From: an uncultured Thermoleophilia bacterium
GTDB taxonomy: Bacteria; Actinomycetota; Thermoleophilia; UBA2241
NCBI GenBank assembly: GCA_963705205.1
Contig: CAVPJG010000007.1
Location: 84,336-148,335 of the forward strand
Reading direction: 5' to 3'
Length of the DNA: 64,000 nucleotides
Shown: piece after piece, positions 1 through 64,000 of the stretch
How the letters are laid out: each line of letters begins with the position of its first letter
Position numbering within the stretch: position 1 is the stretch's first letter
Made by a program: the position numbers and the translations under genes
The notes under the pieces: generated by a model
The model's database searches: none
Told to the model about the DNA's origin: nothing
The model's input: only the letters and a program-made list of their open reading frames with translations

Positions 1-597
1 GTGTTCGCCGGGTACCTGGCGCGAGGCAGCGAGGACGGCGGCATGCCGGCCGGGCCCGTGGTCGCGGCCGTGGGCCCGGCCACCGCCGCGGCGCTGGAGC
101 GGCACGGCCTCGCCTGCCACCTCGTCCCCGACGAGTACGTCGCCGAAGGGCTCGCGGACTCGCTGGCGGGGACGGCCGCCGTCGCGCCGGGCGCCCGCGT
201 GCTCATCCCCTGCGCCCGCGACGCCCGCGAGGTGCTCCCCGAGACGCTGCGCGCGCGGGGAGCGGTGGTCTACGTGCTGCCCGTCTACGACACGCTCGCC
301 GCCGAGGAGCTCGCCGAGCCGGCGGCGCGGGTGGAGGCCGCGGACTTCATCACGTTCACCTCGGCGAGCACGGCCCGGCGGCTGGCCGGCCTGCTGCAGG
401 CGAGCGCGGCCGAGCGGGGCGACCCGCGCCCTCTCGCTGAACGGCTCGCCGGCGCCCGCCTCTGCTCCATCGGCCCGATCACCAGCGCGGCGCTCGGCGA
501 GCTCGGTCTCCAGGTCGCCATCGAGGCCCGGGAGTACACGGCCGCGGGCCTCGTCGCAGCGATCGCCGCCTACGTGCGGAGCACGCCGCGTACCTAG
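1..597 (+). CDS. hemD: uroporphyrinogen-III synthase (HemD), C-terminal part; 5' end lies outside the window
   Basis: Translation has HemD-like motifs (VAAVGPATAAAL, FITFTSASTARRL) and the Ala/Leu-rich Rossmann-like halves typical of HemD. The ORF is open from base 1 and stops at TAG 595-597. Confidence 0.55.
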   Translation: MFAGYLARGSEDGGMPAGPVVAAVGPATAAALERHGLACHLVPDEYVAEGLADSLAGTAAVAPGARVLIPCARDAREVLPETLRARGAVVYVLPVYDTLAAEELAEPAARVEAADFITFTSASTARRLAGLLQASAAERGDPRPLAERLAGARLCSIGPITSAALGELGLQVAIEAREYTAAGLVAAIAAYVRSTPRT

Positions 598-646
598 CGG
601 AGGCGCATGCCCGGCGCACCGGAGCGTTGACGACCAAGGAGGCACG

Positions 647-883
647 ATGAGCGCAGTCACCGTCTACGGCGTCTGCGCCGTCACCTTCATGATGGTGATG
701 TACGCGCTCGAGCCCAGAGGCCGCGGCTTCGTGCTCGCCTTCGCGGTCGGCTGTCTGCTCTCGAGCGCCTACGGCTTTCTCTCCGGCGCCTGGCCGTTCG
801 GCGTCGTCGAAGCCATCTGGGCCGTGGTGGCGGTGCGCCGGTTCCTGAGCACACCGCCGCCGCGGCCCGCGTCTCCCGACTGA
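647..883 (+). CDS. small two-TM membrane protein (hypothetical, CBU_0592-like)
   Basis: 78-aa ORF with two hydrophobic helices (VYGVCAVTFMMVMYAL and FVLAFAVGCLLSSAYGFL). It sits in the gap between hemD and the next gene. Codon usage is consistent with the flanking genes. Confidence 0.35.
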   Translation: MSAVTVYGVCAVTFMMVMYALEPRGRGFVLAFAVGCLLSSAYGFLSGAWPFGVVEAIWAVVAVRRFLSTPPPRPASPD

Positions 884-976
884 CACGCCGATCGGGGCCC
901 CGGCGCCGCGCCCGGCCAGGACCGGGGTTGACGCCCAACTGTTGCGCCGGGCCGGGCTTCGTCGTAGGTTCGCGGC

Positions 977-1783
977 ATGGACCGGCCGATCTGCTTCTTC
1001 AGCGACTACGGATATACGGACGACTTCGCCGGGGTGTGCCGCGCCGTGATCGCCCGGCTGGCGCCCGACGTCCGGGTCATCGACGTCACCCACGGCCTGC
1101 CCGAGCGCGACGTGCTCGCCGGGGCCGTGGTGCTGCGCAACGTGCTGCCCTACATGCCGGACAGGGCCGTGATCCTCGCGGTGGTCGACCCGGGCGTTGG
1201 CGGCCCGCGGCGGCCGGTCGCCCTGCGCAGCCACGGCGACCGGCTGTTCGTCGGTCCGGACAACGGGCTGCTCATGCACGCCGTCGACCTCGACGGCGGC
1301 GTCGACGTCGCCCACGAGCTGAGCAACCAGGAGCTGTGGCTGACCCCGCTCTCAGCCACCTTTCACGGCCGCGACATCTTCGCCCCGGTCGCTGCCCGGC
1401 TCGCATCCGGGCTGTCGCTCGAGTCGGTCGGGGTCCCGGTCGCCGGCGACCAGCTCGACCACATCGACCTGCCCGACCCCGTGCGGCACCGGGACGGGCT
1501 CACCGCCATCGCGGTGCTCGTCGACCGCTTCGGCAACGTCGCTCTCAACGTGCGCGCCCGCGACCTCGAGAAGGCGCGGCTCACCGAGACCGTCGAGCTC
1601 ATCACCGGCGGCGAGCGCTACCTCGCCCGGGTGGCGCGCACCTTCACATCGGTGCGCATCAGCGACATCGTCGTGCTCATCGACAGCTACGGCCAGGCGT
1701 CGGTGGCAGTGAGCAACGGTTCCGCCGCCGAGGTCCTCGGCCTCGACGCCGGCGCTGAGATCCGCCTCCGGCGCCTCGGCTGA
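977..1783 (+). CDS. SAM hydroxide adenosyltransferase / SAM hydrolase family protein (DUF62, SalL/FlA-like fold)
   Basis: The N-terminus (ICFFSDYGYTDDFAGVCRAVIARLAPDVRVIDVTHGLP) and VVDPGVGGPRRPVAL ... GPDNGLL are hallmark motifs of the DUF62 SAM-hydrolase family. Length 268 aa. Confidence 0.75.
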   Translation: MDRPICFFSDYGYTDDFAGVCRAVIARLAPDVRVIDVTHGLPERDVLAGAVVLRNVLPYMPDRAVILAVVDPGVGGPRRPVALRSHGDRLFVGPDNGLLMHAVDLDGGVDVAHELSNQELWLTPLSATFHGRDIFAPVAARLASGLSLESVGVPVAGDQLDHIDLPDPVRHRDGLTAIAVLVDRFGNVALNVRARDLEKARLTETVELITGGERYLARVARTFTSVRISDIVVLIDSYGQASVAVSNGSAAEVLGLDAGAEIRLRRLG

Positions 1784-1855
1784 CCCCCGGGCACGCTCGG
1801 CCGAGCGGTCCGCGGGCCGCCCGCCGCGCCGGCGCGCGGCCCCACGGCGCCCGTG

Positions 1856-1884
1856 TTGCGCCGCCCGCCCGGATTCGCTATAGT
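1856..1884 (+). promoter_or_regulatory. sigma-70-like promoter for rplM-rpsI (TTGCGC-17 nt-TATAGT)
   Basis: -35 TTGCGC at 1856-1861 and -10 TATAGT at 1879-1884 with a 17-nt spacer. A GC-rich leader hairpin (gcgcgtcc-acacc-ggacgcgc) follows before the rplM ATG at 1941. Confidence 0.35.
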
Positions 1885-1940
1885 CCCCTTTCGCGCGTCC
1901 ACACCGGACGCGCGCTCCAGCTAACCGAACGAGTGAGCGC

Positions 1941-2375
1941 ATGAAGACTTACGTCGCCAAGCCTTCCACCATCGAGAAGAAGTGGTACGTCGTCGACGCC
2001 AAGGGCCACACCCTGGGCCGCCTCGCGACCGTCGTCGCCGACTGCCTGCGCGGCAAGCGCAAGGCCATCTACACCCCCAACATCGACACCGGCGACTTCG
2101 TCGTCATCATCAACGCCGAGCAGATCGTCGTGACCGGCAAGAAGCCCGAGCAGAAGATGTACTACCACCACTCGGGCTACCCCGGCGGCATCAAGAGCGA
2201 GTCGTACGCCAAGCTCCAGGCCCGCCGTCCCGAGGAGATCATCCGCCACGCCGTGCGCGGCATGCTCCCGCACAACAAGCTCGGGCGCGCCCAGCTCCGC
2301 AAGCTCAAGATCTACGCCGGCACGGAGCATCCGCACGAGGCGCAGAACCCCGAAGTGCTCGAGATCAAGGAGTAA
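1941..2375 (+). CDS. rplM: 50S ribosomal protein L13
   Basis: [33 protein letters not shown]... is canonical L13. Length 144 aa. Confidence 0.95.
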
Positions 2376-2378
2376 GGC

Positions 2379-2774
2379 GTGGCTGATGCAGTGACCTATC
2401 GCGCGACCGGCAAGCGCAAGACCGCCGTCGCCCGCGTGATCCTCACGCCGGGTGTCGGCAAGGTCGTCATCAACGACCGCGAGATCGACGCCTATTTCGG
2501 CCGTAAGGTCCTCGAGACCATCGCGCTCATGCCCTTCGAGACCACGCGCACGGCCGGCAAGTTCGACGTCAAGGCGAACGTGTACGGCAGCGGTATCTCC
2601 GCGCAGGCCGGCGCCGTGCGTCACGGCATCGCCCGCGCGCTCTGCGAGGCCGACGAGAGCCTGCGCACGCCGCTCAAGCGCGCCGGGTTCCTCACCCGCG
2701 ACGACCGTCAGGTCGAGCGCAAGAAGGCCGGCTTCCACAAGGCGCGCAAGAAGCCGCAGTTCAGCAAGCGCTGA
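2379..2774 (+). CDS. rpsI: 30S ribosomal protein S9
   Basis: GTG start 4 nt after the rplM stop. The C-terminus [29 protein letters not shown] is the S9 signature. Confidence 0.95.
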
Positions 2775-2799
2775 CCCTGCGCACAGATCCGTGTTTCCC

Positions 2800-2825
2800 G
2801 ACGGGCCGCCGCGAGGCGGCCCGTC
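2800..2825 (+). terminator. GC-rich hairpin after rpsI (gacgggccgcc-gcga-ggcggcccgtc), a factor-independent terminator candidate without a U-tract
   Basis: An 11-bp perfect stem lies immediately after the rpsI stop. High-GC actinobacteria often lack U-tracts at terminators. Confidence 0.3.
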
Positions 2826-2925
2826 GTCATCCCGGAAGGCGGCGTCCCGCCCGGTCGCCGCAGCCGGCTCGCGGCCTCTTCCCGGGTGCTAGGATGGCCC
2901 GAGTCCAATCGCGAGGAGTCCTCTG

Positions 2926-3159
2926 ATGGCCCGCACCAAAGACCCGAACCGCCCGCCGCGGAACACCGCCCCCATGTGGAAGAAGGCCGTCGTCGTGCTC
3001 TCCGCACCGGTGTCCGTGCTCATCGTCATGAGGCTGTTCCACATCAACACGTGGAACTTCTTCCTGTTCCTCGTCACCGTGATCGCCATCGCGGCCGTCG
3101 CCGTGTGGGGGATGGCCAAGCTGCTCGGCGTGCACCTCAGCCTCAGCAGCTGGGACTGA
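2926..3159 (+). CDS. hypothetical small membrane protein
   Basis: 77-aa ORF with a basic N-terminus followed by two hydrophobic segments (VVVLSAPVSVLIVMRLF and FFLFLVTVIAIAAVAVWGMA). It occupies the rpsI-glmM gap. Confidence 0.3.
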   Translation: MARTKDPNRPPRNTAPMWKKAVVVLSAPVSVLIVMRLFHINTWNFFLFLVTVIAIAAVAVWGMAKLLGVHLSLSSWD

Positions 3160-3231
3160 TGGACGGAAGAGCCATTGAGCGACTCGCTGGCCGTCAGGCC
3201 CAGCTAGAGTCGGACTGAGGATCTCCGCGGC

Positions 3232-4569
3232 ATGGGCACGTACTTCGGCACTGACGGCATCCGAGGGGTCGCGGGCGAGCTGCTGACGCCCGAGTTCGCG
3301 GTGCAGGTCGGGCGCGCCGCGGCCGTGGTGCTGGCGCAGAAGGCCGGTCCGCACCCGCTGTTCGTCATCGGCCGCGACACGCGCCTCAGCGGCCCGATGC
3401 TCGAGGCGGCGCTCACGGCCGGCCTCACGAGCGGAGGCGGTCGCGTGGAGATCGCCGGCGTGATCCCGACGCCGGGGCTCGCCGCGCTGGTCCACCAGCG
3501 CGGCGCCGACGCCGGCATCGTCATCAGCGCCTCACACAACCCCTTCGCCGACAACGGCATCAAGTTCTTCTCGAGCGCCGGCGTCAAGTTGAGCGACGAG
3601 GAGGAGGCTGAGATCGAGGCGCACATCGAGCACCACGACCTGCAGTCGCTGGCGGGCGCCGACTTCGGCAGCGCCGAGCAGCTCGAGGGCGCCGTGGAGG
3701 GCTACGTCTGGGACGTCGTCAAGCGGATCCCGCTTGATCTCAGCGGCATGAAGATCGCGCTCGACTGCGCACACGGAGCGATGCACCTGGCCGCGCCGCT
3801 GGCGCTGGAGGAATCCGGCGCCGCGGTCACCGTGCTCTTCGACCGGCCGGACGGCACCAACATCAACGCCGGCTGCGGCAGCACGCACATCGGCGCGCTG
3901 CAGAAGGTGGTGGCCGACGACGGCTTCGACCTCGGCCTCGCGTTCGACGGCGACGGCGACCGCGTGCTCGCCGTCGACGCCACCGGCGAGCTCGTGGACG
4001 GCGACTTCATCATCGCCATCCTCGCGAAGCACCTGAAGGCCCAGGGCAGGCTCCGCAGCGACACCGTGGTGACCACGGTCATGACCAACCTGGGCTTCCA
4101 CCTCGCCATGAAGCGTGAGGGCATTCAGGTGCACGTGACCGCCGTGGGCGACCGCTACGTCGTGGCGGAGATGCTCCAGGGCGACTACCTGCTCGGCGGG
4201 GAGCAGTCCGGCCACATCATCAACCGCGACGTCAGCACCACCGGCGACGGCCTCGCCACGTCCCTCCTGCTCCTCCAGGCGCTGCGGCAGATGGACGTGC
4301 CGCTGGCCGAGGCTGCGAGGGTGATGGAGCGCCTGCCGCAGAGGCTCGTCAACGTGCGCGTGCGCGACCTGGCCGAGCTCGAGGGAGCCGCCGCGGTGTG
4401 GGCGGCGGTGGAGCAGGAGACTCGCCGCCTCGAGGGCAGCGGCCGCGTGCTCGTGCGGCCGTCCGGCACGGAACCGCTCGTCCGCGTCATGGCCGAGGCG
4501 CCGACCCAGGACGAGGTCGACGCGACCTGCGGCCGCATCGTGGCGGTCGTCGAGCAGCATCTGGCCTGA
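3232..4569 (+). CDS. glmM: phosphoglucosamine mutase
   Basis: The MGTYFGTDGIRGVAGELLTPEF start and the SASHNPFADNGIKFF active-site Ser motif identify GlmM. Length 445 aa. Confidence 0.95.
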   Translation: MGTYFGTDGIRGVAGELLTPEFAVQVGRAAAVVLAQKAGPHPLFVIGRDTRLSGPMLEAALTAGLTSGGGRVEIAGVIPTPGLAALVHQRGADAGIVISASHNPFADNGIKFFSSAGVKLSDEEEAEIEAHIEHHDLQSLAGADFGSAEQLEGAVEGYVWDVVKRIPLDLSGMKIALDCAHGAMHLAAPLALEESGAAVTVLFDRPDGTNINAGCGSTHIGALQKVVADDGFDLGLAFDGDGDRVLAVDATGELVDGDFIIAILAKHLKAQGRLRSDTVVTTVMTNLGFHLAMKREGIQVHVTAVGDRYVVAEMLQGDYLLGGEQSGHIINRDVSTTGDGLATSLLLLQALRQMDVPLAEAARVMERLPQRLVNVRVRDLAELEGAAAVWAAVEQETRRLEGSGRVLVRPSGTEPLVRVMAEAPTQDEVDATCGRIVAVVEQHLA

Positions 4570-4583
4570 CGAAAGGGATCGCA

Positions 4584-5030
4584 GTGAGCGATGAAGTGAA
4601 GTACTACCCGTTCAAGATCGGTGGGGTCGAGCAGACGTATCCCAACGTGCACCCCGGCACGCCCAAGTACGCTGCGGGCATCGCGGTGGGCAACATCGCC
4701 TTTCTCTCCGGAATGACGCCGCAGAGCACCGTGGACGGTTCGTGCCTCACGGTCGGGGTGGAGGCCCAGGTCTTCGCCTGCCTCGACAAGGTGCGCGCGG
4801 TGCTCGAGGAGATGGGCAGCTCGATGGAGAACATCGTGAAGACCGTCATCCTGCTCAAGGACCTCGAGTACTACCAGCAGATGCGCGCCGCCGAGCTCAA
4901 GTACTACCAGAAGTACGCGCCGCGCCTCGTCGCGGAGCCGCCGGCCAGCACCTACGTGCAGCCGGCGATCCTCGCCCGCCCTGAGTTCCTGGTGGAGTTC
5001 GACGTCACGGCGGTCGTGAAGCGGGCGTAG
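4584..5030 (+). CDS. ridA: RidA/YjgF family reactive-intermediate deaminase
   Basis: GTG at 4584 follows an aaggga RBS. The translation (YYPFKIGGVEQTYPNVHPGTPKYAAGIAVGNIAFLSGMTP ... ILLKDLEYYQQM) fits the RidA/YjgF endoribonuclease L-PSP family. The upstream part of ORF 4398 overlaps glmM and was not used. Confidence 0.8.
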   Translation: MSDEVKYYPFKIGGVEQTYPNVHPGTPKYAAGIAVGNIAFLSGMTPQSTVDGSCLTVGVEAQVFACLDKVRAVLEEMGSSMENIVKTVILLKDLEYYQQMRAAELKYYQKYAPRLVAEPPASTYVQPAILARPEFLVEFDVTAVVKRA

Positions 5031-5130
5031 GCCGGCCCGGGCGGGTCGGCGAGTCCGGAACGTGGAGAGGCTCAGAGGGGTAGAATACGCGCGACATACG
5101 CAGACCGGTGGTGCGGACACCCGTCAGCAA

Positions 5131-5305
5131 CCTGAGCGCCTGGCCCGCGCGGCGAGCTCCCGCAGGGAGCGGCCCGCGCGGGTGACGAGGTGGAGGTTCA
5201 TCGAAAGACTCGGCGGATGCCTCCCGGCCCGGCACGGTCGTTATCGAGTCGCCAAAACCCGCTGGTGACGGCGGAACAAAACGGCTCGAGGGTGCCGTCC
5301 GCAGC
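5131..5305 (+). ncRNA. glmS ribozyme: glmS ribozyme (GlcN6P-responsive self-cleaving riboswitch) in the 5' leader of glmS
   Basis: The core matches the glmS ribozyme consensus: AGCGCC P1 start, then GACGAGG-UGGAGGUUCAUCGAAAGACUCGGCGGAUGCCUCCCGGC, then a downstream CCGCUGGUGACGGCGGAACAAAAC (GGUGAC) element. It lies directly upstream of the glmS ATG at 5344. Confidence 0.8.
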
Positions 5306-5343
5306 CTGCCCATCTGCGCCCTGATCCAGCGAAGGGAGCACGC

Positions 5344-7173
<1,830 letters not shown>

Positions 7174-7209
7174 GGGCGGACCCTTGGACGCGCAGATGAG
7201 GCGGGCGGG

Positions 7210-7623
7210 GTGATTGGCTTACCGCAGATGCCGCCCGGTGGCCTGCTCTTCGGCCTCGGCATCGACGTGACGGAGGCCGCGCGCGTCCGCAGGCTGCTCG
7301 AGCGGCTGCCGCGCGCCTACGAGCGGCTCTTCAGCGAGCAGGAGCGCGCGTACTGCGACGGCTTCGCCGATCCCTGGTCGCGCTACGCCGCCCGCTTCGC
7401 CGCCAAGGAGGCGGTCGGCAAGGCGCTCGGAATCGGTATCATCGGGTTCGTGTGGCGCGACATCGAGGTACTTTCGGGTGGAAAGCCCCTCATCGCGCTG
7501 CACGGCGGCGTCGCCGACATCGCGCGGCGCCTGGGCGTGACGAGGGTCGAGGTCTCGCTGAGCCACACCGGCGGTATGGCGTACGCCGTGGCCGCCGCAC
7601 TCAAGGAGGACGCGGATGGATGA
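7210..7623 (+). CDS. acpS: holo-[acyl-carrier-protein] synthase
   Basis: LLFGLGIDVTEAARV ... FAAKEAVGKALG ... EVSLSHTGGMAYAVA is the 4'-phosphopantetheinyl transferase pattern. The start could be GTG 7210 or ATG 7228. Confidence 0.85.
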   Translation: MIGLPQMPPGGLLFGLGIDVTEAARVRRLLERLPRAYERLFSEQERAYCDGFADPWSRYAARFAAKEAVGKALGIGIIGFVWRDIEVLSGGKPLIALHGGVADIARRLGVTRVEVSLSHTGGMAYAVAAALKEDADG

Positions 7624-9196
7624 GTCCCTGCTGATGGGGCTGTACACCGCCGACGGCATGCAGAAGGTCGACGGGCTGGCGATCGACGGCATCGGCATCC
7701 CCGGCGGGCACCTGATGGAGCGCGCCGGGCTCGCCGTGGCGACCGAGATCCTCGAGCGGTACGCGCCCGAGGAGGCCGTGGTCTTCGCCGGCAAGGGCAA
7801 CAACGGTGGGGACGGGTTCGTGGTCGCGCGCGAGCTGTTCGATGCGGGCTGCGAGGTCACCGTGTTCCTGCTCGCGGCGCCGGCCGAGTACGGGGGCGAC
7901 GCGAAGCTGAACCTGGACATCCTCACCCGGCTCGGGGTGGACGTGCGCCCCGCGACGGATGGCGACGGGGCGCTCGCCGAGGACGCGATGGTGCTCACGG
8001 AGATGGCCGACGTCGTGGTGGACGCGGTCTTCGGCACCGGCTTCACCGGCGCGGCCAAAGGGCCGGCCGCCGCCGCCATCGAGCTCATGAACGAGGCGCC
8101 TGGCGCCGTGGTGAGCGTCGACATCATGAGCGGCGTCGGCGCGAGCACCGGCGCGGTGCACGGGCCGGCCGTCGAGGCCGACCTCACCGTGACGCTGCAC
8201 GCCGCCAAGGTCGGCCACTTCGTCACGCCCGGGGGCGCGCACTCGGGCGAGGTCGTGATCGCGCCGATCGGCATCCCGGCGCTCTGCGACCAGGACCCGG
8301 GCGTGTGGCTGCTCACCGACGAGGCGATGGGCGAGCTGGTGCTCCCCAAGGGCTCGCTCGACCACAAACGCTCGGTCGGCACGGTCCTCGTCGTCGGCGG
8401 GTCGAAGGGCATGGAGGGCGCCGCCCACATGGCCGCGTTCGCGGCCCTCAGGGGCGGCGCCGGCCTGGTCCACGCCGCGCTGCCCGACGGCGCCGGCGCG
8501 CAGAAGCCGTTCGCCGAGGTCATCACTGTGACCGTCCCCGGCGTCGACGGTCAGTTCGGCATGGCCGCCCGCTCGGCGCTCTTCGCGCAGGCGGACCAGC
8601 TCGGGGCCGTCGCCGTCGGTCCGGGACTCGGCCGTGCCGACGAGGCGCGTTTGCTGGTGCGTGAGCTGCTCGGCGTGGACCGGCCGCTGCTGCTCGACGC
8701 CGACGGCCTGTATGCCCTTGGCGACAAGCTCGAACTCCTCGCGGAGCGCGCGCGGCCCACGGTCATCACGCCGCACGAGGGCGAGCTGGGCCGCCTGATC
8801 GGCCGCCCGGCGGCCGAGGTCGCGGCCCAGCGCCTCGAGTGCGCCCGCTCCGCCGCCAAGCGCGGCGACGTGACCGTCGTCCTCAAGGGCGAGGCGACTA
8901 TCATCGCCGACCCCTCGGGACGGGCCTACGTCGTCCCGACCGGCAACCCCGGCCTCGCTACGCCGGGAACGGGCGACGTGCTCAGCGGTGTCATCGTCGC
9001 CCAGCTCGCGAAGGGCCTGCCGGCCACGGACGCCGCCTGTCTCGGCGCGTACCTCCACGGCTTCGCCGCCGATCTGGCGGCCGAGGAGGCCGTCGGCACC
9101 GAGGCCATGGTGGCGAGCGACCTGTTCCACTCCCTGCCCGCGGCCGTGGAGCGGCTCAAGGCCGGTCCACAGGAGGAGAGCCATGAGCACCACTGA
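7616..9196 (+). CDS. nnr: bifunctional NAD(P)H-hydrate epimerase / ADP-dependent (S)-NAD(P)H-hydrate dehydratase
   Basis: YjeF-N motif GKGNNGGDGFVVAREL and a C-terminal carbohydrate-kinase-like domain (GPGLG ... GTGDVLSGV). The start overlaps the acpS end by 8 nt. Length 526 aa. Confidence 0.9.
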   Translation: MDESLLMGLYTADGMQKVDGLAIDGIGIPGGHLMERAGLAVATEILERYAPEEAVVFAGKGNNGGDGFVVARELFDAGCEVTVFLLAAPAEYGGDAKLNLDILTRLGVDVRPATDGDGALAEDAMVLTEMADVVVDAVFGTGFTGAAKGPAAAAIELMNEAPGAVVSVDIMSGVGASTGAVHGPAVEADLTVTLHAAKVGHFVTPGGAHSGEVVIAPIGIPALCDQDPGVWLLTDEAMGELVLPKGSLDHKRSVGTVLVVGGSKGMEGAAHMAAFAALRGGAGLVHAALPDGAGAQKPFAEVITVTVPGVDGQFGMAARSALFAQADQLGAVAVGPGLGRADEARLLVRELLGVDRPLLLDADGLYALGDKLELLAERARPTVITPHEGELGRLIGRPAAEVAAQRLECARSAAKRGDVTVVLKGEATIIADPSGRAYVVPTGNPGLATPGTGDVLSGVIVAQLAKGLPATDAACLGAYLHGFAADLAAEEAVGTEAMVASDLFHSLPAAVERLKAGPQEESHEHH

Positions 9197-9659
9197 CCCC
9201 GCGCCCGAGGGCGAAGCGCTCGTCCGCGACATCATGACCACGCCGGTCGTCTCGGTGCCCTCGAGCATGACGGTCAAGGACCTCGCCGCCCTCTTCCGCG
9301 ACCAGCGCATCGGCGGTGTGCCCGTGGTCGACGACGACAGGCTGGTCGGCATCGTCACCGAGGGCGACCTCATGGCGCTGGACGCCGACATCCAGATGCC
9401 GCACTACTTCGAACTCTTCGACAGCATCATCTACCTGGGCAGCCAGAAGAAGTTCAAGGAGCAGCTCGAGAAAGCGTCCGCGGCCACCGTGGGGCAGCTC
9501 ATGACCGACGAGGTGAAGACCGTGTCTCCGGACGACCCGGCCCGCGCCGCCGCCACGCTGATGTCGAAGCACAAGTTCGACCGGGTACCGGTGGTCGAAG
9601 GCGAGGCTGTCGTCGGCATCGTCACCCGGCACGACATCATGAAGATCCTGGGGCTCTGA
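9183..9659 (+). CDS. CBS domain pair protein
   Basis: ATG 9183 overlaps the nnr stop. Two CBS repeats: VRDIMTTPVVSVPSSMTVKDLAALF ... GGVPVVDD.RLVGIVTEGDL and VGQLMTDEVKTVSPDD ... DRVPVVEGEAVVGIVTRHDIMKIL. Confidence 0.8.
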   Translation: MSTTDPAPEGEALVRDIMTTPVVSVPSSMTVKDLAALFRDQRIGGVPVVDDDRLVGIVTEGDLMALDADIQMPHYFELFDSIIYLGSQKKFKEQLEKASAATVGQLMTDEVKTVSPDDPARAAATLMSKHKFDRVPVVEGEAVVGIVTRHDIMKILGL

Positions 9660-10836
9660 GTGCTGGCCGGACGACACCGCGCCGTCGCCGAGGTCGACCT
9701 CGAGGCGATCCGCCACAACGTCCGCCGCCTGAGGCGCGACCTTCCGGGCGGCACCGAGCACTGCGCCGTCGTCAAGGCGAACGGGTACGGCCACGGCGCC
9801 GTGCCTGCCGCGCGCGCCGCGCTCCAGGCCGGCTCCACCTGGCTCGGCGTGGCGACCGCGCCCGAGGCCGAGGAGCTGCGGGCGGCCGGCTTCACCGCGC
9901 CGATCCTCATCTTCGGCCCGCTCACGGGCACCGGTCTGGAGCGGGCCGCGGCCTCGGCGGCCGAGGTCGTCGGGTGGTCCGAGCCGTTCATCGCCGAGGC
10001 GGCCCGCCTCGGCGTCCGCGTCCACGTCAAGTTCGACACGGGGATGGGGCGGCTCGGCGTGCCCGCTCCGGAGGTGGTCCAGTTCTGCGAGCAGGCGCAC
10101 GCGGGAGGTGTCCTCTCCGGTCTGATGAGCCACTTCGCCACGGCGGACGAGGAGGACGCGAGCTTCTTCGAGCAGCAGCTCGGGCGCTTCACCAGTCTGG
10201 CCGGAGAGCTCAAGCAACGGTACCCCGGTCTGCTGTGCCACACCGCGAACAGCGCGGCGACCCTGCGGGACGTGCGCGCCCACTTCGACATGGTGCGCAC
10301 CGGCATCGCCCTGTACGGGCTGGCGCCGGCCAACGACGACCCGTTCAAGGACGAGCTGCGCCCGGCGATGAAGTTCGTCTCGTACCTCGCCGGCGTCCGC
10401 GAAGCTCTGCCCGGGGATTCGGTCGGGTACGGCGCGTACGTGGCGCGCCGAGGAGCCCACGCGCATCGGTATCGTCCCGGTCGGCTACGCCGACGGCGTG
10501 CGTCGCGCGCTCGGCAACCGCGGAGAGGTCCTGGTCGCGGGCAGGCGCTGCCCGATCGTCGGCAGGATCAGCATGGACCAGCTGACGGTCAAGCTCCCCG
10601 GCGACTGGGGCCGGGCCGGCGACGAGATCGTACTGTTCGGCGCCGCCGGGGACGGTGTTGCCGGCTCCGCCATCGCGTGGACGGAGCCCCATGAGCCCCG
10701 CCTGGACGCCCCCGAGACGCCGCGCATCCTCTGCGAGGAGGTGGCGCGCCTGCTCGGCACCATCAACTACGAAGTCGCCTGCGACGTGGCGCCGCGGGTG
10801 GTGCGCCGCTACCGCGGCGAGGACCCCGCGGCCTGA
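9660..10836 (+). pseudogene. alr: alanine racemase with an apparent single-base frameshift near 10431-10437 (sequence error or pseudogene)
   Basis: N-terminal frame (9660-~10436) reads AVVKANGYGHG ... GDSVGYG. The +1 frame from ~10437 reads TWRAEEPTRIGIVPVGYADGVRRALGNRG ... VGRISMDQLTV ... to 10836. Joining the two frames gives a normal ~390-aa Alr. The shift lies in ggcgcgtacgtgg. Confidence 0.8.
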
Positions 10837-10842
10837 GGCATC

Positions 10843-12294
10843 GTGAACGTCCGGTACGCCGTCACGCCGCCGACGCCCGACGAGGTCACCCGGGCCGCAC
10901 GCGCGGCGCTGGGCCCCGGCGAAGCCGGCTGGCTGGTGGGCGGCTGCCTGCGCGACGAGCTCCTCGGGAGACGTGTGCGCGACGTGGACATCGTCGTGGA
11001 CGGACGGCAAGAGGCGCTGGCGCGCGCTCTGGCCGACCGCTTCGGCGGCGCCGTGTACTCAACGTCGGACGTCTTCGGCGGCTGGCGGGTGGTCGTCGGC
11101 GACCTGCACATCGACGTCGCCGCGGTGCGCGGCGGGCCGCCCGGCGACCCGCCGGATCCGGCGACGCGCGCCCTCCGTCTGGAGGCGGATCTTCGGGCGC
11201 GAGACGTCACCGTTGACGCGCTCGCGCGCCCGCTCGACGGCGACAGCATCGTCGATCCCCTCAGCGGCCTCTCCGACCTCGCCGCGGGCCGCCTGCGGCT
11301 GTGCTCGCCGGCCTCGCTCGACGACGATCCGCTGCGGGTACTGCGGCTGGCGCGGCTCGCGCGCGCGTTCGAGCTGGTGCCGGACGCGGCGGCCACCGAG
11401 GCGGCTCTCCGCGCCGCACCCGGTCTCGCGCACGTGAGCGGCGAGCGTGTCCGCGACGAGCTCGGCGCGCTCCTCGGTACGCGCGCCGCGCCGGTCGCGC
11501 TCCGTGACCTCGCCGTGTGGGGCGCGCTCGCCGTGATCCTTCCCGAGGTGGACCGCCTGCGCGGCGTGGAGCAGAACCCGTACCACCACCTGGACGTCTT
11601 CGAGCACACGCTCGAGGCCCTCACCTACGTCGTCGGCGTGGTCGCGCAGCTGGGCGGCCGGCGGTTCCTGGCGACGCCGGCGGAGGCCGGCATGCCCGGC
11701 GCCGAGCCGCTCGTCCCCGTCGCGTGGGCCGTCCTTCTGCACGACATCGGCAAGCCCGTCGTGCGCGTGGTCGACGATCAGGACCGGGTCATCTTCTGGC
11801 ACCACGACGAGACCGGCCGCCGGATGTGCGTCGACATCGGTGGACGTCTCGGCTTCAGCAACCGGTTCGTGGAGTACGTCGGCACGCTCGTGCGGCAGCA
11901 CCTGCGGCTCGGGTTCCTCACGCGCGAGCAGCCGCTGACGCGCCGCGCTCTGGCCCGGTACCGGCGTGACGTGAGCCCTTGGGTGTTCGAGTCCGTGGTC
12001 GTCTCGCTCTGCGACCGGCTGGCGACGCGGGGAGAGAAGACGTCGCTCACCTCGATGGCGCGGCACTACCGGCTCGCGCGCACCGCGTGGACGGCGGTGA
12101 GCAAGGCGCCGGCGCCGCAACTGCTGAGCGGCGGCGACGTCATGGAGCTGCTCGGCATCGAGCCGGGGCCGGCGGTCGGCCAGGCCCTGGACGCTCTCGA
12201 GGAGGAGATCGAGGCCGGAGAGGTCACCGACGCGGACGGTGCGCGCGCGTTCCTGCAGCAGTGGTGGCGGCGCGGCGAGACACACGATGCCTGA
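10843..12294 (+). CDS. cca: CCA tRNA nucleotidyltransferase (poly(A) polymerase family with HD domain)
   Basis: Nucleotidyltransferase head (GWLVGGCLRDELLGRRVRDVDIVVDG), the LLHDIGKP HD motif and a C-terminal tRNA-binding region. Length 483 aa. GTG start. Confidence 0.8.
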   Translation: MNVRYAVTPPTPDEVTRAARAALGPGEAGWLVGGCLRDELLGRRVRDVDIVVDGRQEALARALADRFGGAVYSTSDVFGGWRVVVGDLHIDVAAVRGGPPGDPPDPATRALRLEADLRARDVTVDALARPLDGDSIVDPLSGLSDLAAGRLRLCSPASLDDDPLRVLRLARLARAFELVPDAAATEAALRAAPGLAHVSGERVRDELGALLGTRAAPVALRDLAVWGALAVILPEVDRLRGVEQNPYHHLDVFEHTLEALTYVVGVVAQLGGRRFLATPAEAGMPGAEPLVPVAWAVLLHDIGKPVVRVVDDQDRVIFWHHDETGRRMCVDIGGRLGFSNRFVEYVGTLVRQHLRLGFLTREQPLTRRALARYRRDVSPWVFESVVVSLCDRLATRGEKTSLTSMARHYRLARTAWTAVSKAPAPQLLSGGDVMELLGIEPGPAVGQALDALEEEIEAGEVTDADGARAFLQQWWRRGETHDA

Positions 12295-13243
12295 GCTCCC
12301 CGAGGTCGAGACCGTCCGGCGACGGCTCATGACCTGTCTGCCCGGTCTGCTGCTCCGGGAGGTCGTCGTCAACGACTGGACCGTGAGCGTACAGACGGAG
12401 CAGGAGCTGAATGCGTACCTCGCGGGGCGCCGGGTATCGGGGCTGCGCCGGCGCGGCAAGTACCTGCTGGTCGATCTGGCACCGCTGGAGGAGCCCGCGG
12501 GTGGCCCGGCCGCGGCCGGCCTGGCCGGTCCGTCCGTCGCCGTCATTCACCTGCGCATGACCGGACAGCTGGTGTTTCGCCCGGAGCCCGGAGAGCGGCC
12601 GGCTCGCTTCGAGTGGCGCCTCGTGCCGGCCACAACGCTCTTCTTCCAAGACGTGCGGAGGTTCGGCCGCCTGTGGGCTCTTGAGCCGGCGGCCGAGGAT
12701 GAGTTCTTCGCCTCGCGCGGTATGGGTCCCGAGCCGTTCGGGCCGGAGTTCACGGTCGCGTACCTGCGCGGCGCGCTGCGGGACAGGAGTGCGCCGCTCA
12801 AGGCCTTCCTGCTCGACCAGCGGCGGATCGCCGGCGTCGGCAACATCTACGCCGACGAGGCGCTGTTCCGCGCCCGTCTGCATCCGCTGCGCGCGGCCGG
12901 GAGCGTCGGGCCGCGCGAGGCGCGGCGCTTGCACGCGGCCCTCCTCGAGACCCTCCAGGCGGGCATCGACCACGAGGGCTCCAGCATCGAGAGCTTCATC
13001 GACCCCGCGGGGCGGCGCGGCAGCTTCCAGGAGATCCTGAACGTGTACCAGCGCACCGGCGAGCCGTGCCGAGTGTGCGGGGCGACGGTCGAGCGCGTCG
13101 TCGTCGGCGGCCGCGGCACGCACTACTGCCCCGGCTGCCAGCCGCGCCGCGGTGGCATGTCTCCCGGGTCGCGGCGCCGGCTGGGAGAGACCGTCCCGCC
13201 GCGCTCCGCCAAGCCGGCCGACTGGGAAGCACCGGGCCGGTGA
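12287..13243 (+). CDS. mutM: formamidopyrimidine-DNA glycosylase (Fpg/MutM)
   Basis: MPELPEVETVRRRL with the N-terminal catalytic Pro, H2TH region and C-terminal zinc finger CRVCG...HYCPGCQ. The upstream ORF portion (from 12239) overlaps cca and was not used. Confidence 0.9.
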   Translation: MPELPEVETVRRRLMTCLPGLLLREVVVNDWTVSVQTEQELNAYLAGRRVSGLRRRGKYLLVDLAPLEEPAGGPAAAGLAGPSVAVIHLRMTGQLVFRPEPGERPARFEWRLVPATTLFFQDVRRFGRLWALEPAAEDEFFASRGMGPEPFGPEFTVAYLRGALRDRSAPLKAFLLDQRRIAGVGNIYADEALFRARLHPLRAAGSVGPREARRLHAALLETLQAGIDHEGSSIESFIDPAGRRGSFQEILNVYQRTGEPCRVCGATVERVVVGGRGTHYCPGCQPRRGGMSPGSRRRLGETVPPRSAKPADWEAPGR

Positions 13244-13701
13244 CGGGCCGGGCCGCCCCGCGCCTCTACATCGTCCTCACACGTGTGCCGCGTCGCTCGA
13301 CGCTGCAGGTCGGCTCGCTCGGGGCCGTGACACTGGAGCGCGGCTGGTACGCCTACGTGGGCAGCGCGGCGAGGGCGCGGGAGGCGCGCATCGCGCGCCA
13401 CCTCGCCCGGGAGAAGCCGCTGCGCTGGCACGCCGACTACCTCTTCACGGCCTTCCCCGCCGGGCGCGCCTGGCTGGTCGACGGGGCGGCGGGGGAGTGC
13501 GCTCTCGCCGAGGCCCTGGCGGCGCTGCCCGGCGCGGAGCGCCGGTCACGCCGCTTCGGCGCCGGCGACTGCCGGTGCCCCGGTCACCTCGTGCGCTTCG
13601 CGCGCCGGCCTCTGCGCCGCGACCTCGCGGCCGCGGCGCACGCCGCCGGCGCGCCCGCGAGCGGGGCGGTGCTCGCCTTCAGCCGCCCCGCCGCCTCCTG
13701 A
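13240..13701 (+). CDS. DUF123 domain protein (GIY-YIG/Uri-like endonuclease superfamily)
   Basis: GTG 13240 overlaps the fpg stop (GTGA). LYIVLTRVPRRSTLQVGSLGAVTLERGWYAYVGSA ... PLRWHADYLF matches the DUF123 pattern. Confidence 0.65.
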   Translation: MTGRAAPRLYIVLTRVPRRSTLQVGSLGAVTLERGWYAYVGSAARAREARIARHLAREKPLRWHADYLFTAFPAGRAWLVDGAAGECALAEALAALPGAERRSRRFGAGDCRCPGHLVRFARRPLRRDLAAAAHAAGAPASGAVLAFSRPAAS

Positions 13702-13818
13702 CCGTTGCCGCGGTGCGCTCTTCGCGGTCGCGGCGCCTGCCGCCGTTGCGGGGCGCAGCGTCAGGGGGCCCGCACGACGCGGGCCTCAACGGCGTCCCGG
13801 CCCACAGGAACACGGCCG

Positions 13819-15411
13819 TTATCGGAGGACGGAGTTGCCGCTGACGGTGTTGGTGCTGCCGCCCTCGTTCGCGATGACTCGCGCGCTGGCGGTCGGGGAG
13901 GAGGGGAGCAGGACGGTGTTGCCGGTCACCGTGTTGGAGGTGCACTCTTCGAAGATGGAGATGGTGCGGAAGAAGTCCGCGTAGTAGAGCGTGACGCCGT
14001 TGTCGGTCCGGTAGTCGAAGGTGTTGTTGCGCACCACGGTGTGGGTCGTGCCTTTGGTCAGCTTGACGCCGCTGACACGGCCCTTGCCGATCACGTTGTT
14101 CTCGATGACCGTGCCCTGACGCGACGGCTCGACGCAGATGGAGTACGGCCAGGCGGCGTTGCCGCCATCGTGCGGCAGGCCGCAGCCTTTGATCAGGTTG
14201 TCCCGGATCACCACGTCGTTGTGGTACTCGCGCGTCATGAGGCCGTCGAAGTCGAGCGTGAACTCGGCGGTCACCTCGAACGTGTTGCCCTCGATCAGCA
14301 CGTCGCCCCAGTAGCCGTCGCCCGCCTCGTCGCTCTGCCAGAAGACGATGCCGTAGGTGGGCGAGCCGGTGGCGACGCCGTTGGAGACGCCGAAGTGGCA
14401 GTCGAGGATGTTCACGTCGCGGATGACGGTACCCTGACCGGTGTCCACGGCGAACCAGAGCAGGCCGGCGCCGCCGTTTGAGGCCCAGGTGCCGAAGTTG
14501 CGGGCGAACTCGCAGCTCTGGAAGGTGATCCCGGTCACGGCACGGTTGTTCCAGCCGATGACCCCGCCGCCGTCGCCGCCGCCGAAGAAGCGGACGCGCT
14601 CGAACCTGGTGTTGGAGGTCGAGTAGCTCGCGGGCTCGTGCGAATGCCCCTTCCCGCCCACGGCGAGGTCGCGGACGGTAGTGTTGGATCCCCAGGTGAG
14701 GGAGCCGACGATGCGGGTCCGGTCCATGCCCTGTCCGATGACGGTCACACCGCTGGGCACCCGGACGTCACCCGTGAACGTGCCCGCCGGGCAGATCACC
14801 GTCTGGCCGCTGGTCGCGTTGTTGATGGCTGAAAGGGGGTTGCTCGTCGTCGGGGCCGGTGTGGTCGGCGTCGGGGCCGGCGGCGGTGTGACCGTCGGGG
14901 TCGGCGTCGGTGTTGCCGTGGGGGTCGGCGTCGACGGCTTCCGTGGCCGGCGAAGCTTGGCCGAGAGCGCGATGAGGTCCGTGCGTGCCTGCGAGAGGGC
15001 GCTGACCGCGCGGCTGCGTGCCTTCTTGAGCGTGCGTTGGGAGAGGCGGATCGCGTCCTTGTCGAGGTGGCCGGCGGCGGCGTTGCAGGCGAGCACCTCG
15101 GCCACGAAGGCGTCGTCCGCCTCTGTGGCCGCCAGCACGGACTCGCCGAGTCGAGTGAGGCTGAGGTTCATGCGTCTGACGAGGGCGTTGGTCCTGAGGA
15201 CCTTGCCGCGGAGGCGAGCCGAGCGCTTCACCTTCCCGGACATCTGAGTCAACCTGTCGATCTTCTTGTGGAGCTTCTCTGCGCGCTGTTCGATCCCGGA
15301 CAGATGCTTCGGCGCCGCGGTATCCGACGCGGCCGCTGCGGACATGGGGACGAGCAGACTGATGATGAGGATCCCGGTGACGACCGCGGGGGATGTCTTC
15401 AACCTGGACAC
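13819..15411 (-). CDS. secreted right-handed parallel beta-helix repeat protein with N-terminal helical region and Pro/Thr-rich linker
   Basis: GTG start at 15411 sits 6 nt after GAGGAGG. Signal peptide MSRLKTSPAVVTGILIISLLVPMSAAAAS, then ~150 aa helical/basic, then linker PSTPTPTATPTPTPTVTPPPAPTPTTPAPTT, then beta-helix repeats (VIRDNLI, NNVIGKG, TVVRNNTF, VTGNTVL). Confidence 0.7.
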   Translation of the reverse strand: MSRLKTSPAVVTGILIISLLVPMSAAAASDTAAPKHLSGIEQRAEKLHKKIDRLTQMSGKVKRSARLRGKVLRTNALVRRMNLSLTRLGESVLAATEADDAFVAEVLACNAAAGHLDKDAIRLSQRTLKKARSRAVSALSQARTDLIALSAKLRRPRKPSTPTPTATPTPTPTVTPPPAPTPTTPAPTTSNPLSAINNATSGQTVICPAGTFTGDVRVPSGVTVIGQGMDRTRIVGSLTWGSNTTVRDLAVGGKGHSHEPASYSTSNTRFERVRFFGGGDGGGVIGWNNRAVTGITFQSCEFARNFGTWASNGGAGLLWFAVDTGQGTVIRDVNILDCHFGVSNGVATGSPTYGIVFWQSDEAGDGYWGDVLIEGNTFEVTAEFTLDFDGLMTREYHNDVVIRDNLIKGCGLPHDGGNAAWPYSICVEPSRQGTVIENNVIGKGRVSGVKLTKGTTHTVVRNNTFDYRTDNGVTLYYADFFRTISIFEECTSNTVTGNTVLLPSSPTASARVIANEGGSTNTVSGNSVLR

Positions 15412-15785
15412 TGGTGCCTCCTCTGGATCCCAAGGCGAGAGGGGGCTGGCCGGCGCACGGCAAAGCCGCGGTCGCAACGGTGCGACTCACTCTGGGATCG
15501 AATCCTGGGACTAGGCTCCGGCCGAGGCCTGTGACAGTTGAAGCGTCGGCACGATCGAGCGGGAATTGAGGGCAGGCCGCCAACAAGTGTCTGCTGGACT
15601 GTGTACGGCAGAGACGGCAGCCGAGGAGCGTCTGCCGGCGCCGTCGCGCGGTCCAAGGGTTGACGAAGCCGCCAGGCGACTGGCCCAGGGGACGCCAGTC
15701 GTCAGGCTCGGCGTCTTCCAGCCAAAAGAGACGCGACTACCGTTTCGCGGTGCTGTTCACGAGGGTGGCGCCGCGGGACCGTTGC

Positions 15786-17095
15786 CTACCGCGCCTTCTC
15801 CCACTTCTGCAGGTAGGCCACCTCGGCGAGCGTCTTGCCCGCGTCGATCTCGCCGCGCAGGCGGTTCTCCTTCTCGAGCACGTCCATCGCGCGGTTGGCG
15901 AGCTCCACGGCCTGCTCCTTGGGGAGCACCATGACGCCGTCGTCGTCGCCGACGATCCAGTCGCCGGGGCGCACCGTCTGCCCGGCGATGACGATCGGCA
16001 CGTTGATCTCGCCGAAGCCCTTGGGCTCGCCGGCGTTGGCGCAGACCTTGCTGCTGAAGGCGGGGAAGCCGAGGCGCGCGATCTCCGGCGTGTCGCGGAT
16101 CGCGCCCCACACCACGAGACCGGCGAGGCCCTTGACCATGGCGCTGTGCGTGGCCAGCTCGCCCCACATCGCGGGGGCGGCGTCGCAGGCGTCCACGACC
16201 AGCACGTCGCCGGGCTCACAGACGTCGATCGCCTCCACGGGCTTGGCCCAGTCGCCGGCGTAGGTGCGCACGGTGACCGCCGGGCCGCACATGTGCGCGC
16301 CCGGCAGCAGGGGTCGATGCCCGGCAGGCTCGGCTGCCGGTGCCAGGCGTCGCTGACGTTGGCCGTCGAGACCTGCTCGAGCACCGTGCGGATGTCGGCC
16401 GCGCCGGCGCGCTTGTACAGCGTGGTCTCGATGCAGACGCGCTCGTCAACGGCGCGGCGGATCTCGGCGGTGGCCGCCGCCGCGTCGGCCGACTTGGTGA
16501 TGGCGCCGCCGACGACGACGATGCCGGCGCCGGCCTCCACGGCCGCGGCGGCCGTCTCGCTGTTGATGCCGCCGGCCGCCGACACGGGGATGTCGACGGC
16601 CTCGGCCACGGCCTTCAGCGTGTCGAACGGCGCCTCGCCGCGCATCTGCTGGTCGATCGCCGTGTGGATGCCGATGTAGTCGGCGCCGAGCTCCTGGGCG
16701 CGCTTCGCGCGCGCCACCGGGTCGGCGACCTCGATCATGTCGACGATGAGCTTGCAGCCGTAGTTGCGCGCCGCCTCGGCGCACTCCTTGATGGTGCTGT
16801 CGGACGCGGCGCCGAGCACGCCGACAACGCCGGCGCCGGCCTTGGCCGCGTACTCCACCTCGGTGCGGCCGGCGTCCATCGTCTTCATGTCGGCGACGAT
16901 GGTCCGGTCCGGGAACTCGGCCTTCAGGGCCCGGACGGCGTTCAGGCCCTCGGCCTTTATCAACGGCGTGCCTGCCTCGACCCAGTCGGCGCCGCCGGCG
17001 ACGGCCTCCCGCGCGACCTCGAGGGCGCGCGGGAGGTCGACGAAGTCGAGCGCGACCTGGACGAGCGGGCGCTCCCTGCCCGGGTCGCAGGTCAT
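15786..17095 (-). pseudogene. bifunctional 3-hexulose-6-phosphate synthase / RraA-like protein, with an apparent 1-nt deletion in a G4 run at 16310-16313
   Basis: ATG 17095 follows an AGGTGATGG RBS. HPS/KGPDC domain: VALDFVDLPRALEVAREA ... ADMKTMDAG ... GADYIGIH ... VVVGGAITKS. The RraA N-terminus (VSTANVSDAWHRQPSLPGIDP) continues in the same frame. The rest of RraA (GPAVTVRTYAGDW ... VVDACDAAPAMWGELAT ... VVWGAIRD) is in the -1 frame and ends at 15786. Confidence 0.7.
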
Positions 17096-17565
17096 ACGCC
17101 CATCACCTGCACCACGATGCTGCGCTCGCGCGGGCGCGCGTCGAAGTCGCAGAAGACGATCTCCTGCCAGGTGCCCAGGGTGAGGCGTCCGTCGACGATG
17201 GGGATCGTCACCGACGGGCCCACCAGGGCCGCGCGGATGTGCGAGTGCCCGTTGCCGTCGCCGTTGTTGATGTTGTGCTGCCACACGCGGTCGCTCGGCG
17301 TGAGCGTCTCGAGCACGTCCTGCACGTCCTCGATGACGCCGGGCTCGTACTCGATGGTCGTGATCGCGCCGGTCGCGCCGGGAGCGAACACGGTGACGGT
17401 GCCGTCGCGCACGCCGCTCGCGGCGATGTGCTCGCGCACCTCGTCGGTGATGCGGACGATGTCGGCGTTGCCGCGGCTCGAGAACTCGACGGAGCCGGTG
17501 ATCACGCGCACGAGGCCCTCGCGCACGTGGTCCTGCTGTCGGCCGTTGACGAAGACGGTCGCCAT
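17092..17565 (-). CDS. yjbQ: YjbQ/UPF0047 family protein (secondary thiamine-phosphate synthase-like)
   Basis: ATG 17565 is preceded by AAAGGAAGG. ITDEVREHIAASGVRDGTVTVFAPGATGAITTIEYEPGV ... HSHIRAALVGPSVTIPIVDGRLTLGTWQEIVFCDFD is the UPF0047 signature. Its stop overlaps the HPS start (ATGA). Confidence 0.8.
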   Translation of the reverse strand: MATVFVNGRQQDHVREGLVRVITGSVEFSSRGNADIVRITDEVREHIAASGVRDGTVTVFAPGATGAITTIEYEPGVIEDVQDVLETLTPSDRVWQHNINNGDGNGHSHIRAALVGPSVTIPIVDGRLTLGTWQEIVFCDFDARPRERSIVVQVMGV

Positions 17566-17579
17566 GGTGGTCCTTCCTT

Positions 17580-18536
17580 TCATGCGGTCGCGTCCTTGGC
17601 GGGGTACGCGCTGATGGGGTATGACGATGGGGTGGTGAGGTCGCCGCCGACGGGGACCGCGACGGAGACGTTGTCGATGAGGCGGGTGGAGCCGAGGCGG
17701 GCCGCGGCGACGAGCCTGGATCGCGGTCCGAGCGTGCCCTCGGGGACGAACGTGTCCTCGTCCACGACGGCGAGGTAGTCGAGCTCGAACCGCGGGCGCG
17801 CCGGCGCGTCGTCCACCGCGTCGGGGTCCAGCGGCCCGGCCGGCAGCAGCAGGGCGGCCGTCGCCGCGACCACCACGTCCTTGGCGGCGGCGCCCGGGGC
17901 GTCCGCGGCGGCGGCGCCGGCGAGGAGCGCGCGGTAGAGGTCGGGCGCCACCGCGCGCTGTTCCGGCGTGAGACGGACGTTGCGCGAGCTCATCGCCAGA
18001 CCGTCGGGCTCGCGCACCGTCGGCACGCCGGCGACCTCGACCGGCAGGTCGAGGTCGCGCACGCAGCGGCGGACGACGGCCAGCTGCTGCGCGTCCTTCT
18101 CGCCGAGGAACAGCACATCCGGCTGCACCACGCCGAGCAGCTTGGTGACGATGACGGCCACGCCGTCGAAGTGGTCGGGCCGCGAGGCGCCCTCGAAGCT
18201 CTCGGTGAGGGCGCCGCCGACGTGCACGCTGGTGGCGAAGCCCTCCGGGTACATCTCGTCGGCCGTCGGGGCGAACACGATCGCGACGCCCGCCTCCTCC
18301 AGGAGGCGCAGGTCGCGGGCCTCGTCGCGCGGGTACGTGTGGTAGTCCTCGCTACGCCCGAACTGCGCGGGATTCACGAAGACGGAGGCGGCGACCTGAG
18401 CGCAGCGCGCTCTCGCCGCCTCCACCAGGCTCAGGTGACCGGCGTGCAGGGCGCCCATGGTGGGCACGAAGCCGAGAGGGCGCGGGAGGTCGCGCAGCGC
18501 CTCCTGCGCCTCGGCGATGGTCTGGGCGACTATCAC
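17580..18536 (-). CDS. panC: pantoate--beta-alanine ligase
   Basis: GFVPTMGALHAGHLSLV (HIGH-like motif) and VFVNPAQFG; the C-terminal extension is typical of actinobacterial PanC. Length 318 aa. Confidence 0.9.
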   Translation of the reverse strand: MIVAQTIAEAQEALRDLPRPLGFVPTMGALHAGHLSLVEAARARCAQVAASVFVNPAQFGRSEDYHTYPRDEARDLRLLEEAGVAIVFAPTADEMYPEGFATSVHVGGALTESFEGASRPDHFDGVAVIVTKLLGVVQPDVLFLGEKDAQQLAVVRRCVRDLDLPVEVAGVPTVREPDGLAMSSRNVRLTPEQRAVAPDLYRALLAGAAAADAPGAAAKDVVVAATAALLLPAGPLDPDAVDDAPARPRFELDYLAVVDEDTFVPEGTLGPRSRLVAAARLGSTRLIDNVSVAVPVGGDLTTPSSYPISAYPAKDATA

Positions 18537-19483
18537 GGCTGGCCTCCCGCCCAGTGCCCGGCGGCGGGCTGCGCGCCGTCGGCGCCGCCGGTCTCGCCGC
18601 CGGCGTCTTCGTCCCTCAGCAACTGCCGCAGTGTCGCCACCTGCTCGTCGTCGAGCCGCGGCGCGGCAAGGGTGAGCGCCTCGAGGCTCAACGCACGGTA
18701 GGTGCGTGCGAGCCGCGGGCTCTCGCGGTCGAGCAGGCGGAGGTGAGCGCGCACGGTGCCGATGTCACCGCGCGCGACCGGACCCGTCAGCGCGAACGCA
18801 GGCTCCCCGCTCCGCAGCAGGTTGCGCATGGTCGTCTCGAGGAGCACGGAGAGGTGGTCAAGGCCGCGCGTCTCGCCGGTGGCCTCGTCCATGAGGCGCT
18901 TGGCCTCGCTCTCGAGGGCTACGAGCAGGTTGCAGCCCACCACGGCGGCCAGGTGATACAGCGTCTTCTGTTCGTCTGCCAGACGGAACGGGCGCATGCG
19001 GAGTCGGCCGGCGAGCTTCTCCCCGAGTCGCAGGTCGCGATCGTCGAGCACGGTGACGGCGCAGGGGACGTCCTGCAACAGCCCCGCGTTCGGCTCGCCG
19101 GTGAACGTCTGCAGAGGGTGCAGGCAGAGCACGCGCACACCCTGCTCGTACAGGGGCTTGAGCAGGTGCACCGAGCCGAGGCCGCTGGAGTGCAGGGCGA
19201 TCGGCTGGGGCGCACCGGGGCGGCGGATGGCCGGGAGCGCCTCTGCCAGCCGGCCGGCCACCGCGTAGATCTCGTCGTCCGGCACCGCGAGCCAGAAGGC
19301 GTCGGCCTCGAGCGCGGCGTCGCGCACGCGCACACGGGGGATGCCGCCGAAGAGGCTGGTGTCGTCGTCGGCGTGCACGCCGACTGCGCTGACGGTGAGC
19401 TCGGCCTCCTGCAGGCCCGCGAGGACGGCCGATCCCAGGCGTCCGGGACCGATCACGCAGAAACGATACGCGTCGAGGGTCAA
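18533..19483 (-). CDS. Rossmann-fold NAD(P)-binding protein with DUF2520 domain (often found next to pan genes in actinobacteria)
   Basis: FCVIGPGRLGSAVLAGL GxGxxG motif followed by a DUF2520-like C-terminal half. The stop overlaps the panC start (ATGA). The start is uncertain: TTG 19483 or GTG 19459 are candidates. The upstream 110 codons of ORF 19825 look non-coding and overlap FmdB. Confidence 0.55.
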   Translation of the reverse strand: MTLDAYRFCVIGPGRLGSAVLAGLQEAELTVSAVGVHADDDTSLFGGIPRVRVRDAALEADAFWLAVPDDEIYAVAGRLAEALPAIRRPGAPQPIALHSSGLGSVHLLKPLYEQGVRVLCLHPLQTFTGEPNAGLLQDVPCAVTVLDDRDLRLGEKLAGRLRMRPFRLADEQKTLYHLAAVVGCNLLVALESEAKRLMDEATGETRGLDHLSVLLETTMRNLLRSGEPAFALTGPVARGDIGTVRAHLRLLDRESPRLARTYRALSLEALTLAAPRLDDEQVATLRQLLRDEDAGGETGGADGAQPAAGHWAGGQP

Positions 19484-19732
19484 GCCTCCGACCTCTCCGG
19501 CTGCAGTCCGCCCGGTGGGGGTGGTACCGTGCCTGCCGTAGGCCTGTGATGCACAGGCGGTGTCCCGGTGGCCTGCCGAGGCTCGGCGCCGGGCCACCTG
19601 AAAGCGTAGGGTCTCGCGCGTGCGCGTGTCAATCAGGACGGTCGTTGTGACGGCGAGGACGGTGGCGCCGCTGCGCGTGCGCGCCGCGCCGTCCGGCGTC
19701 TGCCCGGCGGCCTCCGGTGGTACACTACCGCC

Positions 19733-19951
19733 ATGCCGATCTACGAATTCTGCTGCAACCAGTGCGGAACCGCCTTCGAGGAGCTGGTCCGCAACGGCGT
19801 GAAGCCCGAGTGTCCGTCCTGTCACTCAGGCGACGTCTGCCGGCTGCTGTCCACGTTCGCCGTCCACTCATCGTCGTCCAACCTCGGCGGCAAGGGAGCG
19901 ACCAAGAGCTGCTCCTCCTGCGCCAGCTCCTCCTGTGCCACCTGCCACTGA
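19733..19951 (+). CDS. FmdB family zinc-ribbon regulatory protein
   Basis: MPIYEFCCNQCGTAFEEL...PECPSCHS has the CxxC...CPxC FmdB-type zinc ribbon, with a Ser/Cys-rich tail. Confidence 0.7.
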   Translation: MPIYEFCCNQCGTAFEELVRNGVKPECPSCHSGDVCRLLSTFAVHSSSSNLGGKGATKSCSSCASSSCATCH

Positions 19952-20882
19952 CGACGTCATCGCCGCTCTGGACTCCCTTCGCGAGGAGGTCGAGCGCTGC
20001 TCCAGCTGCGTGCTCGCCGAGACGCGCACGAGGGCCGTCTTCGGGGAGGGTGATCCCGGCGCCGACCTCATGTTCGTCGGAGAGGCGCCCGGCTATCACG
20101 AGGACCAGCAGGGCCGGCCGTTCGTAGGCCAGGCCGGCAAGCTCCTCGAACAGCTGCTCGCGTCCATCGGCATGAGCCGCGAGCAGGTCTTCATCGCCAA
20201 CGTCCTCAAGAGCCGCCCGCCCAACAACCGCGACCCGCGCCCGGAGGAGATCGACGCCTGCCGCCCGTATCTGTGGCGGCAGATCGAGATCATCAAGCCC
20301 AAGGTTATCTGCACGCTGGGCAACTTCGCGACCAAGCTCCTCAGCGGGGACCAGGCCGGCATCACCAAGGTGCACGGGCGTCCACGCGCGACCGAGATCG
20401 CCGGGCACCCTCTCTACCTGTATCCGATCTTCCATCCTGCCGCGGCGCTCTACACCCCGGCGATGCTGACGACGCTCAAGGAGGACTTCTCCCGGCTCCC
20501 GCAGCTGCTGGCGCACGCGGCGCCGCAGCCCGGCGAGGAGGCCGCACAGCCGCCGGCCGCGGAGCGGCCGGCCTGGACGCCGCCCGGGCACCTCGTGCGA
20601 GGGCGTGGCGACGGCGACGGACCGCGCGCGGACTCACTCTCGCTTGACGACGTCGGGGCGGCGGCCGGCACCTCCGGCGCGCCCCTCACGGACCCGCCGC
20701 CCGTCTCCGCGGAGCCGGCCCTCACGCACTCGCCGGCCAGCGCGGACCCGCCGCCTGCAGCGGCGGAGCCGGCGGCCACGGGCGATTCTCCGCCGGTCGT
20801 CTCCGAGCCGGCGCCACCCGAGCCGGCGCGTCCCGACGCCCGCCCGCCCGCCGAACCGGAGCAGCAGCTCGGCCTCTTCTAG
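19935..20882 (+). CDS. uracil-DNA glycosylase, family 4 (UdgA type), with Pro-rich C-terminal tail
   Basis: The family-4 UDG signature is present: CSSCVLAETRTRAVFGEGDPGADLMFVGEAPGYHEDQQGRPFVGQAGKLL ... HPAAALY. The C-terminal ~110 aa are Pro/Ala-rich low complexity. Confidence 0.8.
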   Translation: MPPATDDVIAALDSLREEVERCSSCVLAETRTRAVFGEGDPGADLMFVGEAPGYHEDQQGRPFVGQAGKLLEQLLASIGMSREQVFIANVLKSRPPNNRDPRPEEIDACRPYLWRQIEIIKPKVICTLGNFATKLLSGDQAGITKVHGRPRATEIAGHPLYLYPIFHPAAALYTPAMLTTLKEDFSRLPQLLAHAAPQPGEEAAQPPAAERPAWTPPGHLVRGRGDGDGPRADSLSLDDVGAAAGTSGAPLTDPPPVSAEPALTHSPASADPPPAAAEPAATGDSPPVVSEPAPPEPARPDARPPAEPEQQLGLF

Positions 20883-21377
20883 ATGATCGCGCTCACCCTC
20901 GCCTCGGCTGCCCAGACGCGGAAGCTCGCACGTGCGCTGGCCTCCCGGTTGCGCCCGCCGGCGCTGATCACGGTGGAGGGCGACCTCGGCACCGGCAAGA
21001 CGACGCTCGTCCGCGAGGTACTGCGCGCCCGCGGCGTGCGTGGCGCGATCACCAGTCCCTCGTTCACGCTCGCGCAGAGCTACCATGGGCGCGACGGGGA
21101 GCTCCTGCACCACCTCGATCTGTACCGCCTCAGCCGCGGCGCCGACGCGGAGCTGTTCGCTTGGGACGACTACCTGGGGCCGGACGCGATCACCTTCGTC
21201 GAGTGGCCTGCGGCCGGCAGCGACGCGCTGCCGCCGGCGAGCCTCCGCATCGAGCTGGAGCACCGGACGCCCGGCAGCCGCACGGCGCAGCTGTCGGGGG
21301 AGCCGGCGCTCGAGGCGGGTGTCGCGGCCGCGATGACCGCCGCCGGCGTCAGAGTGCACGCGGGGTCCGCGTCGTGA
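20883..21377 (+). CDS. tsaE: tRNA threonylcarbamoyladenosine biosynthesis ATPase TsaE
   Basis: P-loop VEGDLGTGKTTLVR plus the YjeE-family motifs (SPSFTL, HLDLYRL). Confidence 0.85.
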   Translation: MIALTLASAAQTRKLARALASRLRPPALITVEGDLGTGKTTLVREVLRARGVRGAITSPSFTLAQSYHGRDGELLHHLDLYRLSRGADAELFAWDDYLGPDAITFVEWPAAGSDALPPASLRIELEHRTPGSRTAQLSGEPALEAGVAAAMTAAGVRVHAGSAS

Positions 21378-22087
21378 TCCTCGCGCTGGAGACGGCGACG
21401 ACGGCATGCTCGGCGGCGCTGTGCGCCGCCGACGGCTCCGTCGTCGCCGAGCGCCTGGCCCTCGACGGTCCCGCGCATTCACAGCTGCTGCTGCCGTTCG
21501 TGGACGAGGTCCTTCGCGAGGCCGGCGCCGGTTGGGACGACGTCGAGACCGTCGCCGTCGGTCTTGGCCCGGGAGCGTTCACCGGGCTCCGCATCGGCAT
21601 CGCGACCGCGCGGGCGCTGGCGCAGGCGGACGGGCACGCCGGCTTGGCCGGGGTGCCCACGCTCGCGGCGCTGGCGCTCGCTCTGGCGGACGCGCTCGAG
21701 GCGGCGCCCGGACGGCGGCTGGTTCCGCTGGTCGACGGCCGCCGCCGCGAGGTGTTCGCGGCCGTCTTCGAGGCCGCCGCCGGCGGCCTGCGGCAGCTCG
21801 AGGACGTCAGCGTCGTCCCGGCAGACGGCCTGGCCGAATGGCTCGCCGCTCGCGGCGACGCGCTCGTGGGCGGCGACGGCGCCGCCTTGTACGGCGAACT
21901 GCTGCCCGCGTCGGCGCGGCCGGCCGCGGGCATCGTCGCGCCGACGGCCGCGATGGTGGGCCGGGCGGTCGCCTGCGGCGCGCCCGGCGTCGTGCGCGGC
22001 CCCGACGCGGTGCTGCCCGTCTACGGTCGCGCCCCCGACGCCACGCCGCGTCCGGGCGCGGCGCCGGGCGCCGGAGCGACGTCGTGA
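21374..22087 (+). CDS. tsaB: tRNA t6A biosynthesis protein TsaB (YeaZ)
   Basis: GTG 21374 overlaps the tsaE stop (GTGA). ILALETATTACSAAL ... VGLGPGAFTGLRIGIATARALA is the inactive-Kae1-homologue pattern. Confidence 0.85.
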   Translation: MILALETATTACSAALCAADGSVVAERLALDGPAHSQLLLPFVDEVLREAGAGWDDVETVAVGLGPGAFTGLRIGIATARALAQADGHAGLAGVPTLAALALALADALEAAPGRRLVPLVDGRRREVFAAVFEAAAGGLRQLEDVSVVPADGLAEWLAARGDALVGGDGAALYGELLPASARPAAGIVAPTAAMVGRAVACGAPGVVRGPDAVLPVYGRAPDATPRPGAAPGAGATS

Positions 22088-22572
22088 ACCTCAGGGTCGT
22101 CCCCGATACGCCACGCCACGAGCGCATCGTGCGCCCGATGCAGTTCCCCGACCTCGAGGCGGTGGCGGCCCTGGAGGCGCGCACGTTCACGCTGCCGTGG
22201 TCGGTCGCCATCTTCAGCGGGCAGCTCGCGCGCGAGAGCGGCATCTGCCTCGTCTGCGAAGCCGGCGGCCGCATCATCGCCTACCTCATCGCCGACATGT
22301 TCGTCGACGTGTGGCACCTCATGAACCTCTGCGTCGCCGAGGAGGCGCGACGCGGGCACGTCGCCTCGCTCCTGCTGGAGGCATACTTCGCCATCACCGA
22401 GCGCAAAGGGCACCGCGGGCACACGCTGGAAGTCCGCGTCTCCAACGCTCCCGCCATCGAGCTGTACCGCAGCTTCGGGTTCGTCTCCACGGGCGTCCGC
22501 CCCGGGTACTACAGCGACGACCGCGAGGACGCGGTCATCATGTGGAAGGACTGGGAGGGGGACTCGGCGTGA
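22084..22572 (+). CDS. rimI: ribosomal-protein-alanine N-acetyltransferase
   Basis: GTG 22084 overlaps the tsaB stop (GTGA). GNAT motifs: IAYLIADMFVDVWHLMNLCVAEEARRGHVASLLL and ELYRSFGF. Confidence 0.85.
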   Translation: MNLRVVPDTPRHERIVRPMQFPDLEAVAALEARTFTLPWSVAIFSGQLARESGICLVCEAGGRIIAYLIADMFVDVWHLMNLCVAEEARRGHVASLLLEAYFAITERKGHRGHTLEVRVSNAPAIELYRSFGFVSTGVRPGYYSDDREDAVIMWKDWEGDSA

Positions 22573-23795
22573 ATAGCCGACGCAGTCCCGCCATCGAGCG
22601 GGGCGCCGCAGGAGCACCGCTCAATAGCCGACGCAGTCCCGCCATCGAGCGGGGCGCCGCAGGAGCACCGCTCAATAGCCGACGCAGTCCCGCCATCGAG
22701 CGGGGCGCCGCAGGAGCACCGCTCAGCGCGGACACCGGACAGGCTTCGCCCGCCGGCCTCACCCTCGCCGTCGAGACGTCGTGCGACGACACCAGCGCGG
22801 CGGTCGTGCGCGGCCGTGAGGTCCTCTCGTCTATCGTCTCGTCCCAGAACGAGCTGCACGCGCGGTTCGGCGGCGTGGTGCCGGAGGTGGCCTCGCGCCG
22901 CCATACGGAACTGGTCAACGAGGTCGTCGCCGAGGCGATGAGTCAGGCCGGCGCCGGCTGGGACGACCTCGGCGCCGTGGCCGTGACGCAGGGCCCGGGG
23001 CTCATCGGCGCCCTGCTCGTCGGGTTGGCCACCGGCAAGTCGCTGGCCTACCGGCGCGGGCTGCCGCTGATCCCCGTGAACCACCTGCAGGGACACATCG
23101 CCGCCAACTACGCCCTCGGGGTCGAGGCGCCGTTCGTCTGCCTGGTCGCCAGCGGCGGGCACACGCTGCTCGCCGTCGTCGAGGAGGGCGTGAGCTACCG
23201 CGTCGCCGCCAAGACCATGGACGACGCGGCCGGCGAGGCCTTCGACAAGGGCGCCCGGCTGCTGGGGCTCGGCTACCCCGGCGGCAAGGAGCTCGACGAG
23301 CTGGCGGCGCACGGCGACCCGGGGTTCGCCCGCTTCCCGCGCGCCGTACCCAGGGGTCGTGGCTTCAGCTTCAGCGGCCTCAAGACGGCGCTGCTCTACG
23401 ACCTCAGGGGCAGAGAGGCGGCCGAGGTCGCCGCCCACCGCGCCGACATCGCGGCCTCGTACCAGGCCGCCATCGTCCGCCAGTTGGTGGACAAGACGCT
23501 GGCCGGCGCCGCCGCCGAGGGACTGCGCACCGTCGCCGTCGCCGGCGGCGTGGCCGCCAATTCGGGCCTGCGCCGGGCCTTGACCGAGGCCTGCGAGGCC
23601 GAGGGCCTGCGGCTGTCGTTGCCGCCCTTCAGCCTGTGCACCGACAACGCCGGCATGATCGGCCTTGCGGCCGGGTTCCTGCCGGCGCTTCGCTGGCCGG
23701 ACTACCTCGGCCTGGACGCGTTCGCCAGCGACGCCGAGGCCAAGGCGGCGCGTCCGGTGCGCAAGAGCTCCGCGCGCCGCCCATCAGGTCGCTAG
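22569..23795 (+). CDS. tsaD: tRNA N6-adenosine threonylcarbamoyltransferase TsaD, with N-terminal 3x17-aa repeat extension
   Basis: The conserved core (LTLAVETSCDDTSAAVV ... VTQGPGLIGALLVGL ... HLQGHIAA ... ASGGHT) begins right after the repeats. The only in-frame start between the rimI stop and the core is GTG 22569, which overlaps the rimI stop as GTGA, like the other junctions in this operon. Confidence 0.8.
   Translation: MNSRRSPAIERGAAGAPLNSRRSPAIERGAAGAPLNSRRSPAIERGAAGAPLSADTGQASPAGLTLAVETSCDDTSAAVVRGREVLSSIVSSQNELHARFGGVVPEVASRRHTELVNEVVAEAMSQAGAGWDDLGAVAVTQGPGLIGALLVGLATGKSLAYRRGLPLIPVNHLQGHIAANYALGVEAPFVCLVASGGHTLLAVVEEGVSYRVAAKTMDDAAGEAFDKGARLLGLGYPGGKELDELAAHGDPGFARFPRAVPRGRGFSFSGLKTALLYDLRGREAAEVAAHRADIAASYQAAIVRQLVDKTLAGAAAEGLRTVAVAGGVAANSGLRRALTEACEAEGLRLSLPPFSLCTDNAGMIGLAAGFLPALRWPDYLGLDAFASDAEAKAARPVRKSSARRPSGR
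22572..22724 (+). repeat. perfect 3x51-bp direct tandem repeat (aatagccgacgcagtcccgccatcgagcggggcgccgcaggagcaccgctc), in frame with tsaD
   Basis: Units at 22572-22622, 22623-22673 and 22674-22724 are identical. Each encodes NSRRSPAIERGAAGAPL in the tsaD frame. Confidence 0.95.
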
Positions 23796-23896
23796 CCAGG
23801 TCCCGCTCACTCGACGAGCTGTCCGTCCGAACAGCTCGGACTCGACCGGCCGGTCGCCTCGGGGCTCGATGCCGGAATGCTAGACTCGGGCTCAGC

Positions 23897-25601
23897 ATGA
23901 CGCACCGGCCCGAATCCGTGTTCCCACCGGCACCCCTCAGCGAGGCGCCGCGCACGGCGGCGAACCTCTTCGTCGACTGCCTCGAGAACGAGGGCGTGGA
24001 GTTCGTCTTCGGCATCCCGGGCGAGGAGACCCTGGACCTCAGCGAGGCGCTCGACCGCTCGCAGCTCATCACCTTCGTCCCCACCCGCCACGAGCAGGGG
24101 GCGGCGTTCATGGCTGACGCCTACGGCCGCCTCACCGGCCGCCCCGGCGTCTGTCTCGCGACCCTCGGCCCCGGCGCCAGCAACCTTGCCACGGGCGTGG
24201 GCGACGCGACGCTCGACCACGCGCCTCTGGTGGCGCTCACGGGCCAGACCGGTCTCGCGGGGATGCACAAGGAGACCACCCACCAGTTCATCGACACCGT
24301 CGAGATGCTGCATCCCATGACGAAGTGGAACACCCGCATCCACCACCCGCGCATGGTGCCCGAGGCGGTACGCAAGGCGTTCAGCATCGCCGCCGCCGAG
24401 AAGCCAGGCGCCACGCATCTCGAGCTGCCCGAGGACGTGATGGAGATGGCGGTCACCGGCTCGCCGCTGCCGCGCGGCCCGGAGCCGATGGTCGAGGCCG
24501 ACCCCGTGGGCCTGCTACGCGCCGCCGAGGTCATCCAGGGGGCGAAGCGGCCGGTGCTGCTCGTGGGCAACGGCGTCGTGCGCCAGCACGCGGCCGCGGC
24601 CCTGCGCGCTTTCTGCGAGCAGACGGGCCTGCACGCGGTCACGACCTTCATGGGCAAGGGCGTCCTCGACGCCGCCGACCCGCACTTCCTCTTCACCGCG
24701 GGGCTGCGCCGGCAGGACTATCCGCAGGGCCTCCTCGGCCGGGCGGATCTCGTGGTCAGCGTCGGGTACGACATGATCGAGTGGCCGCCCTCGGCCTGGA
24801 ACCCCGACGGGGGGCAGCGCATCATCTGCATCGACACGGTGCCGCCCGAGATCGACGCCCACTTCATCCCCGAGGTGGAGCTCATCGGCGACCTCTCGCG
24901 CATCATCTTCCAGCTCACTGGAGCTTCTGGAGGGGAAGAAGGTGGCGAGCATGGAGGTCCGGCCGTACCGGCGCGCGCTCCGCCGCGTGCTCGACGCGGG
25001 CACCGACGAGGACTTCCCGGTCAAGCCGCAGCGCGTGCTGCGCGACCTGCGCGAGCTGCTCGCGCCGGAGGACGTGCTCGTCAGCGACGTCGGCGCGCAC
25101 AAGCTCTGGGTGGCGCGCTTCTGGGAGGCGCGCGAGCCCAACACCGTGCTCATCAGCAACGGGTTCGCCGCCATGGGCTTCGGCCTCCCTGCGACGATCG
25201 CCGCGGCCCTGGCGCGCCGTGGCCGCGGCAAGGTCGTCTGCATCAGCGGCGACGGCGGCTTCCTGATGAACGTCCAGGAACTGGAGACGGCCCGCCGTCT
25301 CGGCCTGCCGTTCGTGATCCTCGTGTGGACCGACGGCGGCTACGGCCTCATCGAGATGCACCAGCGGCGCAAGTACGGCCGCATCGCCGGCACCCGCTTC
25401 GACAACCCCGACCTGGTATCGCTCGCCCGCTCGTTCGGCGTGGAGGGGCTCCGCGCCGAGAAGGCGGGCGACGTCAAGCCCCTCCTCGCCCGCGCCCTCA
25501 GGCACCCCGGACCCGTTGTCATCGACGTCCCGATAGACTACGGTGAGAACGACAAGCTGGCGGTCGACCTCTGGCAACTCGCTCCCGAGGCACTGTCCTA
25601 G
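23897..25601 (+). pseudogene. thiamine-diphosphate enzyme of the acetolactate synthase large-subunit family, with an apparent 1-nt insertion near 24920
   Basis: ATG 23897 follows a TAGACT -10-like box. The Pyr and middle domains (FVFGIPGEETLDL ... GRPGVCLATLGPGASNLATGV) end near 24918. The TPP-binding domain (SDVGAHKLWVARFW ... GFAAMGFGLPATIAAAL ... ISGDGGFLMNVQELETA) is in the +1 frame to 25601. Total ~568 aa if joined. Confidence 0.75.
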
Positions 25602-25633
25602 AACTTGTACAAACGTACTCTGGGGGGGTCCGG

Positions 25634-27493
25634 ATGACGGAACTGCTTCGTAACGAGGGGCTGAAGCGCGTACGGATGCGGCTGATCACCGCGGTCGTCT
25701 TCGTCTTCACGCTTACATGCTCCGGCTCGTTCGGCATGGAGGACGTCGTCTCGTCCTCCGGTCCGGGCCTCACGCTCCTGATGATCCTCATCCTGCCGCT
25801 CGTGTGGAGCGTCCCGATGGCGTTCGTCGCGTCGGAGCTCGGCTCGATGGTCCCCGAGGCGGGCGGTCTGTATCGGTGGATCCGGCGCGGGATGGGCGAG
25901 TACTGGAGCTTCCAGGCCGGCTGGTGGTGGACGCTCTCGCTCTACGTCGACTCGGCCGTCTACGTGGCTCTGGCGCTCGACTACATGCAGAACCAGTGGG
26001 GGTTCGACGCCACGACACGGGCCTTGATCGGCGTCGGCATCGTGGCTGTGTTCACGTTCATCAACATCAGGGGCCTCGAGCTCACCGGCTGGACGCTGAC
26101 GATCATCCAGGTCGGCGTCATGGTGCCTCTGCTCATCTTCACCGTCTACGGCATCACCAAGGGCACCGGCAGCGGCTTCAGCCCGATGATGAACGAGGGC
26201 GAGAGCCTCCTCACCTCCCTGAACCTGGGGCTCGCGATCATGATGTGGATGTACTCGGGCTGGGAGTCGATGTCCACGCTCGCCGGTGAGATCCAGAACC
26301 CGCAGCGGGTCATTCCGCGTGCCCTGATGATCGGCACGCCGCTGGTCATCGCCACCTACTTCGTCACGGTCTGGGCTTCCATCCGTATCGCCAACCTCGG
26401 CGGCCCGGAGAACTACCTCAACATGTGGACGGGCGGCGGCGGCGAGGACTTCGTCGAGCTCGCCAAGGTCGTCGGCGGCGCCTTCATGGGCTACCTGATG
26501 CTGATGTCGGCGATCCTCTCCAACATCGGCCTGTACGCCGGCTACCTCGCCACCGGGGCGCGACCGCAGTTCCAGATGTCGCGCGACCGCCTGCTGCCCA
26601 GGTTCATCGGCATCACGCACAAGAGCTGGGGCACGCCGTGGGTCGCGATCCTGATGATGGGCTTCGTCAACGCGGTGCTCATCAACTTCGAGTTCGACGC
26701 GCTCATCACCATCGACGTGTTCCTGCTCATGTTCCCCTACGTGCTCATCTTCCTGACGGTCATGATCATGCGGGTCAGGGAGCCGAACACCCCGCGGTCG
26801 TTCAGCGTGCCGCTCCCGACCTGGGCGCTCGGCGTGTGGGTCGCGTTCCCGATCGCCATCGCCATCATCGCCCTGTTCGTCAACGGTATGGACTGGATGA
26901 TCGGCGGTCTCGCGGGCATCCTCACCGGGCCGATCGCCTACCTCATCTTCAAGAACATCTACAAGGGCACCACCGACGAGGCGCTCGAGGGTTCCACGAT
27001 CACGCCGACCGGCGAGCTCACGGAGTTCGGCGCCACGGTCGAAGGGGTGGCAGGCATGAAGGGTCAGCGGTACGCCAACCTGACAGCGATCGCCGGCATC
27101 ATCGCCGGGGCGTTCGCGATCGGCGGCGCGTTCTATGCCCGCTCGATCGACCCGGTCTTCGGCATCCCCCAGTTCTTCGGCATCTACGCCGACTTCCTCT
27201 CCGCCGTGCACGTCCTGGTCGGGCTCGGGATCGTCATGGTCATCGGCGGGCTGCTCAGCTTCAAGTGGCCGAGCGTCGGCGGCGTCATCGTCTGCGTCGC
27301 CGCGATGATCGGCCTCATCTACACGTACAACCGCGGCCAGTACCGCTGGACCCCGTACCTGTACTACTGGTGGGGCCCGTGGCTGTTCGCCTGGATCTGC
27401 GGCATCTTCGCCGGCTACGCGGCCTACAGGAACGTGCCGCAGAGCGGCGAGAAGCTCGCTGACGCGCGCCATGCGGAGGGCTACGGCGCCTAG
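25634..27493 (+). CDS. APC-superfamily amino acid/polyamine permease
   Basis: 619 aa with ~12-14 predicted TM helices. The N-terminal APC signature is present (GSFGMEDVVSSSGPGLTLLMILILPLVWSVPMAFVASELGSMVPEAGGLYRWI). Confidence 0.85.
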   Translation: MTELLRNEGLKRVRMRLITAVVFVFTLTCSGSFGMEDVVSSSGPGLTLLMILILPLVWSVPMAFVASELGSMVPEAGGLYRWIRRGMGEYWSFQAGWWWTLSLYVDSAVYVALALDYMQNQWGFDATTRALIGVGIVAVFTFINIRGLELTGWTLTIIQVGVMVPLLIFTVYGITKGTGSGFSPMMNEGESLLTSLNLGLAIMMWMYSGWESMSTLAGEIQNPQRVIPRALMIGTPLVIATYFVTVWASIRIANLGGPENYLNMWTGGGGEDFVELAKVVGGAFMGYLMLMSAILSNIGLYAGYLATGARPQFQMSRDRLLPRFIGITHKSWGTPWVAILMMGFVNAVLINFEFDALITIDVFLLMFPYVLIFLTVMIMRVREPNTPRSFSVPLPTWALGVWVAFPIAIAIIALFVNGMDWMIGGLAGILTGPIAYLIFKNIYKGTTDEALEGSTITPTGELTEFGATVEGVAGMKGQRYANLTAIAGIIAGAFAIGGAFYARSIDPVFGIPQFFGIYADFLSAVHVLVGLGIVMVIGGLLSFKWPSVGGVIVCVAAMIGLIYTYNRGQYRWTPYLYYWWGPWLFAWICGIFAGYAAYRNVPQSGEKLADARHAEGYGA

Positions 27494-27517
27494 GCAGGCG
27501 CCGCCGCAGCAATGCGA

Positions 27518-27559
27518 GCGCCCGGGGCGCCGCGAGGCGCCCCGGCGCTTCTGGTCTCT
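27518..27559 (+). terminator. hairpin terminator candidate between the convergent APC permease and VOC genes
   Basis: gcgcccggggcgcc-gcga-ggcgccccggcgc is a 13-14 bp stem followed by ttctggtctct. Confidence 0.4.
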
Positions 27560-27609
27560 GCATCCAGGATGGGGGAGACGTGCCCCATGAGGCGCGCCGT
27601 GGCCCTGCG

Positions 27610-28032
27610 TCAGGGTCTGATGACCGGGGTGAGCACCACCGACGGAGCCGAGCGCGTCACGGATCCGTGGCACACGGCCTCCACGTTGTAGCCGTCGGGG
27701 TCGAGCACGTAGGCGGCGAAGTAGCCTGGATGATAGGGGCGCTCGCCGGGTGCGCCGTTGTCGGTGCCGCCGGCGGCGAGCCCTGCCTCGTGGAAGCGGT
27801 GCACCGCTTCGTGGTCCTCCGCCTGGAACGCGAGGTGCATGGGTGTCGCCGGGCCGTCGTCGCTGAGGAACAACTCGTCGGCGGCCACCCAACCGTTGCC
27901 GCGCTGGACGACGATGGCGCGGTCGAGCGCGCGCAGGACGGCCTCGTAGAAGCGCCCGCTGCGCTCCAGGTCAGTCACGCGCAGGTGGACGTGGTCGATG
28001 AGTCTGCCCACGTGGTATTCGGCCATGGTCAT
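27610..28032 (-). CDS. VOC (glyoxalase/bleomycin-resistance) family protein
   Basis: HVHLRVTDLERSGRFYEAVL ... HLAFQAEDHEAVHRFHEAG is the beta-alpha-beta-beta-beta VOC pattern. The start overlaps the dtd stop (ATGA). Confidence 0.75.
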   Translation of the reverse strand: MTMAEYHVGRLIDHVHLRVTDLERSGRFYEAVLRALDRAIVVQRGNGWVAADELFLSDDGPATPMHLAFQAEDHEAVHRFHEAGLAAGGTDNGAPGERPYHPGYFAAYVLDPDGYNVEAVCHGSVTRSAPSVVLTPVIRP

Positions 28033-28466
28033 GCCTCCAGGAGGATCGTCACCGGCCCGTCGTTGACGAGTTCGACCTGCATGTGCGCGCCGAACACGCC
28101 GGTCTCGACCGGCACGCCTTCGGCGCGCAGCGCCTCGACGTAGGCTTCGTAGACGGCCTCGCCCTCAGCCGGCGGCGCAGCGTCCGTGAAGCTCGGCCGG
28201 TTGCCGCGGCGCGTGTCCGCGTAGAGCGTGAACTGCGACACGGCGAGCACGGCGCCGCCGACGTCGCCGAGCGCCAGGTTCATGAGGCCGGCGTCGTCGG
28301 CGAAGACGCGCAGCCGCGCCGTCTTGGCGGCGAGTCTGCGGGCCGCGGCCACGTCGTCCTCGTGGGTGACGCCCACGAGGGCGAGGAAGCCGCGGCCGAC
28401 TGCGCCGGCCTCCGCGCCGTCCACGGCGACCGCGGCGCGGCTCACCCGCTGCAGCAGTACCCTCAT
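28029..28466 (-). CDS. dtd: D-aminoacyl-tRNA deacylase
   Basis: [17 protein letters not shown] ... [17 protein letters not shown] with the DTD signature SQFTL and the Gly-cisPro region. Length 145 aa. Confidence 0.9.
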
Positions 28467-28664
28467 CTGGCGGCCCGTCCGTCCATCGAGCGCAATCCTA
28501 CCGGGGCGGTCCGGCTGAGGCCAGGTGCGACGCGGGTGAAGCCCGGCAGCACTCGGGCGTCCTGACTGACTGGCTCGTCATCCTCATCGGGGACATCACA
28601 ATCCCTGCAAAACCACCATTTCGTACGGCATCGCCAGAGGACCGGCCTCTCCGGCGCCGAGGGT

Positions 28665-28693
28665 TTGACATCTCCGAGGACCGGTCATACCAT
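28665..28693 (+). promoter_or_regulatory. sigma-70-like promoter of groES-groEL (TTGACA-17 nt-TACCAT)
   Basis: -35 TTGACA at 28665-28670 and -10 TACCAT at 28688-28693 with a 17-nt spacer. The CIRCE element lies 16 nt downstream. Confidence 0.5.
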
Positions 28694-28708
28694 ACTGAGC
28701 TGCGTGGA

Positions 28709-28735
28709 TTAGCACTCTCTCCCCGAGAGTGCCAG
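28709..28735 (+). promoter_or_regulatory. CIRCE inverted repeat (HrcA operator): TTAGCACTC-N9-GAGTGCCAG
   Basis: Matches the CIRCE consensus TTAGCACTC-N9-GAGTGCTAA at 16 of 18 positions. It sits between the promoter and the groES RBS. Confidence 0.8.
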
Positions 28736-28783
28736 TACCAAGTCGAGACAAACCACGGTGTACACACCAAGGAGGGTTGCTGC

Positions 28784-29080
28784 ATGAAGCTCAAGCCGCT
28801 CGAAGACCGCGTGATCATCAAGGCCGTCGCTGAAGAAGAGAAGACGGCCAGCGGCATCGTGCTGCCCGACACGGCGAAGGAGAAGCCGATGATGGGCGAG
28901 GTCGTCGCAGTGGGCGACGGCAAGTGGGACGAAGACGGCAAGAAGCGTGTCCCCGTCGACGTCAAGAAGGGCGACAAGGTCATCTACGGCAAGTACTCGG
29001 GCACCGAGTACAAGACGTCCGATGGTGATGAGCTCCTGATCCTGCGCGCCAGCGAGATCCTGGCCGTAGTAACCAAGTAG
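28784..29080 (+). CDS. groES: co-chaperonin GroES
   Basis: [35 protein letters not shown] is canonical Hsp10. Length 98 aa. Confidence 0.97.
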
Positions 29081-29092
29081 AGAGGAGGCTGA

Positions 29093-30733
<1,641 letters not shown>

Positions 30734-30786
30734 GATAGGGCGTCTCCAGCGAGACACCTCCGAAAGAGCGAGCCTCTTTCGCGTCG

Positions 30787-30823
30787 GCGGCGGGCGGGCC
30801 TCAGGGCCCGCCCGCCGCTTCTT
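30787..30823 (+). terminator. bidirectional hairpin terminator between groEL and the convergent cyclase gene
   Basis: ggcgggcgggcc-tca-gggcccgcccgcc is a 12-13 bp GC stem followed by gcttcttcg. A second upstream hairpin is cgaaagag-cgagc-ctctttcg. Confidence 0.5.
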
Positions 30824-30890
30824 CGTGGGCCGGCGGTGCGTATGCACCGCCGGCCTTCGCCGTTCTCGGGGCTTGCGGCGAGGCCTGCGG

Positions 30891-32333
30891 TCAGTGGGCG
30901 GTGGGCAGGGCGGCGTACAGATGCCACTTCTCCGGCACACCCTTCAGTTCGTGCTCGCCGCGGTCCGCGAAGACGAGGCCCGAACCGGCGACGAGGTCCT
31001 TCACGGTAGAGCTGACGAGGACCTCGGATGGCCCGGCGAGGGCACCCACCCTGGCGCCGATGTGCACGGCGATGCCGCCGACGTCGGCGCCCAGCAGCTC
31101 GATCTCGCCGGTGTGGCAGCCGGCCCTGATCTCGAGGCCGAGTGGCTTCACCGCCTCGCAGATGCCTTGCGCGCACTTCACAGCCCGGGCCGGCCCGTCG
31201 AAGGTGGCGAGGAAGCCGTCGCCGGCGGTGTCGACCTCGGCGCCGCGATAGCGCGCGAGCATCGCGCGCACCACCTCGCGGTGTCGTTCCAGCAACTCGG
31301 TCCATCGCCGGTCACCGAGCTCGCAGGCCTTGTCCGTCGAGCCGACGATGTCGGTGAAGAGCACGGTCGCGAGCATGCGGTCCAGGGTGGCTTCCTCGTG
31401 CTGGACGGACTGGAGGAAGGCGATCATCGCGTCGGCGTAGGCCTCCTCTTGGTCGAAGAAGGGGATCACGGCCGCTCCGGGCACGGTGACGAGGCGGGCG
31501 CCCGGGATAAGCGCGGCATTGTACTCAGCCACGCCGCGATAGGACAAGTCGGCCTGCGAGACGTTCGTCGCCGTATCCTTCGCCGGCCGCCCGAGAGCGG
31601 CGCCGCTGCCCAGCCAGGAAGGCCCGGAGCGCTCTCTCACCAGTACGGCGGCCGGGACGTGGATCGTGCGAGCGACCTCTCGGGCATCGGTCTCATACTC
31701 CGTGCGCGTGAAGGCAAGAAACCCACCGGGGGTGGTGGCGAAGCGCGCCAACCTGGCGTGTACGCGCACGAAATCCTCATCGTGCCAGGGACCATCCTCC
31801 GGACGGTCGCCGCAGGTGAGCTGGCCGATCTCAAGGGAGTGCTCGTCCTGGCCCCAGATCTCGTAGAGTCGGCTTACGAACTCCTCCTCCTCTTCGGGCT
31901 TCGTGCCCCAAGGGTAGTCCGGGGCCCACTTGACCCTCAGCTCGCCGTCGAGCAGCACGGCCAGCGTCTTCTCCGGATACGTCGCAGCGAACATCGCCGC
32001 CAGCGTTGCCGCTTCTCCCCAACCGTAGATCGCGGCTCGCTCGACGCCGGCTGCCGCGAGCACCGCGTTGACATCGTCCAGGCTCCGTTCAAGTGAGGGG
32101 TCGTCCGTGACGCGGTCGGACATGCCCGTGCCTCGGCGGTCGAAGTGAAGCACCCGGAGGCTCGTCGCGAGACGCTCGACGAAGCGAGAGAACTGGGACC
32201 ACTCCCAGTAGACCTCGATGTGCGAGTACATGCCGTTCACAAGAACGAGAGCCGGCCCGCTGCCGATGTCCTGGTAGGCGATGTACAGGCCGTCGGGGGT
32301 CTTCGCGTAGTGGATCGGTGGCGCCTCGGTCAT
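30891..32333 (-). CDS. alpha/beta-hydrolase domain fused to class III adenylate/guanylate cyclase (LipJ-like)
   Basis: ATG 32333 follows a GGGAGC RBS. N-terminal abhydrolase fold (LVLVNGMYSHIE ... GWGEAATLAA). C-terminal CHD cyclase domain (TVLFTDIVGST ... GDGFLATFDG ... RAGCHTGE). Confidence 0.8.
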   Translation of the reverse strand: MTEAPPIHYAKTPDGLYIAYQDIGSGPALVLVNGMYSHIEVYWEWSQFSRFVERLATSLRVLHFDRRGTGMSDRVTDDPSLERSLDDVNAVLAAAGVERAAIYGWGEAATLAAMFAATYPEKTLAVLLDGELRVKWAPDYPWGTKPEEEEEFVSRLYEIWGQDEHSLEIGQLTCGDRPEDGPWHDEDFVRVHARLARFATTPGGFLAFTRTEYETDAREVARTIHVPAAVLVRERSGPSWLGSGAALGRPAKDTATNVSQADLSYRGVAEYNAALIPGARLVTVPGAAVIPFFDQEEAYADAMIAFLQSVQHEEATLDRMLATVLFTDIVGSTDKACELGDRRWTELLERHREVVRAMLARYRGAEVDTAGDGFLATFDGPARAVKCAQGICEAVKPLGLEIRAGCHTGEIELLGADVGGIAVHIGARVGALAGPSEVLVSSTVKDLVAGSGLVFADRGEHELKGVPEKWHLYAALPTAH

Positions 32334-32349
32334 CGGTAGCTCCCGGGTC

Positions 32350-32463
32350 TTAGCCAGCCCCTGGCGACGCGAGGTACGGCCGCCACCTCTCCGGCACACC
32401 CTTCAGCTCATGCTCGCCGCGGTCCTCGAAGACGAGGCCGAAGCCGAGGGGGATGCCGTTCAT
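32350..32463 (-). pseudogene. 37-codon remnant of a cyclase 3' end (MNGIPLGFGLVFEDRGEHELKGVPERW...)
   Basis: A ~50-nt segment at 32383-32432 is ~90% identical to 30925-30975, the true 3' end of the adjacent cyclase. It encodes the same GLVF.DRGEHELKGVPE.W C-terminal motif. It lies between the cNMP-binding gene and cyclase 1. Confidence 0.4.
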
Positions 32464-32487
32464 TTCGCGTCAGCCACGTCCTGGTCC

Positions 32488-33429
32488 TCAGGCGACCGGC
32501 GCTGCCGCCCGTTGCAGGTCGCGCAGGATCTCCACCATGCCGTCGAGCAGGCCGATGGCCATCGCGGGCTCGGCCTTGAGCAGCTTCTGGAAGTCGGCGC
32601 GCGTGATCCTCGCTGTGGTGAGCTCGCCGATCGCCGAGACGGTCGCGGCTCGCGGGGCGCCGTCGATGAGCGCGAGCTCGCCGAAGCAGTCATCCGTGCC
32701 GAGCTCGCGCGAGTGCCCGCTCGGGGTGCGCGCGCGAGCGCGGCCGTTCAGGATGACGTGCATGGAGTCGCCGCGCCCGCCCGCCGCCACGACAGTATCG
32801 CCGTCGGCGAAGCGCTCTACGGTGACGTACTTGCCGAGCTTGTGGAGGTGCTGTTCCGAGAGCGCCGCGAAGACTTCGACGTGGCGCAGGATCATCAGCC
32901 AGCTGAGAGCGTCGATACCTTCAAGAGGCTTGCCCTCGGCTTCTGTCGACGTCGCCTCTTCGGGTTCTGGCCGCTTGCCGACGCGCCCGTGGTCGGGAAT
33001 GCGCTGCGCGTCCACTCGCAGCAGGTCGCGCGCGATCACAGCGACGCCGGGCAGGAGGCCGACGGCCAGGGCGGGCTCGTCGCCGAGGAGCGTGCGGAAC
33101 TCGGTGCGGTCGATGCAGGCCGCCGTCACCGGACCGGCGGCGTTGACCGTCGCCGCTCGAGGCGCACCGTCGATGAGGGAGAGCTCACCGAAGTACTCGT
33201 GCGAGACGAGGAGACGCTCGTTCCCGACGGCGGGCGCGATGAGGACGTCACCGCTCAGTATCACGATGAACGAATCACCCGGCTCGCCCTCGCGCACGAT
33301 CACCTCGCCGTTGCCGTAGCGCTGCACTCTGGCGAGCTCCGCGATCCTCTTCCGGTGCCGCCGCGGCAGCGTCTGGAACAGCGGGGTGCGCTCCAGCGTC
33401 TTCAGATCAGCGGGTGTCATCTCGCTCAT
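32488..33429 (-). CDS. protein with two tandem cyclic-nucleotide-binding (CAP-effector) domains and no output domain
   Basis: ATG 33429 is preceded by AAGGGAGGGA. Two cNMP-binding domains each have FGELSLIDGAPRAATV / FGELALIDGAPRAATV phosphate-binding cassettes. Length 313 aa. Confidence 0.8.
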   Translation of the reverse strand: MSEMTPADLKTLERTPLFQTLPRRHRKRIAELARVQRYGNGEVIVREGEPGDSFIVILSGDVLIAPAVGNERLLVSHEYFGELSLIDGAPRAATVNAAGPVTAACIDRTEFRTLLGDEPALAVGLLPGVAVIARDLLRVDAQRIPDHGRVGKRPEPEEATSTEAEGKPLEGIDALSWLMILRHVEVFAALSEQHLHKLGKYVTVERFADGDTVVAAGGRGDSMHVILNGRARARTPSGHSRELGTDDCFGELALIDGAPRAATVSAIGELTTARITRADFQKLLKAEPAMAIGLLDGMVEILRDLQRAAAPVA

Positions 33430-34837
33430 CGTCCCTCCCTTCGCGATCGCCGGATGGGTCCGGCGACCGGTTGGACTCCGTGGCCGGCGCGCAGAGGTGC
33501 CACGCCTCCGGGATGCCTTTGAAGTGGGCGCCGCGGTCCTTGAACGCATACCGCCGCCCAACAAGAGGCCTCATGTCGACGTGACCAGAGACCTCCGATG
33601 GTCCGGCCAGCGCTCCGACGCGGGCGCCGATGTGCACGGCGACGCCGCCGACGTCGGCGTCCAGCAGCTCGATCTCGCCGGTGTGGCAGCCGGCACGCAC
33701 CTCGAGGCCGAGCTGCCTCACCGCGGTGCAGATGCCCTCAGCGCACTTGACCGCTCGCGCCGGCCCGTCGAAGGTCGCAAGGAAGCCGTCACCTGTCGTC
33801 TTGACTACGTTGCCGCGGTATCTGGCAAGGAACGCGCGCACCGTCTGGTTGTGCTTCTCCAGGAGCTCCGTCCAGCAGGCGTCACCGACTTGGCATGCCT
33901 TGTGCGTCGAGCCGACGACGTCCGTGAACAGCACCGTCGCCAGCATGCGGTCGAGTCCGGCCTCTTCGTGCCGGACGGATTCGACGAACCGTTCGATCGC
34001 CGAGACGATCGCCTCCGGCTCGTTCACCCAGATCACGGCATGGGGTGTCGCGACACCGATCAGCCGGGCTACCGGGATCAGGCTCGCCTCGAATCGAGCC
34101 AGCTCCTCTTCCCGGCGGTCAAGTGAGCTGTAGAGGACGGCCGTGGGCGTCGAGATCGAGCCCAGAAGCGGCCGGATGTCCGTCTCGGTCCACATGCGGT
34201 CGAAGGCCTCGTAGCTCGCTGGGGTCGCAGCGAAGCGGGCCAGCTTCGCGTTCCAGGCGATGAAGTCCGGCTCGTTGTACGGCCTGCATGTGGCTTCGCC
34301 GCCGTCGAGGTAGCCGTCGCTGATGAACGCCCGTGCCTGCTCCTCGCTGCCCCATCCCCTGAGGAGGGCGGCGAGATCGGCCTCGTACTCGTCCTCCGGC
34401 TCTCCCCAGGGGTAGTCGGGCTCCCGCCGGTTGTGGAGCGACCCCCAGTGCACCCAGCACAGCGTGCGCTCGGGGTGTGTGGCGGCAAAGAAGGCCGCGA
34501 GCTCGGGACCGGGCCCGCCCCAGCCGAGAAGCGCGGCTCTCTCCGTGCCGGCTGCGTCCATGACCGCGCGCACGTCATCTGCGAGGACGCCGATGTCGGG
34601 GGTGCCGGCCGCGCGGTCCGACATGCCGATGCCGCGCTTGTCGAAGACGAGGACGCGCAGGTTGCGTGACAGCCGGCGGAGAAAGCGCACGTAGCGTGGC
34701 TGCTCCCAGTACACTTCGAGGTGCGAGACCCAGCCATGTACCACGAGGAGAGTGACGGAGCCTTCGCCCAGGTCCTGGTAGGCGATGCAGGCGCCGTCGA
34801 CCGTCCTGGCCCAGTGAGTCTGTGGGACGTTCGTCAC
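33407..34837 (-). CDS. alpha/beta-hydrolase domain fused to class III adenylate cyclase, paralogue 2
   Basis: Collinear with the 30891-32333 gene (VTNVPQTHWARTVDGACIAYQDLG vs MTEAPPIHYAKTPDGLYIAYQDIG; LATVLFTDVVGSTHKA ... GDGFLATFDGPARAVKCAEGIC). GTG 34837 was chosen by alignment to the paralogue. The upstream 117 codons of ORF 35188 are low-complexity. Confidence 0.7.
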   Translation of the reverse strand: MTNVPQTHWARTVDGACIAYQDLGEGSVTLLVVHGWVSHLEVYWEQPRYVRFLRRLSRNLRVLVFDKRGIGMSDRAAGTPDIGVLADDVRAVMDAAGTERAALLGWGGPGPELAAFFAATHPERTLCWVHWGSLHNRREPDYPWGEPEDEYEADLAALLRGWGSEEQARAFISDGYLDGGEATCRPYNEPDFIAWNAKLARFAATPASYEAFDRMWTETDIRPLLGSISTPTAVLYSSLDRREEELARFEASLIPVARLIGVATPHAVIWVNEPEAIVSAIERFVESVRHEEAGLDRMLATVLFTDVVGSTHKACQVGDACWTELLEKHNQTVRAFLARYRGNVVKTTGDGFLATFDGPARAVKCAEGICTAVRQLGLEVRAGCHTGEIELLDADVGGVAVHIGARVGALAGPSEVSGHVDMRPLVGRRYAFKDRGAHFKGIPEAWHLCAPATESNRSPDPSGDREGRDDERDDTR

Positions 34838-35082
34838 GGCGCGCTCCGGCGCGGCACGGTCTGCATCGGCTGGCCCCTTCGGCGAGTGCAGGGTGGCCTG
34901 TGAACTCACAATAGTGACGTGAGGCACACGGGACAACGGGAGTCCCCGTTGCCGCGCGACAGTCACCACGCTCGCAGCCGCCCCTTGACGGAGAGTCGTA
35001 CGCTCGATAGCGTCCCGGCCATCTGAGGAGCGCCGCTCCGGTCTCGCCCGGCGGCGCGACACGACAGACCGGGGGGTCTCAC

Positions 35083-36921
35083 ATGGCTCGAGCGGACTGC
35101 CGGCGCGGGCGGCGGCGAGCCGTTCCTCGCCCTCATCTTCTTGGTCCACTGCTGGGCCGCGTGCGTGGGCGCGTCTCGGCGCCGGCACCTCGCCCTCGCA
35201 CCCCGGCCGCCGACAAGGTCACGCTGCGCCTCGGCTGGACCGAGAGCCCCCTCAACCTCAATCCCTTCATCGGCTACAGCAACTCCTACGAGATCTGGCT
35301 GCTCAACTACGACACGCTGGTCGCCGTCGGCGCCGACGGGCTGCCGTCAAAGGAGACCGGTCTGGCCGAGGACTGGACGCTCTCGGAGGACGAGAAGGAG
35401 TGGACCTTCAAGATCCGCGAGGGCGTCACGTGGCAGGACGGCGAGCCGCTCACCGCGCGCGACGTCGCCTGGACCTTCAACACCATCATCGAGGAAGAGC
35501 TCAGCCTTGCGGTCTACCTCAAGGACGTGGAGAAGGCGGTCGCCGTCGACGACACCACGCTCAAGGTGTACTGCAGCGCGCCCAAGGCGAACATGCTGCT
35601 CACGCAGGTCTACATCTACATCCTGCCGGAGCACATCTGGGGCAAGCTCAGCGCCGACGAGATGAGCAACACCTTCCGCAACCCGCTGCCGATCGTAGGG
35701 TCGGGCCCGTTCCAGACGGTGGAGTTCAAGAAGGATGGGTACGTCAAGATGGTCCGCAATCCGACGTACTGGGGCCAGCAGCCGACGATCGACGAGGTCA
35801 TCTTCCAGTACTACACCAACTCGGACACGATGGTGCAGGACCTCAAGAGCGGGGCCATCGACGGCGCCCAGGTCATCCCAGCTACGCAGTTCAAGCAGTT
35901 GCAGAGCGAGCCCGGGATCGAGGCGATCCCATACCCGCTGTACAACTGGGAGTACATCGACATCAACTGCTACGACAGCCCGGACTCGCTTGGCAATCCG
36001 GTGCTGCGCGACCCCACGTTCCGCGTGGCCATGGCGTGGGCGATCGACCGCGAGAAGTGCGCGAGCCTCGCCTGGAACGGTCTCGCCGACCCCGGGTACG
36101 GCATCTTCCCGAAGAAGGGCTGGCCCGAGACGGCGAACCCCTACTACCAGCCGGACGCGGCGAACACCATCGGCTTCGACCTCGAGAAGGCGAAGGGGCT
36201 CATGGACGAAGCCGGCTACAGGGACGCTGACGGCGACGGCGTCCGTGAGGACAAGAAGGGCGAGCCCATCAAGCTCCGCCTGTGGGCGCGCGACATCTCG
36301 CCCGAGAGCCAGGTGCAGGGCAAGCTCATCGCCGGCTGGCTGCAGGACATCGGCCTGGAGATCGACTACTCGGTCGTGGACGAGGGCGCGCTCGGCGACG
36401 ACATCTGGAACTACAAGGGTGACACCTACGCGCCCGACTACGACCTCGCGCTCTGGGACTTCATGGGCTACATCGACCCCGGCGACTCCGCCGCCTGCTT
36501 CACCACCGACCAGATCGAGAACTACAACGAGATGAACTGGTCCAACGCGGAGTACGACAGGCTCACCGTGGAGCAGTACCGCGAGATGGACACGGCGGCG
36601 CGCATGGAACTGCTCAAGCAGGCGCAGGGCGTGATGTACGCCGAGCAGCCGATGATCGTCATCGACTACCCGTCGGTGCTGCAGGCCGTGGACACCTCGC
36701 GGTGGGAGGGCTGGCAGCCGTACGTCGGTGGCAGCGTGTGGAACAACTTCCTCGACCGTCAGAGCTACCTGGAGCTGAAGCCGAAAGCGGCGACAGCGGC
36801 GAGTGACGAGGGCGGGTCGTCGGTCCTGGCGTGGGTCCTCGTCGGCGTCGCCGCGTTCGTCGGCGCCGCGATCGTGGTCTGGCTGAAGCGTCGCGGCTCC
36901 GGGCGCGCGGTCGAAGAGTGA
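35083..36921 (+). CDS. ABC transporter substrate-binding protein, family 5 (peptide/nickel/opine type), with C-terminal transmembrane anchor
   Basis: SBP_bac_5 fold (LRLGWTESPLNLNPFIGYSNSYEIWLLNYDTLV ... GPFQTVEFKKDGYVKMVRNPTYWG). The C-terminus SVLAWVLVGVAAFVGAAIVVWLKRRGSGR is a TM helix plus basic stop-transfer. No clean signal peptide is present in this frame; a hydrophobic FLALIFLVHCWAAC segment sits in the +1 frame at 35120-35165. Confidence 0.75.
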   Translation: MARADCRRGRRRAVPRPHLLGPLLGRVRGRVSAPAPRPRTPAADKVTLRLGWTESPLNLNPFIGYSNSYEIWLLNYDTLVAVGADGLPSKETGLAEDWTLSEDEKEWTFKIREGVTWQDGEPLTARDVAWTFNTIIEEELSLAVYLKDVEKAVAVDDTTLKVYCSAPKANMLLTQVYIYILPEHIWGKLSADEMSNTFRNPLPIVGSGPFQTVEFKKDGYVKMVRNPTYWGQQPTIDEVIFQYYTNSDTMVQDLKSGAIDGAQVIPATQFKQLQSEPGIEAIPYPLYNWEYIDINCYDSPDSLGNPVLRDPTFRVAMAWAIDREKCASLAWNGLADPGYGIFPKKGWPETANPYYQPDAANTIGFDLEKAKGLMDEAGYRDADGDGVREDKKGEPIKLRLWARDISPESQVQGKLIAGWLQDIGLEIDYSVVDEGALGDDIWNYKGDTYAPDYDLALWDFMGYIDPGDSAACFTTDQIENYNEMNWSNAEYDRLTVEQYREMDTAARMELLKQAQGVMYAEQPMIVIDYPSVLQAVDTSRWEGWQPYVGGSVWNNFLDRQSYLELKPKAATAASDEGGSSVLAWVLVGVAAFVGAAIVVWLKRRGSGRAVEE

Positions 36922-37718
36922 CCGCGCCCGGCGACTACCACGTCCACACCACGTGGTCTGACGGCACCGGCAGCGTCGAGGAGTGTGTGCTGCGCGCCGT
37001 CGAGCTCGGGCTGCCCGAGATCGGCATCGCCGACCACGTCTCGACGGCGGCCAGACCCGGCGAGGAGTGGTGTGTCCCGCTCGACCGGCTGGACGCGTAC
37101 TGCGAGGACGTCCGCGCCGCGGCGGCGCGGCATCCGGGGATCAAGGTGCTGCTCGGCCTCGAGGCGGAGTACCTGGACGGCGGCGAGGCCGAGCTGGACG
37201 CGCTGCTCGACGCCTGGCCGTTCGACTTCGTCGTCCTCGGGGTGCATGTGGTGGACGGGTTCGACTTCGACGACCCTTCCCTGCGCGCGGATCCGCGCTG
37301 GGACGACCCCGATGCATTGCTCAAGGCCTACTACCGCATCGTGCGGCGGGCGTCCGAGCACGGCCGGTTCGACATCCTCGCGCACGTGGATTACATCGGC
37401 CTCTGGGGACACCGGCCGGGACCCTCCGTCCTGCCGGAGATCGACGCGGCGCTGGACGCGCTGGCCGCGTCGGGACGCGCGCTGGAGCTGAACACCGACC
37501 GCGTCAGCGACCCGGCCGGCGTCATGTACCCGTCGCTCGAGATCCTGCGTGCCGCACGCGTGCGCGGCATCCCGCTGACGATCGACTCGGACGCGCACGA
37601 GGCGGCGCACGTCGGCCGTCTGTGGGGCGAGGCCATCGCCCTAGCGCGCGCGGCCGGCTACCGCGAGACGCTGCGCGTGTCCGACCACACGCTGGTGCCG
37701 CTCCCGGACCGGGCCTGA
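36918..37718 (+). CDS. PHP-domain phosphoesterase (histidinol-phosphatase HisJ family)
   Basis: GTG 36918 overlaps the SBP stop (GTGA). DYHVHTTWSDGTGSVEE ... IGIADHV ... LGLEAEY ... ILAHVDYI ... DSDAHE are the PHP metal-binding motifs. Confidence 0.7.
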   Translation: MTAPGDYHVHTTWSDGTGSVEECVLRAVELGLPEIGIADHVSTAARPGEEWCVPLDRLDAYCEDVRAAAARHPGIKVLLGLEAEYLDGGEAELDALLDAWPFDFVVLGVHVVDGFDFDDPSLRADPRWDDPDALLKAYYRIVRRASEHGRFDILAHVDYIGLWGHRPGPSVLPEIDAALDALAASGRALELNTDRVSDPAGVMYPSLEILRAARVRGIPLTIDSDAHEAAHVGRLWGEAIALARAAGYRETLRVSDHTLVPLPDRA

Positions 37719-37846
37719 GCTCGAGGGGGTGGGGAACGCCTGCGCCGTCCCCGCCTCAGCATGACGGCGGTCCGCGCCGCCGTCCGTAGTATCGTTGGTG
37801 TCGCTGCGGCCGGATGAGCTCAAGCATCGCGACGTCGGGGTGGACA

Positions 37847-39289
37847 ATGGAGAGTTGCAGGAACCTGATCGGCGGCGAGTGGATCGGTGCCAGTGACCAC
37901 GCGAGCTTGGAGACGAGGAACCCGGCGCGAGCCGACGAGGTCCTCGCCGTGTTCCCCAGCGCGACCGCCGAGGACGCGGCGCAGGCGGCGGCCGCCGCGG
38001 CCGAGGCCTTCCCGGCCTGGGCGGCCACGCCGGCTCCCGCGCGCGGCGCCATCCTCTTCAGGGCCGCCGAGCTGCTCACCGAGCGCCTCGACGAGGTCGC
38101 GCGCACGCTCACGCGCGAGGAGGGCAAGACACTCGCCGAGGCGACCGGCGAGGTCGTCCGCGCCCGCGACATCCTGCGCTACTTCGGCGGAGAGGGCTGG
38201 CGGCCCGGCGGCGACGTCCTGCCGCCCAACACGGCGAACGCCATGTTGTTCAGCCGCCGTGAGCCGCTCGGCGTGGTGGCCGCGATCACGCCCTGGAACT
38301 TCCCCATCGCCATCCCGGCGTGGAAGATCGCGCCGGCACTCGTCTACGGCAACGCCGTCGTCTTCAAGCCGGCGTCGGCCACCCCGCTCACGGCGCTCCG
38401 CCTGGTCGAGTGCCTCGTCGACGCCGGCCTGCCGGCCGGCGTCCTCAACCTCGTCACCGGTCAAGGGTCCGTGGTCGGCGGCGCCCTGGCCGGCGACCCG
38501 GTGGTGAGCGGCCTCACCTTCACCGGGTCGCACGCCACGGGCGTGCGCATCTACGGGCGCGCGACGGGTCACTTCGCGCGCGTCCAGCTCGAGATGGGCG
38601 GCAAGAACCCGATGATCGTGCTCGACGACGCCGACCTCGGCCTCGCCGTCAAGCTGGCCATCATGGGCGGCTTCGCGCTCACCGGACAGAGCTGCACGGC
38701 CACCAGCCGGGTGATCGTCGAGGACGGCATCGCCGACCGGTTCGCGGCGGCGCTCGCGGAGGCCGCCAACGCGCTCCACGTCGGCGATGGACTCGAGGAA
38801 GGCGTGCAGATGGGCCCGGCCGTGAGCGAGGACCAGCTGGCGACCGACCTCGAGTACGTACGCATCGGCCGCGAGGAGGGCGCTGAGCTCCTCGCCGGCG
38901 GCGGCCGGGCCGGCGAGGACGGCCACTTCCTGCGGCCGACGGTGTTCGACGGCGTGGATGTCCACAGCCGGCTCGGCCAGGAGGAGATCTTCGGCCCGGT
39001 GGTCGGGATCTTGCGCGCCCGGGACCTCGATGACGCCATCTTCAAGGCCAACGCTGTCGGCTACGGGCTCGCCGCGAGTGTCGTGACCAGCGACCTGCGC
39101 CGGGCGATGGCGTTCGTCGATCGCATCGAGGCCGGCGTGGTCAAGGTCAACGAGCCGACGACGGGCCTGGCCCTGCAGGCACCCTTCGGCGGCTTCAAGC
39201 AGTCGAGCGCCAACACGTTCAAGGAGCAGGGCCCCGCGGCCCTCGACTTCTACACCCGCACCAAGACCGTGTACGTGACCTACGCCTGA
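37847..39289 (+). CDS. NAD(P)+-dependent aldehyde dehydrogenase
   Basis: ALDH motifs: FTGSHATGVRI, LEMGGKNPMIVLDDADL, catalytic GQSCTATSRVIV, and EEIFGPVV. The start is ATG 37847; ATG 37814 is an alternative. Confidence 0.9.
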   Translation: MESCRNLIGGEWIGASDHASLETRNPARADEVLAVFPSATAEDAAQAAAAAAEAFPAWAATPAPARGAILFRAAELLTERLDEVARTLTREEGKTLAEATGEVVRARDILRYFGGEGWRPGGDVLPPNTANAMLFSRREPLGVVAAITPWNFPIAIPAWKIAPALVYGNAVVFKPASATPLTALRLVECLVDAGLPAGVLNLVTGQGSVVGGALAGDPVVSGLTFTGSHATGVRIYGRATGHFARVQLEMGGKNPMIVLDDADLGLAVKLAIMGGFALTGQSCTATSRVIVEDGIADRFAAALAEAANALHVGDGLEEGVQMGPAVSEDQLATDLEYVRIGREEGAELLAGGGRAGEDGHFLRPTVFDGVDVHSRLGQEEIFGPVVGILRARDLDDAIFKANAVGYGLAASVVTSDLRRAMAFVDRIEAGVVKVNEPTTGLALQAPFGGFKQSSANTFKEQGPAALDFYTRTKTVYVTYA

Positions 39290-39777
39290 GCGGCGCCCTG
39301 CCGTGCCGTGGCCAACCCCGGCTGCGCAGGTGCTGTTGCCGACGTCGCCGCGACGGGTAGACTCTCCGTATGGCAGGGGATGTCATTGAGTCGACGCACG
39401 TGCTGTTCGTCACCGGCCCGATGAGGGAGCGGCTGTACCGGCGCTTCTGCGCGCTCTTCGACGGGCGTGACGACGTGGAGGTCAGGATCGACCGCCGCGT
39501 TGCCGAGCGACGCCGCCGCATGGGCAGCCCGCTGGACCGCGAGCGGCGGTCCGGCGACCGCCGCCGCCGGCGCCCGGAGTGGATCGTCCCCCGCCCGAGG
39601 GCGTGTGACCAACCCGTGACCCCGCTCCCGCGGGCGCTCACGCATCCAGCGCCGAACCAGGTTCCCGGGCCCCGCGCATTGACGGACGCAGCCGAGTCAA
39701 CCGCCGGTGCGCCGCAAGTACGCCGACTATATACTCTGCAGACGTCCGTCCCGGGTAATCGTCGTGGAGGTTGTTCA

Positions 39778-40581
39778 ATGCTGTTGATGGGTGAATCGAT
39801 CAACGGGACGCGCAAGCAGGTCGCCGAGGCGATCCAGGCGCGTGACGCGGAGTTCATCAAGACACTGGCGCAGGACCAGATCGACGCCGGCGCCGGCCTT
39901 CTCGACGTCAACGGCGGCGTCGCCGGCGGAAACGAGGTCGAGGACCTGCTCTGGCTCATCGAGATCGTCATGGGCGTCACCGACATGCAGCTCATGGTCG
40001 ACTCCGCCAATCCCAAGGCGCTCGACGCGGGCGTCCAGGCGATCATCGACAAGGGCGGCAAAGTGCCGTTCATCAACTCGATCTCCGGCGAGCAGCCGCG
40101 CATCGACGCCGTCATGCCGCTCGTCGAGAAGCATAAGTGCCCCGTCGTCGGCCTCTGCCTCAGCGATGAGGGCATCCCGCCGACCGCCGAGGACCGCTTC
40201 GCCGTCGCCAAGCAGATCTTCGACCTGTGCACCGGCGCCGGCCTGCCGGCCGAGGATCTGTGGATCGACCCGCTGGTCATGGCCGTCTCCGCCGACCCGT
40301 CGGCGCCCGGCGTCACCATGGAGACGCTCAGACTGGTCAAGGACCGCCTGCCGTCCCGCACCACCGGCGGCCTCAGCAACGTGAGCTTCGGTCTGCCCAA
40401 CCGCGGTCTGCTCAACCGCACCTTCGTGGCCATGTGCGCGGGTCTCGGCCTCGACGGCCTGATCGTCGACGTCCGCAACAAGCAGATGATGGCGACCATC
40501 AAGTCGATCGAAGCCCTTCGCGGCGAGGACAACTTCTGCGGCTCGTACCTCAAGGCTCACCGCGCCGGCATCCTGGAATAG
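39778..40581 (+). CDS. pterin-binding methyltransferase (MtrH / methyltetrahydrofolate:corrinoid methyltransferase family, MtgA-like)
   Basis: ATG 39778 sits 7 nt after GGAGG. MLLMGESINGTRKQVAEAIQARDAEFIKTLAQDQIDAGAGLLDVNGGV ... FINSISGE ... GLSNVSFGLP is the pterin-binding TIM-barrel pattern of methylcorrinoid:THF methyltransferases. The 136 in-frame codons upstream (39370-39777) have no stop and may be non-coding leader. Confidence 0.65.
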   Translation: MLLMGESINGTRKQVAEAIQARDAEFIKTLAQDQIDAGAGLLDVNGGVAGGNEVEDLLWLIEIVMGVTDMQLMVDSANPKALDAGVQAIIDKGGKVPFINSISGEQPRIDAVMPLVEKHKCPVVGLCLSDEGIPPTAEDRFAVAKQIFDLCTGAGLPAEDLWIDPLVMAVSADPSAPGVTMETLRLVKDRLPSRTTGGLSNVSFGLPNRGLLNRTFVAMCAGLGLDGLIVDVRNKQMMATIKSIEALRGEDNFCGSYLKAHRAGILE

Positions 40582-40588
40582 CAGCCGC

Positions 40589-41701
40589 ATGACCGCGCCG
40601 GAGCGCTGCCGCCTGCGCGACCTCGGCGTCGCCGTGGGCAGACTGCCGGCCGGACCGCTCAACGCGATCACCGACGTGTCCGGCGTGCGCGTCGGTCACT
40701 GCACCGTCTCGTGGGGCGGGCCCGAGCTGCCGCACGGCAGCGGGCCCGCCCGCACGGGCGTGACCGCGGTCTTCCCGCACGCCGGCGACCTCTGGCACGA
40801 GCGTGTCGTCGCCGGCGCCCACGCCGCCAACGGCGTCGGCGAGATCATCGGCATCAGCGCCGTCCGCGAGTGGGGGCTCGTCGAGACGCCGGTCCTGCTC
40901 ACCAACTCGCAGAGCGCCGGCGCCGTCTACGACGCGACCATCCGCTGGCTCATGGAGCGCGAGCCGCTCGCCGGCGTGGAGGACGCCGTCATGCCGGTGG
41001 TCGGTGAGTGCGACGACGGGTTCCTCAACGACCTGCGCGGCCTGCACGTGCACGAAGAGCACGTCCGCGCCGCGCTGGACACAGCGGCGGCCGGTCCTGT
41101 GGCCGAGGGCTGCGTGGGGGCAGGCGCCGGCATGTCGTGCTACGACTTCAAGGCGGGGATCGGTACATCGTCCCGCCTCGTCACCGCTCACGGCCGCCCG
41201 TGGACAGTCGGCGTGCTGGCGCTCACCAACTTCGGCCTGCGCCACCGGCTGAGCATGGACGGCGTGCCGGTGGGGCGTGAGATCGCCGACCTCATGCCGC
41301 GCGAGAACCGCGAGGGCTCGTGCATCGTCGTGCTGGCGACCGACGCACCGCTCAGCGCGCGGCAGTGCGGCCGGCTGGCCAAGCGCTGCGCGCTCGGACT
41401 CGCCGCCACCGGGTCGTACGCGTCGGACGGCAGCGGGGAGATCATGCTGGCCTTCACCACGGCGCATCGCGTACCACGCACGTCCCCCGAGCCGCTCGTT
41501 CTCGCGTCGATAGCCAACGACCAGATGACGGAGCTCTTCGAAGCGGCCGTGGACGCAACGGCCGAGAGCGTGTGCAACGCGCTCACTGCGGCGACCACCA
41601 CCGTGGGGCGCGACGGCAACACCGCCTACGCGCTGCCGCTCGACCGTCTCGTCGGCGTCCTGCGGCGCGCAGGGCGCGAGGCGCGGCTGCCCGGGGCGTA
41701 G
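40589..41701 (+). CDS. DmpA/ArgJ-like S58 (P1) family aminopeptidase (D-aminopeptidase/L-aminopeptidase D-Ala-esterase-amidase type)
   Basis: NAITDVSGVRVGHCTV ... RTGVTAV ... GEIIGISAV, with the autoproteolytic Gly-Ser/Thr region; fits the DmpA family. Length 370 aa. Confidence 0.75.
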   Translation: MTAPERCRLRDLGVAVGRLPAGPLNAITDVSGVRVGHCTVSWGGPELPHGSGPARTGVTAVFPHAGDLWHERVVAGAHAANGVGEIIGISAVREWGLVETPVLLTNSQSAGAVYDATIRWLMEREPLAGVEDAVMPVVGECDDGFLNDLRGLHVHEEHVRAALDTAAAGPVAEGCVGAGAGMSCYDFKAGIGTSSRLVTAHGRPWTVGVLALTNFGLRHRLSMDGVPVGREIADLMPRENREGSCIVVLATDAPLSARQCGRLAKRCALGLAATGSYASDGSGEIMLAFTTAHRVPRTSPEPLVLASIANDQMTELFEAAVDATAESVCNALTAATTTVGRDGNTAYALPLDRLVGVLRRAGREARLPGA

Positions 41702-42023
41702 CCCGCCTTGCCGCGCCGCGCCGCGCCGACTATCCTGACCTCGAAGCGCCCGGCGCAGCGTTCCACGCACCGCCGGGCCGTCAGGGGGGTAGCACACGGC
41801 GAGACGCCCGTCATGTCGGCATGTCCTCATCGCCGCAGCCGCGGATCTTCCGCGCTGCCGACGGAAGGCCGGATCTACGCCGTCCAATCTCTTCGAGGTC
41901 CCCCCGGGGTCATCCTCGCCGGCGTCGGTGCCGCAAACGCCGGGGGTCCGGCAACCACGGATGTGAGAAGGGGGTAAGGGTCCGTCCGCGTTCGGGGCCG
42001 GACGCGCGTGACCCGAGAGTGCA

Positions 42024-42992
42024 GTGGACAAACGACGCTACTTCATACGGAAGCTGATGAACGCGCTCCTCACCATCATCCTCGTCGCCTCGTTCAACTT
42101 CGCGCTCTTCCGCATCCTCCCGGGCGACCCGGCCCGGCTGCTTCTCCCCAAGGGCAAGACCGACCCGTCGGTCATCGAGAAGCAGCGCAAGACCTTCAAC
42201 CTCGACAAGCCTATGTGGCAGCAGTTCATCTACTACTGGCGCGACACCGTGCAGGGCGAGTTCGGCATGTCGTTCTCGGAGAAGCGCCCGGTGACCGAGG
42301 TGGTCGCCGAGCGCATCTGGCCCACCGTCCTGCTCGTGGGGGTGGGCACCGTCTTCGCTACCGTCGTCGGCATGATCATGGGCGTCTTCGCCGGGTGGAG
42401 ACGCAACGGCACCTACGACGTCGTGTCCACGAACTTAGGGATGGTGCTCTACGCCATGCCCACCTTCTGGTTCGGCCTCCTGATGATCATGCTGTTCGCC
42501 ACCAAGCTCCGCTGGTTCCCCACGGGGCGCATGGAGGAGCCCGGCGTGGAGCTCAGCGGCTTCGCCGCCTTCCAGTCGCTGACGAGGCACCTGTTCCTGC
42601 CGGCGTTCACGTTCGCCATCGCCTACGTGGGTGAGTACCACCTCATCATGCGCAGCTCCATCACAGGCGTGATGAAGGAGGACTTCACCCTCACGGCCCG
42701 GGCCAAGGGCCTCAGTGAGAACGCCGTGCTGTGGAGGCACGTGGTGCCCAACGCGATGCTGCCGACGGTCACCATCGTGATGATGAACCTCGGGTTCGTG
42801 ATGTCCGGCGCGATCCTCGCGGAGAGCGTGTTCAACTGGCCCGGGCTGGGGCTGCTCTCCTTCGACTCGATGCAGAAGCGCGACTACCCCGTGATGCAGG
42901 CCGTGTTCCTCATCGCCAGTATCGCCGTGATCGTCGCCAACCTCATCGCCGACATCATGTACTACTACCTCGACCCAAGGGTGCAGGCATGA
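42024..42992 (+). CDS. ABC transporter permease (DppB/OppB type)
   Basis: GTG start. The binding-protein-dependent transport inner-membrane signature is present. Six TM helices. Length 322 aa. Confidence 0.85.
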   Translation: MDKRRYFIRKLMNALLTIILVASFNFALFRILPGDPARLLLPKGKTDPSVIEKQRKTFNLDKPMWQQFIYYWRDTVQGEFGMSFSEKRPVTEVVAERIWPTVLLVGVGTVFATVVGMIMGVFAGWRRNGTYDVVSTNLGMVLYAMPTFWFGLLMIMLFATKLRWFPTGRMEEPGVELSGFAAFQSLTRHLFLPAFTFAIAYVGEYHLIMRSSITGVMKEDFTLTARAKGLSENAVLWRHVVPNAMLPTVTIVMMNLGFVMSGAILAESVFNWPGLGLLSFDSMQKRDYPVMQAVFLIASIAVIVANLIADIMYYYLDPRVQA

Positions 42993-44526
42993 TCCCCCGT
43001 CGCTTCAGGAACTGGGTCATCTTCTGGACGATCACCACCTGGATCGTCCTTGAGCTGCTCACGTATCCCAAGGACGTCCCCATCACCAGCGGCCTCGGCG
43101 CGGTGATCAAGGGCTTCTTCTCGGCCAGCGTCGGCGCCTACCCGGCGTGGGTCATGCTGCTGCTCGCGGTCATCTGCTTCGTCGCCGGCATCATCGGCCT
43201 CGCGCGCAAGAGCAAGGCGAAGGTCATGAACGTGCTGCTCCTGGTCGAGGGCGCGGTGTTCCTGATCTGGGGCGTGCTCGCCGGCGGCGGCCTCGGCGGC
43301 TTCTCCGGCAGCTCCAACGAGATCTCGTACAACTGGGTCATCCAGTCGGTCGTGGTCGTGCTCGGCGGGGCCTGCGTCTGGGCCTGGGCCGCCGGCAACC
43401 CCGAGCGCGCGGAGCTGACCACCTGGAACACCCACCAGGTGTGGACGCTCTACCGGGCCAACTGGCAGGGGATGGTCGGCCTCGGCATCCTCGTGGTGTT
43501 CATCTTCATGGCGCTGCTCGCGCCGTTCCTCGCCGACCACGCGCTGCTCGACCCCAACGCGCAGATCGCGGACCCCGACACGGGCGAGCTCTACGGCCCG
43601 TACCATCCGCCGACCACGTACTACTACAACTGGTTCGGGACCGACCAGGTGGGCCAGAGCGTGCTCGCCCAGTTCATCTGGAGTTCGCGTATCTCGCTCA
43701 TGGTCGGTCTGCTCGCCGCCTTCATGTCCACCGTGCTCGGCGCCGGCATCGGCATCGCCGCAGGCTTCTACGGCGGGTGGCAGGGCGAAGGCTGGATGCG
43801 ATTGACGGACGCGTTCCTCGTGATCCCCTGGCTGCCCTTGGCGATGGTGCTCGCCGCCGCCTGGGGCCAGAACTACTGGATGATCATCCTGATCATCGGC
43901 ATCACCAGCTGGCCGGGGACGGCGCGCGTCATCCGCTCAGACACGCTGCGCGTGCGCGAGCTGAGCTTCATCGAGCGCGCCAAGGCGATCGGCTCCAAGA
44001 ACGGCCACATCATGACCAAGCACGTACTGCCCAATGTGATGCCGCTCATCTTCGCCAACCTGGTGCTGGTCGTCGCCATCGCCATCCTCTCCGAGACGAC
44101 GTTGTCGTTCCTCGGCCTCGGCGACCCGCTCAACTTCAGCTGGGGCACCATGCTGCACTACGCCTGGGTCAACGGCGCTGCCGGGCTGCCCGCGTGGTGG
44201 TACCTGCTCCCGCCGGGCATCGCCATCATCCTCGTGGTGCTCGCCTTCACGTTCATCGGCACCGCCTACGACGAAGTGCTCGATCCCAAGCTGCGCAAGC
44301 GCGAGGACAGCACCGGGGAGAGCCGCTTCACCGCCCGTGGCGAGCCCTCGGTGGCCGTGGCCGGCGGTGCCGGCGTCGGGGGCGGCGCCGGCATCTTCAC
44401 CCCGGGTCAGCAGACCGACGACGCCATGCCCGACTTCAACCGGCCCGCCGGCGGCTCCATCCGCCCGGAGGGCGGCGGCGGCTGGGTCGGCGGCCACATC
44501 GCCGACGACGAGAAGGGGGAGGAGTG

Positions 44527-44527
<1 letters not shown>
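42989..44527 (+). CDS. ABC transporter permease (DppC/OppC type) with extended N-terminal membrane region
   Basis: ATG 42989 overlaps the preceding stop (ATGA). The core DppC-like region carries the EAA-loop area (KAIGSKNGHIMTKHVLPNVMPLIFANLVL). About 230 extra N-terminal residues contain additional hydrophobic helices. Length 512 aa. Confidence 0.8.
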
Positions 44528-45614
<1,087 letters not shown>

Positions 45615-45618
<4 letters not shown>

Positions 45619-46658
45619 CGATGGCCACGGAGCAGACCGACCGCCCGGACCTCAAGCTCGCCCCGGAGACCGGCGACGTCCTGTTCGACATCAGGGACCT
45701 CGAGGTCTACTTCCCGATCCAGCAGAGCTTCTTCAAGAGCATGGTCGCCACGGAGAAGAAGTACGTCAAGGCGGTCGACCACATCAGCTTCCAGATCAAG
45801 AAGGGCGAGATCCTGGCGCTGGTCGGGGAGTCGGGGTGCGGCAAGACGACGACCGGCCGCACCCTCCTCAGACTCGAAGACGCCACCGGCGGCGAGATCC
45901 TCTACAAGGGCCAGCCGGTGCAGGAGTACTCGAGCAAGCAGCTGCGCGACTACCGCAAGAAGGCGCAGATCATCTTCCAGGACCCCTACAACTCCATCAA
46001 TCCCAAGCAGACGATCTTCGACATCGTCGCCGAGCCGCTCGAGGTCAACAACATCTGCTCGAGCGAGCGTGAGAAGGAGGAGCGCGTCATCACCGCCATC
46101 AGCGAGGCGGGACTCCGGCCGGCGACCGAGTACCTGTACCGCTACCCGCACGAGCTCTCGGGCGGGCAGCGGCAGCGCGTCTGTATCGCCGGCGCCACCG
46201 TTCTCGACCCGGACGTGATCGTCGCCGACGAGCCGGTCGCCTCCCTCGACGTCTCCATCCGCAACGACATCCTTAAGCTGATGGTCGAGGAGAAGGAGAA
46301 GCTCGGCGTCACCTACATCTTCATCACCCACGACCTTTCGCTCGCCTGGGTGATCAGCGACCGCATCGCCGTCATGTACCTGGGGCGCATCGTCGAGATC
46401 GGCGACACCGAGGACGTCGTCGCCAACCCCAAGCACCCGTACACCAAGGCGCTGATCAGCGTCATCCCCGTGCCGGACCCGCTGGCCAAGCGCGAGCACG
46501 TCATCCTCAAGGGGGAGACCCCGAACCCGGTCGACATCCCCTCGGGCTGCCGCTTCCACCCGCGCTGCCCGGAGGCGATCGACGCCTGCAAGGAGATCGA
46601 TCCCGAGGACGTCCACATCGGCGGCGACCACTACGCCGCCTGTATCAGGATCACGTAG
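45615..46658 (+). CDS. ABC transporter ATP-binding protein (DppF/OppF type)
   Basis: GTG overlaps the upstream stop (GTGA). Walker A GESGCGKTTTGR, signature LSGGQRQRVCIA, Walker B VIVADEPVASLD, and a C-terminal Cys cluster (GCRFHPRCP). Confidence 0.85.
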
Positions 46659-46743
46659 CGGAGAAGCGCCGGCCGGGGCGGTGGGCCGCGAGGCACGCAC
46701 CGCCCCGGCCGGGCTGCGCATGAGCAGACGGAGGAGCCGGCAG

Positions 46744-48572
46744 ATGAGACGCAGCCACGCCGCGCAGGGGCAGACGGCCGCGCCGCGCCGGCTTCTCGCC
46801 GCTCTTGCCTGCGCGGTGGCGGTGCTCGCCGGCTTGGCCGCACCTTCCGCACCGCTCCCCGCGGCGGCCGCTGCCACGTCGACCGAGCCGCTCGCGTACC
46901 GGATCGGGACCACCGTGGAGTGCGACGGCGTGAACCCGTTCGTCTCGTCGAGCCCGATCTCCCGCGAGTGCCTGCAGCTCGGGTACGACTTCCTCACCCG
47001 GTACGACGCCGACTACCGGCCCGTGCCGGACATCGCGGAGAGCTGGGTGGTCTCGAGCGACGGGACCACCTGGACCTTCCGCGTACGCGAGGGCATGACC
47101 TGGCACGACGGGGTCCCGCTCACCGCCCACGACGTGGCGTTCACCTACGGTCTGATCCTCGAGACGCGGGCGCCGGCCTACGCTCACCACCTCGCCGGCG
47201 TGAAGAGCGTCACGGCGCCGGACGACCGCACGGTGGTGATCGTCACCCGCCGGCCGAGGGCGGACCTGCTCGGCCTGGCCGTGCCCATCCTCCCCGAGCA
47301 CCTGTGGAAGAGCGTCGATCCCGACGCGCTCGACGTCTCCGGGAGCCCGCCGTTCGTCGGCTCCGGACCGTTCCGCATCGAGGAGGTGCAGAGCGGCGGG
47401 GTCCGGCTCGCGGCCAACGACGCGTATCCCGACGCGCTCGGCGGGCGTCCGTCACTCGACGTGCTCGAGTTCGTCGTCGAGCGCGATGCGGGCGCGCTGG
47501 TCGCGGCGTACCAGGCCGGGTCACTCGACGCCGTCGCGGGTTACCCGCCCGCCTACGCGGCAGCCCTCGACGACGCGCCGGGGACGACTGCTGTCGCCGC
47601 CCCGGCCATCGGTCTGCGTGAACTGGTCTTCAACTGCTGGGACGACCGCCGAAGCGGCGGAGACCCTCGGCTGCTCGACCCCTCGATCCGCCGCGCCGTG
47701 CACTGGGCCATCGACAAGGAGAAGCTCGTCCAGGCGGCGACCGCCGGCCTCGCCGTCCCCGGCACCTCACTGCTCTCACCGGCGCAGCCCGGCTGGCGCT
47801 GGGAGGTCCCCGATGCCGGGCTGTACAGGTACGACCCCCTGCGCGCCAAGCGAATCCTGGAAGATGCCGGGTACGCCGACCGCGACGGGGACGGCGTGCG
47901 CGAGGACGCGGCGGACCGCCCGCTCTCCTTCCGTCTCGTGGCCTTCGCAGAGCACCCGGAAGACCAGGCGGCGGCGCGGATGATCGCGCGCTGGTGCCGT
48001 GACGTCGGGATCGACCTCGCGATCGAGGTCCGGGAAGAGGCTGGCTTCAGCGACGACCTGCACCGCCACGCGGATTTCGATGCCTTCCTCTCGACCCGGT
48101 CGGCGACGTCGACCCGGGCTTCCTCCTCGACGGCTTCACCACCGCGCGGATCGGCGAAGGGAGCGAGTCGCGCTACTCGGATCCGTTGTACGACAGCCTC
48201 TACGCCGCCCAGAGGGAGGCCATCGACCCCGCCGACCCGGGCGACACGACGCGCCGCAAGAACATCACCGACGCCATGCAGAAGGTCCTGTATCGCGACG
48301 ACCCCTCGATCGTCCTCTGGTACGAGATGGACCTGCAGGCCTTCCGCACCGACCGCTGGACGGGCTACGCGCCCGCCCCTACGGATGCGGGCGCCCCCTT
48401 CTGGAACCAGCTTCACGCCACCTACCTGGCGCTGCGGCCGCTGCGCGTGGTGGAGCCGGAGCCGCCGGCGCCGGCGGTCCTGCCGTGGCTGGCGGCTGGG
48501 GCACTCGCCGCTGCCGGCGCCGGCGTCGCCCTGTGGCTGCGCCGGCGGCGGAGAACGGGGGGTGCGGGATGA
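46744..48572 (+). pseudogene. second family-5 ABC substrate-binding protein with signal peptide and C-terminal TM anchor; apparent 1-nt deletion near 48085-48093
   Basis: ATG 46744 sits 8 nt after GGAGGAG. Signal peptide MRRSHAAQGQTAAPRRLLAALACAVAVLAGLAAPSA. SBP_bac_5 body to ...HADFDAFL (frame 1). Continuation DPVGDVDPGFLLDGFTTARIGEGSESRYSDPLYDSLYAAQ ... VLPWLAAGALAAAGAGVALWLRRRRR in the adjacent frame to 48572. Confidence 0.7.
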
Positions 48573-48612
48573 CCGCCCTCCGCATCGACACACCTACACG
48601 AGAGGATGCCGC

Positions 48613-50088
48613 ATGACCGAGCTCGCCGCCCTCTGGCCCGACGAAGCGATCGAGGCGATGCACCTCGCGGCGCTCGGCCTGCTCGAACGGGCAGGCGTGC
48701 GTGTGGAGTCGGCCAACGCGAGAGATCTCCTGCTCGCCTCCGGCTGCGTCCCTCTCGGCGAGGACCGGCTCACCATCCCGCGGCGAGCCGTCGAGGATGC
48801 TCTCGCCGCCTGCCCGCGCGCGTACACGCTCGCGGCGCGCGACCCCGAGCGCGCGCTCCTCATGGACCCGGACCCGGGGGAGACCTACGTGCACAACCTC
48901 GGGGGAGCCCGCGACGTGAGCGACGCGCGCACGGGCGCCGGCCGCCGCGCGACGTTGCGGGATCAGGTGCTGGCCACGCGCGTCATGCACCACCTCGTCC
49001 ACCAGCAGCAGGTCACATCGCTCTGGCAGCCGGAGGACGTGCCCGACCTGCTCGAACCGCTGTACTCGTACCTGATCCTCGCGTACGAGACCGACAAGGC
49101 GATCGGTGGGCCCGGCATCTCCCATCCGTTCCAGGCGTTGTACCTGCAGGAGATGGCCCGCGCGGTGACCGGCGCGGACGGCGAGGGCGGGGTGTACCCC
49201 ATCGACCTCGCCTTCTCGCCGGTCAGCCCGCTGATTCTCGGCGGCGATGTCTCCGACGCCCTCGTCGAGCAGGTACGCCGGGGCGGCGTCGCGGTCGAGA
49301 TCCTGCCCTGCCCGGCCGCCGCCACGACGGCGCCCGGCGCGCTCTCCGCGGCGCTGACGCAGCAGCACGCCGAAGTGCTCGCCGGGGTGGTGCTCGCGCA
49401 GGTGGCTGCGCCCGGCACGCCGGTGTACTACGGGCCGCGACTCAGTGCCGTGGACCCACGCAGCGGCGTGGTGGTCAGCGGCACGCCGGAGACAGGCGTC
49501 GCGTCGGTCGCGGCCGTCCTGCTGGCGCGCCGTTGCGGCCTCGCCTGCGACTGCTACGGTCCCTGCAGCGACAGCAAGGTCGTCGACGCGCAGTTCGGCT
49601 ACGAGCGCTCGGTCAACGCGCTCCTCGGCCTGGCGCCCAGACCGCGCCTGCTCTCCGGCGTCGGCGAGATCCAGGCCGGCGTCGCCAGCTGCCTGGAGGT
49701 GCTTGTCATCGACGACGAGGTACTCAACAACGCGCGCTACGCCCTCACGCCGCGGCCCTGGGACGTGGACGCGCTGAACCTGGACGCGATGGTCGACGGC
49801 GTGCTCTCCGGCCGTGGGTTCCTCGGCGCCAAGCACACCCGCCGGTACATCCGCAGCGAGTTCGTCAGCCCGCTGCTCAGCTACCGCGGCGGTCTCGGCG
49901 ACTGGCTCGCCTCGGGCCGTACCGGGCTCGTGGACCTCGCCTCCGACAGAGCGGCCGAGCTCGCCGGCCGCGATCCTCTCGGCCTGCCGGCCGACATCCT
50001 GGACGAGCTCATCGCGCTGATCGACCGGTGTGCCGCCGGCCTCGGCATCAGCGGCCACCCCGACCCGCGCCGCGTGCTCGGCCTGTAG
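48613..50088 (+). CDS. MttB-superfamily methyltransferase (trimethylamine methyltransferase family; non-pyrrolysine quaternary-amine type)
   Basis: 491 aa. MTELAALWPDEAIEAMHLAALGLLERAGVRVESANARDLLLASGCVPLGEDRLTIPRRAVEDALAACP, then a TIM-barrel body with LSPLILGGD... and PETGVASVAAVLLARRCGL, which is the MTTB-family architecture. There is no in-frame amber codon. Confidence 0.7.
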   Translation: MTELAALWPDEAIEAMHLAALGLLERAGVRVESANARDLLLASGCVPLGEDRLTIPRRAVEDALAACPRAYTLAARDPERALLMDPDPGETYVHNLGGARDVSDARTGAGRRATLRDQVLATRVMHHLVHQQQVTSLWQPEDVPDLLEPLYSYLILAYETDKAIGGPGISHPFQALYLQEMARAVTGADGEGGVYPIDLAFSPVSPLILGGDVSDALVEQVRRGGVAVEILPCPAAATTAPGALSAALTQQHAEVLAGVVLAQVAAPGTPVYYGPRLSAVDPRSGVVVSGTPETGVASVAAVLLARRCGLACDCYGPCSDSKVVDAQFGYERSVNALLGLAPRPRLLSGVGEIQAGVASCLEVLVIDDEVLNNARYALTPRPWDVDALNLDAMVDGVLSGRGFLGAKHTRRYIRSEFVSPLLSYRGGLGDWLASGRTGLVDLASDRAAELAGRDPLGLPADILDELIALIDRCAAGLGISGHPDPRRVLGL

Positions 50089-50097
50089 ACTGCCGTC

Positions 50098-51210
50098 ATG
50101 GCCATCCCGTTCATCCACGTCCAGGCGCGCGGCTCGTACCGCGAACTCGGCCGCGCCGTCGGCGAGGCCGCCCGCGACCAGGTGCAGGCGTCGGTCGACT
50201 TCTTCCGCGCGAACTTCGCCACCATGACGGGCGGGCGCCTCACCTTCTCCGCGGCGGAGGAGCTGGCTCCGGCCTACGCCGCCGCGGCGCGCCGCTGGCT
50301 GCCTCGCCACGTCGAGGAACTCGAGGGACTCGCCGAGGGCGCGCGCGTGCCCTTCACTCGCCTGCTCGTGCTCAACTGCGGCGAGGAGTTCACCTCCGAC
50401 GAGCCCGTCGCCGGCGGTCGTGCGCTCTCTCCGGGCGCGCCGCGTTCCGGCGATCACTGCACTGCGGTCGCCGTGGTCGCCGGCGGCCGCCACATCGTGG
50501 GCCACAACATGGACTGGTACGTCATCGACGCGGACAACAACGTCCTCTTCGACCTCACCGGCCCCGACGGCACGCGGATCATGGGGCTGGCCGGCGCGCC
50601 GTACCTGCTCATGCTCGGCATGAACAGCCGCGGCATCGCCAATGTGAGCAACTCGGTGCACTCCAACGACAACAGGGTCGGCGTCCCCAACGCGTTCGTC
50701 CGGAGGGCGACCCTGGAGGCGCGGACGCTCGAGGAGGCGCGGGACCGCGGCCTGCTGGCCGCCCGCGCCCGAGGCACCAACCAGTTCTTCGCCGACACGG
50801 ACGGGCGGCTCTGGGACCTGGAGACGTCGGCCACCGCCCACGTCCTCATGGATCACACGAGCGCCGGCTTCATGGCCCACACCAACCACTACGTCTCGCC
50901 CGACATGCGGCCCTTCGAGGGCTACGCCGGCGGCGAGTCCGAGGTCAGGCTCTCCACGGCCGAGCGCCTGCTTGGGGAGGGCGTCTCCGCCGGGAAGGAT
51001 CCGGTAGAGCTCGTGGCACGGGTCCTGCGCACCCACGAGCCTTCTCCCGCCGAGGCGATCTGTGGCCACCCCGATGCTGATGAGGCACCGGCCGAACGGG
51101 GCATGACGGTCGGCAGCATCATCTGTGACCTGGACGAGCGTCGCCTCTACGCTTGCGCGGGCACGCCGTGCGAGAACGAGTACCAGGCCTTCGAGATGGG
51201 CGACGCATGA
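50098..51210 (+). CDS. C45-family peptidase / acyl-CoA:6-aminopenicillanic-acid acyltransferase-like Ntn hydrolase
   Basis: SYRELGRAVGEAARDQV and the autoproteolytic/nucleophile region SGDHCTAVAV are characteristic of the AAT/C45 family. Length 370 aa. Confidence 0.7.
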   Translation: MAIPFIHVQARGSYRELGRAVGEAARDQVQASVDFFRANFATMTGGRLTFSAAEELAPAYAAAARRWLPRHVEELEGLAEGARVPFTRLLVLNCGEEFTSDEPVAGGRALSPGAPRSGDHCTAVAVVAGGRHIVGHNMDWYVIDADNNVLFDLTGPDGTRIMGLAGAPYLLMLGMNSRGIANVSNSVHSNDNRVGVPNAFVRRATLEARTLEEARDRGLLAARARGTNQFFADTDGRLWDLETSATAHVLMDHTSAGFMAHTNHYVSPDMRPFEGYAGGESEVRLSTAERLLGEGVSAGKDPVELVARVLRTHEPSPAEAICGHPDADEAPAERGMTVGSIICDLDERRLYACAGTPCENEYQAFEMGDA

Positions 51211-52856
51211 CGGTCCACGACCTGGTCGTCGCCGGCGCCCGCGTCGTCGACGGCTGCGGCAACCCCTGGTACCTCGGCGACGTCGGCGTCCGCGGCGACC
51301 GGATCGCGGCGATCGGGGCGCCGGGGTCGCTGCGCGGCCGGCGCGTCGTCGACGCCGCCGGCCGCTACGTGGCCCCCGGCTTCATCGATCCGCACACGCA
51401 CTCCGATCTCTCCATCCTGCTGTACCCGCGCGCCGAGACGGCGGTGCGCCAGGGCGTGACCACGCACGTCACCGGCAACTGCGGCATGTCTGCGGCGCCG
51501 CTCACCGAGGCGCGCCGCGACGCCGCCGTCCAGAACTGGGCGCACTACGGCTGGGGCCTGGACGACGTGGCCTGGGACTGGCGCACCTTCGGCCAGTACC
51601 TGACGGCGGTGCGCCGCGGCGGCCATGCGATCAACATCGCGCCGCTCGTCGGCCACGGCGCCCTGCGACTGGCGGTCGTCGGCTTCGCCGAGCGCGCCGT
51701 GACGGAGCGCGAGCTCGCGCGCATGGAGCGGCTCCTGGACGCCAGCATGCGCGCCGGCGCGCACGGCATGTCCAGCGGCCTCGTGTACCCGCCGGGCTGC
51801 TTCGCGAGCACCGACGAGCTGCTCGCGCTGTGCCGGGTGGTGGCGCGTCACCAGGGCATCTACACCTCGCACGTGCGCGGCGAGCGTGAGACGATCCTCA
51901 CCGCCGTCGCCGAGGCGCTGGCGTTGGCGCGCGCCGCCGGCTGTCCCGTCGAGGTCTCGCACAACGCGCCCAAGTGGGGCGCGCCCGACGACGCCTCAGC
52001 CAACCTCGCCTTGATCGAGGAGGCGCGGCGCGGCGGCCTCGACGCGACCACGGACAACGACGTGCACACCGACCTCGCGCCGCGCTTCTCGCGGGCGCTG
52101 CCGCAGCCGGTGCTCGACCTCACCCACGACGCGCTCATGGCGCTGCTCACGGACCCCGAGGCCCGCACGGCGCTCAGGCGCGAGGTGCTCGAGGACGCCC
52201 TGCCGGGCGCCGGATACGCCGGCGTTGTCCGGCACGGCCGCTTCGACAGGGTCGTCGTGTTCCACGCCGGCCGCACCCCGGAGCAGCGCGGCCGCTCTGT
52301 GGCCGACATCGCCGCCGAGCGCGGCGCCGATGCGTTCGACACCTTCCTCGACCTCATCGTCGAGAACGACGACGACATCGTCGGGCTCTTCGACTACATC
52401 GAGGAGAAGAACATCCGGGCGCTGCTGCAGAGCCCGCTCGCGATGATCTCGTCCGACGGCCTCGTGATGCCGCCGCCGGACGAACTGGACGACCCGTCGC
52501 TCTACTGGCCCTGCAGCTACGGGGAGTACCCGGGCGTGCTCGAGCGCTACGTGCGCGACGAGCCGGTGCTGCGCCTCGAGGAGGCCATCCGCAAGATGAC
52601 CTCCTTCCCGGCGCAGCGCTTCCGCCTCTTCGACCGGGGCGCCCTGCGCCCCGGCCTCAAGGCCGACCTCGTCGTCTTTGACCTCGAAACGGTGCGCGAT
52701 CGGGCGACGAACCTCTACCCGCACGCGTACCCCTTCGAGAACATCCCGCACGCCTCGCCCGAGGGGATCGACTGGGTGCTGGTCAACGGTGTGCCCGTGC
52801 TCGCGGAGGGTGAGCATACGGGGGAGCTTCCCGGCCGCGTGCTGAAGCGGACGTAG
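51207..52856 (+). CDS. N-acyl-D-amino-acid deacylase (D-aminoacylase; amidohydrolase superfamily)
   Basis: ATG 51207 overlaps the upstream stop (ATGA). DLVVAGARVVDGCGNPWYLGDVGVRGDRIAAIG ... APGFIDPHTHSDL ... GVTTHVTGNCGMS is the D-aminoacylase pattern with the metal-binding HxH. Confidence 0.8.
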   Translation: MTVHDLVVAGARVVDGCGNPWYLGDVGVRGDRIAAIGAPGSLRGRRVVDAAGRYVAPGFIDPHTHSDLSILLYPRAETAVRQGVTTHVTGNCGMSAAPLTEARRDAAVQNWAHYGWGLDDVAWDWRTFGQYLTAVRRGGHAINIAPLVGHGALRLAVVGFAERAVTERELARMERLLDASMRAGAHGMSSGLVYPPGCFASTDELLALCRVVARHQGIYTSHVRGERETILTAVAEALALARAAGCPVEVSHNAPKWGAPDDASANLALIEEARRGGLDATTDNDVHTDLAPRFSRALPQPVLDLTHDALMALLTDPEARTALRREVLEDALPGAGYAGVVRHGRFDRVVVFHAGRTPEQRGRSVADIAAERGADAFDTFLDLIVENDDDIVGLFDYIEEKNIRALLQSPLAMISSDGLVMPPPDELDDPSLYWPCSYGEYPGVLERYVRDEPVLRLEEAIRKMTSFPAQRFRLFDRGALRPGLKADLVVFDLETVRDRATNLYPHAYPFENIPHASPEGIDWVLVNGVPVLAEGEHTGELPGRVLKRT

Positions 52857-52979
52857 GACCGCTGCCGCCGGGAAGGATCAGGGGGCGTCCCGGCCCTGTT
52901 CCAGAACGTACAAGGCTTGGCCGGTCTCGACCGCCCAGGACCCTCGCGTTGTACGTGGACACGATGTAGAATCCCGGCG

Positions 52980-54629
52980 ATGATCACCGTCCAGGACATC
53001 CTCGAGATCCCCGAGCTCAACCTGCGACTCCTGGCCGGTCACAAGTCCACCAGCAACCCCGTTCGCTGGGTCCACATCTCCGAGGTCCCCGACCCGACCA
53101 AGTGGCTCAAGGGCGGCGAGCTCCTGCTCACCACCGGTTACAGCTTCGTCGGCGACGAGGGGCAGCAGGTGGCGCAGATCAAACGTCTCATCGACCACAA
53201 CATCTCCGGCCTCGGCTTCGGCACCGGCTTCAGCTTCGACAAGGTGCCGCCCGCGCTGGTCAAGGTCGCCGAGGAGTACGGCTTCCCGCTGTTCGAGGTG
53301 CCGTACCACGTGCCGTTCCTGGCCATCACCGAGGCGGTGGCGTCCAAGATCGTCAACGAGCAGTACTCGCTCCTGCAGCGCAGCCTGGCCGTCCACGAGA
53401 AGCTCACCAAGATCGTGCTGGAGGAGAAGGGCCTCGAGGCCATCCTGTCCACGCTCTCGGCCCTGGTCGGCTGCTCCGCCGTCCTGTTCGACTTCCACGG
53501 CGTCGTGCTCTGCGAGGCGGCGTACCGCCGTCACCTGGGCGCCGAGCTGGTCGCCGACCTGTGGCGGCTCATCGGCGACCGCCGCGCCGACCGCCAGAAC
53601 TTCGCCCTCAGCATGGACGGCGTGGGCTCGGGCGTGCAGGTCTATCCGGTGGTCGCGTCGCACCGCATCGGCGCGTTCCTCGCCGCGGTCAAGGACAGCG
53701 GCGACTTCAGCGAGTACGACCGCATCATTCTGCACAACGTGGTCACCGTCACAGCGCTGGAGCTGGTCAAGAAGAAGGCCGTCGCCGAGACCGAGAAGCG
53801 GCTCGCCGGCGACTTCTTCGACGAGCTCATCGCCAGCGACCTGTACGAGGAGGAGATCGCCCGGCGGCTCGCCTTCTTCGGGCTCGACCCGCAGTCGCCG
53901 CACCTCATCGTGCTCGTCGGCATCGACGACGCGCCGGAAGGCGCGGCGGACGAGCGCAGCGAGGCCGCCGCGCTCGACGTCAAGGAGCGGCTGCACTGGG
54001 CCGTGGACGAGTTCATGGCCAGGCGCGACGTGCTGTGCATCAGCGCGTCGCGCAGCGACTCCGTCGTCGTCCTCGTACAACCCGGCAAGATCGACGCCCG
54101 CGAGATCATCGGGCTCGCAGGGGAGCTGCAGGCCGTCATCGCGGAGATGCTGCCGGAGATCTCGGTGTCCGTCGGCATCGGCCGGCCGCACCGCCAGCTC
54201 ATCGACCTGCGCCAGAGCTACTACGAGGCGAGCTACGCCATCAAGATCCGCAAGCTCAAGGGCGAGCCGCGCGTTATCGCGAGCTTCGACGACCTGGGCT
54301 CGTACGGGCTGCTGCTCGGCCTGCAGGACACGCTGTCGCTCGAGGTCTTCTACGACAGCGTGCTCGGCAAGCTCCAGGAGTACGACGAGCAGAACTCGAG
54401 CGACCTGGTCAAGAGCCTCGCCTGCTTCCTCGAGGCCAACGGCCACTGGGGCGACGCCGCCGAGAAGCTGTATGTGCACCGGCACACGTTGCGCTACCGC
54501 ATGAAGCGCGTGGAGGAGATCACCGGCCGCGACCTCAACCAGTCGCAGGACCGCATGGAGTTCTGGCTGGCCCTCAAGGCCAAGGAGCTCATCGACCAGT
54601 CGAAGAGGGGCAAGCCCGCCTCCGCGTGA
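52980..54629 (+). CDS. PucR/CdaR-family transcriptional regulator
   Basis: The ATG lies 7 nt after a TAGAAT -10 box, so the mRNA may be leaderless. N-terminal PucR-type sensor region, a central GGDEF-like domain, and a C-terminal HTH (LYVHRHTLRYRMKRVEEITGRDL). Length 549 aa. Confidence 0.8.
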   Translation: MITVQDILEIPELNLRLLAGHKSTSNPVRWVHISEVPDPTKWLKGGELLLTTGYSFVGDEGQQVAQIKRLIDHNISGLGFGTGFSFDKVPPALVKVAEEYGFPLFEVPYHVPFLAITEAVASKIVNEQYSLLQRSLAVHEKLTKIVLEEKGLEAILSTLSALVGCSAVLFDFHGVVLCEAAYRRHLGAELVADLWRLIGDRRADRQNFALSMDGVGSGVQVYPVVASHRIGAFLAAVKDSGDFSEYDRIILHNVVTVTALELVKKKAVAETEKRLAGDFFDELIASDLYEEEIARRLAFFGLDPQSPHLIVLVGIDDAPEGAADERSEAAALDVKERLHWAVDEFMARRDVLCISASRSDSVVVLVQPGKIDAREIIGLAGELQAVIAEMLPEISVSVGIGRPHRQLIDLRQSYYEASYAIKIRKLKGEPRVIASFDDLGSYGLLLGLQDTLSLEVFYDSVLGKLQEYDEQNSSDLVKSLACFLEANGHWGDAAEKLYVHRHTLRYRMKRVEEITGRDLNQSQDRMEFWLALKAKELIDQSKRGKPASA

Positions 54630-54665
54630 ACCCGCCGGCCGCCGGCGCGGGTCCGGACGGCTCCC

Positions 54666-55403
54666 TCAGGACATGACCAGCGAGCCGTTGTCGACGGCGA
54701 TGTTGACGCCGGTCAGGCCTTCCGTCTCCAGGCAGAAGCGAACGGCGGCGCCGATATCGGCGGGCGCGACCAGCCGCTCCGCGGCGACGCGCGCCCCCGC
54801 GCGCAGGGTCGCCTCGCGGTGCTCGTCATCGACCAGGTCCACCGGGCCCGGCGCCACGCCACAGACGCGCACGTGCGCGGGCGCCCAAGCGCGCGCGAGC
54901 TGCTTCACCAGGTGGATCTCCGCAGCCTTGGCCGCCCCGTGCGCGGCGAAGGTGGCCCACGGCTGCAGGCCGAGGTAGTCGGTGAGGGCGACGATCACGC
55001 CGCCGGGGGCGAACCGCTCCTTGGCGGCGCAGGCGCTGAAGAAGAACCCCTTCGCGATGATGTCCAGCGAGGCGTCCCACATCTGCTCGTCGATCTGCTC
55101 CGGCTGCCGAGGCACGAAGGGACCGCTGGCCGCGTAGACGAGCGCATCGAGCCCGCCCAGTGCGGCCTCTGCTCGGGCGACGAGGTCCGCCGCTCCGGAG
55201 GCGCGGCTCGCGTCGCCCTCCACGACATGCGCCGCAGGCGCTCCAGCCGCGAGCAGTGCTGCCGTCTTCTCTCCGGCATCGCCGCCGCGCGTGCGCGTCG
55301 AGATCGCCGTGGCGGCACCGTGCCCAGCCAGGTCGAGCGCGACGGCGCGTCCCAGCCGGCGAACGCCGCCGACGATCAGGATGCGGGCTCCTGCGACCTT
55401 CAC
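54666..55403 (-). CDS. SDR-family oxidoreductase
   Basis: GTG 55403 follows a GGAGAG RBS. ILIVGGVRRLGRAVALDLAGHGA (TGxxxGxG-like motif), NAS-equivalent region, and the YxxxK region AHGAAKAA. Length 245 aa. Confidence 0.75.
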   Translation of the reverse strand: MKVAGARILIVGGVRRLGRAVALDLAGHGAATAISTRTRGGDAGEKTAALLAAGAPAAHVVEGDASRASGAADLVARAEAALGGLDALVYAASGPFVPRQPEQIDEQMWDASLDIIAKGFFFSACAAKERFAPGGVIVALTDYLGLQPWATFAAHGAAKAAEIHLVKQLARAWAPAHVRVCGVAPGPVDLVDDEHREATLRAGARVAAERLVAPADIGAAVRFCLETEGLTGVNIAVDNGSLVMS

Positions 55404-56410
55404 GCCGGCTCTCCAAGGTGCGCATACACCACGTCGGCGACCGCGGCGATCGCGCCGTCGGCCTGCGCCTTGGCCTCGTGACTCAGGCCCTTCCAGAAGA
55501 CGACCATGATCAATGGTGCCCCGGTGGGCGTCAAGACGATCGCCGCGTCGTTGCTCGTACCGCTCACGCTCCCGGTCTTGTTGGCCACGAGCAGCCCGTC
55601 CGGAAGCCCGGCCGGGATCCTCTCGCGCCACTCCTGCCGGCTCATGACCTCGACCATGAGACGGCAGGACGGCGCCGAGGCACAGGTGCCCTGCGCGATC
55701 ATTGCCAGCAGGGCCGCCATGTCCCGCGGCGTGCCCTGGTTGTCGAGGGCCTGGTCGACGGCGAAGGAATCGCCGTAGCCGCACGACTCGTCACGGCCCC
55801 AGCGGCGGTCGTACAGGTGCAGGAAGCCGGCGCCGCTGAGGCGCGCGTTCTCCTCGAGGACGCGGCGGAACGCGTCTTCGCAGTCCCCTCGCACCTCGAT
55901 CCTCCGCCAGCAGGCGACGATCTCGGAGCCGCTGAGACCCGCCCATTCCTCGCCCGCGCCCGACTCGATCAGGAAGTACTCGCGATTGGGCATGGAGCAG
56001 TCGATGGACTCGAGGCCGAGGCGTCGCATCGTCTCGTTGACGGATCCGAGGCCGACCAGCCGCCAGAGCATGTCCGTGGCCGTGTTGTCGCTCAGCGTGA
56101 TCATGAGGTAGAGCAGGTCGCGGACACTGGGGCGCAGTCCCTCGTGCAGGTGGATCAGCGCGCTGCCCGGGCTCTTGTCCTGCTCCGTGAGCGTGAGGCG
56201 GTCGTCGAGTCTCACGAGCCCGGCGTCGACCTGACGCATGACCTCGACCATCACCGGGATCTTGAAGCAGCTGGCCATGGGGAAGAGCTCCCCGGCGTCG
56301 ATGTGGACCTCGGCGCCGCTCGCGAGGTTGCGGGCGGCCACCCCCACGGTGCCGCCCAGCGGCGCGGCGATCGCCGCGACACTCTCGTGGACGCCCCTCG
56401 GATCGGACAT
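55400..56410 (-). CDS. class-A beta-lactamase-like serine hydrolase (no signal peptide, probably cytoplasmic)
   Basis: ATG 56410 follows GGGAGGGGG. S-x-x-K motif (MASCFKIP), SDN loop (TLSDNTATD) and KTG motif (ANKTGSV). The stop overlaps the SDR start (GTGA). Confidence 0.75.
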   Translation of the reverse strand: MSDPRGVHESVAAIAAPLGGTVGVAARNLASGAEVHIDAGELFPMASCFKIPVMVEVMRQVDAGLVRLDDRLTLTEQDKSPGSALIHLHEGLRPSVRDLLYLMITLSDNTATDMLWRLVGLGSVNETMRRLGLESIDCSMPNREYFLIESGAGEEWAGLSGSEIVACWRRIEVRGDCEDAFRRVLEENARLSGAGFLHLYDRRWGRDESCGYGDSFAVDQALDNQGTPRDMAALLAMIAQGTCASAPSCRLMVEVMSRQEWRERIPAGLPDGLLVANKTGSVSGTSNDAAIVLTPTGAPLIMVVFWKGLSHEAKAQADGAIAAVADVVYAHLGEPA

Positions 56411-56553
56411 GCGCCGGCCCCCTCCCGTGACTCGCGACCCTACGATAGCGGAGCGAGCCTGGTATGGTCCAGAGGCTCGTGTGTTCAGTAGTGGGCGGTT
56501 CTTTTGTGTTTTGGGCTTTTCTGCGCGCAACGTTGTTGGTAGACTGCCGAATC

Positions 56554-56570
56554 GTGCACGAGATGTGCAC
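56554..56570 (+). promoter_or_regulatory. GTGCAC-N5-GTGCAC palindromic site in the ald upstream region (candidate regulator operator)
   Basis: Two self-complementary GTGCAC hexamers are spaced 5 nt apart in the comparatively AT-rich 207-nt divergent region between the serine hydrolase and ald genes. Confidence 0.3.
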
Positions 56571-56617
56571 AACCGAGTCTTGAGCCCACTGTACGGGATG
56601 GAGCGAGGAGGAGTCAC

Positions 56618-57739
<1,122 letters not shown>

Positions 57740-57943
57740 GGGGGCATTCGGCGACGCGGCGGCCATTGGCCGTGGCTGAGCCAAGCTGATTGAATGGGGC
57801 CGTGTCCGGACGTCCAGTCCGGGCGCGGCTCCTTCCGTTCGGGGCGCGCGCATACCCGCCACGGCAGGCTCCGCCGACCAGGCGTGACCGCGGCGCAGCG
57901 GAGGAGAGCCGGGGTGCGGCTTTCACGGCACAAAGGAGCACGA

Positions 57944-59689
57944 ATGGGCGACCTTCTACGCATCGACCTCACCACCCGGACGACCTCCGAAGACGTCATC
58001 CCGCCTCAGCTCGTCAAGGATCTGATCGGGGCCAAGGGCATCGGCACGCACTACTTGTGCGAGGAGGTCGGCCCCGAGGTCGATCCGCTGAGCCCGGGCA
58101 ACAAGCTCATCTTCGTCGTCGGCCCCATGGGCGGCACCACGATGCTGGGCGGCAACCGGTACGCCGTGTACTTCGCCTCGCCGCTCACCGGCGGCTACGG
58201 CGAGTGCTACTCGGGCGGCAATCTCACCCCGCAGTTCGCGCGCACGGGGTACAAGGTCGTGATCGTCGAGGGCAAGGCCGACGGCCCGGTCTACCTCGAG
58301 ATCAGCGAAGAGGGAGCGCAGTTCCACGACGCTTCCGACCTGTGGGGCATGGACGCCTTCAAGGCGGAGGACGAGATCCTGGCGCGCACGCCGCACAAGA
58401 AGGCCCAGGCGTGCGTCATCGGCCAGGCCGGCGAGAGACTCGTGCGGTTCGCCTGCGTCAACAACAACTACTGGCATCAGCTCGGCCGCGGCGGCCCTGG
58501 CGCCGTCTACGGCTCCAAGAACCTCAAGGGCATCGTCTGGCACGGGGAGAAGAAGGTCGACGTCGCGCGGCCCGACGACTTCAAGGCCGTGGTCCGTGAC
58601 CTCATCGAACGCGCCAAGGACGACCCCGGAGCGGCTGCGTACCAGCGCGGGGGCACCCTCAACATGGTGCGCATCATGAACGGCGTCAACGCGTTCCCGA
58701 CGCGCTACTGGCGCAAGGGCACGCTGGAGAACTTCGAGCGCATCACCGTCGAGACCATGCTCGCCGAGCACGGGACCGTCAACCAGACCTGCCCGCCCTG
58801 CGTGTTCAAGTGCGTCAAGCGCAACACCGTGTTCAAAGGCCGCCACGAGGGGCTCGTGGTGGAGGGTCCCGAGTACGAGACTGCCTACGTCTTCGGCGGC
58901 CTCTGCGAGATCGACGACTTCGCCGAGATCATGTGGCTCAACGACATCTGCGACCGCCTCGGCGTCGACACCATGGACGCCGGCAACCTCTGCGCCCTCG
59001 CGATCGAGTGCGCCGAGCGCGGCCTCATCGACGAGAAGCTCACGTGGAACGATCCCGTCGGCGTCGGCGCCTTCCTGGAGAAGCTCTGCCTGCGCGAAGG
59101 CATCGGCGACCTTTGGGCGGAGGGCCTCGCGGCCGTGGCCGAGGAGTACGGGCTCGAGGACGTGGCCGTGCACGCCAAGGGCATGGCCCCGGCCGGCTAC
59201 GAGCCCCGCAAGATGAAGGGCATGGGCCTCGGCTTCGCGACCACGCCACGTGGCGCCTGCCATCTGCGCGCCACCATGTACAAGCCCGAGCTCCTCGGCG
59301 TCACCCCGTACGGTGAGATCGAGGGCAAGGCGGCCATCTACTGCGACTGGGAAGACCGCCTCACCATCATGGACACGCTCATCTACTGCCGCTTCTACCG
59401 CGACATGGTGCAGTGGCCGTACATCACGGCGGTCGTCAACGCCGCCATCGGCACGGACTACGGCGAGGAGGACCTGCACCGCATCGCCAACCGCATCATC
59501 ACGATGACCCACGACTTCAACGCCGCGCGCGGGATAGGGCGTGAGTCGGAGAAGCTGCCGGACTGGGTCACCGAGAAGCCCATGGAGGACGAGGAGGGGC
59601 TCACCTTCCCGCAGGCCGAGATGGCGTCCATGCTCCAGGACTACTACACGATCCGTGGCTGGGGGGAGCTGCCGCCGCTCGCCGGCTGA
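57944..59689 (+). CDS. aldehyde:ferredoxin oxidoreductase family (tungstopterin AOR type)
   Basis: The RBS is AAAGGAGCA. AFOR_N region (LRIDLTT ... GIGTHYL ... GNKLIFVVGPMGGT). [4Fe-4S]/pterin-ligating Cys region (CPPCVFKC). AFOR_C (DTMDAGNLCALAIEC). Length 581 aa. Confidence 0.85.
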   Translation: MGDLLRIDLTTRTTSEDVIPPQLVKDLIGAKGIGTHYLCEEVGPEVDPLSPGNKLIFVVGPMGGTTMLGGNRYAVYFASPLTGGYGECYSGGNLTPQFARTGYKVVIVEGKADGPVYLEISEEGAQFHDASDLWGMDAFKAEDEILARTPHKKAQACVIGQAGERLVRFACVNNNYWHQLGRGGPGAVYGSKNLKGIVWHGEKKVDVARPDDFKAVVRDLIERAKDDPGAAAYQRGGTLNMVRIMNGVNAFPTRYWRKGTLENFERITVETMLAEHGTVNQTCPPCVFKCVKRNTVFKGRHEGLVVEGPEYETAYVFGGLCEIDDFAEIMWLNDICDRLGVDTMDAGNLCALAIECAERGLIDEKLTWNDPVGVGAFLEKLCLREGIGDLWAEGLAAVAEEYGLEDVAVHAKGMAPAGYEPRKMKGMGLGFATTPRGACHLRATMYKPELLGVTPYGEIEGKAAIYCDWEDRLTIMDTLIYCRFYRDMVQWPYITAVVNAAIGTDYGEEDLHRIANRIITMTHDFNAARGIGRESEKLPDWVTEKPMEDEEGLTFPQAEMASMLQDYYTIRGWGELPPLAG

Positions 59690-59706
59690 GGCGAAGCGGC
59701 GGACGC

Positions 59707-59749
59707 GGACGGGCCCGGGACCCTCGCTGTGAGGATCCCGGGCCCGTCC
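59707..59749 (+). terminator. 14-bp-stem hairpin between the convergent AOR and DUF948 genes
   Basis: ggacgggcccggga ... tcccgggcccgtcc are perfectly complementary arms separated by a 15-nt loop. Confidence 0.4.
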
Positions 59750-59796
59750 GTGCTCGGGGCGTGAGCGGCTGCGCCGCCCGCCCCGGTCTCCGGCAT

Positions 59797-60147
59797 CTAG
59801 ATGCCCAGGTCGCTCCACTCCTTCTCGCCGGAGAGCCAGCCGGCGATGAGCCAGTACGGGCGCATGGCATCGTTGACGCTCTGCGCGATGACCTGCAAAC
59901 GCGTGGTGGAGCGCTGCATCCTGGCGAGGTTGGCGCTGAGCTGTTCCGCGTCGACGGAGAGGCGCTCCGCGGCGGCGGTGATCTCGTCGCCCCTGCGCGC
60001 CAGGCCCTCGGCGAGGGGCGTGATGCGCTGCGAGACGGCGGCTCCGTGCTTGGCCAGCCGCCAGCCTTTGAGGGCGAGCCAGACGAGCACTGCGATGACG
60101 AGAGTCAGGCTCGCGAGCGCGATGATCAGAAGGACATACCAAGGCAT
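59797..60147 (-). CDS. DUF948-like membrane-anchored protein
   Basis: N-terminal TM helix (WYVLLIIALASLTLVIAVLVWLAL) followed by a ~90-aa helical cytoplasmic region. Confidence 0.6.
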   Translation of the reverse strand: MPWYVLLIIALASLTLVIAVLVWLALKGWRLAKHGAAVSQRITPLAEGLARRGDEITAAAERLSVDAEQLSANLARMQRSTTRLQVIAQSVNDAMRPYWLIAGWLSGEKEWSDLGI

Positions 60148-60201
60148 GACGGCAGTGTACCGCTTCGCGCCGGGCGGCGACAGTGCCCCCGGCCGCCGCG
60201 G

Positions 60202-61329
60202 TCAGGGCAGGCTGATGGAGTAACGACAGATGAGCGAGCAGCCGCGGCCCGCCAGACGGCTCACCTTGACCACGTCGCCGGTGTGCGGCGCCTCGATGAA
60301 CAGGCCGTCGCCGATGTAGATGCCCACGTGGTGGTAGAAGGCCGGCGTGCCGAAGAAGACCAGGTCGGCCGGCTGGGCCTGCGCCAGCGACACGGGCTTG
60401 CCCATGTGCGCCTGCATCGTGGCCCCGTGAGGGAAGACCACGCCGAACTTGGCGTACACGTACAGCACGAGGCCGGAGCAGTCGAATCCGCCGGAGGGCG
60501 TGGCCCCGGCCCACACGTAGGGGATGCCGAGGTACTTCATCGTCTCCCTGACCACGGCGACCTGCGCCGGCGTGCCGTGGATGGTGGCCAGGTCGACGCC
60601 GGCGGCCCGGGCCAGGCGCGCGGACGCCGCCGCGTCGAGCCTGGCCTGCTGCGCCAGCAGCTTCTTGACGCGCGCGTCAAGGTCCGCGAGGAGCGTCTCG
60701 CGCGCGGCCAGCTGGTCCTCGATCGAGGCCTGCTGCTCGCGCAGGGCCATCTCCTTCTCGAGCGCCTCCGCGCGGTCGACGTCGATCTGCTTCGCGAGCC
60801 TTTGGATCCGGGCCTCCATGGCGGCGATGCGGGTGACCGTCGCCTGGTCCGCTTCGTCGATGGAGCGGAAGTAGCCGAGCTGCGTGTCCGCCTCACCGAG
60901 GTCGTTCAGGCTGAAGAGCACGTCGAGCACGCTGTAGCCGTCGCTCTTGTACATGGCCGTGAGGCGCGCGCCGCGCAGCGCCTGGGCCGTCTCGAGCTCG
61001 ACCTGCGCGCGCTCGAGGTCGCGGCGCGCCTCCAGGAGGCGGACGTTGATCACGTCGAGCGCGGAGCGAGCGAGGTTGTACTTCTCCGTCAGGACCTCCG
61101 CGCGGTGGTCCAGACGCGACACCTCACGCCGCACGCTGCGCGCCTGCGCCTCGAGGCCCTCGACTGAGGGCGTGGCCGGGGCGGCCGGAGGGAGCAGGGC
61201 GGCGCCGACCAGGATGAGCCCCAGCAGGCCCGCGAAGAACGCCGCGGCCAATGTCGCCGCGGTCCGTCGGTCCCACCTGCCTGTCGCCCCAAGGCCGATC
61301 ATCATCTTCCTTTCAGTGTATCGGAACAT
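60202..61329 (-). CDS. NlpC/P60 (C40) peptidoglycan endopeptidase with N-terminal coiled-coil (RipA-like)
   Basis: N-terminal membrane/signal segment, a long coiled coil, and a C-terminal NlpC/P60 domain with catalytic Cys and His (YVWAGATPSGGFDCSGLVLYVY ... HHVGIYIGDG). Confidence 0.85.
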   Translation of the reverse strand: MFRYTERKMMIGLGATGRWDRRTAATLAAAFFAGLLGLILVGAALLPPAAPATPSVEGLEAQARSVRREVSRLDHRAEVLTEKYNLARSALDVINVRLLEARRDLERAQVELETAQALRGARLTAMYKSDGYSVLDVLFSLNDLGEADTQLGYFRSIDEADQATVTRIAAMEARIQRLAKQIDVDRAEALEKEMALREQQASIEDQLAARETLLADLDARVKKLLAQQARLDAAASARLARAAGVDLATIHGTPAQVAVVRETMKYLGIPYVWAGATPSGGFDCSGLVLYVYAKFGVVFPHGATMQAHMGKPVSLAQAQPADLVFFGTPAFYHHVGIYIGDGLFIEAPHTGDVVKVSRLAGRGCSLICRYSISLP

Positions 61330-61376
61330 CCCGGCTCCCCTTTACGCCGCGCGTGAGGGACGTGCCTGCCGGATGC

Positions 61377-61406
61377 TTTACAATCGCCGGCCGCTGCGTG
61401 TACAAT
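61377..61406 (+). promoter_or_regulatory. sigma-70-like promoter for initiator tRNA (TTTACA-18 nt-TACAAT)
   Basis: -35 TTTACA at 61377-61382 and -10 TACAAT at 61401-61406. The tRNA 5' end at 61421 is ~8 nt from the predicted start. Confidence 0.45.
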
Positions 61407-61420
61407 CTATCGTCCAACGT

Positions 61421-61497
<77 letters not shown>

Positions 61498-61507
61498 TCA
61501 CCTTCCT

Positions 61508-61532
61508 GGGCGCCCGTTCGGGCGCCTTTCTT
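61508..61532 (+). terminator. intrinsic terminator after tRNA-fMet
   Basis: ggcgccc-gttc-gggcgcc hairpin immediately followed by TTTCTT. Confidence 0.55.
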
Positions 61533-61616
61533 GTGGGCGGCGTGAGAACGCCGCTCGCCGGGTAACCACCACCTTGATAGTAGAAAAGCTGGCACAGCTG
61601 ACGGTGGGGTGGGCGA

Positions 61617-62357
61617 ATGAATACTGGCAAAGCCGCGGTCGCGGAGTTCTTCGGGACCTTCTGGCTCGTCTTCGGCGGCACGGGCGCGGCCGTCCTGGCC
61701 GCCTCGGTCGGAGACAACGGCATCGGGTGGCTGGGTGTGTCCCTCGCCTTCGGCCTGACGGTCGTGACCATGGCCTACGCGGTGGGCCATATCTCGGGCG
61801 GGCACTTCAACCCCGCCGTCACCGTCGGGCTGTGGGCCGGCGGGCGATTCCCGGGCGGCAAGGTGGCCGTCTACATCGTCGCGCAGGTCGTGGGCGCGAT
61901 CGCCGCGTCCGCCGTTCTGTACGTGATCGCCTCCGGGAGGGCGGGCTTCTCGCTCGCCGACGGCTTCGCCGCCAACGGCTACGGCGACCACTCCCCGGCC
62001 GGCTACTCGCTCGCTGCCGCGATCGTGATCGAACTGCTGCTCACCTTCGCCTTCCTGCTCGTCATCCACGGGGTGACGGATAGGCGCGCGCCCGCGGGCC
62101 TCGCGCCGCTGGCGATCGGCCTCACCCTGACCCTGATCCACCTGATCAGCATCCCGGTGACCAACACCTCCGTGAACCCGGCGCGCAGCCTCGCGCCGGC
62201 GCTGTTCGTCGGCGACTGGGCGCTCGCCCAGCTCTGGGTGTTCATCATCTTCCCGACGATCGGCGGCATCATCGGCGGGCTCGCTTACCGCTACCTCCTT
62301 GAGGTGCCGGCCGGCGAGCGCGACAAGGTGGAGGGGCCGGGCGAGGCGACGGAGTAG
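61617..62357 (+). CDS. aqpZ: aquaporin Z (MIP family water channel)
   Basis: Two NPA motifs ([14 protein letters not shown] and [15 protein letters not shown]), six TM helices. Length 246 aa. Confidence 0.9.
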
Positions 62358-62489
62358 CCCTCGCCTCACGCTCCGGGCCATCCTGGGCCGGGGCACGGGC
62401 GTGGCCGCACTCACAAGCGGCGGCTCCCGCGCCCCGGCCTCTGCTATGCTCGCCGCATCCTCGCACCCGGAGTCCGCGGAGGAGGTCTC

Positions 62490-62717
62490 ATGGCGGTGCT
62501 GCCGGTCGTCAACACCCCTGCCTGCGGGAGTGAAGGGCCGTCGCTCGAACAGATGCTGACGGGCCTCCTGGAGAGGGGAGTAGGGGTGAGCTGCTGTGGC
62601 ACCTGCCGCGCGACGAGTGGCCTCAGCAGAGGTCAGCTCATCCAGGAAGCCCGGATGGCCACCATCCACGACCTGGCCGAGGCGACGGTGCGCAGCGACC
62701 GGGTCGTCTCGTTCTGA
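62490..62717 (+). CDS. small DsrE/DsrF/TusB-like protein (hypothetical; possibly N-terminally truncated)
   Basis: The C-terminal half resembles the DsrE-family tail (VGVSCCGTCRATSGLSRGQLIQEARMATIHDLAEATVRSDRVVSF). It is only 75 aa, and the expected ~40 N-terminal residues are not found in frame. Confidence 0.3.
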   Translation: MAVLPVVNTPACGSEGPSLEQMLTGLLERGVGVSCCGTCRATSGLSRGQLIQEARMATIHDLAEATVRSDRVVSF

Positions 62718-62725
62718 GGCGGGTC

Positions 62726-64000
62726 GTGACGCGCCTGCCCGCAGTCTGCCTCCCGCTCCAGCGGCGGGTTGCGGACGCGATCGCCGCGACTCGGTCACTG
62801 CGACCGGGGGAGCACGCGCTGCTCCTGCTCTCCGGCGGCGCCGACTCCATGGCGCTGCTCGCGCTCGTGCAGGCGGCGGATCGCCGTCTCGTGCTCGGTC
62901 TGCGCCTCGCTGCACTGCATGTGGACTACGGCCTGCGCGGCGCCGACTCGGACCGCGACCGCCTGATCGTCGAGCGCGCCTGCGCGGAGGCCGGGCTGCC
63001 GCTGCACGTGGAACGGCTTCACGGCAGCCTCACCGGGCGGGACTTCCAGGCGCGCGCCCGCGCGCAGCGGTACGGGCGGGCGCGTGAACTGGCCGCGGAG
63101 CACGGCTACGATGTGATCGTCACGGCGCACAACCGCGACGACCAGGCCGAGACCGTGCTGTACCGGCTGGTCAAGTACGCGTCGCCGCGCGGGCTGGCCG
63201 GCATGCGGCCGCGGCACGGCGACCTCGCACGGCCGTTGCTCGGCGCCGGTGCCGTCGAGCTCCGGGAGTACTGCCGGGCGGCCGGCATCGACTTCGGCGA
63301 GGACGTGACGAACTCCGAGCCGCGCTACGCTCGCAACCTGCTGCGCCTCGAGGCGCTGCCGCTGCTCGAGGTGCTGAACCCACGACTCGCGGAGACGCTG
63401 GCGGCCGGCGCGGAGCAGGCCGCGGCCGAGGCGCAGGTGCTCGGCGAGGTGGCGGCCGAGGCACGCGCCCGGGTGGAGCGCCCGTGCGGCCGCGGTGACC
63501 ACGCTGCCGTCGACCTCGCCGGGTTGGCGGCGGAGCCGGCGGCGCTCAGGGCGCTACTGCTGCACGAGCTGCTGCGCGAGGCGATGGGCGGCGACGCCCT
63601 CGTGGAGCGGCGCCTCGTCGAGGCGGTCCTGAGCCTAGCCGAACGCGCCGACGACGCCGGCCGCGTGAGCCTCGGCCGCGGCCTCGAGGCGGTGCGCGGT
63701 CGCGGCGTGCTGCACATCCGTCCCATCGTCGCCGGTCACGCCTGCGTGCCGGTCGCCCTCAGGGGTACGGGCCTTGCGGCCGCCGGGGAGGCGGGCGTCA
63801 CCGCCTGGTTCTGCGGCGGCCTCTGGCGCGTCCGCCTGCTCCCCGGCGCGGCGCTCGACCGTGAGGCTGCGCTCGCCGGCGAGGGGTTCGCCGGCCTGGC
63901 CGGGCCGCCGCGGCGGGTGACGCTGCGCCATCCGCGTCGCGGAGAGCGGTTCGCGCCGCTCGGGCTCGGTGGCGAGACCACGGTCGCTCGCCACCTCGCC
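62726..64000 (+). CDS. tilS: tRNA(Ile)-lysidine synthetase, 3' end outside the window
   Basis: Translated manually because it is absent from the ORF track (no stop in window). PP-loop LLLLSGGADSMALLAL, HNRDDQAETVLYRL, and C-terminal RHPRRGERFAPLG. The ORF is open to base 64000. Confidence 0.85.
   Translation, partial: MTRLPAVCLPLQRRVADAIAATRSLRPGEHALLLLSGGADSMALLALVQAADRRLVLGLRLAALHVDYGLRGADSDRDRLIVERACAEAGLPLHVERLHGSLTGRDFQARARAQRYGRARELAAEHGYDVIVTAHNRDDQAETVLYRLVKYASPRGLAGMRPRHGDLARPLLGAGAVELREYCRAAGIDFGEDVTNSEPRYARNLLRLEALPLLEVLNPRLAETLAAGAEQAAAEAQVLGEVAAEARARVERPCGRGDHAAVDLAGLAAEPAALRALLLHELLREAMGGDALVERRLVEAVLSLAERADDAGRVSLGRGLEAVRGRGVLHIRPIVAGHACVPVALRGTGLAAAGEAGVTAWFCGGLWRVRLLPGAALDREAALAGEGFAGLAGPPRRVTLRHPRRGERFAPLGLGGETTVARHLA

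Follow-up and report, generated by a model that had tools for sequence, protein, structure and literature searches.

A hexulose-6-phosphate synthase/RraA-like fusion gene of a known family, broken in a Thermoleophilia assembly by what is most likely a one-base sequence error

The gene on the minus strand at 15786 to 17095 of the 64,000-nucleotide stretch analyzed here (the window) is, judging from profile matches, a member of the known family NF005442/PRK07028, which joins an N-terminal 3-hexulose-6-phosphate synthase (HPS, a barrel of the OMPDC suprafamily) to a C-terminal RraA-like domain. This kind of gene is already known, as the family is both curated and widespread. What drew attention to the gene, its frameshift, is most likely an error of the assembly, and the gene itself an ordinary copy.

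Gene structure as assembled and after repair

Read from 17095 down to 15786, the minus strand encodes a complete HPS domain and, continuing in the same frame, the first part of an RraA-like domain; the remainder of the latter lies in the -1 frame. This is the layout that the initial annotation had described, and its coordinates and frames all check out. The features of the gene are as follows.

15786 to 17095, minus strand: HPS/RraA-like fusion gene (NF005442 family), 436 codons plus stop after one-base repair, two frames as assembled
16463 to 17065, minus strand: 3-hexulose-6-phosphate synthase domain, residues 11-211 (Pfam OMPdecase, 1e-34; TIGR03128 RuMP_HxlA, 218.5 bits; PDB 9lj9, 3ajx)
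15927 to 16366, minus strand: RraA-like (class II aldolase/decarboxylase-type) domain, residues 244-390 (PF03737, 7.1e-47 after repair), spanning the frameshift
16314 to 16317, minus strand: single missing base, codon 261 (DNA alignments with orthologues L001-L003, eight blastn alignments, mafft)
16310 to 16313, minus strand: run of four C (G4 on the plus strand), covering Pro262 and the first base of Leu263; the indel site first proposed

The gene starts with the ATG at 17095-17093, and the frame opened there reads through HPS to STANVSDAWHRQPSLPGID; the -1 frame reads RPLLPGAHMCGPAVTVRTYAGDW... and is closed by the TAG at 15788-15786. Past ...VSTANVSDAWHRQPSLPGID, the HPS frame continues as 192 residues of Arg/Pro/Ser/Ala-rich nonsense, free of stops down to the one at 15737, and such a long tail is possible because the window has 70.5% G+C and out-of-frame stops are rare. 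Two plus-strand open reading frames over the same region (15660-16679 and 16340-17614) were considered and rejected as antisense artefacts of the 70% G+C; the GC content by codon position favors only the minus-strand frames.

As assembled, the upstream piece matches OMPdecase/HUMPS in Pfam (3.2e-35), while the downstream piece matches the RraA-like profile from positions 29 to 152 only (9.9e-43). The family model NF005442, which has 430 positions and a curated cutoff of 593 bits, is matched in complementary halves, the upstream piece covering profile positions 2-260 (334.3 bits) and the downstream piece positions 263-429 (253.4 bits). Two pieces that fall on complementary halves of a single model cannot be the product of chance. 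One added base gives a 436-aa protein with the OMPdecase domain at residues 11-211 and a full RraA-like domain at residues 244-390 (Pfam PF03737, profile positions 1-152, 159.9 bits), so that the HMM check suggested for the RraA-like assignment ends in a full-length match. The repaired protein reaches 599.4 bits against NF005442 with an Asp at the repaired codon and 599.9 bits with an Arg (profile positions 2-429, 429 of the 430 positions); the cutoff is passed only once the base is restored, and both fragments as assembled fall below it. The order of domains is that of the family, OMPdecase-type and then RraA-like, and the reading frame in the given sequence is interrupted by the 1-nt deletion at 16314-16317. 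The original claim of an HPS/RraA-like fusion broken by a 1-nt frameshift is thus borne out, with both domains and an end-to-end family match recovered by a one-base repair.

Position of the missing base

Compared with the three orthologues L001-L003 (92 to 94% DNA identity), the 1,310 nt of the gene contain exactly one indel, as they do against the relatives of 92 to 95% DNA identity taken together, and eight blastn alignments place the gap at window position 16314 or 16317. The missing base thus lies just 5', in the direction of the gene, of the C4/G4 run at 16310-16313 and not clearly inside it; from these alignments, the indel site probably adjoins the homopolymer instead of falling within it. 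On the coding strand, the relatives read GGC ATC (AAG, CGG, AGG, or CGT) CC(G or C) CTG CTG, that is, G-I-(K/R)-P-L-L, and the window reads GGC ATC -GA CCC CTG CTG, with the -1 frame already holding RPLLPG. At position 261, each of the 14 close homologues has K or R, as do 61 of the 85 related genome loci that were fetched; D or E occurs there in none of the 85. The Pseudomonas putida HMG/CHA aldolase also has Arg-Pro at the site that corresponds to codon 261, and the Arg repair scores 3.3 to 3.7 bits above the Asp repair in three models of RraA-like aldolases. Taken at the level of sequence, the missing base would most simply be the first base of an Arg codon 261, (C/A)GA, which is more parsimonious than a repair in the G4 run. 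An extra G in that run, as initially proposed, does restore the frame, but it creates the Asp261 that none of the 85 loci supports with either acidic residue, and the alignments put the gap at 16314-16317.

We also searched JGI metagenome contigs for the exact pattern across the junction with zero or one extra base (CTGCCGGGCATCN{0,1}GACCCCTGCTGCCGGG) and found no match, so the deletion is neither independently confirmed nor contradicted by these data.

Relatives and distribution

The closest relatives, uncultured Thermoleophilia metagenome-assembled genomes (MAGs), place the window in that lineage and carry intact orthologues at 95 to 97% amino acid identity in identical gene neighborhoods. 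The 85 fetched loci do not include the window itself; in DNA, the most similar ones are about 95% identical to the gene and about 84 to 90% identical to its flanks. A protein search returned at least 8,000 matches, the best 120 of which are 84 to 97% identical, 429 to 479 aa long, and contain both PF00215 and PF03737 in every case. Scanning a single genome for each GTDB species turned up at least 534 that encode a relative, and metagenomes add thousands of proteins. The carriers include Thermoleophilia and other Actinomycetota, Desulfobaccales/Syntrophobacterales, Firestonebacteria, Omnitrophota, Elusimicrobia, Planctomycetes (including a Brocadiaceae genome), and Poribacteria. The architecture does exist elsewhere, as the initial annotation stated, yet the wording that it is reported in some genomes understates a curated NCBIfam equivalog of this extent.

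The match is continuous in 84 of the 85 genome loci. The exception is a Nanopore-only Microflora Danica (MFD) MAG, L065, in which an extra T disrupts the same gene at another site, so sporadic indels of this sort do occur in Nanopore-only MAG data. Many of the close relatives are likewise Nanopore-only MAGs of the MFD series, which were assembled from Nanopore reads alone with one round of Medaka polishing (PMC12313526).

Origin of the interruption

A frame plot of GC content by codon position over the whole window reveals four places where the coding frame changes within a strand and no stop codon intervenes. In addition to the HPS/RraA-like gene, they affect three other genes. In the alanine racemase, an extra base near 10433 compared with every relative separates the N domain (9660-10430) from a C domain that is read in a different frame (10456-10833). 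An acetolactate-synthase-like TPP enzyme is split likewise by an extra base near 24917-24922, the N and M domains occupying 23636-24919 and the C domain following in a second frame at 24942-25598. Last, a family-5 solute-binding protein (SBP_bac_5) changes frame near 48090-48110, with the motif DFDAFLS out of frame with GDVDPGFLLDGF...YRDDPSIVLWY. The shift in the latter gives rise to a spurious 1,135-aa open reading frame (46681-50088) that runs into an MttB homologue. Altogether, about four conserved genes are broken in 64 kb by both insertions and deletions. Long homopolymers are the classical context of long-read errors, and none of the four indels lies in one.

We regard an indel error of assembly or basecalling as the best explanation of the interruption and as a likely one, and it leads because at least four conserved genes are frameshifted within the window; four broken conserved genes with insertions as well as deletions are the signature of indel error and not of gene loss. 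The main competitor, to which we give a minor but appreciable chance, is a genuine and very recent frameshift, that is, a newly formed pseudogene or, at the level of the strain, a loss-of-function allele of this population, from which the HPS half could still be made with its 192-residue nonsense tail. The deletion is, after all, present in the given sequence and outside a long homopolymer, and four real pseudogenes in 64 kb, unlikely as they are, could occur in a decaying lineage. The codon differences from the closest relative (24 synonymous and 11 nonsynonymous in the 258 codons before the shift, 17 and 6 in the 175 codons after it) do not separate the two, as a recent mutation would leave the same pattern as an artefact. 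They do indicate that constraint is not relaxed past the shift: with only one window-specific residue in those 175 codons, the downstream portion appears to be free of decay. All other relatives except L065 are intact, and a sequence error accounts better than simultaneous loss for three further frameshifted conserved genes that include an alanine racemase and a TPP enzyme.

Two further readings would make the interruption functional, and both fare much worse. If the ribosome underwent a programmed -1 frameshift at the C CCC run, or RNA polymerase slipped there, an HPS-only product would be made next to the full fusion; in principle, a P-site tRNA-Pro on CCC could shift its pairing to the overlapping C CCC and give ...GIDPLLPG.... 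The site (GGC ATC GAC CCC TGC), however, lacks a heptamer of the X XXY YYZ type, efficient slippage needs a run much longer than four C, and translation in the zero frame would not soon meet a stop and would append the 192 nonsense residues. Such a shift is also absent from 84 of the 85 related loci (the exception being shifted elsewhere) and from the best 120 protein matches, and the Asp261 that it would produce is found in 0 of the 85 loci. The lack of conservation effectively refutes this option as far as comparison of sequences can, and we consider it extremely improbable. Scarcely any credence at all can be given to a split into two working genes, one for an HPS alone and one for an RraA-like protein alone that starts at ATG 16292. 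That ATG does open a 168-aa open reading frame (15786-16292), but its product begins at position 29 of the PF03737 profile and position 263 of NF005442, without the N-terminal part of the fold, which is encoded upstream in the other frame. No Shine-Dalgarno-like sequence precedes ATG 16292, the HPS frame stays open for 575 nt, and the relatives have a single open reading frame, none having been found with proper stop and start codons at the junction.

With an indel error as the preferred explanation, the assembled sequence would most likely contain a single 1-nt deletion at 16314-16317, beside the C4 run, introduced during assembly or basecalling, and the organism very probably makes the intact 436-aa protein.

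Domain assignment

(i) HPS half. The N-terminal half scores 218.5 bits against TIGR03128 (RuMP_HxlA, the HPS equivalog domain; cutoff of 200 bits) over profile positions 1-204 of 205. The active site of the OMPDC suprafamily (KGPDC/HPS) consists of a metal-binding Glu, a DxKxxD motif, and a catalytic His; E40, D69-x-K71-x-x-D74, and H144 are present in the window protein and invariant among 15 aligned sequences. The closest PDB matches are 9lj9, a 426-aa HPS chain (1.9e-62), and then the HPS of Mycobacterium gastri, 3ajx (1e-40). The window domain aligns with these stand-alone or phosphohexuloisomerase (PHI)-fused enzymes over its whole length, with the DxKxxD region and the His kept. The 9lj9 chain itself looks like an HPS-PHI fusion, from its length and a weak second match at residues 270-322. 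The C-terminal partner is what separates the window gene from HPS-PHI fusions, where it is a SIS/PHI domain and not an RraA-like one; accordingly, NF041755 (HxlAB) is matched by the HPS half only, at 226 bits versus a cutoff of 500. JGI labels many proteins of the family HPS/6-phospho-3-hexuloisomerase, a label that their domain content contradicts. The archaeal fusion of a formaldehyde-activating enzyme with HPS (Fae-Hps, NF009833) is comparable by analogy only, in that its HPS also has a partner that might take care of the formaldehyde in the reaction; its domain order and partner differ, and again only the HPS half is matched (130 bits versus a cutoff of 274). From what is known of the family, the HPS half would catalyze the Mg2+-dependent reversible aldol interconversion of ribulose-5-phosphate plus formaldehyde and hexulose-6-phosphate.

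(ii) RraA-like half. The C-terminal half falls short of the RraA equivalogs (PRK09372, 59 bits versus a cutoff of 136; TIGR02998, 26.8 versus 241) and of those for HMG/CHA aldolases (PRK09262, 136.0 versus 179; LigK TIGR02798, 108.4 versus 304.5). Because every equivalog cutoff that it resembles is missed, we classify it by its scores as an RraA-fold domain outside both the RraA and the HMG/CHA aldolase equivalogs, and not as a demonstrated RNase regulator; the second part of the PRK07028 family name, bifunctional hexulose-6-phosphate synthase/ribonuclease regulator, is unsupported for this domain. The closest structure is 3noj, the HMG/CHA aldolase of P. putida (4e-26), which covers nearly the whole domain. 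R334-D335 of the repaired protein aligns with the VRDT motif of 3noj, and the Arg-Asp pair is conserved. Fold, Arg-Asp pair, and the Arg-Pro at the frameshift site are shared with the HMG/CHA aldolase/oxaloacetate decarboxylase enzymes (LigK/PcmE; 3noj), while the fusion to HPS and scores well below the equivalog cutoffs set the window domain apart. Family knowledge points to a divalent-metal 2-oxoacid aldolase/decarboxylase rather than a regulator of RNase E.

Operon and gene neighborhood

The fusion gene appears, from its start/stop overlaps, to be the last in a translationally coupled operon with the order panG-like (DUF2520), panC, yjbQ, and fusion.

18533 to 19483, minus strand: Rossmann-like plus DUF2520 oxidoreductase, PanG-type ketopantoate reductase-like (PF10727 and PF10728)
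17580 to 18536, minus strand: panC, pantoate-beta-alanine ligase (Pfam Pantoate_ligase, 1.4e-92), with 4-nt overlaps on both sides
17092 to 17583, minus strand: yjbQ (Pfam UPF0047, 1.5e-38; TIGR00149, 112.5 bits versus a cutoff of 67.75)
15732 to 15749, minus strand: terminator-like hairpin with a T-rich tail, 37 nt past the fusion stop (consensus scan only)

The yjbQ/fusion junction is an ATGA (ATG 17095-17093, TGA 17094-17092), and every junction in the four-gene unit is a 4-nt start/stop overlap; the coupling to yjbQ downstream of panC and a DUF2520 Rossmann gene, part of the original description, was verified in this way. The DUF2520 gene likely starts at TTG 19483, preceded by GGAGAGG, from comparison with the orthologues in L003 and L002, and the operon probably ends at the hairpin. 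According to PMC4572677, citing Miller et al. 2013, oxidoreductases with DUF2520 represent the PanG type of ketopantoate reductase, and the first two genes of the operon therefore form a pantothenate pair.

The same gene order is found in every close locus (at least 77% identity) with enough upstream flank. The database search for HPS-RraA fusions and their neighborhoods that had been recommended thus returned intact relatives, those at 95 to 97% identity sharing the order DUF2520, panC, yjbQ, and fusion. Among the 55 distant loci (57 to 69% identity), about 19, including Omnitrophota, Planctomycetes, Firestonebacteria, and other Actinomycetota, have yjbQ as the immediate upstream neighbor in the same orientation, and a SIS-domain PHI-like gene is directly upstream of the fusion in 12, mainly from Desulfobaccales and Syntrophobacterales. 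As far as gene order can indicate it, the adjacency of the PHI-like gene supports the view that in some lineages at least, the HPS half truly carries out RuMP-type chemistry. In the 64-kb window, tblastn and an HMM built from 12 PHI-like neighbors found no PHI/SIS partner; the only SIS match is GlmS (5269-7170), with a glmS ribozyme before it. The remark that no phosphohexuloisomerase is adjacent to the gene consequently holds for the whole window.

Functional and practical implications

We found no literature on the HPS plus RraA fusion or its chemistry, in searches that also covered PRK07028, YjbQ with hexulose, and RraA with aldolase and formaldehyde. For the roles first suggested (formaldehyde fixation, reverse RuMP pentose synthesis, or an aldolase-type reaction of the RraA-like half), which stay speculative, the gene neighborhoods give only indirect hints. 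One speculative reading, which we think has only a slim chance of being right, is that the fusion and its recurrent upstream partner YjbQ form a formaldehyde-channelling module, in which the HPS half would run the RuMP reaction in reverse and the RraA-like half would trap the formaldehyde on a 2-oxoacid. The HPS half would cleave hexulose-6-phosphate into ribulose-5-phosphate and released formaldehyde, and the RraA-like class II aldolase half would add the latter to pyruvate to give 4-hydroxy-2-oxobutanoate. In the Thermoleophilia operon, with its panG-like gene and panC, the acceptor might be alpha-ketoisovalerate and the product ketopantoate, which would make the enzyme a folate-independent substitute for PanB. 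Such a module would run parallel to the archaeal Fae-Hps fusion, and what suggests it is the domain content, the conserved Arg-Asp motif, and the gene neighborhoods.

For quality control, conserved genes in the window, and probably in the whole assembly, are hit by an indel about once every 16 kb, so split or oddly fused open reading frames elsewhere in the assembly, such as the SBP-MttB fusion, should not be taken as biology. The HPS/RraA-like fusion is often misnamed, either as a "ribonuclease regulator" or as "HPS/PHI." For the family itself, the pairing of yjbQ with the fusion across phyla is a modest lead that could guide biochemical study.

Frameshifted genes

Coordinates, strand and identity of three further interrupted genes in the window
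9660-10836, plus strand: alanine racemase, frameshifted near 10433
23636-25601, plus strand: TPP-dependent enzyme, acetolactate-synthase-like, frameshifted near 24917-24922
46681-50088 (whole ORF), plus strand: family-5 solute-binding protein, frameshifted near 48090-48110

The domains of the alanine racemase lie in two frames (Ala_racemase_N at 9660-10430 and Ala_racemase_C at 10456-10833), and near 10433 the window carries one extra base compared to all of the relatives aligned. In the TPP-dependent enzyme, which is 567 aa long in relatives, TPP_N and TPP_M share a frame and TPP_C is out of frame with them; near 24917-24922 the window has one base more than L001 and L002, two of the related loci. 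In the gene of the solute-binding protein the frame shifts near 48100, from where the C-terminal part is read in a different frame up to a stop at 48572. The original frame remains open into the next gene, which yields a spurious 1,135-aa "SBP-MttB" ORF (46681-50088).

A split version of the HPS/RraA-like fusion gene was also found outside the window, in locus L065 (7001-8279; Nanopore MAG MFD00032.bin.2.227), where an extra T (GCGAATGCGC, versus GCGAA-GCGC in relatives) interrupts the orthologous gene at residue ~128-130. This indel is sporadic and independent of the one in the window.

Other features of the window

Coordinates, strand and identity of other features
5124-5298, plus strand: glmS ribozyme (Rfam RF00234, 91.7 bits)
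5269-7170, plus strand: GlmS-like ORF with a SIS-domain match
13819-15477, minus strand: protein of 552 aa, containing a Thr/Pro-rich linker and, C-terminally, a right-handed beta-helix/NosD-like region
48620 (approximate)-50088, plus strand: trimethylamine methyltransferase (MttB) family homolog (Pfam PF06253, 5.4e-60)
61421-61497, plus strand: tRNA-Met (CAT)

The glmS ribozyme is placed upstream of the GlmS-like ORF, which gives the only SIS-domain match within the 64 kb. The gene coding for the beta-helix/NosD-like protein is located ~300 nt downstream of the operon and is not kept beside the fusion gene in relatives. The MttB homolog adjoins the family-5 solute-binding protein, and the tRNA-Met is the sole tRNA in the window.

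Naming and gene context of the fusion relatives

Many of the protein matches (P0011, P0012, P0014, and others) are named "3-hexulose-6-phosphate synthase/6-phospho-3-hexuloisomerase" by JGI. Their C-terminal domain is RraA-like (PF03737) and not SIS, and the name looks like a propagated misannotation.

In Omnitrophota, Planctomycetes, and Firestonebacteria, yjbQ (UPF0047) is found immediately upstream of the fusion, on the same strand (loci L040, L058, L062, L064, L066, L070, L074, L075, L078, L082, and L085, among others). In loci L038, L046-L049, L051-L053, L056, L057, L059, and L063, this upstream position is occupied by a SIS/PHI-like gene instead of yjbQ. The pair formed by yjbQ and the HPS/RraA-like fusion is conserved across distant phyla.

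Follow-up and report, generated by a model that had tools for sequence, protein, structure and literature searches.

A tandem array at the rimI/tsaD junction of an uncultured Thermoleophilia bacterium is built from a dispersed, structured repeat

The tsaD gene in the window (the whole 64,000-nt stretch of DNA that was analysed) begins with three identical 51-bp units, and the unit belongs to a dispersed family of hairpin-forming repeats found at the stop/start overlaps of unrelated genes. At a probability of roughly three in four, the array is a tandem form of a MIRU-like interspersed junction element of ∼51–57 nt, recently expanded by slippage. The question shifts from a stutter in tsaD to a repeat that targets stop/start overlaps and is translated onto many essential proteins.

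The array and the start of tsaD

The original prediction had claimed three identical 51-bp units, and exact search recovered all three (Table 1). TRF reported the array (22572–22725) with a period of 51, 3.0 copies and 100% matches, at a score of 308, which is far above that of any other repeat in the window. The 51-mer occurred at these three sites only in the 64 kb, irrespective of whether matches had to be exact or up to three mismatches were allowed, and searching 100 shuffled sequences gave a match in none (0/100). In the tsaD frame, each unit encodes NSRRSPAIERGAAGAPL. The span initially assigned, 22569–22740, was right as to the repeat but not as to its end, as the array proper stops at 22724/22725. 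Reading the array as a CRISPR was rejected because the repeats are direct, without spacers, and all in frame.

Translation of tsaD had been proposed to start at GTG 22569, and this is the sole workable start: there is no other in-frame ATG, GTG or TTG 5′ of the TsaD core, no in-frame stop (and, as alternative codons, three ATCs only) from GTG 22569 to the core, and the next in-frame GTG (22806) already lies within the conserved core. The deposited gene call (P0121) has the identical 408-aa product. A Shine-Dalgarno-like motif precedes the GTG within the end of rimI (Table 1), and positions −12 to −7 were G-rich across 42 non-redundant junctions of the family. In 17 of 19 related loci, the length of the spacer from the end of rimI to the TsaD core was divisible by 3. 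The GTGA overlaps that had been noted at tsaE/tsaB (21374–21377) and tsaB/rimI (22084–22087) are likewise present; neither of these junctions carries the element.

Pfam assigned the genes of the cluster to UDG, TsaE, TsaB, GNAT (RimI-like) and TsaD. The product of the repeat-bearing gene contains the TsaD/Kae1 domain and is encoded in a tsaE-tsaB-rimI-tsaD cluster, and its residues E69 to D74 (the ETSCDD strand), H172 and H176 (the HxxxH metal site) were invariant among 45 homologues. The predicted 51-aa repetitive extension was found within a 63-residue N-terminal extension when counted from GTG 22569, the remainder being mostly a variable linker similar to that of repeat-free relatives (e.g., MSAAAAGQASPAGLILAVETSCDD). 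In an AlphaFold2 model, strand 1 of TsaD begins at residue 64 (position 22758); residues 1–57 had pLDDT values below 50 and no secondary structure, and the core was modelled confidently. The extension is thus probably disordered, as judged from this model. Pfam contained no family covering residues 1–83. A Tat-type signal (SRRxP...) in the extension was considered and rejected: there is no hydrophobic stretch, charges are found throughout, and TsaD is cytoplasmic.

Table 1. Features of the rimI/tsaD junction and of the second family locus in the window.
Feature	Position	Strand	Evidence and remarks
rimI-like GNAT acetyltransferase gene	22084–22572	+	Pfam Acetyltransf_1, E = 1.3e-13; TGA 22570–22572 inside GTGA
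Shine-Dalgarno-like GGAGG within the end of rimI, 10 nt 5′ of GTG 22569	22554–22558	+	Sequence reading
GTGA stop/start overlap (tsaD start GTG and rimI stop TGA, 22570–22572), the 5′ end typical of the family	22569–22572	+	
tsaD CDS from GTG 22569, 408 aa	22569–23795	+	Pfam TsaD PF00814, E = 1.5e-85, residues 84–365
Repeat unit 1	22572–22622	+	TRF, exact search; hairpin 1 22573–22594, hairpin 2 22596–22622
Repeat unit 2, same as unit 1	22623–22673	+	Hairpin 1 22624–22645, hairpin 2 22647–22673
Repeat unit 3, same as unit 1	22674–22724	+	Hairpin 1 22675–22696, hairpin 2 22698–22724
Variable Ala/Gly/Pro linker SADTGQASPAG, from the array to the first TsaD beta-strand	22725–22757	+	
Second, decayed family copy, read at the C-terminus of an OppD-like ABC ATPase (tail AKSQRSDAFVRGDEAASD)	45550–45606	+	Model R1, 37.9 bits, E = 9e-8

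A dispersed family of two-hairpin elements

When metagenome stretches were scanned with the 25-nt hairpin core GARCGGGGCGCCGNNGGNGCACCGC, at least 120 of them matched. Among the matches listed, two of the 80 fetched loci (L138 and L150) were rimI-tsaD junctions, and the whole unit was visible in most of the others. Covariance model R1, which scored 73.4 bits (E = 9e-17) on unit 1 and 71.4 bits on unit 3 of the array, found extra copies in individual loci (three in L131; two each in L132, L165 and L092). Up to three family loci were present on a single 14.5-kb contig, and two in the window, where the second, decayed copy ends 9 nt 5′ of the next GTGA overlap (45615–45618).

The family occupies a defined position relative to genes. 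An NTGA was located exactly 27 nt 5′ of hairpin 2 in 49 of 82 copies (ATG in 22, GTG in 23 and TTG in 4). Codon-position GC periodicity placed the downstream gene in frame with the element in 42 of 43 non-redundant NTGA-type copies (binomial P ∼3e-19 against an expectation of 1/3), and in 35 of 37 the upstream gene was assigned to the +1 frame with its end at the TGA. The flanking genes ran in the sense of the element, both upstream (66 forward, 0 reverse) and downstream (68 forward, 1 reverse), the lone reverse case being a chance match outside the family. According to Pfam, ten unrelated genes lie downstream of copies, encoding LeuD, a PstA-type permease, FolK, GatB, a response regulator, CysN, OppD, MurE, NadC and a hydrogenase small subunit, and several of these domains begin at residue 24–27. 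The glyQ/glyS junction was also filled by the element, and among relatives sharing 80–86% identity the glyS junction was either filled or empty. Some copies are intergenic, upstream of promoters or of a tRNA gene.

These observations bear on the premise, implicit in the original prediction, that a piece of tsaD had been duplicated locally. According to that explanation, 5′ coding sequence of tsaD without relatives elsewhere was multiplied in place by slippage, and its copy number tunes TsaD. Three identical, in-frame copies and the different copy numbers of relatives would fit it. However, the unit, with its NTGA head and two hairpins, recurs at dozens of unrelated junctions, a decayed second copy lies elsewhere in the window, and the GC content of the unit by codon position (0.76/0.81/0.62) is unlike that of the tsaD core (0.74/0.54/0.94), which argues that the unit is not native coding sequence. 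The premise does not hold, and duplication confined to this locus is scarcely credible; what sets the array apart from a locus-specific coding VNTR is precisely that its unit is not confined to the host gene but occurs at many other genes and at a second locus in the window. An origin of the unit from rimI, with which it shares a 14-nt identity (rimI 22449–22462), was also discarded as probably due to chance, as it needs a T-to-C change private to the unit of the window lineage; the rimI genes of relatives and the family consensus have just ATCGAGC in common.

The element consists of a variable, covarying hairpin 1 followed by a conserved 27-nt hairpin 2, both closed by a C-GNA-G triloop. Three pairs of hairpin 1 covaried (UA 30/CG 9, AU 35/GC 8 and GC 41/CG 7), and its covariation score was 0.131, compared with 0.067 ± 0.007 for shuffles (0 of 500 reached 0.131) and no more than 0.071 when partners were slid. 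Hairpin 2 was set by the search pattern, and its invariance in alignment A1 is therefore an ascertainment effect; its covariation was taken from alignment A2, which is model-fitted and thus biased towards structure. Double changes in hairpin 2 were found among decayed copies, and in the one in the window, as read from its sequence, pairing is kept by two of them (A-T to T-A and G-C to C-G). Orthologous tsaD copies differed by compensatory pairs (ATAGC/GCTAT, ATGGC/GCCAT and ACAGCC/GGCTGT). MFE folds of family members reproduced both hairpins with RNA as well as DNA parameters, and the energies of single-unit folds modestly beat those of shuffles (z between −0.3 and −3.5). Folded as RNA, the whole array with its flanks was no better than shuffles (z = −0.53), so there is no sign of a special structure of the whole array, and per-unit covariation alone is informative.

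The encoded peptide of 17 N-terminal residues (consensus MNSRRRQAIERGAGGAPL) could in principle be functional, as a signal for targeting, degradation or interaction that many proteins share. The peptide heads many unrelated proteins, gene callers include it, and RR and ERGA-GAPL within it are conserved. Yet the hairpin-1 region alters the peptide while keeping its pairs; ATC to GTC, for instance, covaries with a synonymous change, AAT to AAC. Rare codons such as GCA and GGA are kept despite a third-position GC content of ∼0.94, copies also occur as non-coding sequence or as a C-terminal tail, no Pfam family extends over residues 1–83, and the region is predicted to be disordered. A functional peptide tag is thus highly unlikely.

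Searches of existing collections returned little. A scan of 2.9 million viral contigs gave no match to the element, and an Rfam search with E up to 10 gave matches at chance level only. A peptide search with a synthetic query of four units yielded four matches only, all weak. Of the seven matches to the 66-aa N-terminus in a representative library, two were true family members, which indicates that the tag is under-represented in protein libraries. No Thermoleophilia repeat and no non-mycobacterial MIRU-like repeat was found described in a literature search, whose coverage was incomplete and which is not proof of novelty.

Copy number and the origin of the array

Variable copy number had been anticipated, and comparison of the rimI-tsaD junctions of relatives bore this out, with 0, 1, 2 or 3 units being present. 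Between loci L081 (two copies) and L082 (one copy), which are 98–99% identical, the difference amounts to exactly 51 nt, and a difference of exactly 51 nt also separates the filled tsaD junction of L085 from the empty one of L003. Comparing the latter, a single filled/empty pair of diverged sequences, no target-site duplication of at least 4 nt was found. Arrays with a 51-nt period were also present at other genes (L111, L130, L168, L171, L129, L164 and L133), and all arrays were direct tandems. The closest relative of the window, L138 (93–94% nucleotide identity), has a single unit, from which the three units of the window differ by two substitutions that they have in common; among themselves they have no differences. 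Since the three units are identical, the expansion would be recent, as had been suggested.

Perfect identity could also mean that the element is real but that the genome itself carries one or two units, the array having been inflated by the assembler. The exact 408-aa product was found on one contig only, and probable indel errors at the junction in related MAG loci (a 2-nt deletion in L001; a lost stop in L009) would be in line with this. On the other hand, numerous independent assemblies contained 51-nt-period arrays of two to at least three units, and several genes were affected; the source contig is 245 kb long. Assemblers mostly collapse, and seldom expand, short tandem repeats, which also argues against inflation. 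An artefact is therefore considered quite unlikely. A single unit had been named as the sign by which an assembly expansion would be recognized. However, because the unit is part of a dispersed family, a single copy is the typical state of the element and not evidence for such an expansion.

The element characteristically occupies the 4-nt overlap (ATGA, GTGA or TTGA) of co-transcribed genes, leaves the stop codon of the first gene and the start codon of the second in place, and extends the reading frame of the second gene by 17 codons free of stops. If the array is a tandem junction element, a succession of events can be proposed. An ancestral single copy at rimI/tsaD would have been amplified to three identical copies in the lineage of the window, likely by replication slippage or by unequal recombination between units, so that TsaD would be made with its 63-residue, probably disordered extension. 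The effect on TsaD is most likely little or none. That the element is mobile is suggested solely by its presence or absence at orthologous sites (tsaD and glyS) and by its dispersal.

Relation to known elements and possible roles

The closest parallel is the MIRU of mycobacteria. In published accounts (PMC12548453 and PMC3184786, summarising Supply et al, 1997), MIRUs are dispersed repeats of 40–100 bp that lie between co-transcribed genes at start codons, with a 4-nt stop/start overlap that keeps translational coupling and an ORF that runs in the same direction as the genes on either side; their arrays vary in copy number between strains, which is the basis of MIRU-VNTR typing. Likened by architecture from these descriptions, the present element is also a small dispersed repeat with GC-rich internal inverted repeats in a host of the phylum Actinomycetota. 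Its unit of 51 nt falls within the 40–100-bp range, it is dispersed at no fewer than the 120 stretches matched, and it forms tandem arrays in which near-identical relatives have different numbers of copies. At its 5′ end it resembles MIRUs in the NTGA overlap (49/82) and in the upstream phase that ends at TGA (35/37), and it is present at sensor-kinase/response-regulator junctions (L114 and L125), one of the classic sites of MIRUs in those descriptions. In contrast to MIRUs, which are described there as having a short ORF of their own with −4 spacing to the downstream gene, the element lacks a stop and a second overlap and is fused in frame (42/43). According to these accounts, the insertion sites of MIRUs show direct repeats of four nucleotides, but there were none at L085/L003, one diverged pair. 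The hosts differ as well, being Mycobacterium on the one hand and Thermoleophilia on the other.

Other families resemble the element in part. As described (Ogata et al, 2000, cited in PMC3184786), the RPEs (palindromic elements) of Rickettsia are, like the element, dispersed, hairpin-forming repeats that are carried in frame by unrelated, often essential genes, but are ∼105–146 bp long and occupy internal positions of proteins, whereas the element is 51 nt long, N-terminal on a stop/start overlap, arranged in tandem arrays and hosted by Thermoleophilia. The element is also short, GC-rich and palindromic and often lies between genes of the same operon, and in these respects it recalls REP/BIME sequences. 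The latter, found in proteobacteria along with RAYT transposases, are short, GC-rich imperfect palindromes present in many copies per genome, often within operons, and their effects include stabilisation of upstream mRNA. However, REPs are extragenic and untranslated and are often found in either orientation or paired as inverted copies, whereas most copies of the element are read within the downstream ORF, and it occurs in sense orientation and in direct tandems only. Ribosome termination structures (RTS; PMC7518266) are likewise stable mRNA structures directly 3′ of operon stops, and control of re-initiation is proposed for them, but RTS denotes a statistical trend among native sequences and not a repeated element, and a corresponding role of the element is putative.

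Thus, a role as cis-acting RNA has to be weighed, in which the hairpins would set the dependence of the downstream gene on upstream translation, or would shield upstream mRNA from 3′ decay as REPs do, and copy number would tune TsaD relative to TsaE, TsaB and RimI. The strict sense orientation (66:0 and 68:1), the covariation backing both hairpins and the compensatory pairs between orthologous tsaD copies are all consistent with it. Moreover, the element begins 1 nt past the start codon, which would place it inside the footprint of the initiating or terminating ribosome, and stable structures just 3′ of stop codons are reported to govern re-initiation (PMC7518266). Against such a role, occupancy is patchy among close relatives (zero to three copies at tsaD; filled or empty at glyS), the other two GTGA junctions of the operon do without the element, and coupling is irrelevant to the intergenic copies. 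As an account of the array it is possible, though rather unlikely. Nevertheless, strict sense orientation and compensatory changes at tsaD would be more in keeping with selection for a role at the RNA level than with an element that is purely a neutral passenger.

A more far-reaching version, which is doubtful, is that the family represents an undescribed class of structured mini-elements colonising 4-nt overlaps on the sense strand. These would control, at the RNA level, how far downstream genes (tsaD, glyS, gatB, leuD, pstA, folK and others) depend on upstream translation, with tandem number as a heritable, fast-mutating dial; as a by-product, dozens of essential proteins would share an N-terminal tag of 17 residues. 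Filled and empty junctions, and one to three copies in near-identical backgrounds, amount to a natural experiment in which translational coupling can be studied. Should this description of the family hold, MIRU-style insertion that spares operon translation is a more general solution, realised here in a fused-ORF form, and not a mycobacterial oddity.

The covariance model enables start codons and N-termini to be annotated correctly in Thermoleophilia MAGs and flags frameshift artefacts at element junctions, and the arrays are possible strain markers, in the style of MIRU-VNTR, for uncultured soil actinobacteria. The family is found in high-GC genomes of presumably related soil and sediment bacteria, its tsaD copies in uncultured Thermoleophilia. 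When GlyS from a non-tsaD locus was used as the query, the only close named match was a MAG labelled Deltaproteobacteria, which is probably mis-binned.

A tripled unit at the start of tsaD

In the output of Tandem Repeats Finder (TRF), one array of the window stands out, with 3.0 copies at a period of 51, 100% matches and a score of 308, and an exact search located the 51-mer AATAGCCGACGCAGTCCCGCCATCGAGCGGGGCGCCGCAGGAGCACCGCTC three times head to tail. The three identical units before tsaD that the original prediction had described are borne out, the count being that of the assembly. Elsewhere in the 64 kb, no occurrence with up to three mismatches was found, and shuffled sequences gave no match. 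The gene order around the array is UDG, tsaE, tsaB, RimI-like GNAT and tsaD (Pfam), and the GTGA overlaps claimed for tsaE/tsaB, tsaB/rimI and rimI/tsaD are all present in the sequence. That no start codon separates the repeats from the core also holds: from GTG 22569 to LAVETSCDD, the tsaD frame is devoid of ATG, GTG and TTG, and of stops. This GTG has GGAGG 10 nt upstream; the next in-frame GTG is at 22806, and a start there would cost the protein its conserved LAVETSCDD strand. A protein record, P0121 from a 245-kb contig, matches the 408-aa product exactly. In an AlphaFold2 model based on 45 homologues, the TsaD core is confident, and residues 1–57 lack secondary structure and stay under a pLDDT of 50. 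The outcome for TsaD would be a floppy N-terminal tail of little effect.

The nearest relative, locus L138 (93–94% nucleotide identity; 97.5% amino acid identity for TsaD), has a single unit. Compared with it, the three units share two substitutions, one of which breaks a pair in the variable 5′ hairpin (hairpin 1), and show no differences among themselves, so the units were amplified long after the split from L138. Of the recent slippage or duplication proposed initially, the recency stands, whereas slippage is one of two candidate processes, the other being unequal exchange between units.

Some further repetitiveness was observed in the window (coordinates are in the table). The second-best array has a period of 24, 2.7 copies, 87% matches and a TRF score of 95. 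The UDG-family protein has a roughly 140-residue Pro/Ala-rich low-complexity tail with GC up to 0.83 and several short imperfect tandem repeats (TRF). An identical 14-mer, TCCCGCCATCGAGC, is found in rimI and in the array, where it recurs in units 2 and 3; this identity was put down to chance, since it exists only by virtue of a T-to-C change in the unit that is specific to the lineage.

Coordinates of repeat copies and other features in the window and in related loci
Feature	Sequence	Position	Strand
Array of 51-nt units (TRF)	window	22572-22725	+
Further copy of the unit	window	45550-45606	+
GTGA overlap following further copy	window	45615-45618	
14-mer in rimI (APAIELY motif)	window	22449-22462	
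14-mer in array (SPAIERG)	window	22586-22599	
UDG-family protein	window	19935-20882	+
Low-complexity tail of UDG-family protein	window	20450-20882	+
Short tandem repeats in that tail	window	20540-20852	
Second-best tandem array	window	14863-14933	
Intergenic copy	L130	1714-1870	
Intergenic copy	L099 (same as L161)	3667-3760	
Intergenic copy	L105	9300-9416	-
Off-frame junction with deletion	L001 (Thermoleophilia MAG CAWIDR010000006.1)	2916-2970	
Off-frame junction with lost stop	L009 (Thermoleophilia MAG CAWCAH010000012.1)	2965-3025	

Unit number at orthologous junctions

The genomes closest to the window are those of uncultured Thermoleophilia. In nearly all homologous TsaD proteins and loci, the start codon, ATG or GTG, shares nucleotides with the rimI stop and is followed by a variable N-terminal linker, which in many lacks the repeat (e.g., MSAAAAGQASPAGLILAVETSCDD). 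The comparison of copy number at orthologous rimI–tsaD junctions that had been suggested as a check gave 0, 1 or 2 units among relatives: one in P0001 (MNSRRSPAIERGAAGAPLSGLILAV...), P0003, P0006, P0133, P0159, L004 and L006 among others, and two in P0148, P0179 and P0004. Copy number is polymorphic; loci L081 and L082, with two units and one unit, respectively, show 98–99% identity across 7 kb, the difference at the site being exactly 51 nt, as it also is between the filled L085 and the empty L003. Of 19 loci, 17 have a length divisible by three between the end of rimI and the core (binomial P of about 6e-7, loci treated as unrelated), which indicates that the whole spacer is read in frame.

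The two exceptions, L001 and L009, are both MAG contigs, and their anomalies may be sequencing errors. In L001, a 2-nt deletion inside the single unit brings the rimI TGA into frame with tsaD and leaves tsaD without a canonical start, probably through a sequencing error and an example of how gene calling can be misled at such junctions. In L009, the stop is lost, and rimI and tsaD lie in one frame (KDWEGDSRGDGLILAVETSCDD), either as a genuine RimI–TsaD fusion or through an assembly indel error.

A dispersed family on stop/start overlaps

The 51-nt unit is by no means confined to tsaD. Scanning metagenomes for the 25-nt core of the conserved 3′ hairpin (hairpin 2) gave matches in at least 120 stretches, from which 80 loci were fetched, a set ascertained by this fixed pattern, in which some loci are orthologous to one another and duplicates were taken out on the basis of sequence rather than phylogeny. 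Only two of the 80 are rimI–tsaD junctions. The other loci, known from metagenome stretches alone, have a GC content of 65–75% (window, 70.5%), and most contain a complete unit with the consensus nTGAATAGCCnCCGCAGGCAAGCTATC-GAGCGGGGCGCCGnAGGGGCACCGCTC.

What emerges is a dispersed repeat of two hairpins, which lies in sense orientation on stop/start overlaps and in frame with the downstream gene. In 49 of 82 copies, hairpin 2 is preceded, at a distance of exactly 27 nt, by ATG, GTG or TTG followed by A, which creates a TGA stop in the +1 frame (NTGA). As judged by codon-position GC periodicity, which is independent of ORF calling, the downstream gene is in frame with the element at 42 of 43 NTGA junctions, and the upstream gene is in the +1 frame, ending at the overlap TGA, in 35 of 37 cases. 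Upstream flanking genes are oriented forward relative to the element in 66 cases and reverse in none, downstream genes in 68 and 1, respectively, the latter being a chance non-family match. The downstream genes are unrelated housekeeping genes (Pfam: LeuD, PstA-type permease, FolK, GatB, NarL-type response regulator, CysN, OppD, MurE, NadC and hydrogenase small subunit), and the Pfam domains of their products often start at residue 24–27, directly past the 17-residue insert. A glyQ/glyS junction also carries the element; GlyS orthologues at 80–86% identity are without the insert (MSTLLIEIG...), and another GlyS has it.

Presence or absence at orthologous tsaD and glyS sites supports the view of a small element that is, or once was, spreading through mobility or recombination. 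It would be tolerated because upstream stop, downstream start and reading frame are all preserved, the same logic as proposed for MIRUs (PMC12548453, citing Supply et al, 1997).

Arrays with a 51-nt period also occur at other genes (L111, L130, L168, L171, L129, L164 and L133), with the first unit opening with RTGA and later ones with CTCA. A minority of copies lies between genes, ahead of TGGTACAAT-type promoters or a tRNA gene. Those in L130, L099 and L105 directly precede TGGTACAAT or TGGTAGAAT, which resemble an extended -10, and then the start of the following gene itself (prs, murE), so not every copy is necessarily translated onto the downstream protein. In the window, R1, the covariance model of the family, scored the array at 73 and 71 bits and detected a single further, decayed copy (37.9 bits, E = 9e-8). 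In translation, this copy forms the C-terminal tail, not an N-terminal extension, of an OppD-like ABC ATPase, and it lies 9 nt before the GTGA overlap that leads into the following ABC ATPase gene. A variant sub-type was observed in L093, L108, L121, L128, L137 and L154, some 60 nt upstream of where the pattern matched (hairpin 1, GAAAAGCC..GGCTTTTC; hairpin 2, GTGCGGGGCGGCGnAGCAGCACCGCAC), in tandem with a partial standard unit and with compensatory changes in hairpin 2.

Hairpin pairing and known repeat classes

Family members fold alike with RNA and DNA parameters, ....(((((.(((...)))..))))).((((((.((.((...)).)).)))))), and a C-GNA-G triloop closes both hairpins; this triloop is unusually stable in single-stranded DNA, which is a lead only. 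Hairpin 1 pairs are kept despite sequence variation (UA 30/CG 9, AU 35/GC 8, GC 41/CG 7 and CG 27/AU 4), with a covariation score of 0.131 versus 0.067 ± 0.007 for shuffles (0 of 500 reach 0.131) and at most 0.071 with slid partners. In some pairs, one side has changed synonymously and its partner non-synonymously (AAT to AAC together with ATC to GTC), which points to selection on pairing, not on the peptide. Hairpin 2 is uninformative in the pattern-found set because its sequence was fixed by the search; in decayed copies found by R1, including the window's second copy, it is kept by double changes, in an alignment that is model-fitted and biased towards structure. GC by codon position is 0.76/0.81/0.62 in the unit, unlike about 0.74/0.54/0.94 in neighboring genes, and no Rfam family matches the unit.

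An RNA-level role, in re-initiation or coupling control or in mRNA protection (compare PMC7518266), appears unlikely, but is kept alive by the strict sense orientation, the reverse complement being open in two of three frames, and by the compensatory pairs (ATAGC/GCTAT, ATGGC/GCCAT and ACAGCC/GGCTGT) in which orthologous tsaD copies differ, neither of which is explained by a purely neutral passenger.

In the literature searched, coverage of which was incomplete, no repeat family of this kind was found described for Thermoleophilia. The closest known system, as judged from described features, is MIRU: according to PMC12548453 and PMC3184786, MIRUs are likewise small and dispersed in an actinobacterial host, lie at operon junctions with a 4-nt overlap (for the element here, at its 5′ end), contain GC-rich internal inverted repeats and an open reading frame in the sense of the gene, and form tandem arrays that vary. 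However, MIRUs have their own coupled mini-ORF, whereas the element here is fused to the downstream ORF, and the tetranucleotide repeat flanking MIRUs was not seen around it. Rickettsia RPEs are likewise carried in frame in essential genes, but differ in size and position. REPs share hairpins and operon location but, unlike the element here, are extragenic and of mixed orientation.

Follow-up and report, generated by a model that had tools for sequence, protein, structure and literature searches.

A predicted cAMP-signalling operon of soil Thermoleophilia, with LipJ-like cyclases, a stand-alone tandem cNMP-binding protein and the apparent relic of a third cyclase gene

Mycobacterium tuberculosis LipJ (Rv1900c; structures 1YBT/1YBU) joins an alpha/beta-hydrolase to a class III adenylyl cyclase, in which an unusual His replaces the catalytic Asn (VHIGAR) alongside a metal-binding Asp pair and an Arg. 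At the position of the substrate Lys, this protein reportedly has Asn342 (Sinha et al. 2005). On the receptor side, PKA RI-alpha and similar proteins carry CNB-A and CNB-B domains in succession, and their phosphate-binding cassette reads FGELALI.G.PRAATV. Effector-less cAMP-binding proteins are also familiar: P. aeruginosa CbpA and M. xanthus CbpB are both built from CNB/CAP-type domains. A title cited in PMC11139211 describes CbpB as a PKA regulatory-subunit homologue. This article describes a locus that brings elements of these systems together, within a window that is the whole 64,000-nucleotide stretch of DNA analysed. Judged by its sequence, it is a chromosomal cAMP-signalling operon of soil Thermoleophilia (Actinomycetota). 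Its order on the minus strand is promoter, 10-codon leader ORF, cyc2, the tandem cAMP-binding protein gene, a scar, cyc1 and terminator hairpins facing groEL. We are confident of the anatomy and evolutionary reading taken jointly; the explanation as a whole, with the function added, we consider moderately probable.

The two cyclase genes are paralogues of LipJ-like architecture. The "downstream-type A" gene cyc1 (30891..32333, minus strand) encodes 480 aa from an ATG (the mechanical ORF reaches 32399), while the "upstream-type" gene cyc2 (33407..34837, minus strand) encodes 476 aa from a GTG (the mechanical ORF reaches 35188). Pfam finds Abhydrolase_6/Abhydrolase_1 and Guanylate_cyc in the first, and Abhydrolase_1 and Guanylate_cyc in the second, where the cyclase match ends at profile position 109 of 183. 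The NCBIfam LipJ model NF058673 aligns full-length to both, with 340 bits for cyc1 and 307 bits for cyc2 (model positions 5-448 of 449), scores far under its equivalog cut-off of 800. The cyc1 cyclase domain, an intact LipJ-type domain, matches the Rv1900c structure 1YBT with E=3.5e-56. An earlier note on this DNA had proposed two such abhydrolase-cyclase paralogues, lying head-to-tail on the minus strand with the cNMP-binding gene between them; the ORFs and domain matches agree on both counts. Among relatives, cyc1 is 86-89% identical to L085_dn and L002_dn1, and cyc2 groups with the "up" genes of L085, L086, L083 and L002 (67-72%). Self-BLASTN, which covered 30001-35600 of the window, gave 79% between the two cyclase domains (31013-31418 and 33582-33988) and 65% between the hydrolase 5' parts.

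As in Rv1900c, the cyclase domains have the metal-binding Asp pair, the Arg and the LipJ-type His, and they would produce cAMP as that enzyme does; the substrate Lys position, by comparison with Asn342, is occupied by Asp in cyc1 and by Lys in cyc2. Unlike LipJ, both hydrolase domains have Gly in place of the nucleophile Ser, and that of cyc1 retains neither the Ser nor the His. In alignments with four PDB structures (3R0V, 1EHY, 1ZOI and 8V16) the cyc1 Gly stands opposite their nucleophile, Ser or Asp, and a GWG motif recurs in nearly all members of an alignment of 15 paralogues/orthologues. Because the nucleophile is replaced, the hydrolase folds are predicted to be catalytically dead, so these LipJ-like proteins are not "bifunctional lipases"; the N-terminal folds may instead be regulatory or sensor modules. 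A further difference from Rv1900c is that the genes are tandem paralogues, placed in an operon with a putative cAMP receptor.

At least 11 related contigs from Thermoleophilia keep the cluster of cyclase, CNB protein and cyclase, mostly convergent with groESL and with 0 to 3 downstream cyclase copies. The order SBP_bac_5, upstream cyclase, CNB gene, downstream cyclase, groEL groES is found in L085, L086, L083/84, L082, L089 and L090; the same cyclase-CNB module lies in other genomic contexts in L088 and L091 and forms an expanded array in L002. Across these loci the identity of the CNB protein goes down to 55%, at least one adjacent LipJ-like cyclase is retained at each, and at those whose gene calls or junction sequences were inspected, ~30-50 nt separate the CNB gene from its cyclase neighbours. 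Since the operon genes are co-oriented, with short or overlapping spacing and an order kept in relatives, the objection that the cNMP-binding ORF might belong to a different transcription unit fails, and a shared unit is the probable arrangement. From these comparisons the cluster is a hotspot at which paralogues are gained, lost and exchanged; many of the contigs compared belong to metagenome bins and show apparent frameshifts (L084, L086_dn2, L087), and some of the "decay" in relatives may be assembly error.

Between the cyclases, and preceded by a GGAGGGACG Shine-Dalgarno sequence, lies the gene for a stand-alone tandem cNMP-binding protein of 313 aa (32488..33429, minus strand), which has at least 377 homologues of 310-330 aa. 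Pfam recognises two cNMP_binding stretches (E=6e-35), the two domains being 69% identical to each other by self-BLASTN. Neither Pfam nor the AF2 model (pLDDT 84.8) revealed an output domain or any other extra domain, as the earlier note had held in describing a protein of two CNB domains only, free of an effector. The phosphate-binding cassettes of CNB-A (33145-33192) and CNB-B (32638-32685), both on the minus strand, read FGEL(S/A)LIDGAPRAATV, the pattern of PKA RI-alpha, and show virtually no variation across 29 homologues; by this signature both cAMP pockets are canonical. PKA/PKG regulatory CNB tandems are the best PDB matches, by profile (E~1e-44) as well as by fold. Unlike PKA regulatory subunits, however, the protein has no dimerisation/docking domain and no inhibitor sequence, starting a few residues before CNB-A without any N-terminal docking or inhibitor segment, and no kinase partner is evident for it. 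A ~40-residue, partly disordered linker also replaces the continuous B/C helix of PKA R, with an overall TM of ~0.35. This linker carries the conserved motif IPDHGRVG (32977-33000, minus strand), predicted to be disordered (pLDDT 33). Its general form PDHGxVG is conserved in the cyclase-linked subfamily and absent from distant tandem-CNB homologues, including that of L003, which has no cyclase within 6 kb, a correlation that rests on few loci. In the window the linker has GKR where GEW is common, the Trp being lost. Compared by description only, the protein resembles CbpA and CbpB as an effector-less cAMP-binding protein of CNB/CAP-type domains; it differs from them in its conserved operon with LipJ-like cyclases and in the PDHGxVG motif, both specific to this Thermoleophilia subfamily.

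What, then, might such a protein do? It would bind two cAMP molecules through its canonical cassettes and, because it has no output domain, would relay the signal by cAMP-dependent protein-protein contact. We judge the chances of a cAMP receptor acting through protein contacts to be evenly balanced. The most plausible partners would be the co-encoded cyclases, resulting in product feedback, with contact made perhaps through the conserved, disordered PDHGxVG motif; specific action on these neighbours is a tentative proposal, and the lesser likelihood. The conservation of operon and linker motif favours partner binding, while the adjacency of the CNB and cyclase genes speaks for functional linkage, not physical interaction. 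With no output domain, two canonical sites per chain and a co-expression with the cAMP sources suggested by operon structure, the protein could also be a passive sink or buffer that works without a protein partner and caps the free cAMP made by the flanking cyclases. In concept it would resemble Rv1636, an abundant cAMP-binding USP of mycobacteria. Effector-less cAMP-binding proteins, moreover, have precedent in Actinobacteria (PMC11107214), which supports this possibility. A sink would nevertheless require high abundance, and when most of a disordered inter-domain linker varies but one short motif is kept, that motif more typically marks a docking site than a buffer, which leaves the sink a doubtful candidate.

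Two other functions can be weighed against partner binding within the operon. The protein might regulate, in the manner of a PKA regulatory subunit, a partner encoded elsewhere, such as a Ser/Thr kinase, with the cyclases only supplying the ligand. This would suit its best sequence and fold matches, and a CbpB-SpkA interaction reported in Myxococcus (cited in PMC11139211) offers a precedent; but the conserved neighbourhood contains no kinase gene, and the missing N-terminal segment and the inter-domain geometry described above both tell against it, so that we find it unlikely. The locus also matches the PADLOC models PycTIR and PycC, as a Pycsar-type antiphage system of nucleotide cyclase and cNMP-sensing effector might. 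Yet the binding protein matches the PycTIR and TIR-effector models in their CNB part only, neither PADLOC models nor Pfam revealed a TIR or a membrane effector domain, and PycC matches the cyclases with marginal scores (E 1e-4 to 9e-3, against 1e-101 for the LipJ model). Together with a stable housekeeping synteny beside groESL in many genomes, this disfavours the antiphage interpretation to the point where it is scarcely credible.

Just downstream of the binding-protein gene, a 37-codon ORF (32350..32463, minus strand) is, on comparative grounds, the relic of a third LipJ-like gene that underwent an in-frame internal deletion. It opens with the native start and ~5 codons, continues without a frameshift into the final ~31 codons of that gene, and closes with the native stop, which lies 16 nt ahead of the ATG of cyc1. 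The earlier note had seen here a ~50-nt repeat of the cyclase 3' segment and put it down to recombination or duplication among paralogues. The repeat is upheld by self-BLASTN (30915-30980 against 32374-32439, 66 nt, 89% identity, E=1e-19), with a length of 66-73 nt; an origin from the end of cyc1 is not. It is true that this identity to cyc1 is high, and that strong conservation of the 3' end in all paralogues makes its source difficult to trace. A local duplication or gene conversion of the cyc1 3' end with no third gene lost is nonetheless very improbable: the scar lines up with entire cyclase-cyclase junctions of L086 and L002, from the 3' end and stop through the ~16-nt spacer to the next start, and its start region aligns with the downstream-cyclase starts of L083/L089. 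Its tail has E, R and R as in L086_dn1 (20/23 identical) and not the A, K and H of cyc1 (18/23), and L086_dn1 is a full, intact gene at this very position. The deletion scar recurs gap-free in an independent contig, L001 (Logan assembly of SRR27943083; 99.85% identical to window 33531-32225), and comparable relics, each a single ORF, are seen in L088 (69 aa), L082 and L083.

The 3' end of cyc2 is aberrant in another way. Its ancestral stop has been lost, and the gene therefore overlaps the CNB start by 23 nt. A scrambled, junction-associated segment (33544..33592, minus strand) encodes SGHVDMRPLVGRRYA where the other paralogues in the alignment of 15 all have LV[ST]STVKDLVAGSGLx, so that only this cyc2 departs from the invariant LV[ST]STVKDLVAGSGL stretch; DNA alignment with orthologues reveals +1/-1-type indels. 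In the mosaic identity profile the segment falls in the zone where resemblance to L087 gives way to resemblance to L002: a cyc2 block that shares 90-98% identity with one lineage here meets a CNB gene closest to another. The near-identical strain L001 has no cyc2; its own junction lies in this segment and is homologous to it, with identity at 42 of 49 aligned columns. By all appearances, the abnormal end coincides with a recombination junction. A diverged repeat copy had been noted earlier at ~33480-33540: a copy does exist, spanning 33488-33592, but it is in part locally scrambled and not just diverged. Likewise, the recombination or duplication then suspected among paralogues was right in general as to recombination, the cyc2 end being a lineage-specific, junction-associated scramble and not ordinary paralogue divergence. 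Obvious frameshifts in related metagenome contigs raise the thought of an assembly or sequencing artefact, which is quite unlikely: several indels and many substitutions fall inside ~50 nt, the frame stays open, and L001, an independent contig, also contains the 3' part of the scramble. Because 16 core residues are replaced, cyc2 may be impaired, and the two-cyclase design might not operate in this strain.

The operon is flanked by candidate control elements. A promoter-like element TTGTCC-17 nt-TATTGT (34908..34936, minus strand) is proposed by comparative inference: the same -35/-10 arrangement lies 5' of the orthologous first cyclase in L002, L082, L083, L085, L086 and L087, and the element was not among the sites listed by a generic sigma-70 scan. 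It is followed by a 10-codon leader ORF, MQTVPRRSAP and stop (34834..34866, minus strand), with its own GAAGGGG ribosome-binding site and a TGA that overlaps the cyc2 GTG start (GTGA). A leader length of exactly 10 codons and an ATGA/GTGA overlap are shared by the window, L002, L082, L083/84, L085, L086 and L087, the peptide sequence being variable among them. At the far end, between the convergent groEL and cyc1, two G+C-rich perfect hairpins (30787-30818 and 30828-30855, together 30787..30855) were found as inverted repeats by self-BLASTN and folded by RNAfold into stems of 12-15 bp on both strands; as a pair they are likely to be bidirectional terminators closing the operon.

The window has a G+C content of about 70%, and the genomes nearest to it are metagenome assemblies labelled Thermoleophilia (Actinomycetota). 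On its minus strand, four reading frames follow one another head-to-tail: the cyclase gene cyc2 (33407-34837, 476 aa from a GTG), the gene of a tandem cNMP-binding (CNB) protein (32488-33429, 313 aa, with a GGAGG-type ribosome-binding site), a 37-codon ORF (32350-32463) and the second cyclase gene, cyc1 (30891-32333, 480 aa). The 3′ end of cyc2 overlaps the CNB gene start by 23 nt, and 154 nt separate the CNB stop from the start of cyc1. The earlier note had described two LipJ-like hydrolase-cyclases flanking a tandem-CNB protein, a picture borne out by the ORFs, the Pfam domains and an end-to-end alignment to the LipJ model. The kinds of protein are already known and the members are new; no description of this operon arrangement was found in the literature.

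Both cyclases have an N-terminal alpha/beta-hydrolase domain (Abhydrolase_1/6) followed by a C-terminal class III cyclase domain (Guanylate_cyc) in Pfam. The NCBIfam LipJ model NF058673, aligned at positions 5-448 of 449, covers each of them end-to-end with scores of 340.3 bits (cyc1) and 307 bits (cyc2); since these lie under the curated equivalog cut-off of 800 bits, the two proteins are LipJ homologues, not equivalogs. The cyclase domain of cyc1 matches the Rv1900c structure 1YBT with E=3.5e-56. In both proteins the two metal-binding Asp residues (FTD, GDG) and the Arg are retained, and a His occupies the canonical catalytic Asn position (VHIGAR); these motifs are conserved in the 1YBT alignment and in all paralogues. 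The Lys position (Asn342 in Rv1900c) is occupied by Asp in cyc1 and by Lys in cyc2. Because N342 and H402 of Rv1900c were reportedly found by Sinha and colleagues in 2005 to be dispensable for adenylyl cyclase activity, the predicted active sites of cyc1 and cyc2 would be compatible with such activity. The hydrolase half is another matter: when aligned to 3R0V, 1EHY, 1ZOI and 8V16, the nucleophile Ser of GxSxG is replaced by Gly (GWGEA in cyc1, GWGGPG in cyc2), and cyc1 also lacks the triad His, which makes these domains pseudo-enzymes that presumably serve regulation. A Gly/Ala/Ser-rich insertion of about 30 residues, SGPSWLGSGAALGRPAKDTATNVSQADLSYR, sits in the cyc1 hydrolase domain (residues 236-266, 31536-31628).

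The two genes are paralogous, with 79% identity in the cyclase domain by self-BLASTN, and no further paralogues occur in the 64-kb window outside 30.9-34.9 kb. The cyclase fold of cyc1 is intact through its C-terminal strands; cyc2 has substitutions at 16 otherwise invariant residues, and its Guanylate_cyc match ends at profile position 109 of 183.

The protein encoded between them was claimed to lack an output domain, and so it does: the Pfam search finds two cNMP_binding stretches in its 313 residues and no further domain. These are themselves paralogous (69%, self-BLASTN), and in an AF2 model (pLDDT 84.8, pTM 0.81) two beta-barrel CNB folds fill the chain, with a long helix and a disordered segment (residues 142-160) between them. 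Each has a phosphate-binding cassette with Glu, Arg and Ala, FGELSLIDGAPRAATV at residues 80-95 and FGELALIDGAPRAATV at residues 249-264. Both cassettes are of the PKA RI-alpha type and essentially invariant across the family, their G, E, L, P, R and A being invariant in an alignment of 29 homologues. The top PDB matches, by profile and by fold, are the regulatory tandems of PKA and PKG. The global TM-score against PKA R structures is nevertheless only about 0.35, so the domain arrangement is unlike that of PKA R. The N-terminal docking/dimerisation domain and inhibitor site of PKA R are missing, the chain beginning about 5 residues before the first CNB helix, and where PKA R has a contiguous B/C helix the CNB protein has its disordered linker. 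A CRP/FNR transcription factor is excluded, as Pfam finds no HTH family and the second half of the protein is the second CNB domain; the NCBIfam CRP match covers the CNB part alone, with a score far under the cut-off. Within the variable, predicted-disordered linker, residues 144-151 (32977-33000) read IPDHGRVG. Members of the cyclase-linked subfamily share the linker consensus PDHGxVG(xW), which distant homologues lack; the Trp of PDHGxVGxW has been lost in the window protein and its closest relatives. This motif is a candidate docking motif.

How constant, then, is the company that this receptor-like protein keeps? At least 377 homologues of 310-330 aa exist, and the contigs of eleven were examined for gene order. 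A scan of a genome collection with the CNB alignment used patterns (FGELxLxDG) so generic that it recovered mostly distant CNB proteins of other phyla, with two useful loci (L002 and L008), and close relatives were therefore gathered singly by exact-protein matching. Automatic ORF picks were misframed in several high-GC distant loci, and the clear cases L003, L088, L089 and L090 were used. The order of a divergent SBP_bac_5 gene, upstream cyclase, CNB gene, downstream cyclase and convergent groEL-groES recurs in L085, L086, L083/84, L082, L089 and L090, while L088 and L091 carry the cyclase/CNB module in other genomic contexts. L002 is an expanded array, in which the upstream cyclase and CNB gene are followed by three further cyclases and a second CNB gene. 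Over these loci CNB identity falls to 55%, and in those inspected at the level of gene calls or junction sequences about 30-50 nt separate the CNB gene from the flanking cyclase genes. A more distant CNB paralogue in L008 (32% identity) is preceded by two LipJ-like genes. No cyclase was found within 6 kb of more remote tandem-CNB proteins of other phyla or of some Thermoleophilia paralogues. The chief argument for functional coupling between cyclase and CNB protein is that no locus of the subfamily is without an adjacent LipJ-like cyclase. In L002, the closest relative, the second CNB gene is diverged (44% identity) and its start lies at the contig end (11185-11560).

On this basis the cyclases would make cAMP and the tandem-CNB protein would be a dedicated cAMP receptor which, because it has no output domain, would act through cAMP-dependent protein contacts, most plausibly as feedback on the co-encoded cyclases. 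Two rival readings accept the binding and place its consequence elsewhere. The protein might be a pure cAMP buffer, for which the mycobacterial USP Rv1636 offers a conceptual precedent (PMC11107214), or its target might be encoded elsewhere, for instance a kinase, as in the CbpB-SpkA pair of a cAMP-binding protein and its kinase partner (cited in PMC11139211). A Pycsar antiphage system, in which a PycC cyclase accompanies a CNB domain joined to a TIR or membrane killing domain, was also considered. The PADLOC PycTIR and TIR-effector models match the CNB protein over their CNB portion only, and PycC matches the cyclases with E values of 1e-4 to 9e-3. Since this similarity is at domain level only, the CNB protein has no TIR or membrane killing domain and the synteny is of a housekeeping kind, the defence reading is rejected.

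The 37-codon ORF tells of the history of the array. The repeated cyclase 3′ segment reported earlier is real: self-BLASTN pairs 30915-30980 with 32374-32439 over 66 nt at 89% identity (E=1e-19). The cyclases of the comparison loci fall into three orthology groups, namely "up" (cyc2), "downstream A" (cyc1, which is 86-89% identical to L085_dn and L002_dn1) and "downstream B" (L086_dn1 and L083_dn), and L086 has the order up, CNB, B, A. From the remnant to the cyc1 start, the window is colinear with the cyclase-cyclase junctions of L086 and L002, with a 3′ end, a stop, a spacer of about 16 nt and the next start. The 5′ end of the remnant and the bases upstream of it align with the start regions of downstream cyclases (for example GGCTGACG in L083), the start peptide being MNDPPK in L089 against MNGIPL in the remnant. 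Its tail agrees best with L086_dn1 (20/23), as against 18/23 with cyc1. Because of this junction colinearity, start-region alignment and L086_dn1-like tail, the ORF is, as judged from the alignments, an in-frame internal deletion of a B-type paralogue, in which a native start and about five codons run straight into the final ~31 codons and their native stop. The same remnant is present in L001, an independent public contig (a Logan assembly of SRR27943083), at 99.85% over 1307 nt without gaps. Thus, of the recombination or duplication among paralogues proposed in the earlier note, the recombination-prone array stands; what looked like a duplicated fragment is a commonplace deletion scar within it, not a duplication. 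The insertion SGPSWLGSGAALGRPAKDTATNVSQADLSYR of cyc1 is found in most downstream A paralogues, is shorter in L002_dn3 and is absent from the other groups.

Three comparable relics occur in the relatives: a 69-aa fusion of N- and C-terminus after the CNB gene in L088 (9022-9231), a collapsed "up" cyclase gene in L082 (~7726-7970), and a 198-aa product in L083 (8982-9578) reduced to the cyclase by excision of the hydrolase domain. In all four cases, the window included, native start to native stop is a single ORF, where by chance one deletion in three would be expected to stay in frame. A 10-codon leader ORF (34866-34834, minus strand) ends in a stop that overlaps the cyc2 start (GTGA). It is found in seven loci (the window, L002, L082, L083/84, L085, L086 and L087), always with exactly 10 codons, a ribosome-binding site (GAAGGGG/GGAGGGG) and an ATGA/GTGA overlap with the first cyclase start; its peptide is not conserved (MQTVPRRSAP, MRSTSQENAR, VKVASRRSAP, MACAPQEVAR and others), and it looks like a translational-coupling leader. 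The four relics that stay one ORF, together with this leader, hint that translational coupling may limit which deletions survive. Such in-frame mini-ORFs, left by paralogue deletion, could be mis-annotated as small proteins.

These strands can be drawn into one conjecture, which we consider rather unlikely as a whole: that the LipJ-like cyclases and the effector-less CNB protein make up a cAMP homeostat complete in itself. Once loaded with cAMP, the receptor would dock by its conserved, disordered PDHGxVG motif onto the dead hydrolase domain or onto the dimer of the cyclase, throttling or activating cAMP synthesis. It would then be the bacterial equivalent of a regulatory subunit of the PKA-R type, with the cyclase itself as its "catalytic subunit". 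A dependence of the operon on translational coupling would explain why the in-frame relics and the 10-codon leader were retained. Were the cyclase-receptor coupling real, it would provide a compact, testable case of a bacterial adenylyl cyclase under direct product feedback from a dedicated cAMP receptor, and would give the puzzling hydrolase-like domain of LipJ-type cyclases a role. To our knowledge, both product feedback and the role of the hydrolase domain are still open for the mycobacterial LipJ enzyme. The findings at the locus are consistent with current knowledge and contradict none of it; they document a conserved cAMP gene cluster of an uncultured soil lineage and a clean worked example of tandem paralogues being gained, exchanged and deleted.

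Exchange is most visible at the 3′ end of cyc2. The stretch GPSEVLV[ST]STVKDLVAGSGLxFxDRGEHxLKG is kept by all 13 other full-length paralogues and orthologues examined, the sole exception being the obviously frameshifted L086_dn2. The window cyc2 has GPSEVSGHVDMRPLVGRRYAFKDRGAHFKG there; its DNA differs, over about 50 nt, by a +1 insertion, a number of small deletions and numerous substitutions that leave the frame open, the ancestral stop is lost, and 23 nt run into the CNB gene. In a sliding-window comparison, the opening ~1 kb of cyc2 (34880-33900) shares 90-98% identity with L087 and 43-82% with L002, and the CNB gene (33430-32488) is 83-96% identical to L002 and 60-80% to L087. The operon is a mosaic, switching from L087-like to L002-like around the scrambled segment. 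L001 lacks cyc2 and is nearly identical to the window downstream of 33531 (99.85% over the CNB gene, the scar and the cyc1 start). In place of cyc2 it has a promoter-type CCTACGTTGTC...CATGACTATTGTTGGG that matches the L085 and L082 promoters: in L001 1-185 (against window 33531-33600), TTGTCT-17-TATTGT adjoins the final ~100 nt of cyc2, and the junction segment matches the scrambled segment in 42/49 aligned columns. Because the mosaic switches there and the cyc2-less contig has a homologous junction, the scramble is linked to a recombination junction. Two histories agree with the junction alignment and the mosaic profile: re-import of cyc2 into a haplotype that had none, or origin of the cyc2-less haplotype by deletion from a window-like one.

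A promoter-like TTGTCC-17-TATTGT, conserved in relatives by comparison, lies 5′ of cyc2 on the minus strand (34936-34908). At the other end, between cyc1 and the convergent groES-groEL pair (assigned via colinearity with annotated relatives), two perfect G+C-rich palindromes with 12-15 bp stems stand back-to-back (30787-30818 and 30828-30855) and are likely bidirectional terminators. A generic promoter/terminator scan gave one internal promoter-like match and one weak terminator, neither of them conserved, and the comparative evidence was preferred. An Rfam scan of 30600-35300 (E<=0.1) returned zero RNA families, and thus no known riboswitch or leader RNA in that interval. Third-position G+C is 0.83-0.86 in the three operon genes against 0.93 in neighbouring genes such as groEL and the SBP_bac_5 gene (30891-35188 compared with its neighbours), which is consistent with codon usage that is relaxed or otherwise different in a cluster that recombines and is lowly expressed.

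Follow-up and report, generated by a model that had tools for sequence, protein, structure and literature searches.

A conserved Thermoleophilia operon encoding a peptide-type ABC importer, amide hydrolases and an MttB-like/MeTr methyltransferase pair

Results

Gene content and organization of the locus

We analysed a window of 64 kb (the whole stretch of DNA under study) from an uncultured Thermoleophilia bacterium and reported the genes found at positions 35083-54629. All of them lie on the + strand, in the frame with high third-position GC. The gene families named in the original prediction were all confirmed, each where it had been placed, by Pfam, NCBIfam and PDB searches, and curated family cut-offs were passed for the MT2 methyltransferase, the C45 and S58 hydrolases, the transporter and the PucR regulator.

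The first three genes encode an SBP_bac_5 binding protein (SBP5 no. 1; 35083-36921; PF00496, 268.6 bits), a PHP-family phosphoesterase (36983-37718, the start being uncertain between 36831 and 36983; PF02811, 74 bits) and an NAD(P)-dependent aldehyde dehydrogenase (37814-39289; PF00171, 545 bits). No N-terminal signal peptide was visible at the called start of SBP5 no. 1, and the specificity of this protein could not be read from its PDB matches, because they span peptide, chitin-oligosaccharide and nickel binders. The best NCBIfam models for the aldehyde dehydrogenase, both below cut-off, were those of alpha-ketoglutaric semialdehyde dehydrogenase and betaine-aldehyde dehydrogenase (BADH). 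All three genes had been counted as members of the cluster and all are present, but the PHP and SBP5 no. 1 genes are accessory, outside the conserved core, and the aldehyde dehydrogenase gene adjoins the core often rather than always, being the gene 5' of MeTr in 18 out of the 28 loci with a visible upstream gene. Among the loci with a flank reaching that far, the PHP gene was found 5' of the aldehyde dehydrogenase in L028 only.

An open reading frame of 403 codons, previously taken as one pterin-binding gene, does contain the methyl-corrinoid:tetrahydrofolate methyltransferase MeTr (MT2 of the AcsE/MeTr/MtgA type, 267 aa; 39778-40581; PF00809, Pterin_bind), but it also includes, in the same frame, a preceding small ORF of ~75 aa (MAGDVIESTHVLFVTGPMRERLYRRF...; 39370-39600, end approximate). 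The PDB matches to MeTr begin at residue ~132-137 of the 403-aa ORF, and the orthologues in relatives are called at 267 aa. The small ORF has an Arg-rich tail and no Pfam match; it is called as a separate gene of 79-130 aa in relatives and, according to tblastn, is kept 5' of MeTr in >30 loci, including those of the 61-64% clade. MeTr scored 283.6 bits (cut-off 259) with NCBIfam NF005719, a model named for corrinoid/iron-sulfur protein methyltransferase, and its best PDB matches included 4o0q (E 1.6e-46), an MT2 of Desulfitobacterium hafniense, and AcsE 2e7f (E 2.7e-44). The earlier label 'MtrH/MtgA-like' was replaced by AcsE/MeTr type, since Pfam gave PF00809 only and not the MtrH family.

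After a spacer of 7 nt follows a peptidase S58, an N-terminal-nucleophile aminopeptidase of the DmpA/BapA type (40589-41701; PF03576, 379 bits), with PDB matches to 2drh (E 1e-94), DmpA 1b65 (E 5e-73) and BapA 3n2w, and with a GS motif at residues 243-244 followed by CIVVLATDAPL. The importer comprises a DppB/OppB-type permease (42024-42992; PF00528 and PF19300), a DppC/OppC-type permease (42989-44527; PF12911 at residues 149-187, PF00528 at 251-437), and the DppD-type (44527-45618) and DppF-type (45615-46658) ATPases, both with PF00005 and PF08352. DppC carries ~150 extra N-terminal residues, hydrophobic-looking by eye, and a Gly-rich tail.

A second binding protein, SBP5 no. 2 (46681-48572; PF00496, 234.6 bits), has a twin-arginine-type signal. 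As originally proposed, both binding proteins end in a membrane anchor, with a hydrophobic helix and then an Arg/Lys-rich tail in each. Compared with locus L010, which is 92% identical and has this ORF intact, the SBP5 no. 2 gene has lost 1 nt near 48090 and is frameshifted; the tail resumes in a different frame and the alignment differs by a single gap. Its counterpart in L001 is also intact (620 aa). The 1135-codon ORF at 46681-50088 is not a fusion but the artefact of a stop-free frame spanning SBP5 no. 2 and the next gene, which encodes a non-pyrrolysine MttB-superfamily protein of 491 aa, the presumed MT1 (48613-50088; PF06253, MTTB, 201 bits).

The MttB-like gene is followed after 9 nt by a C45-family (AAT/C45) autoproteolytic N-terminal-nucleophile hydrolase or acyltransferase (50098-51210; PF03417), which reached 183 bits with NCBIfam NF040521 (cut-off 85), matched IAT 2x1d in the PDB (E 9e-11) and has Cys121, within DHCTA, as candidate nucleophile. 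Next is an Amidohydro_3 homologue of N-acyl-D-amino-acid deacylases (51207-52856; PF07969), with PDB matches to D-aminoacylase 1m7j (E 2e-77) and N-acyl-D-Glu deacylase 3gip (E 9e-67) and an alignment that keeps the motifs HTH, NCG, SH(V/M)R, SH and SDG. Finally, a PucR-family transcriptional regulator (52917-54629, with a possible ATG start at 52980; PF07905, PF17853, PF13556) showed weak NCBIfam similarity to PmfR and AdeR.

The genes dppB, dppC, dppD and dppF are translationally coupled or very closely spaced (the dppD start overlaps the dppC stop as TGATG), and the amidohydrolase start overlaps the C45 stop (ATGA). The MttB-like gene has 9-40 nt spacers to the genes on either side, and in L001 it overlaps the SBP stop. 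Larger gaps lie 5' of MeTr (488 nt) and 5' of dppB (322 nt), which leave space for three or four transcription units, and the cluster may be split into separate transcripts; a promoter and terminator scan of the cluster was uninformative on this point.

Conservation across Thermoleophilia and Actinomycetota

Comparison loci were read with ±10-kb flanks. The core order (small ORF, MeTr, S58, DppBCDF, SBP5, MttB-like, C45, D-aminoacylase-like, PucR) was syntenic in about 35 of the 37 Thermoleophilia/Actinomycetota MAG loci with adequate coverage, mostly a short way 3' of groEL. The expected co-conservation was therefore borne out: C45, DppB, DppC and DppF were each present in 36 loci, MeTr, DppD and PucR in 35, S58 in 33 and Amidohydro_3 in 29, and in the two loci without MeTr its position fell beyond the flank limit. 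Among the hydrolases, C45 accompanies MttB most consistently. The cluster had been described as an island, but it has the G+C of its flanks and relatives carry it at the same chromosomal position, 3' of groES-groEL, and this conserved synteny indicates an inherited operon rather than a foreign island.

Reduced versions consist of MeTr-SBP-MttB-PucR (L039) or MeTr-DppBCDF-MttB-C45-PucR (L058-L060), so that MeTr and MttB stay together. In other lineages (L076, L081-L083) MttB homologues adjoin SBP5/DppBCDF importers without these hydrolases, evidence that importer and methyltransferase belong together. Chloroflexota orthologues of the MttB-like protein are solitary genes in unrelated neighbourhoods, suggesting that the methyltransferase can work without the hydrolases. 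The claim that the gene combination was undescribed also stands, as full-text literature searches found no paper on it.

The MttB-like subfamily

The MttB-like protein scored 232 bits with TIGR02369 (cut-off 525), and its best PDB matches were MttB 7xcl (E 2.5e-41) and MtgB 9yce (E 9e-38), with 2qne (MtgB) also among them; it is ~30% identical to the solved members. Identity to its orthologues is 61-96% within Actinomycetota and 62-67% for those from Chloroflexota. Below this, only about five full-length representative clusters reach 43-54% and two lie at 38%, most of the family being at ~30%. On these sequence relationships we assign the protein to a distinct, new subfamily of the MttB superfamily. 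All four glycine-betaine-binding residues of MtgB, Y97/R312/H348/F356 (PMC13080624), are replaced, by G98/D313/S348/G356, and D313 and S348 are invariant across the subfamily. Because of these replacements, glycine betaine is an unlikely substrate.

Search for a corrinoid protein

As originally noted, no B12-binding gene is present in the cluster, and Pfam detected none among the GC3-supported ORFs across the entire window. A six-frame motif scan of the 64 kb for the B12-binding domain and a tblastn search with the MetH B12 domain found nothing either. Neither the window nor the ±10-kb loci of the operon yielded a cobalamin riboswitch, a folate-C1 gene, or a gene for a corrinoid protein or RamA-type activase, and none of the ~70 subfamily or paralogue loci scanned had a corrinoid gene. 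A canonical corrinoid gene nearby, the outcome that would have made this a standard system, is thus absent. The scan method works, since the same regex and tblastn search recovered real corrinoid genes in L084 and L086, beside distant Chloroflexia MttB homologues. A search seeded with the Chloroflexia corrinoid protein returned Chloroflexi-type orthologues only.

The premise that MttB-family genes normally adjoin their corrinoid gene did not hold. Eubacterium limosum encodes MtpB, MtcB and MtyB apart from MtqC and from MtqA/RamQ (PMC8604678), and Ruegeria pomeroyi has MtgB, MtgC and MtgD at separate loci (PMC12478193); a missing adjacent gene is therefore no anomaly in itself. The carrier gene is assumed, and most likely, to lie elsewhere in the genome.

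Discussion

We lean towards reading the operon as a substrate-specific module for uptake, hydrolysis and demethylation, with corrinoid protein and activase in trans and a methylated peptide-like nitrogen compound as putative substrate. The membrane-anchored family-5 binding protein and the DppBCDF-type importer would import a small compound, peptide-like or amide-linked, with a methylated ammonium group, and its amide bonds would be cut by the N-terminal-nucleophile and metallo-amidases (C45 in nearly all loci, S58 usually, the D-aminoacylase-like enzyme often). The MttB-like enzyme would then pass the methyl group to a cob(I)amide carrier and MeTr would pass it on to tetrahydrofolate, the carrier and its reductive activase being probably common to other methyltransferases; the PucR regulator would control the operon. 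We infer which way the methyl group moves, that its carrier is encoded in trans, that hydrolysis precedes demethylation, and what kind of compound is consumed. The only known chemistry of the MT2 family needs a corrinoid partner, which we count in favour of corrinoid-dependent transfer. A peptide-like betaine is a plausible substrate, though we know of no natural compound that needs this enzyme set.

Similar designs are known. In the quaternary-amine:THF systems of E. limosum (MtpB/MtcB/MtyB with shared MtqC, MtqA and RamQ), a non-pyrrolysine MT1 also adjoins a transporter and a regulator, apart from corrinoid protein and activase, and methyl groups reach tetrahydrofolate via a MeTr-type MT2 (PMC8604678). 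In contrast, the operon described here includes the MT2 and three amide hydrolases, has an MT1 of a different subfamily, and uses a Dpp-type ABC importer with anchored SBP5 instead of an MFS carrier. D. hafniense MtgB-MtgC-MtgA draws MT1 and MT2 from the same two families, whereas here there is no adjacent MtgC and the betaine-binding residues are replaced (PMC13080624). R. pomeroyi, which demethylates betaine aerobically, shares its corrinoid protein with a split methionine synthase (PMC12478193). That organism belongs to a different phylum and probably differs in oxygen lifestyle; in our operon MT1 and pterin-binding MT2 are linked, and the window showed no connection to methionine synthesis.

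The Bacillus subtilis dppABCDE operon combines a Dpp-type importer with a D-specific aminopeptidase, and Ochrobactrum anthropi DmpA is a homologue of our S58 protein; neither system is known to include methyltransferase, C45 or D-aminoacylase genes. An alternative reading is a division into two unrelated functions, in which Dpp and the hydrolases salvage D-amino-acid peptides (e.g. cell-wall stem peptides, as the Bacillus dpp operon does) and MttB with MeTr demethylates a free betaine entering by another route. S58, D-aminoacylase and the M55 DppA-type peptidase of L002 are indeed classic D-peptide enzymes, the cluster is closely followed on its 3' side by genes for an alanine dehydrogenase and a beta-lactamase/S12-like protein, and the Chloroflexota orthologues stand alone. 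We nevertheless find this division unlikely, as MttB sits tightly between the binding-protein and C45 genes, in an arrangement kept down to 61% identity, and its homologues in L081-L083 pair with SBP5/Dpp importers where these hydrolases are missing.

Rather improbable, in our judgement, is a methyl pair without a dedicated MtxC-type protein, in which an MttB-like/MeTr complex methylates tetrahydrofolate directly or relies on a cobamide, either free or bound to the enzyme, or on the acetyl-CoA pathway's corrinoid iron-sulfur protein. The constant pairing of MT1 and MT2, the corrinoid-free loci despite a working scan, the subfamily's own conserved pocket and the name of the NCBIfam model passed by MeTr would all fit, and the methods of one study describe methylation of free cob(I)alamin by MT1 enzymes in vitro (PMC13080624). 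However, all characterised members of both families use protein-bound corrinoid, separated genes are common in characterised systems (PMC8604678, PMC12478193), and related MAGs of the order UBA2241, from anoxic habitats, are reported to encode corrinoid proteins, HgcA among them (PMC7438021). That the MttB-like protein works in the opposite direction, using methyl-THF to methylate an amine, or no longer has methyltransferase activity, as its replaced binding residues and its score far under the equivalog cut-off might suggest, is very doubtful given the strong full-length matches to the MttB fold, the constant MeTr partner and the catabolic setting of import and hydrolysis.

Returning to the demethylation module, one locus of the order UBA2241 (L031) carries the operon and three others are Stordalen MAGs (L046, L059, L079); expression of mtxB genes is reported for Stordalen Mire Actinobacteriota (PMC10805028). 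The hosts are probably anaerobic or facultative Thermoleophilia, and the operon, passed on vertically in these uncultured soil and sediment bacteria, probably serves catabolism.

Gene content and conservation of the cluster

All the protein families named in the original prediction were recovered by Pfam at their expected places on the + strand and were sharpened by curated models and solved structures. The 64-kb window has a G+C content of ~70%, and because stop-free frames are common at this composition, genes were picked by third-position GC. The core genes follow a typical actinobacterial order (hemD, rplM-rpsI, glmM, glmS ribozyme and glmS, acpS, alr, tsaE and tsaD, groES-groEL), and the nearest relatives of the window genes are metagenome-assembled genomes labelled Thermoleophilia; one related locus (L010) shared 92% DNA identity with the window across 16 kb. 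The glmS ribozyme precedes glmS at 5124-5298, and the window has a single tRNA gene; the second coordinate pair recorded for these features is 61421-61494.

We compared the window proteins by tblastn with 78 loci carrying 10-kb flanks, taken from a scan of species-representative genomes, and counted genes in the 37 Actinomycetota loci with at least 8 kb upstream and at least 6 kb downstream. The genes proved to be syntenic with the MttB-like gene in these relatives: DppB, DppC, DppF and the C45 hydrolase were each present in 36 loci, DppD and the PucR regulator in 35, the S58 peptidase in 33 and the D-aminoacylase-like protein in 29, while the pterin-binding methyltransferase (MeTr) was present in 35, both loci without it ending at the flank limit. 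Reduced loci retain both MeTr and MttB, as MeTr-DppBCDF-MttB-C45-PucR (L058-L060) or MeTr-SBP-MttB-PucR (L039). In the 70% clade the operon starts directly after groEL. In the clade of the window, adenylate-cyclase genes, the first family-5 binding protein (SBP5 no. 1, 35083-36921), a PHP gene and an aldehyde dehydrogenase stand between groEL and the operon; of 28 informative loci, 18 have the aldehyde dehydrogenase next upstream and the remainder GroEL or a cyclase. Because the genes between groEL and the small ORF at ~39370 vary among relatives, the conserved core runs from this ORF to PucR, and SBP5 no. 1, PHP and the aldehyde dehydrogenase, which had been counted in a cluster spanning 35083-54629, fall outside it. 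Between groEL and the cluster (30891-35188, - strand), two fusions of alpha/beta-hydrolase and adenylate/guanylate-cyclase flank a tandem cNMP-binding protein; these genes occur in some relatives only.

The idea of an island did not survive. The G+C content of the cluster (0.65-0.73) equals that of its flanks and its position after groEL is conserved in relatives, so horizontal acquisition was rejected in favour of an inherited operon; the Pfam scan found no mobility genes. The cluster is real and conserved and, as far as full-text literature searches show, undescribed.

Frameshifts split three genes of the window: alanine racemase (alr, 9660-10836), a TPP-dependent acetolactate-synthase-like gene (23636-25601) and the second family-5 binding protein (SBP5 no. 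2, 46681-48572). The shift in the latter lies near 48090, where one base is missing compared with L010; the gene is unbroken in relatives. It ends at 48572 and the MttB-like gene starts at 48613. A 1135-codon ORF covering both was rejected as an SBP-MttB fusion, given a GC3 frame switch, an SBP tail in another frame and separate genes in the orthologues. As alr, normally an essential gene, and the TPP enzyme are also frameshifted, assembly indel error is more likely than decay into pseudogenes.

The MttB-like methyltransferase

The MttB-like protein (48613-50088) belongs to the MttB superfamily, matching PF06253 over its full length (201.3 bits, cut-off 25; positions 29-497 of the 500-position profile). 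Its placement in the non-pyrrolysine branch was borne out: the ORF is uninterrupted and has no amber codon in frame where pyrrolysine would stand. The residue of the MttB-like protein that aligns with the pyrrolysine of structure 7xcl is Cys318, a position variable within the subfamily. With 232.6 bits against the TIGR02369 equivalog cut-off of 525, the protein lies outside MttB proper, and it is ~30% identical to the solved MttB and MtgB. Among full-length representatives (clusters at 50% identity), about five clusters were at 43-54% identity and two at 38%, with the bulk of the family at ~30%. Every one of the more than 100 orthologues with 70-96% identity came from uncultured Thermoleophilia or Actinomycetota, and an exact-match lookup found no record of the window's own protein. 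Its predicted activity, presumed from family membership, would be substrate:cob(I)amide methyl transfer.

In MtgB, Y97 and F356 grip the quaternary nitrogen and R312 and H348 the carboxylate of the betaine (PMC13080624). When the protein is aligned by HMMER to 9yce, which has a chain numbering two lower, the residues Y97, R312, H348 and F356 correspond to G98, D313, S348 and G356 of the MttB-like protein, and D313 and S348 are invariant throughout the subfamily alignment. As all four betaine-binding residues differ, glycine betaine was judged an unlikely substrate. The acid in place of the MtgB arginine hints at a substrate that may lack that carboxylate or carry an extra positive charge.

The pterin-binding methyltransferase and the small ORF

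The 403-codon ORF read as a single pterin protein consists of a conserved small ORF of ~75 aa (39370-39600) followed by a MeTr of 267 aa (39778-40581), with a GGAGG motif 8 nt before the MeTr ATG, as read from the translations. The small ORF has an Arg-rich tail and no Pfam match; it is kept down to the 61-64% clade and, in the window, is in frame with MeTr with no intervening stop. We rejected the possibility that the 136 N-terminal residues conceal a B12 domain, as they represent this separate ORF and contain no DxHxxG. MeTr scored 283.6 bits (cut-off 259) with NF005719, the NCBIfam model of methyl-THF:corrinoid/iron-sulfur protein methyltransferase, and matched the structures 4o0q, 2yci and 2e7f (E 1e-44 to 1e-46), its closest structural relatives being Desulfitobacterium MT2 and AcsE. 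The earlier label "MtrH-like" had to be dropped, since the Pfam scan gave PF00809 alone at E ≤ 0.001 and no MtrH model.

Importer and hydrolases

The importer genes (42024-46658) and the binding protein show the full composition of a Dpp/Opp-type system (two copies of PF00528, two of PF00005 with PF08352, and one PF00496). In both binding proteins the C-terminus consists of a hydrophobic helix plus a basic tail, in agreement with the predicted C-terminal membrane anchors. Despite its anchor, SBP5 no. 1 does not begin with a recognisable signal peptide as called (35083-35230), and its true start or a further frameshift may be hidden upstream. Inference of binding specificity from PDB neighbours was dropped, as the matches mix peptide, chitin-oligosaccharide, nickel and opine binders.

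The S58 protein (PF03576, 379 bits; DmpA structure 1b65 at E 5e-73) matched DmpA, BapA and the Pyrococcus D-aminopeptidase. Its sequence contains G243-S244, then CIVVLATDAPL; from DmpA, we take G243-S244 to be the Gly-Ser self-cleavage and nucleophile motif. The C45 protein passed the subfamily cut-off of NF040521 (183.1 bits against 85), with Cys121 in DHCTA as its candidate nucleophile. The amidohydrolase is clearly homologous to D-aminoacylase and to N-acyl-D-glutamate deacylase, and when aligned to 1m7j it retained the metal and catalytic motifs HTH, NCG, SH(V/M)R, SH and SDG. The metal and catalytic residues of the Alcaligenes D-aminoacylase are H67, H69, C96, H220, H250 and D366; by its residues the protein qualifies as a putative N-acyl-D-amino-acid deacylase with predicted D-stereospecificity. 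A related locus (L002) also carries an M55 DppA-type peptidase. These four enzymes are all predicted cutters of amide bonds in unusual peptides, and the simplest substrate to suit them all would thus be a methylammonium compound that is peptide-like or amide-linked. Among the candidates are peptides that contain trimethyllysine or are trimethylated at the N-terminus, and betaines joined through an amide bond to D- or beta-amino acids.

The cluster could also hold two functions side by side, a peptide module and a separate methyltransferase. The 62-67% Chloroflexota orthologues stand alone among unrelated genes, so the MttB-like protein need not be partnered by the hydrolases. However, MttB homologues adjoin SBP5/DppBCDF genes in other lineages lacking the three hydrolases (L076, L081-L083), which ties the importer to the methyltransferase and speaks for uptake of the methyl donor by the Dpp-type system; two unconnected functions are therefore unlikely. 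L076 (3187-19337) combines SBP5/DppBCDF with two MttB homologues, an S9 prolyl oligopeptidase, a sulfatase and an Amidohydro_3 gene, and two further loci (L019 and L021) carry a second MttB paralogue (54%) inside the operon between SBP5 and PucR; the theme of MttB with a peptide importer therefore recurs.

Absence of a nearby corrinoid protein gene

The original prediction that no B12-binding gene lies near the cluster was confirmed for the credible ORFs of the whole 64-kb window (Pfam). A six-frame scan of the window for the B12-binding motif and a tblastn of the window with the MetH B12 domain were both negative, and no cobalamin riboswitch was found in the window; in the 488-nt and 322-nt gaps there was no cobalamin or THF riboswitch, even at E ≤ 1. 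No B12-binding gene occurred within ±10 kb in any subfamily locus, including the Actinomycetota clusters, the 62-67% Chloroflexota orthologues and the 44-54% paralogues. The three-component MtxB/MtxC/MtxA arrangement, with a co-encoded PF02310 and PF02607 protein, is thus lacking in the window and the subfamily loci. Since the same scan detected a canonical MtxC-type gene beside the 35%-identical MttB homologues of two Chloroflexia loci (L084 and L086), the absence is real and clade-wide.

This absence has precedents and is not the anomaly that it had seemed. In Eubacterium limosum, the genes of MtpB, MtcB and MtyB each have a transporter gene and a regulator gene at their side; MtqC, the corrinoid protein that they share, and the MtqA/RamQ pair have their genes at other sites (PMC8604678). 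The genes of MtgB, MtgC and MtgD in Ruegeria pomeroyi lie apart from one another, and MtgC and MtgD have a further role in methionine synthesis (PMC12478193). Unlike in these two species, MT1 (the MttB-like protein) and MT2 (MeTr) are linked here and the carrier gene is missing. One related locus (L031) belongs to order UBA2241 and carries the operon; UBA2241 genomes with the corrinoid protein HgcA have been described from anoxic water and peat (PMC7438021), and Actinobacteriota of Stordalen Mire express mtxB genes (PMC10805028). A search seeded with the L084 corrinoid protein gave no Thermoleophilia corrinoid protein among the matches listed, all at least 89% identical, and those named were from Chloroflexi only. 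Because the related contigs were read to ±10 kb and the seeded search gave Chloroflexi-type orthologues, the carrier in trans is something we infer.

On balance, we consider it somewhat better than an even chance that the cluster is a substrate-specific operon for uptake, hydrolysis and demethylation, plugging into a corrinoid carrier and an activase encoded elsewhere. Carrier-independent or otherwise non-canonical methyl transfer, which would fit the clade-wide absence, is quite unlikely beside the precedents of unlinked carriers. It is more doubtful still that a clade-wide MT1-MT2 pair demethylates a peptide-derived quaternary amine with no dedicated MtxC, passing the methyl group directly to THF, using a non-canonical carrier or being served by a BcrAD-type activase; if true, an MtxC-free MT1-MT2 pair would be a new architecture for methylamine methyltransferases. 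A non-demethylase role of the MttB-like protein is highly improbable.

In the same Thermoleophilia genomes, a 51-54% MttB paralogue lies downstream of a protein of 1000-1650 aa with two BcrAD_BadFG ATPase domains and DUF2229, of the "CoA-enzyme activase" type (L064:2340-6868; L067:1284-5411; L071:5706-9848; L072:2077-6358; L075:2818-7758). The paralogue directly follows this protein in L071, an MFS transporter adjoins the paralogue in L064 and L075, and no corrinoid gene was found beside the paralogues of these five loci. The BcrAD_BadFG/DUF2229 protein could be an ATP-dependent reductive activase for this MttB branch.

Transcription units and regulation

Spacers are tiny or overlapping within MeTr-S58 and from dppB through the amidohydrolase. 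Larger gaps precede MeTr (488 nt, holding the small ORF), dppB (322 nt) and pucR (60-120 nt), and a consensus scan for promoters and terminators was uninformative in this high-GC DNA. At 41960-42023, ~55 nt upstream of the dppB start, there is a conserved purine-rich element (GAGAAGGGGGTAAGGG) with a possible hairpin; the motif is common to most of 34 aligned intergenic regions and may be a leader or translational control element.

The PucR protein (gene at 52917-54629) weakly resembles PmfR and AdeR, the latter being the Bacillus activator of alanine dehydrogenase. In three related loci (L003-L005) the alanine dehydrogenase adjoins its own AsnC-type regulator and PucR is still present, which favours the operon as the target of PucR. 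The conserved downstream neighbourhood comprises an SDR gene (54666-55403) and a beta-lactamase/S12-like gene (55403-56410), both on the - strand, then alanine dehydrogenase (56618-57739) and a tungsten-type aldehyde:ferredoxin oxidoreductase (57794-59689), both on the + strand. The latter suggests an anaerobic lifestyle.

Significance for the MttB superfamily

To our knowledge, the MttB superfamily has thousands of members, and no more than a handful of substrates are known for it. These substrates are trimethylamine, glycine betaine, proline betaine, carnitine, gamma-butyrobetaine and phosphocholine. The operon provides a conserved genomic context, made up of a peptide-type importer, D-/beta-peptide-type amidases and an MT2 of its own. 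This context points to a methylated substrate of another kind, peptide-like or amide-linked. Its hosts are abundant but uncultured Thermoleophilia of soil, peat and sediment; the identity of the substrate would open a distinct MttB subfamily to functional study and would add a route for methyl groups of organic nitrogen into one-carbon metabolism in anoxic soils.
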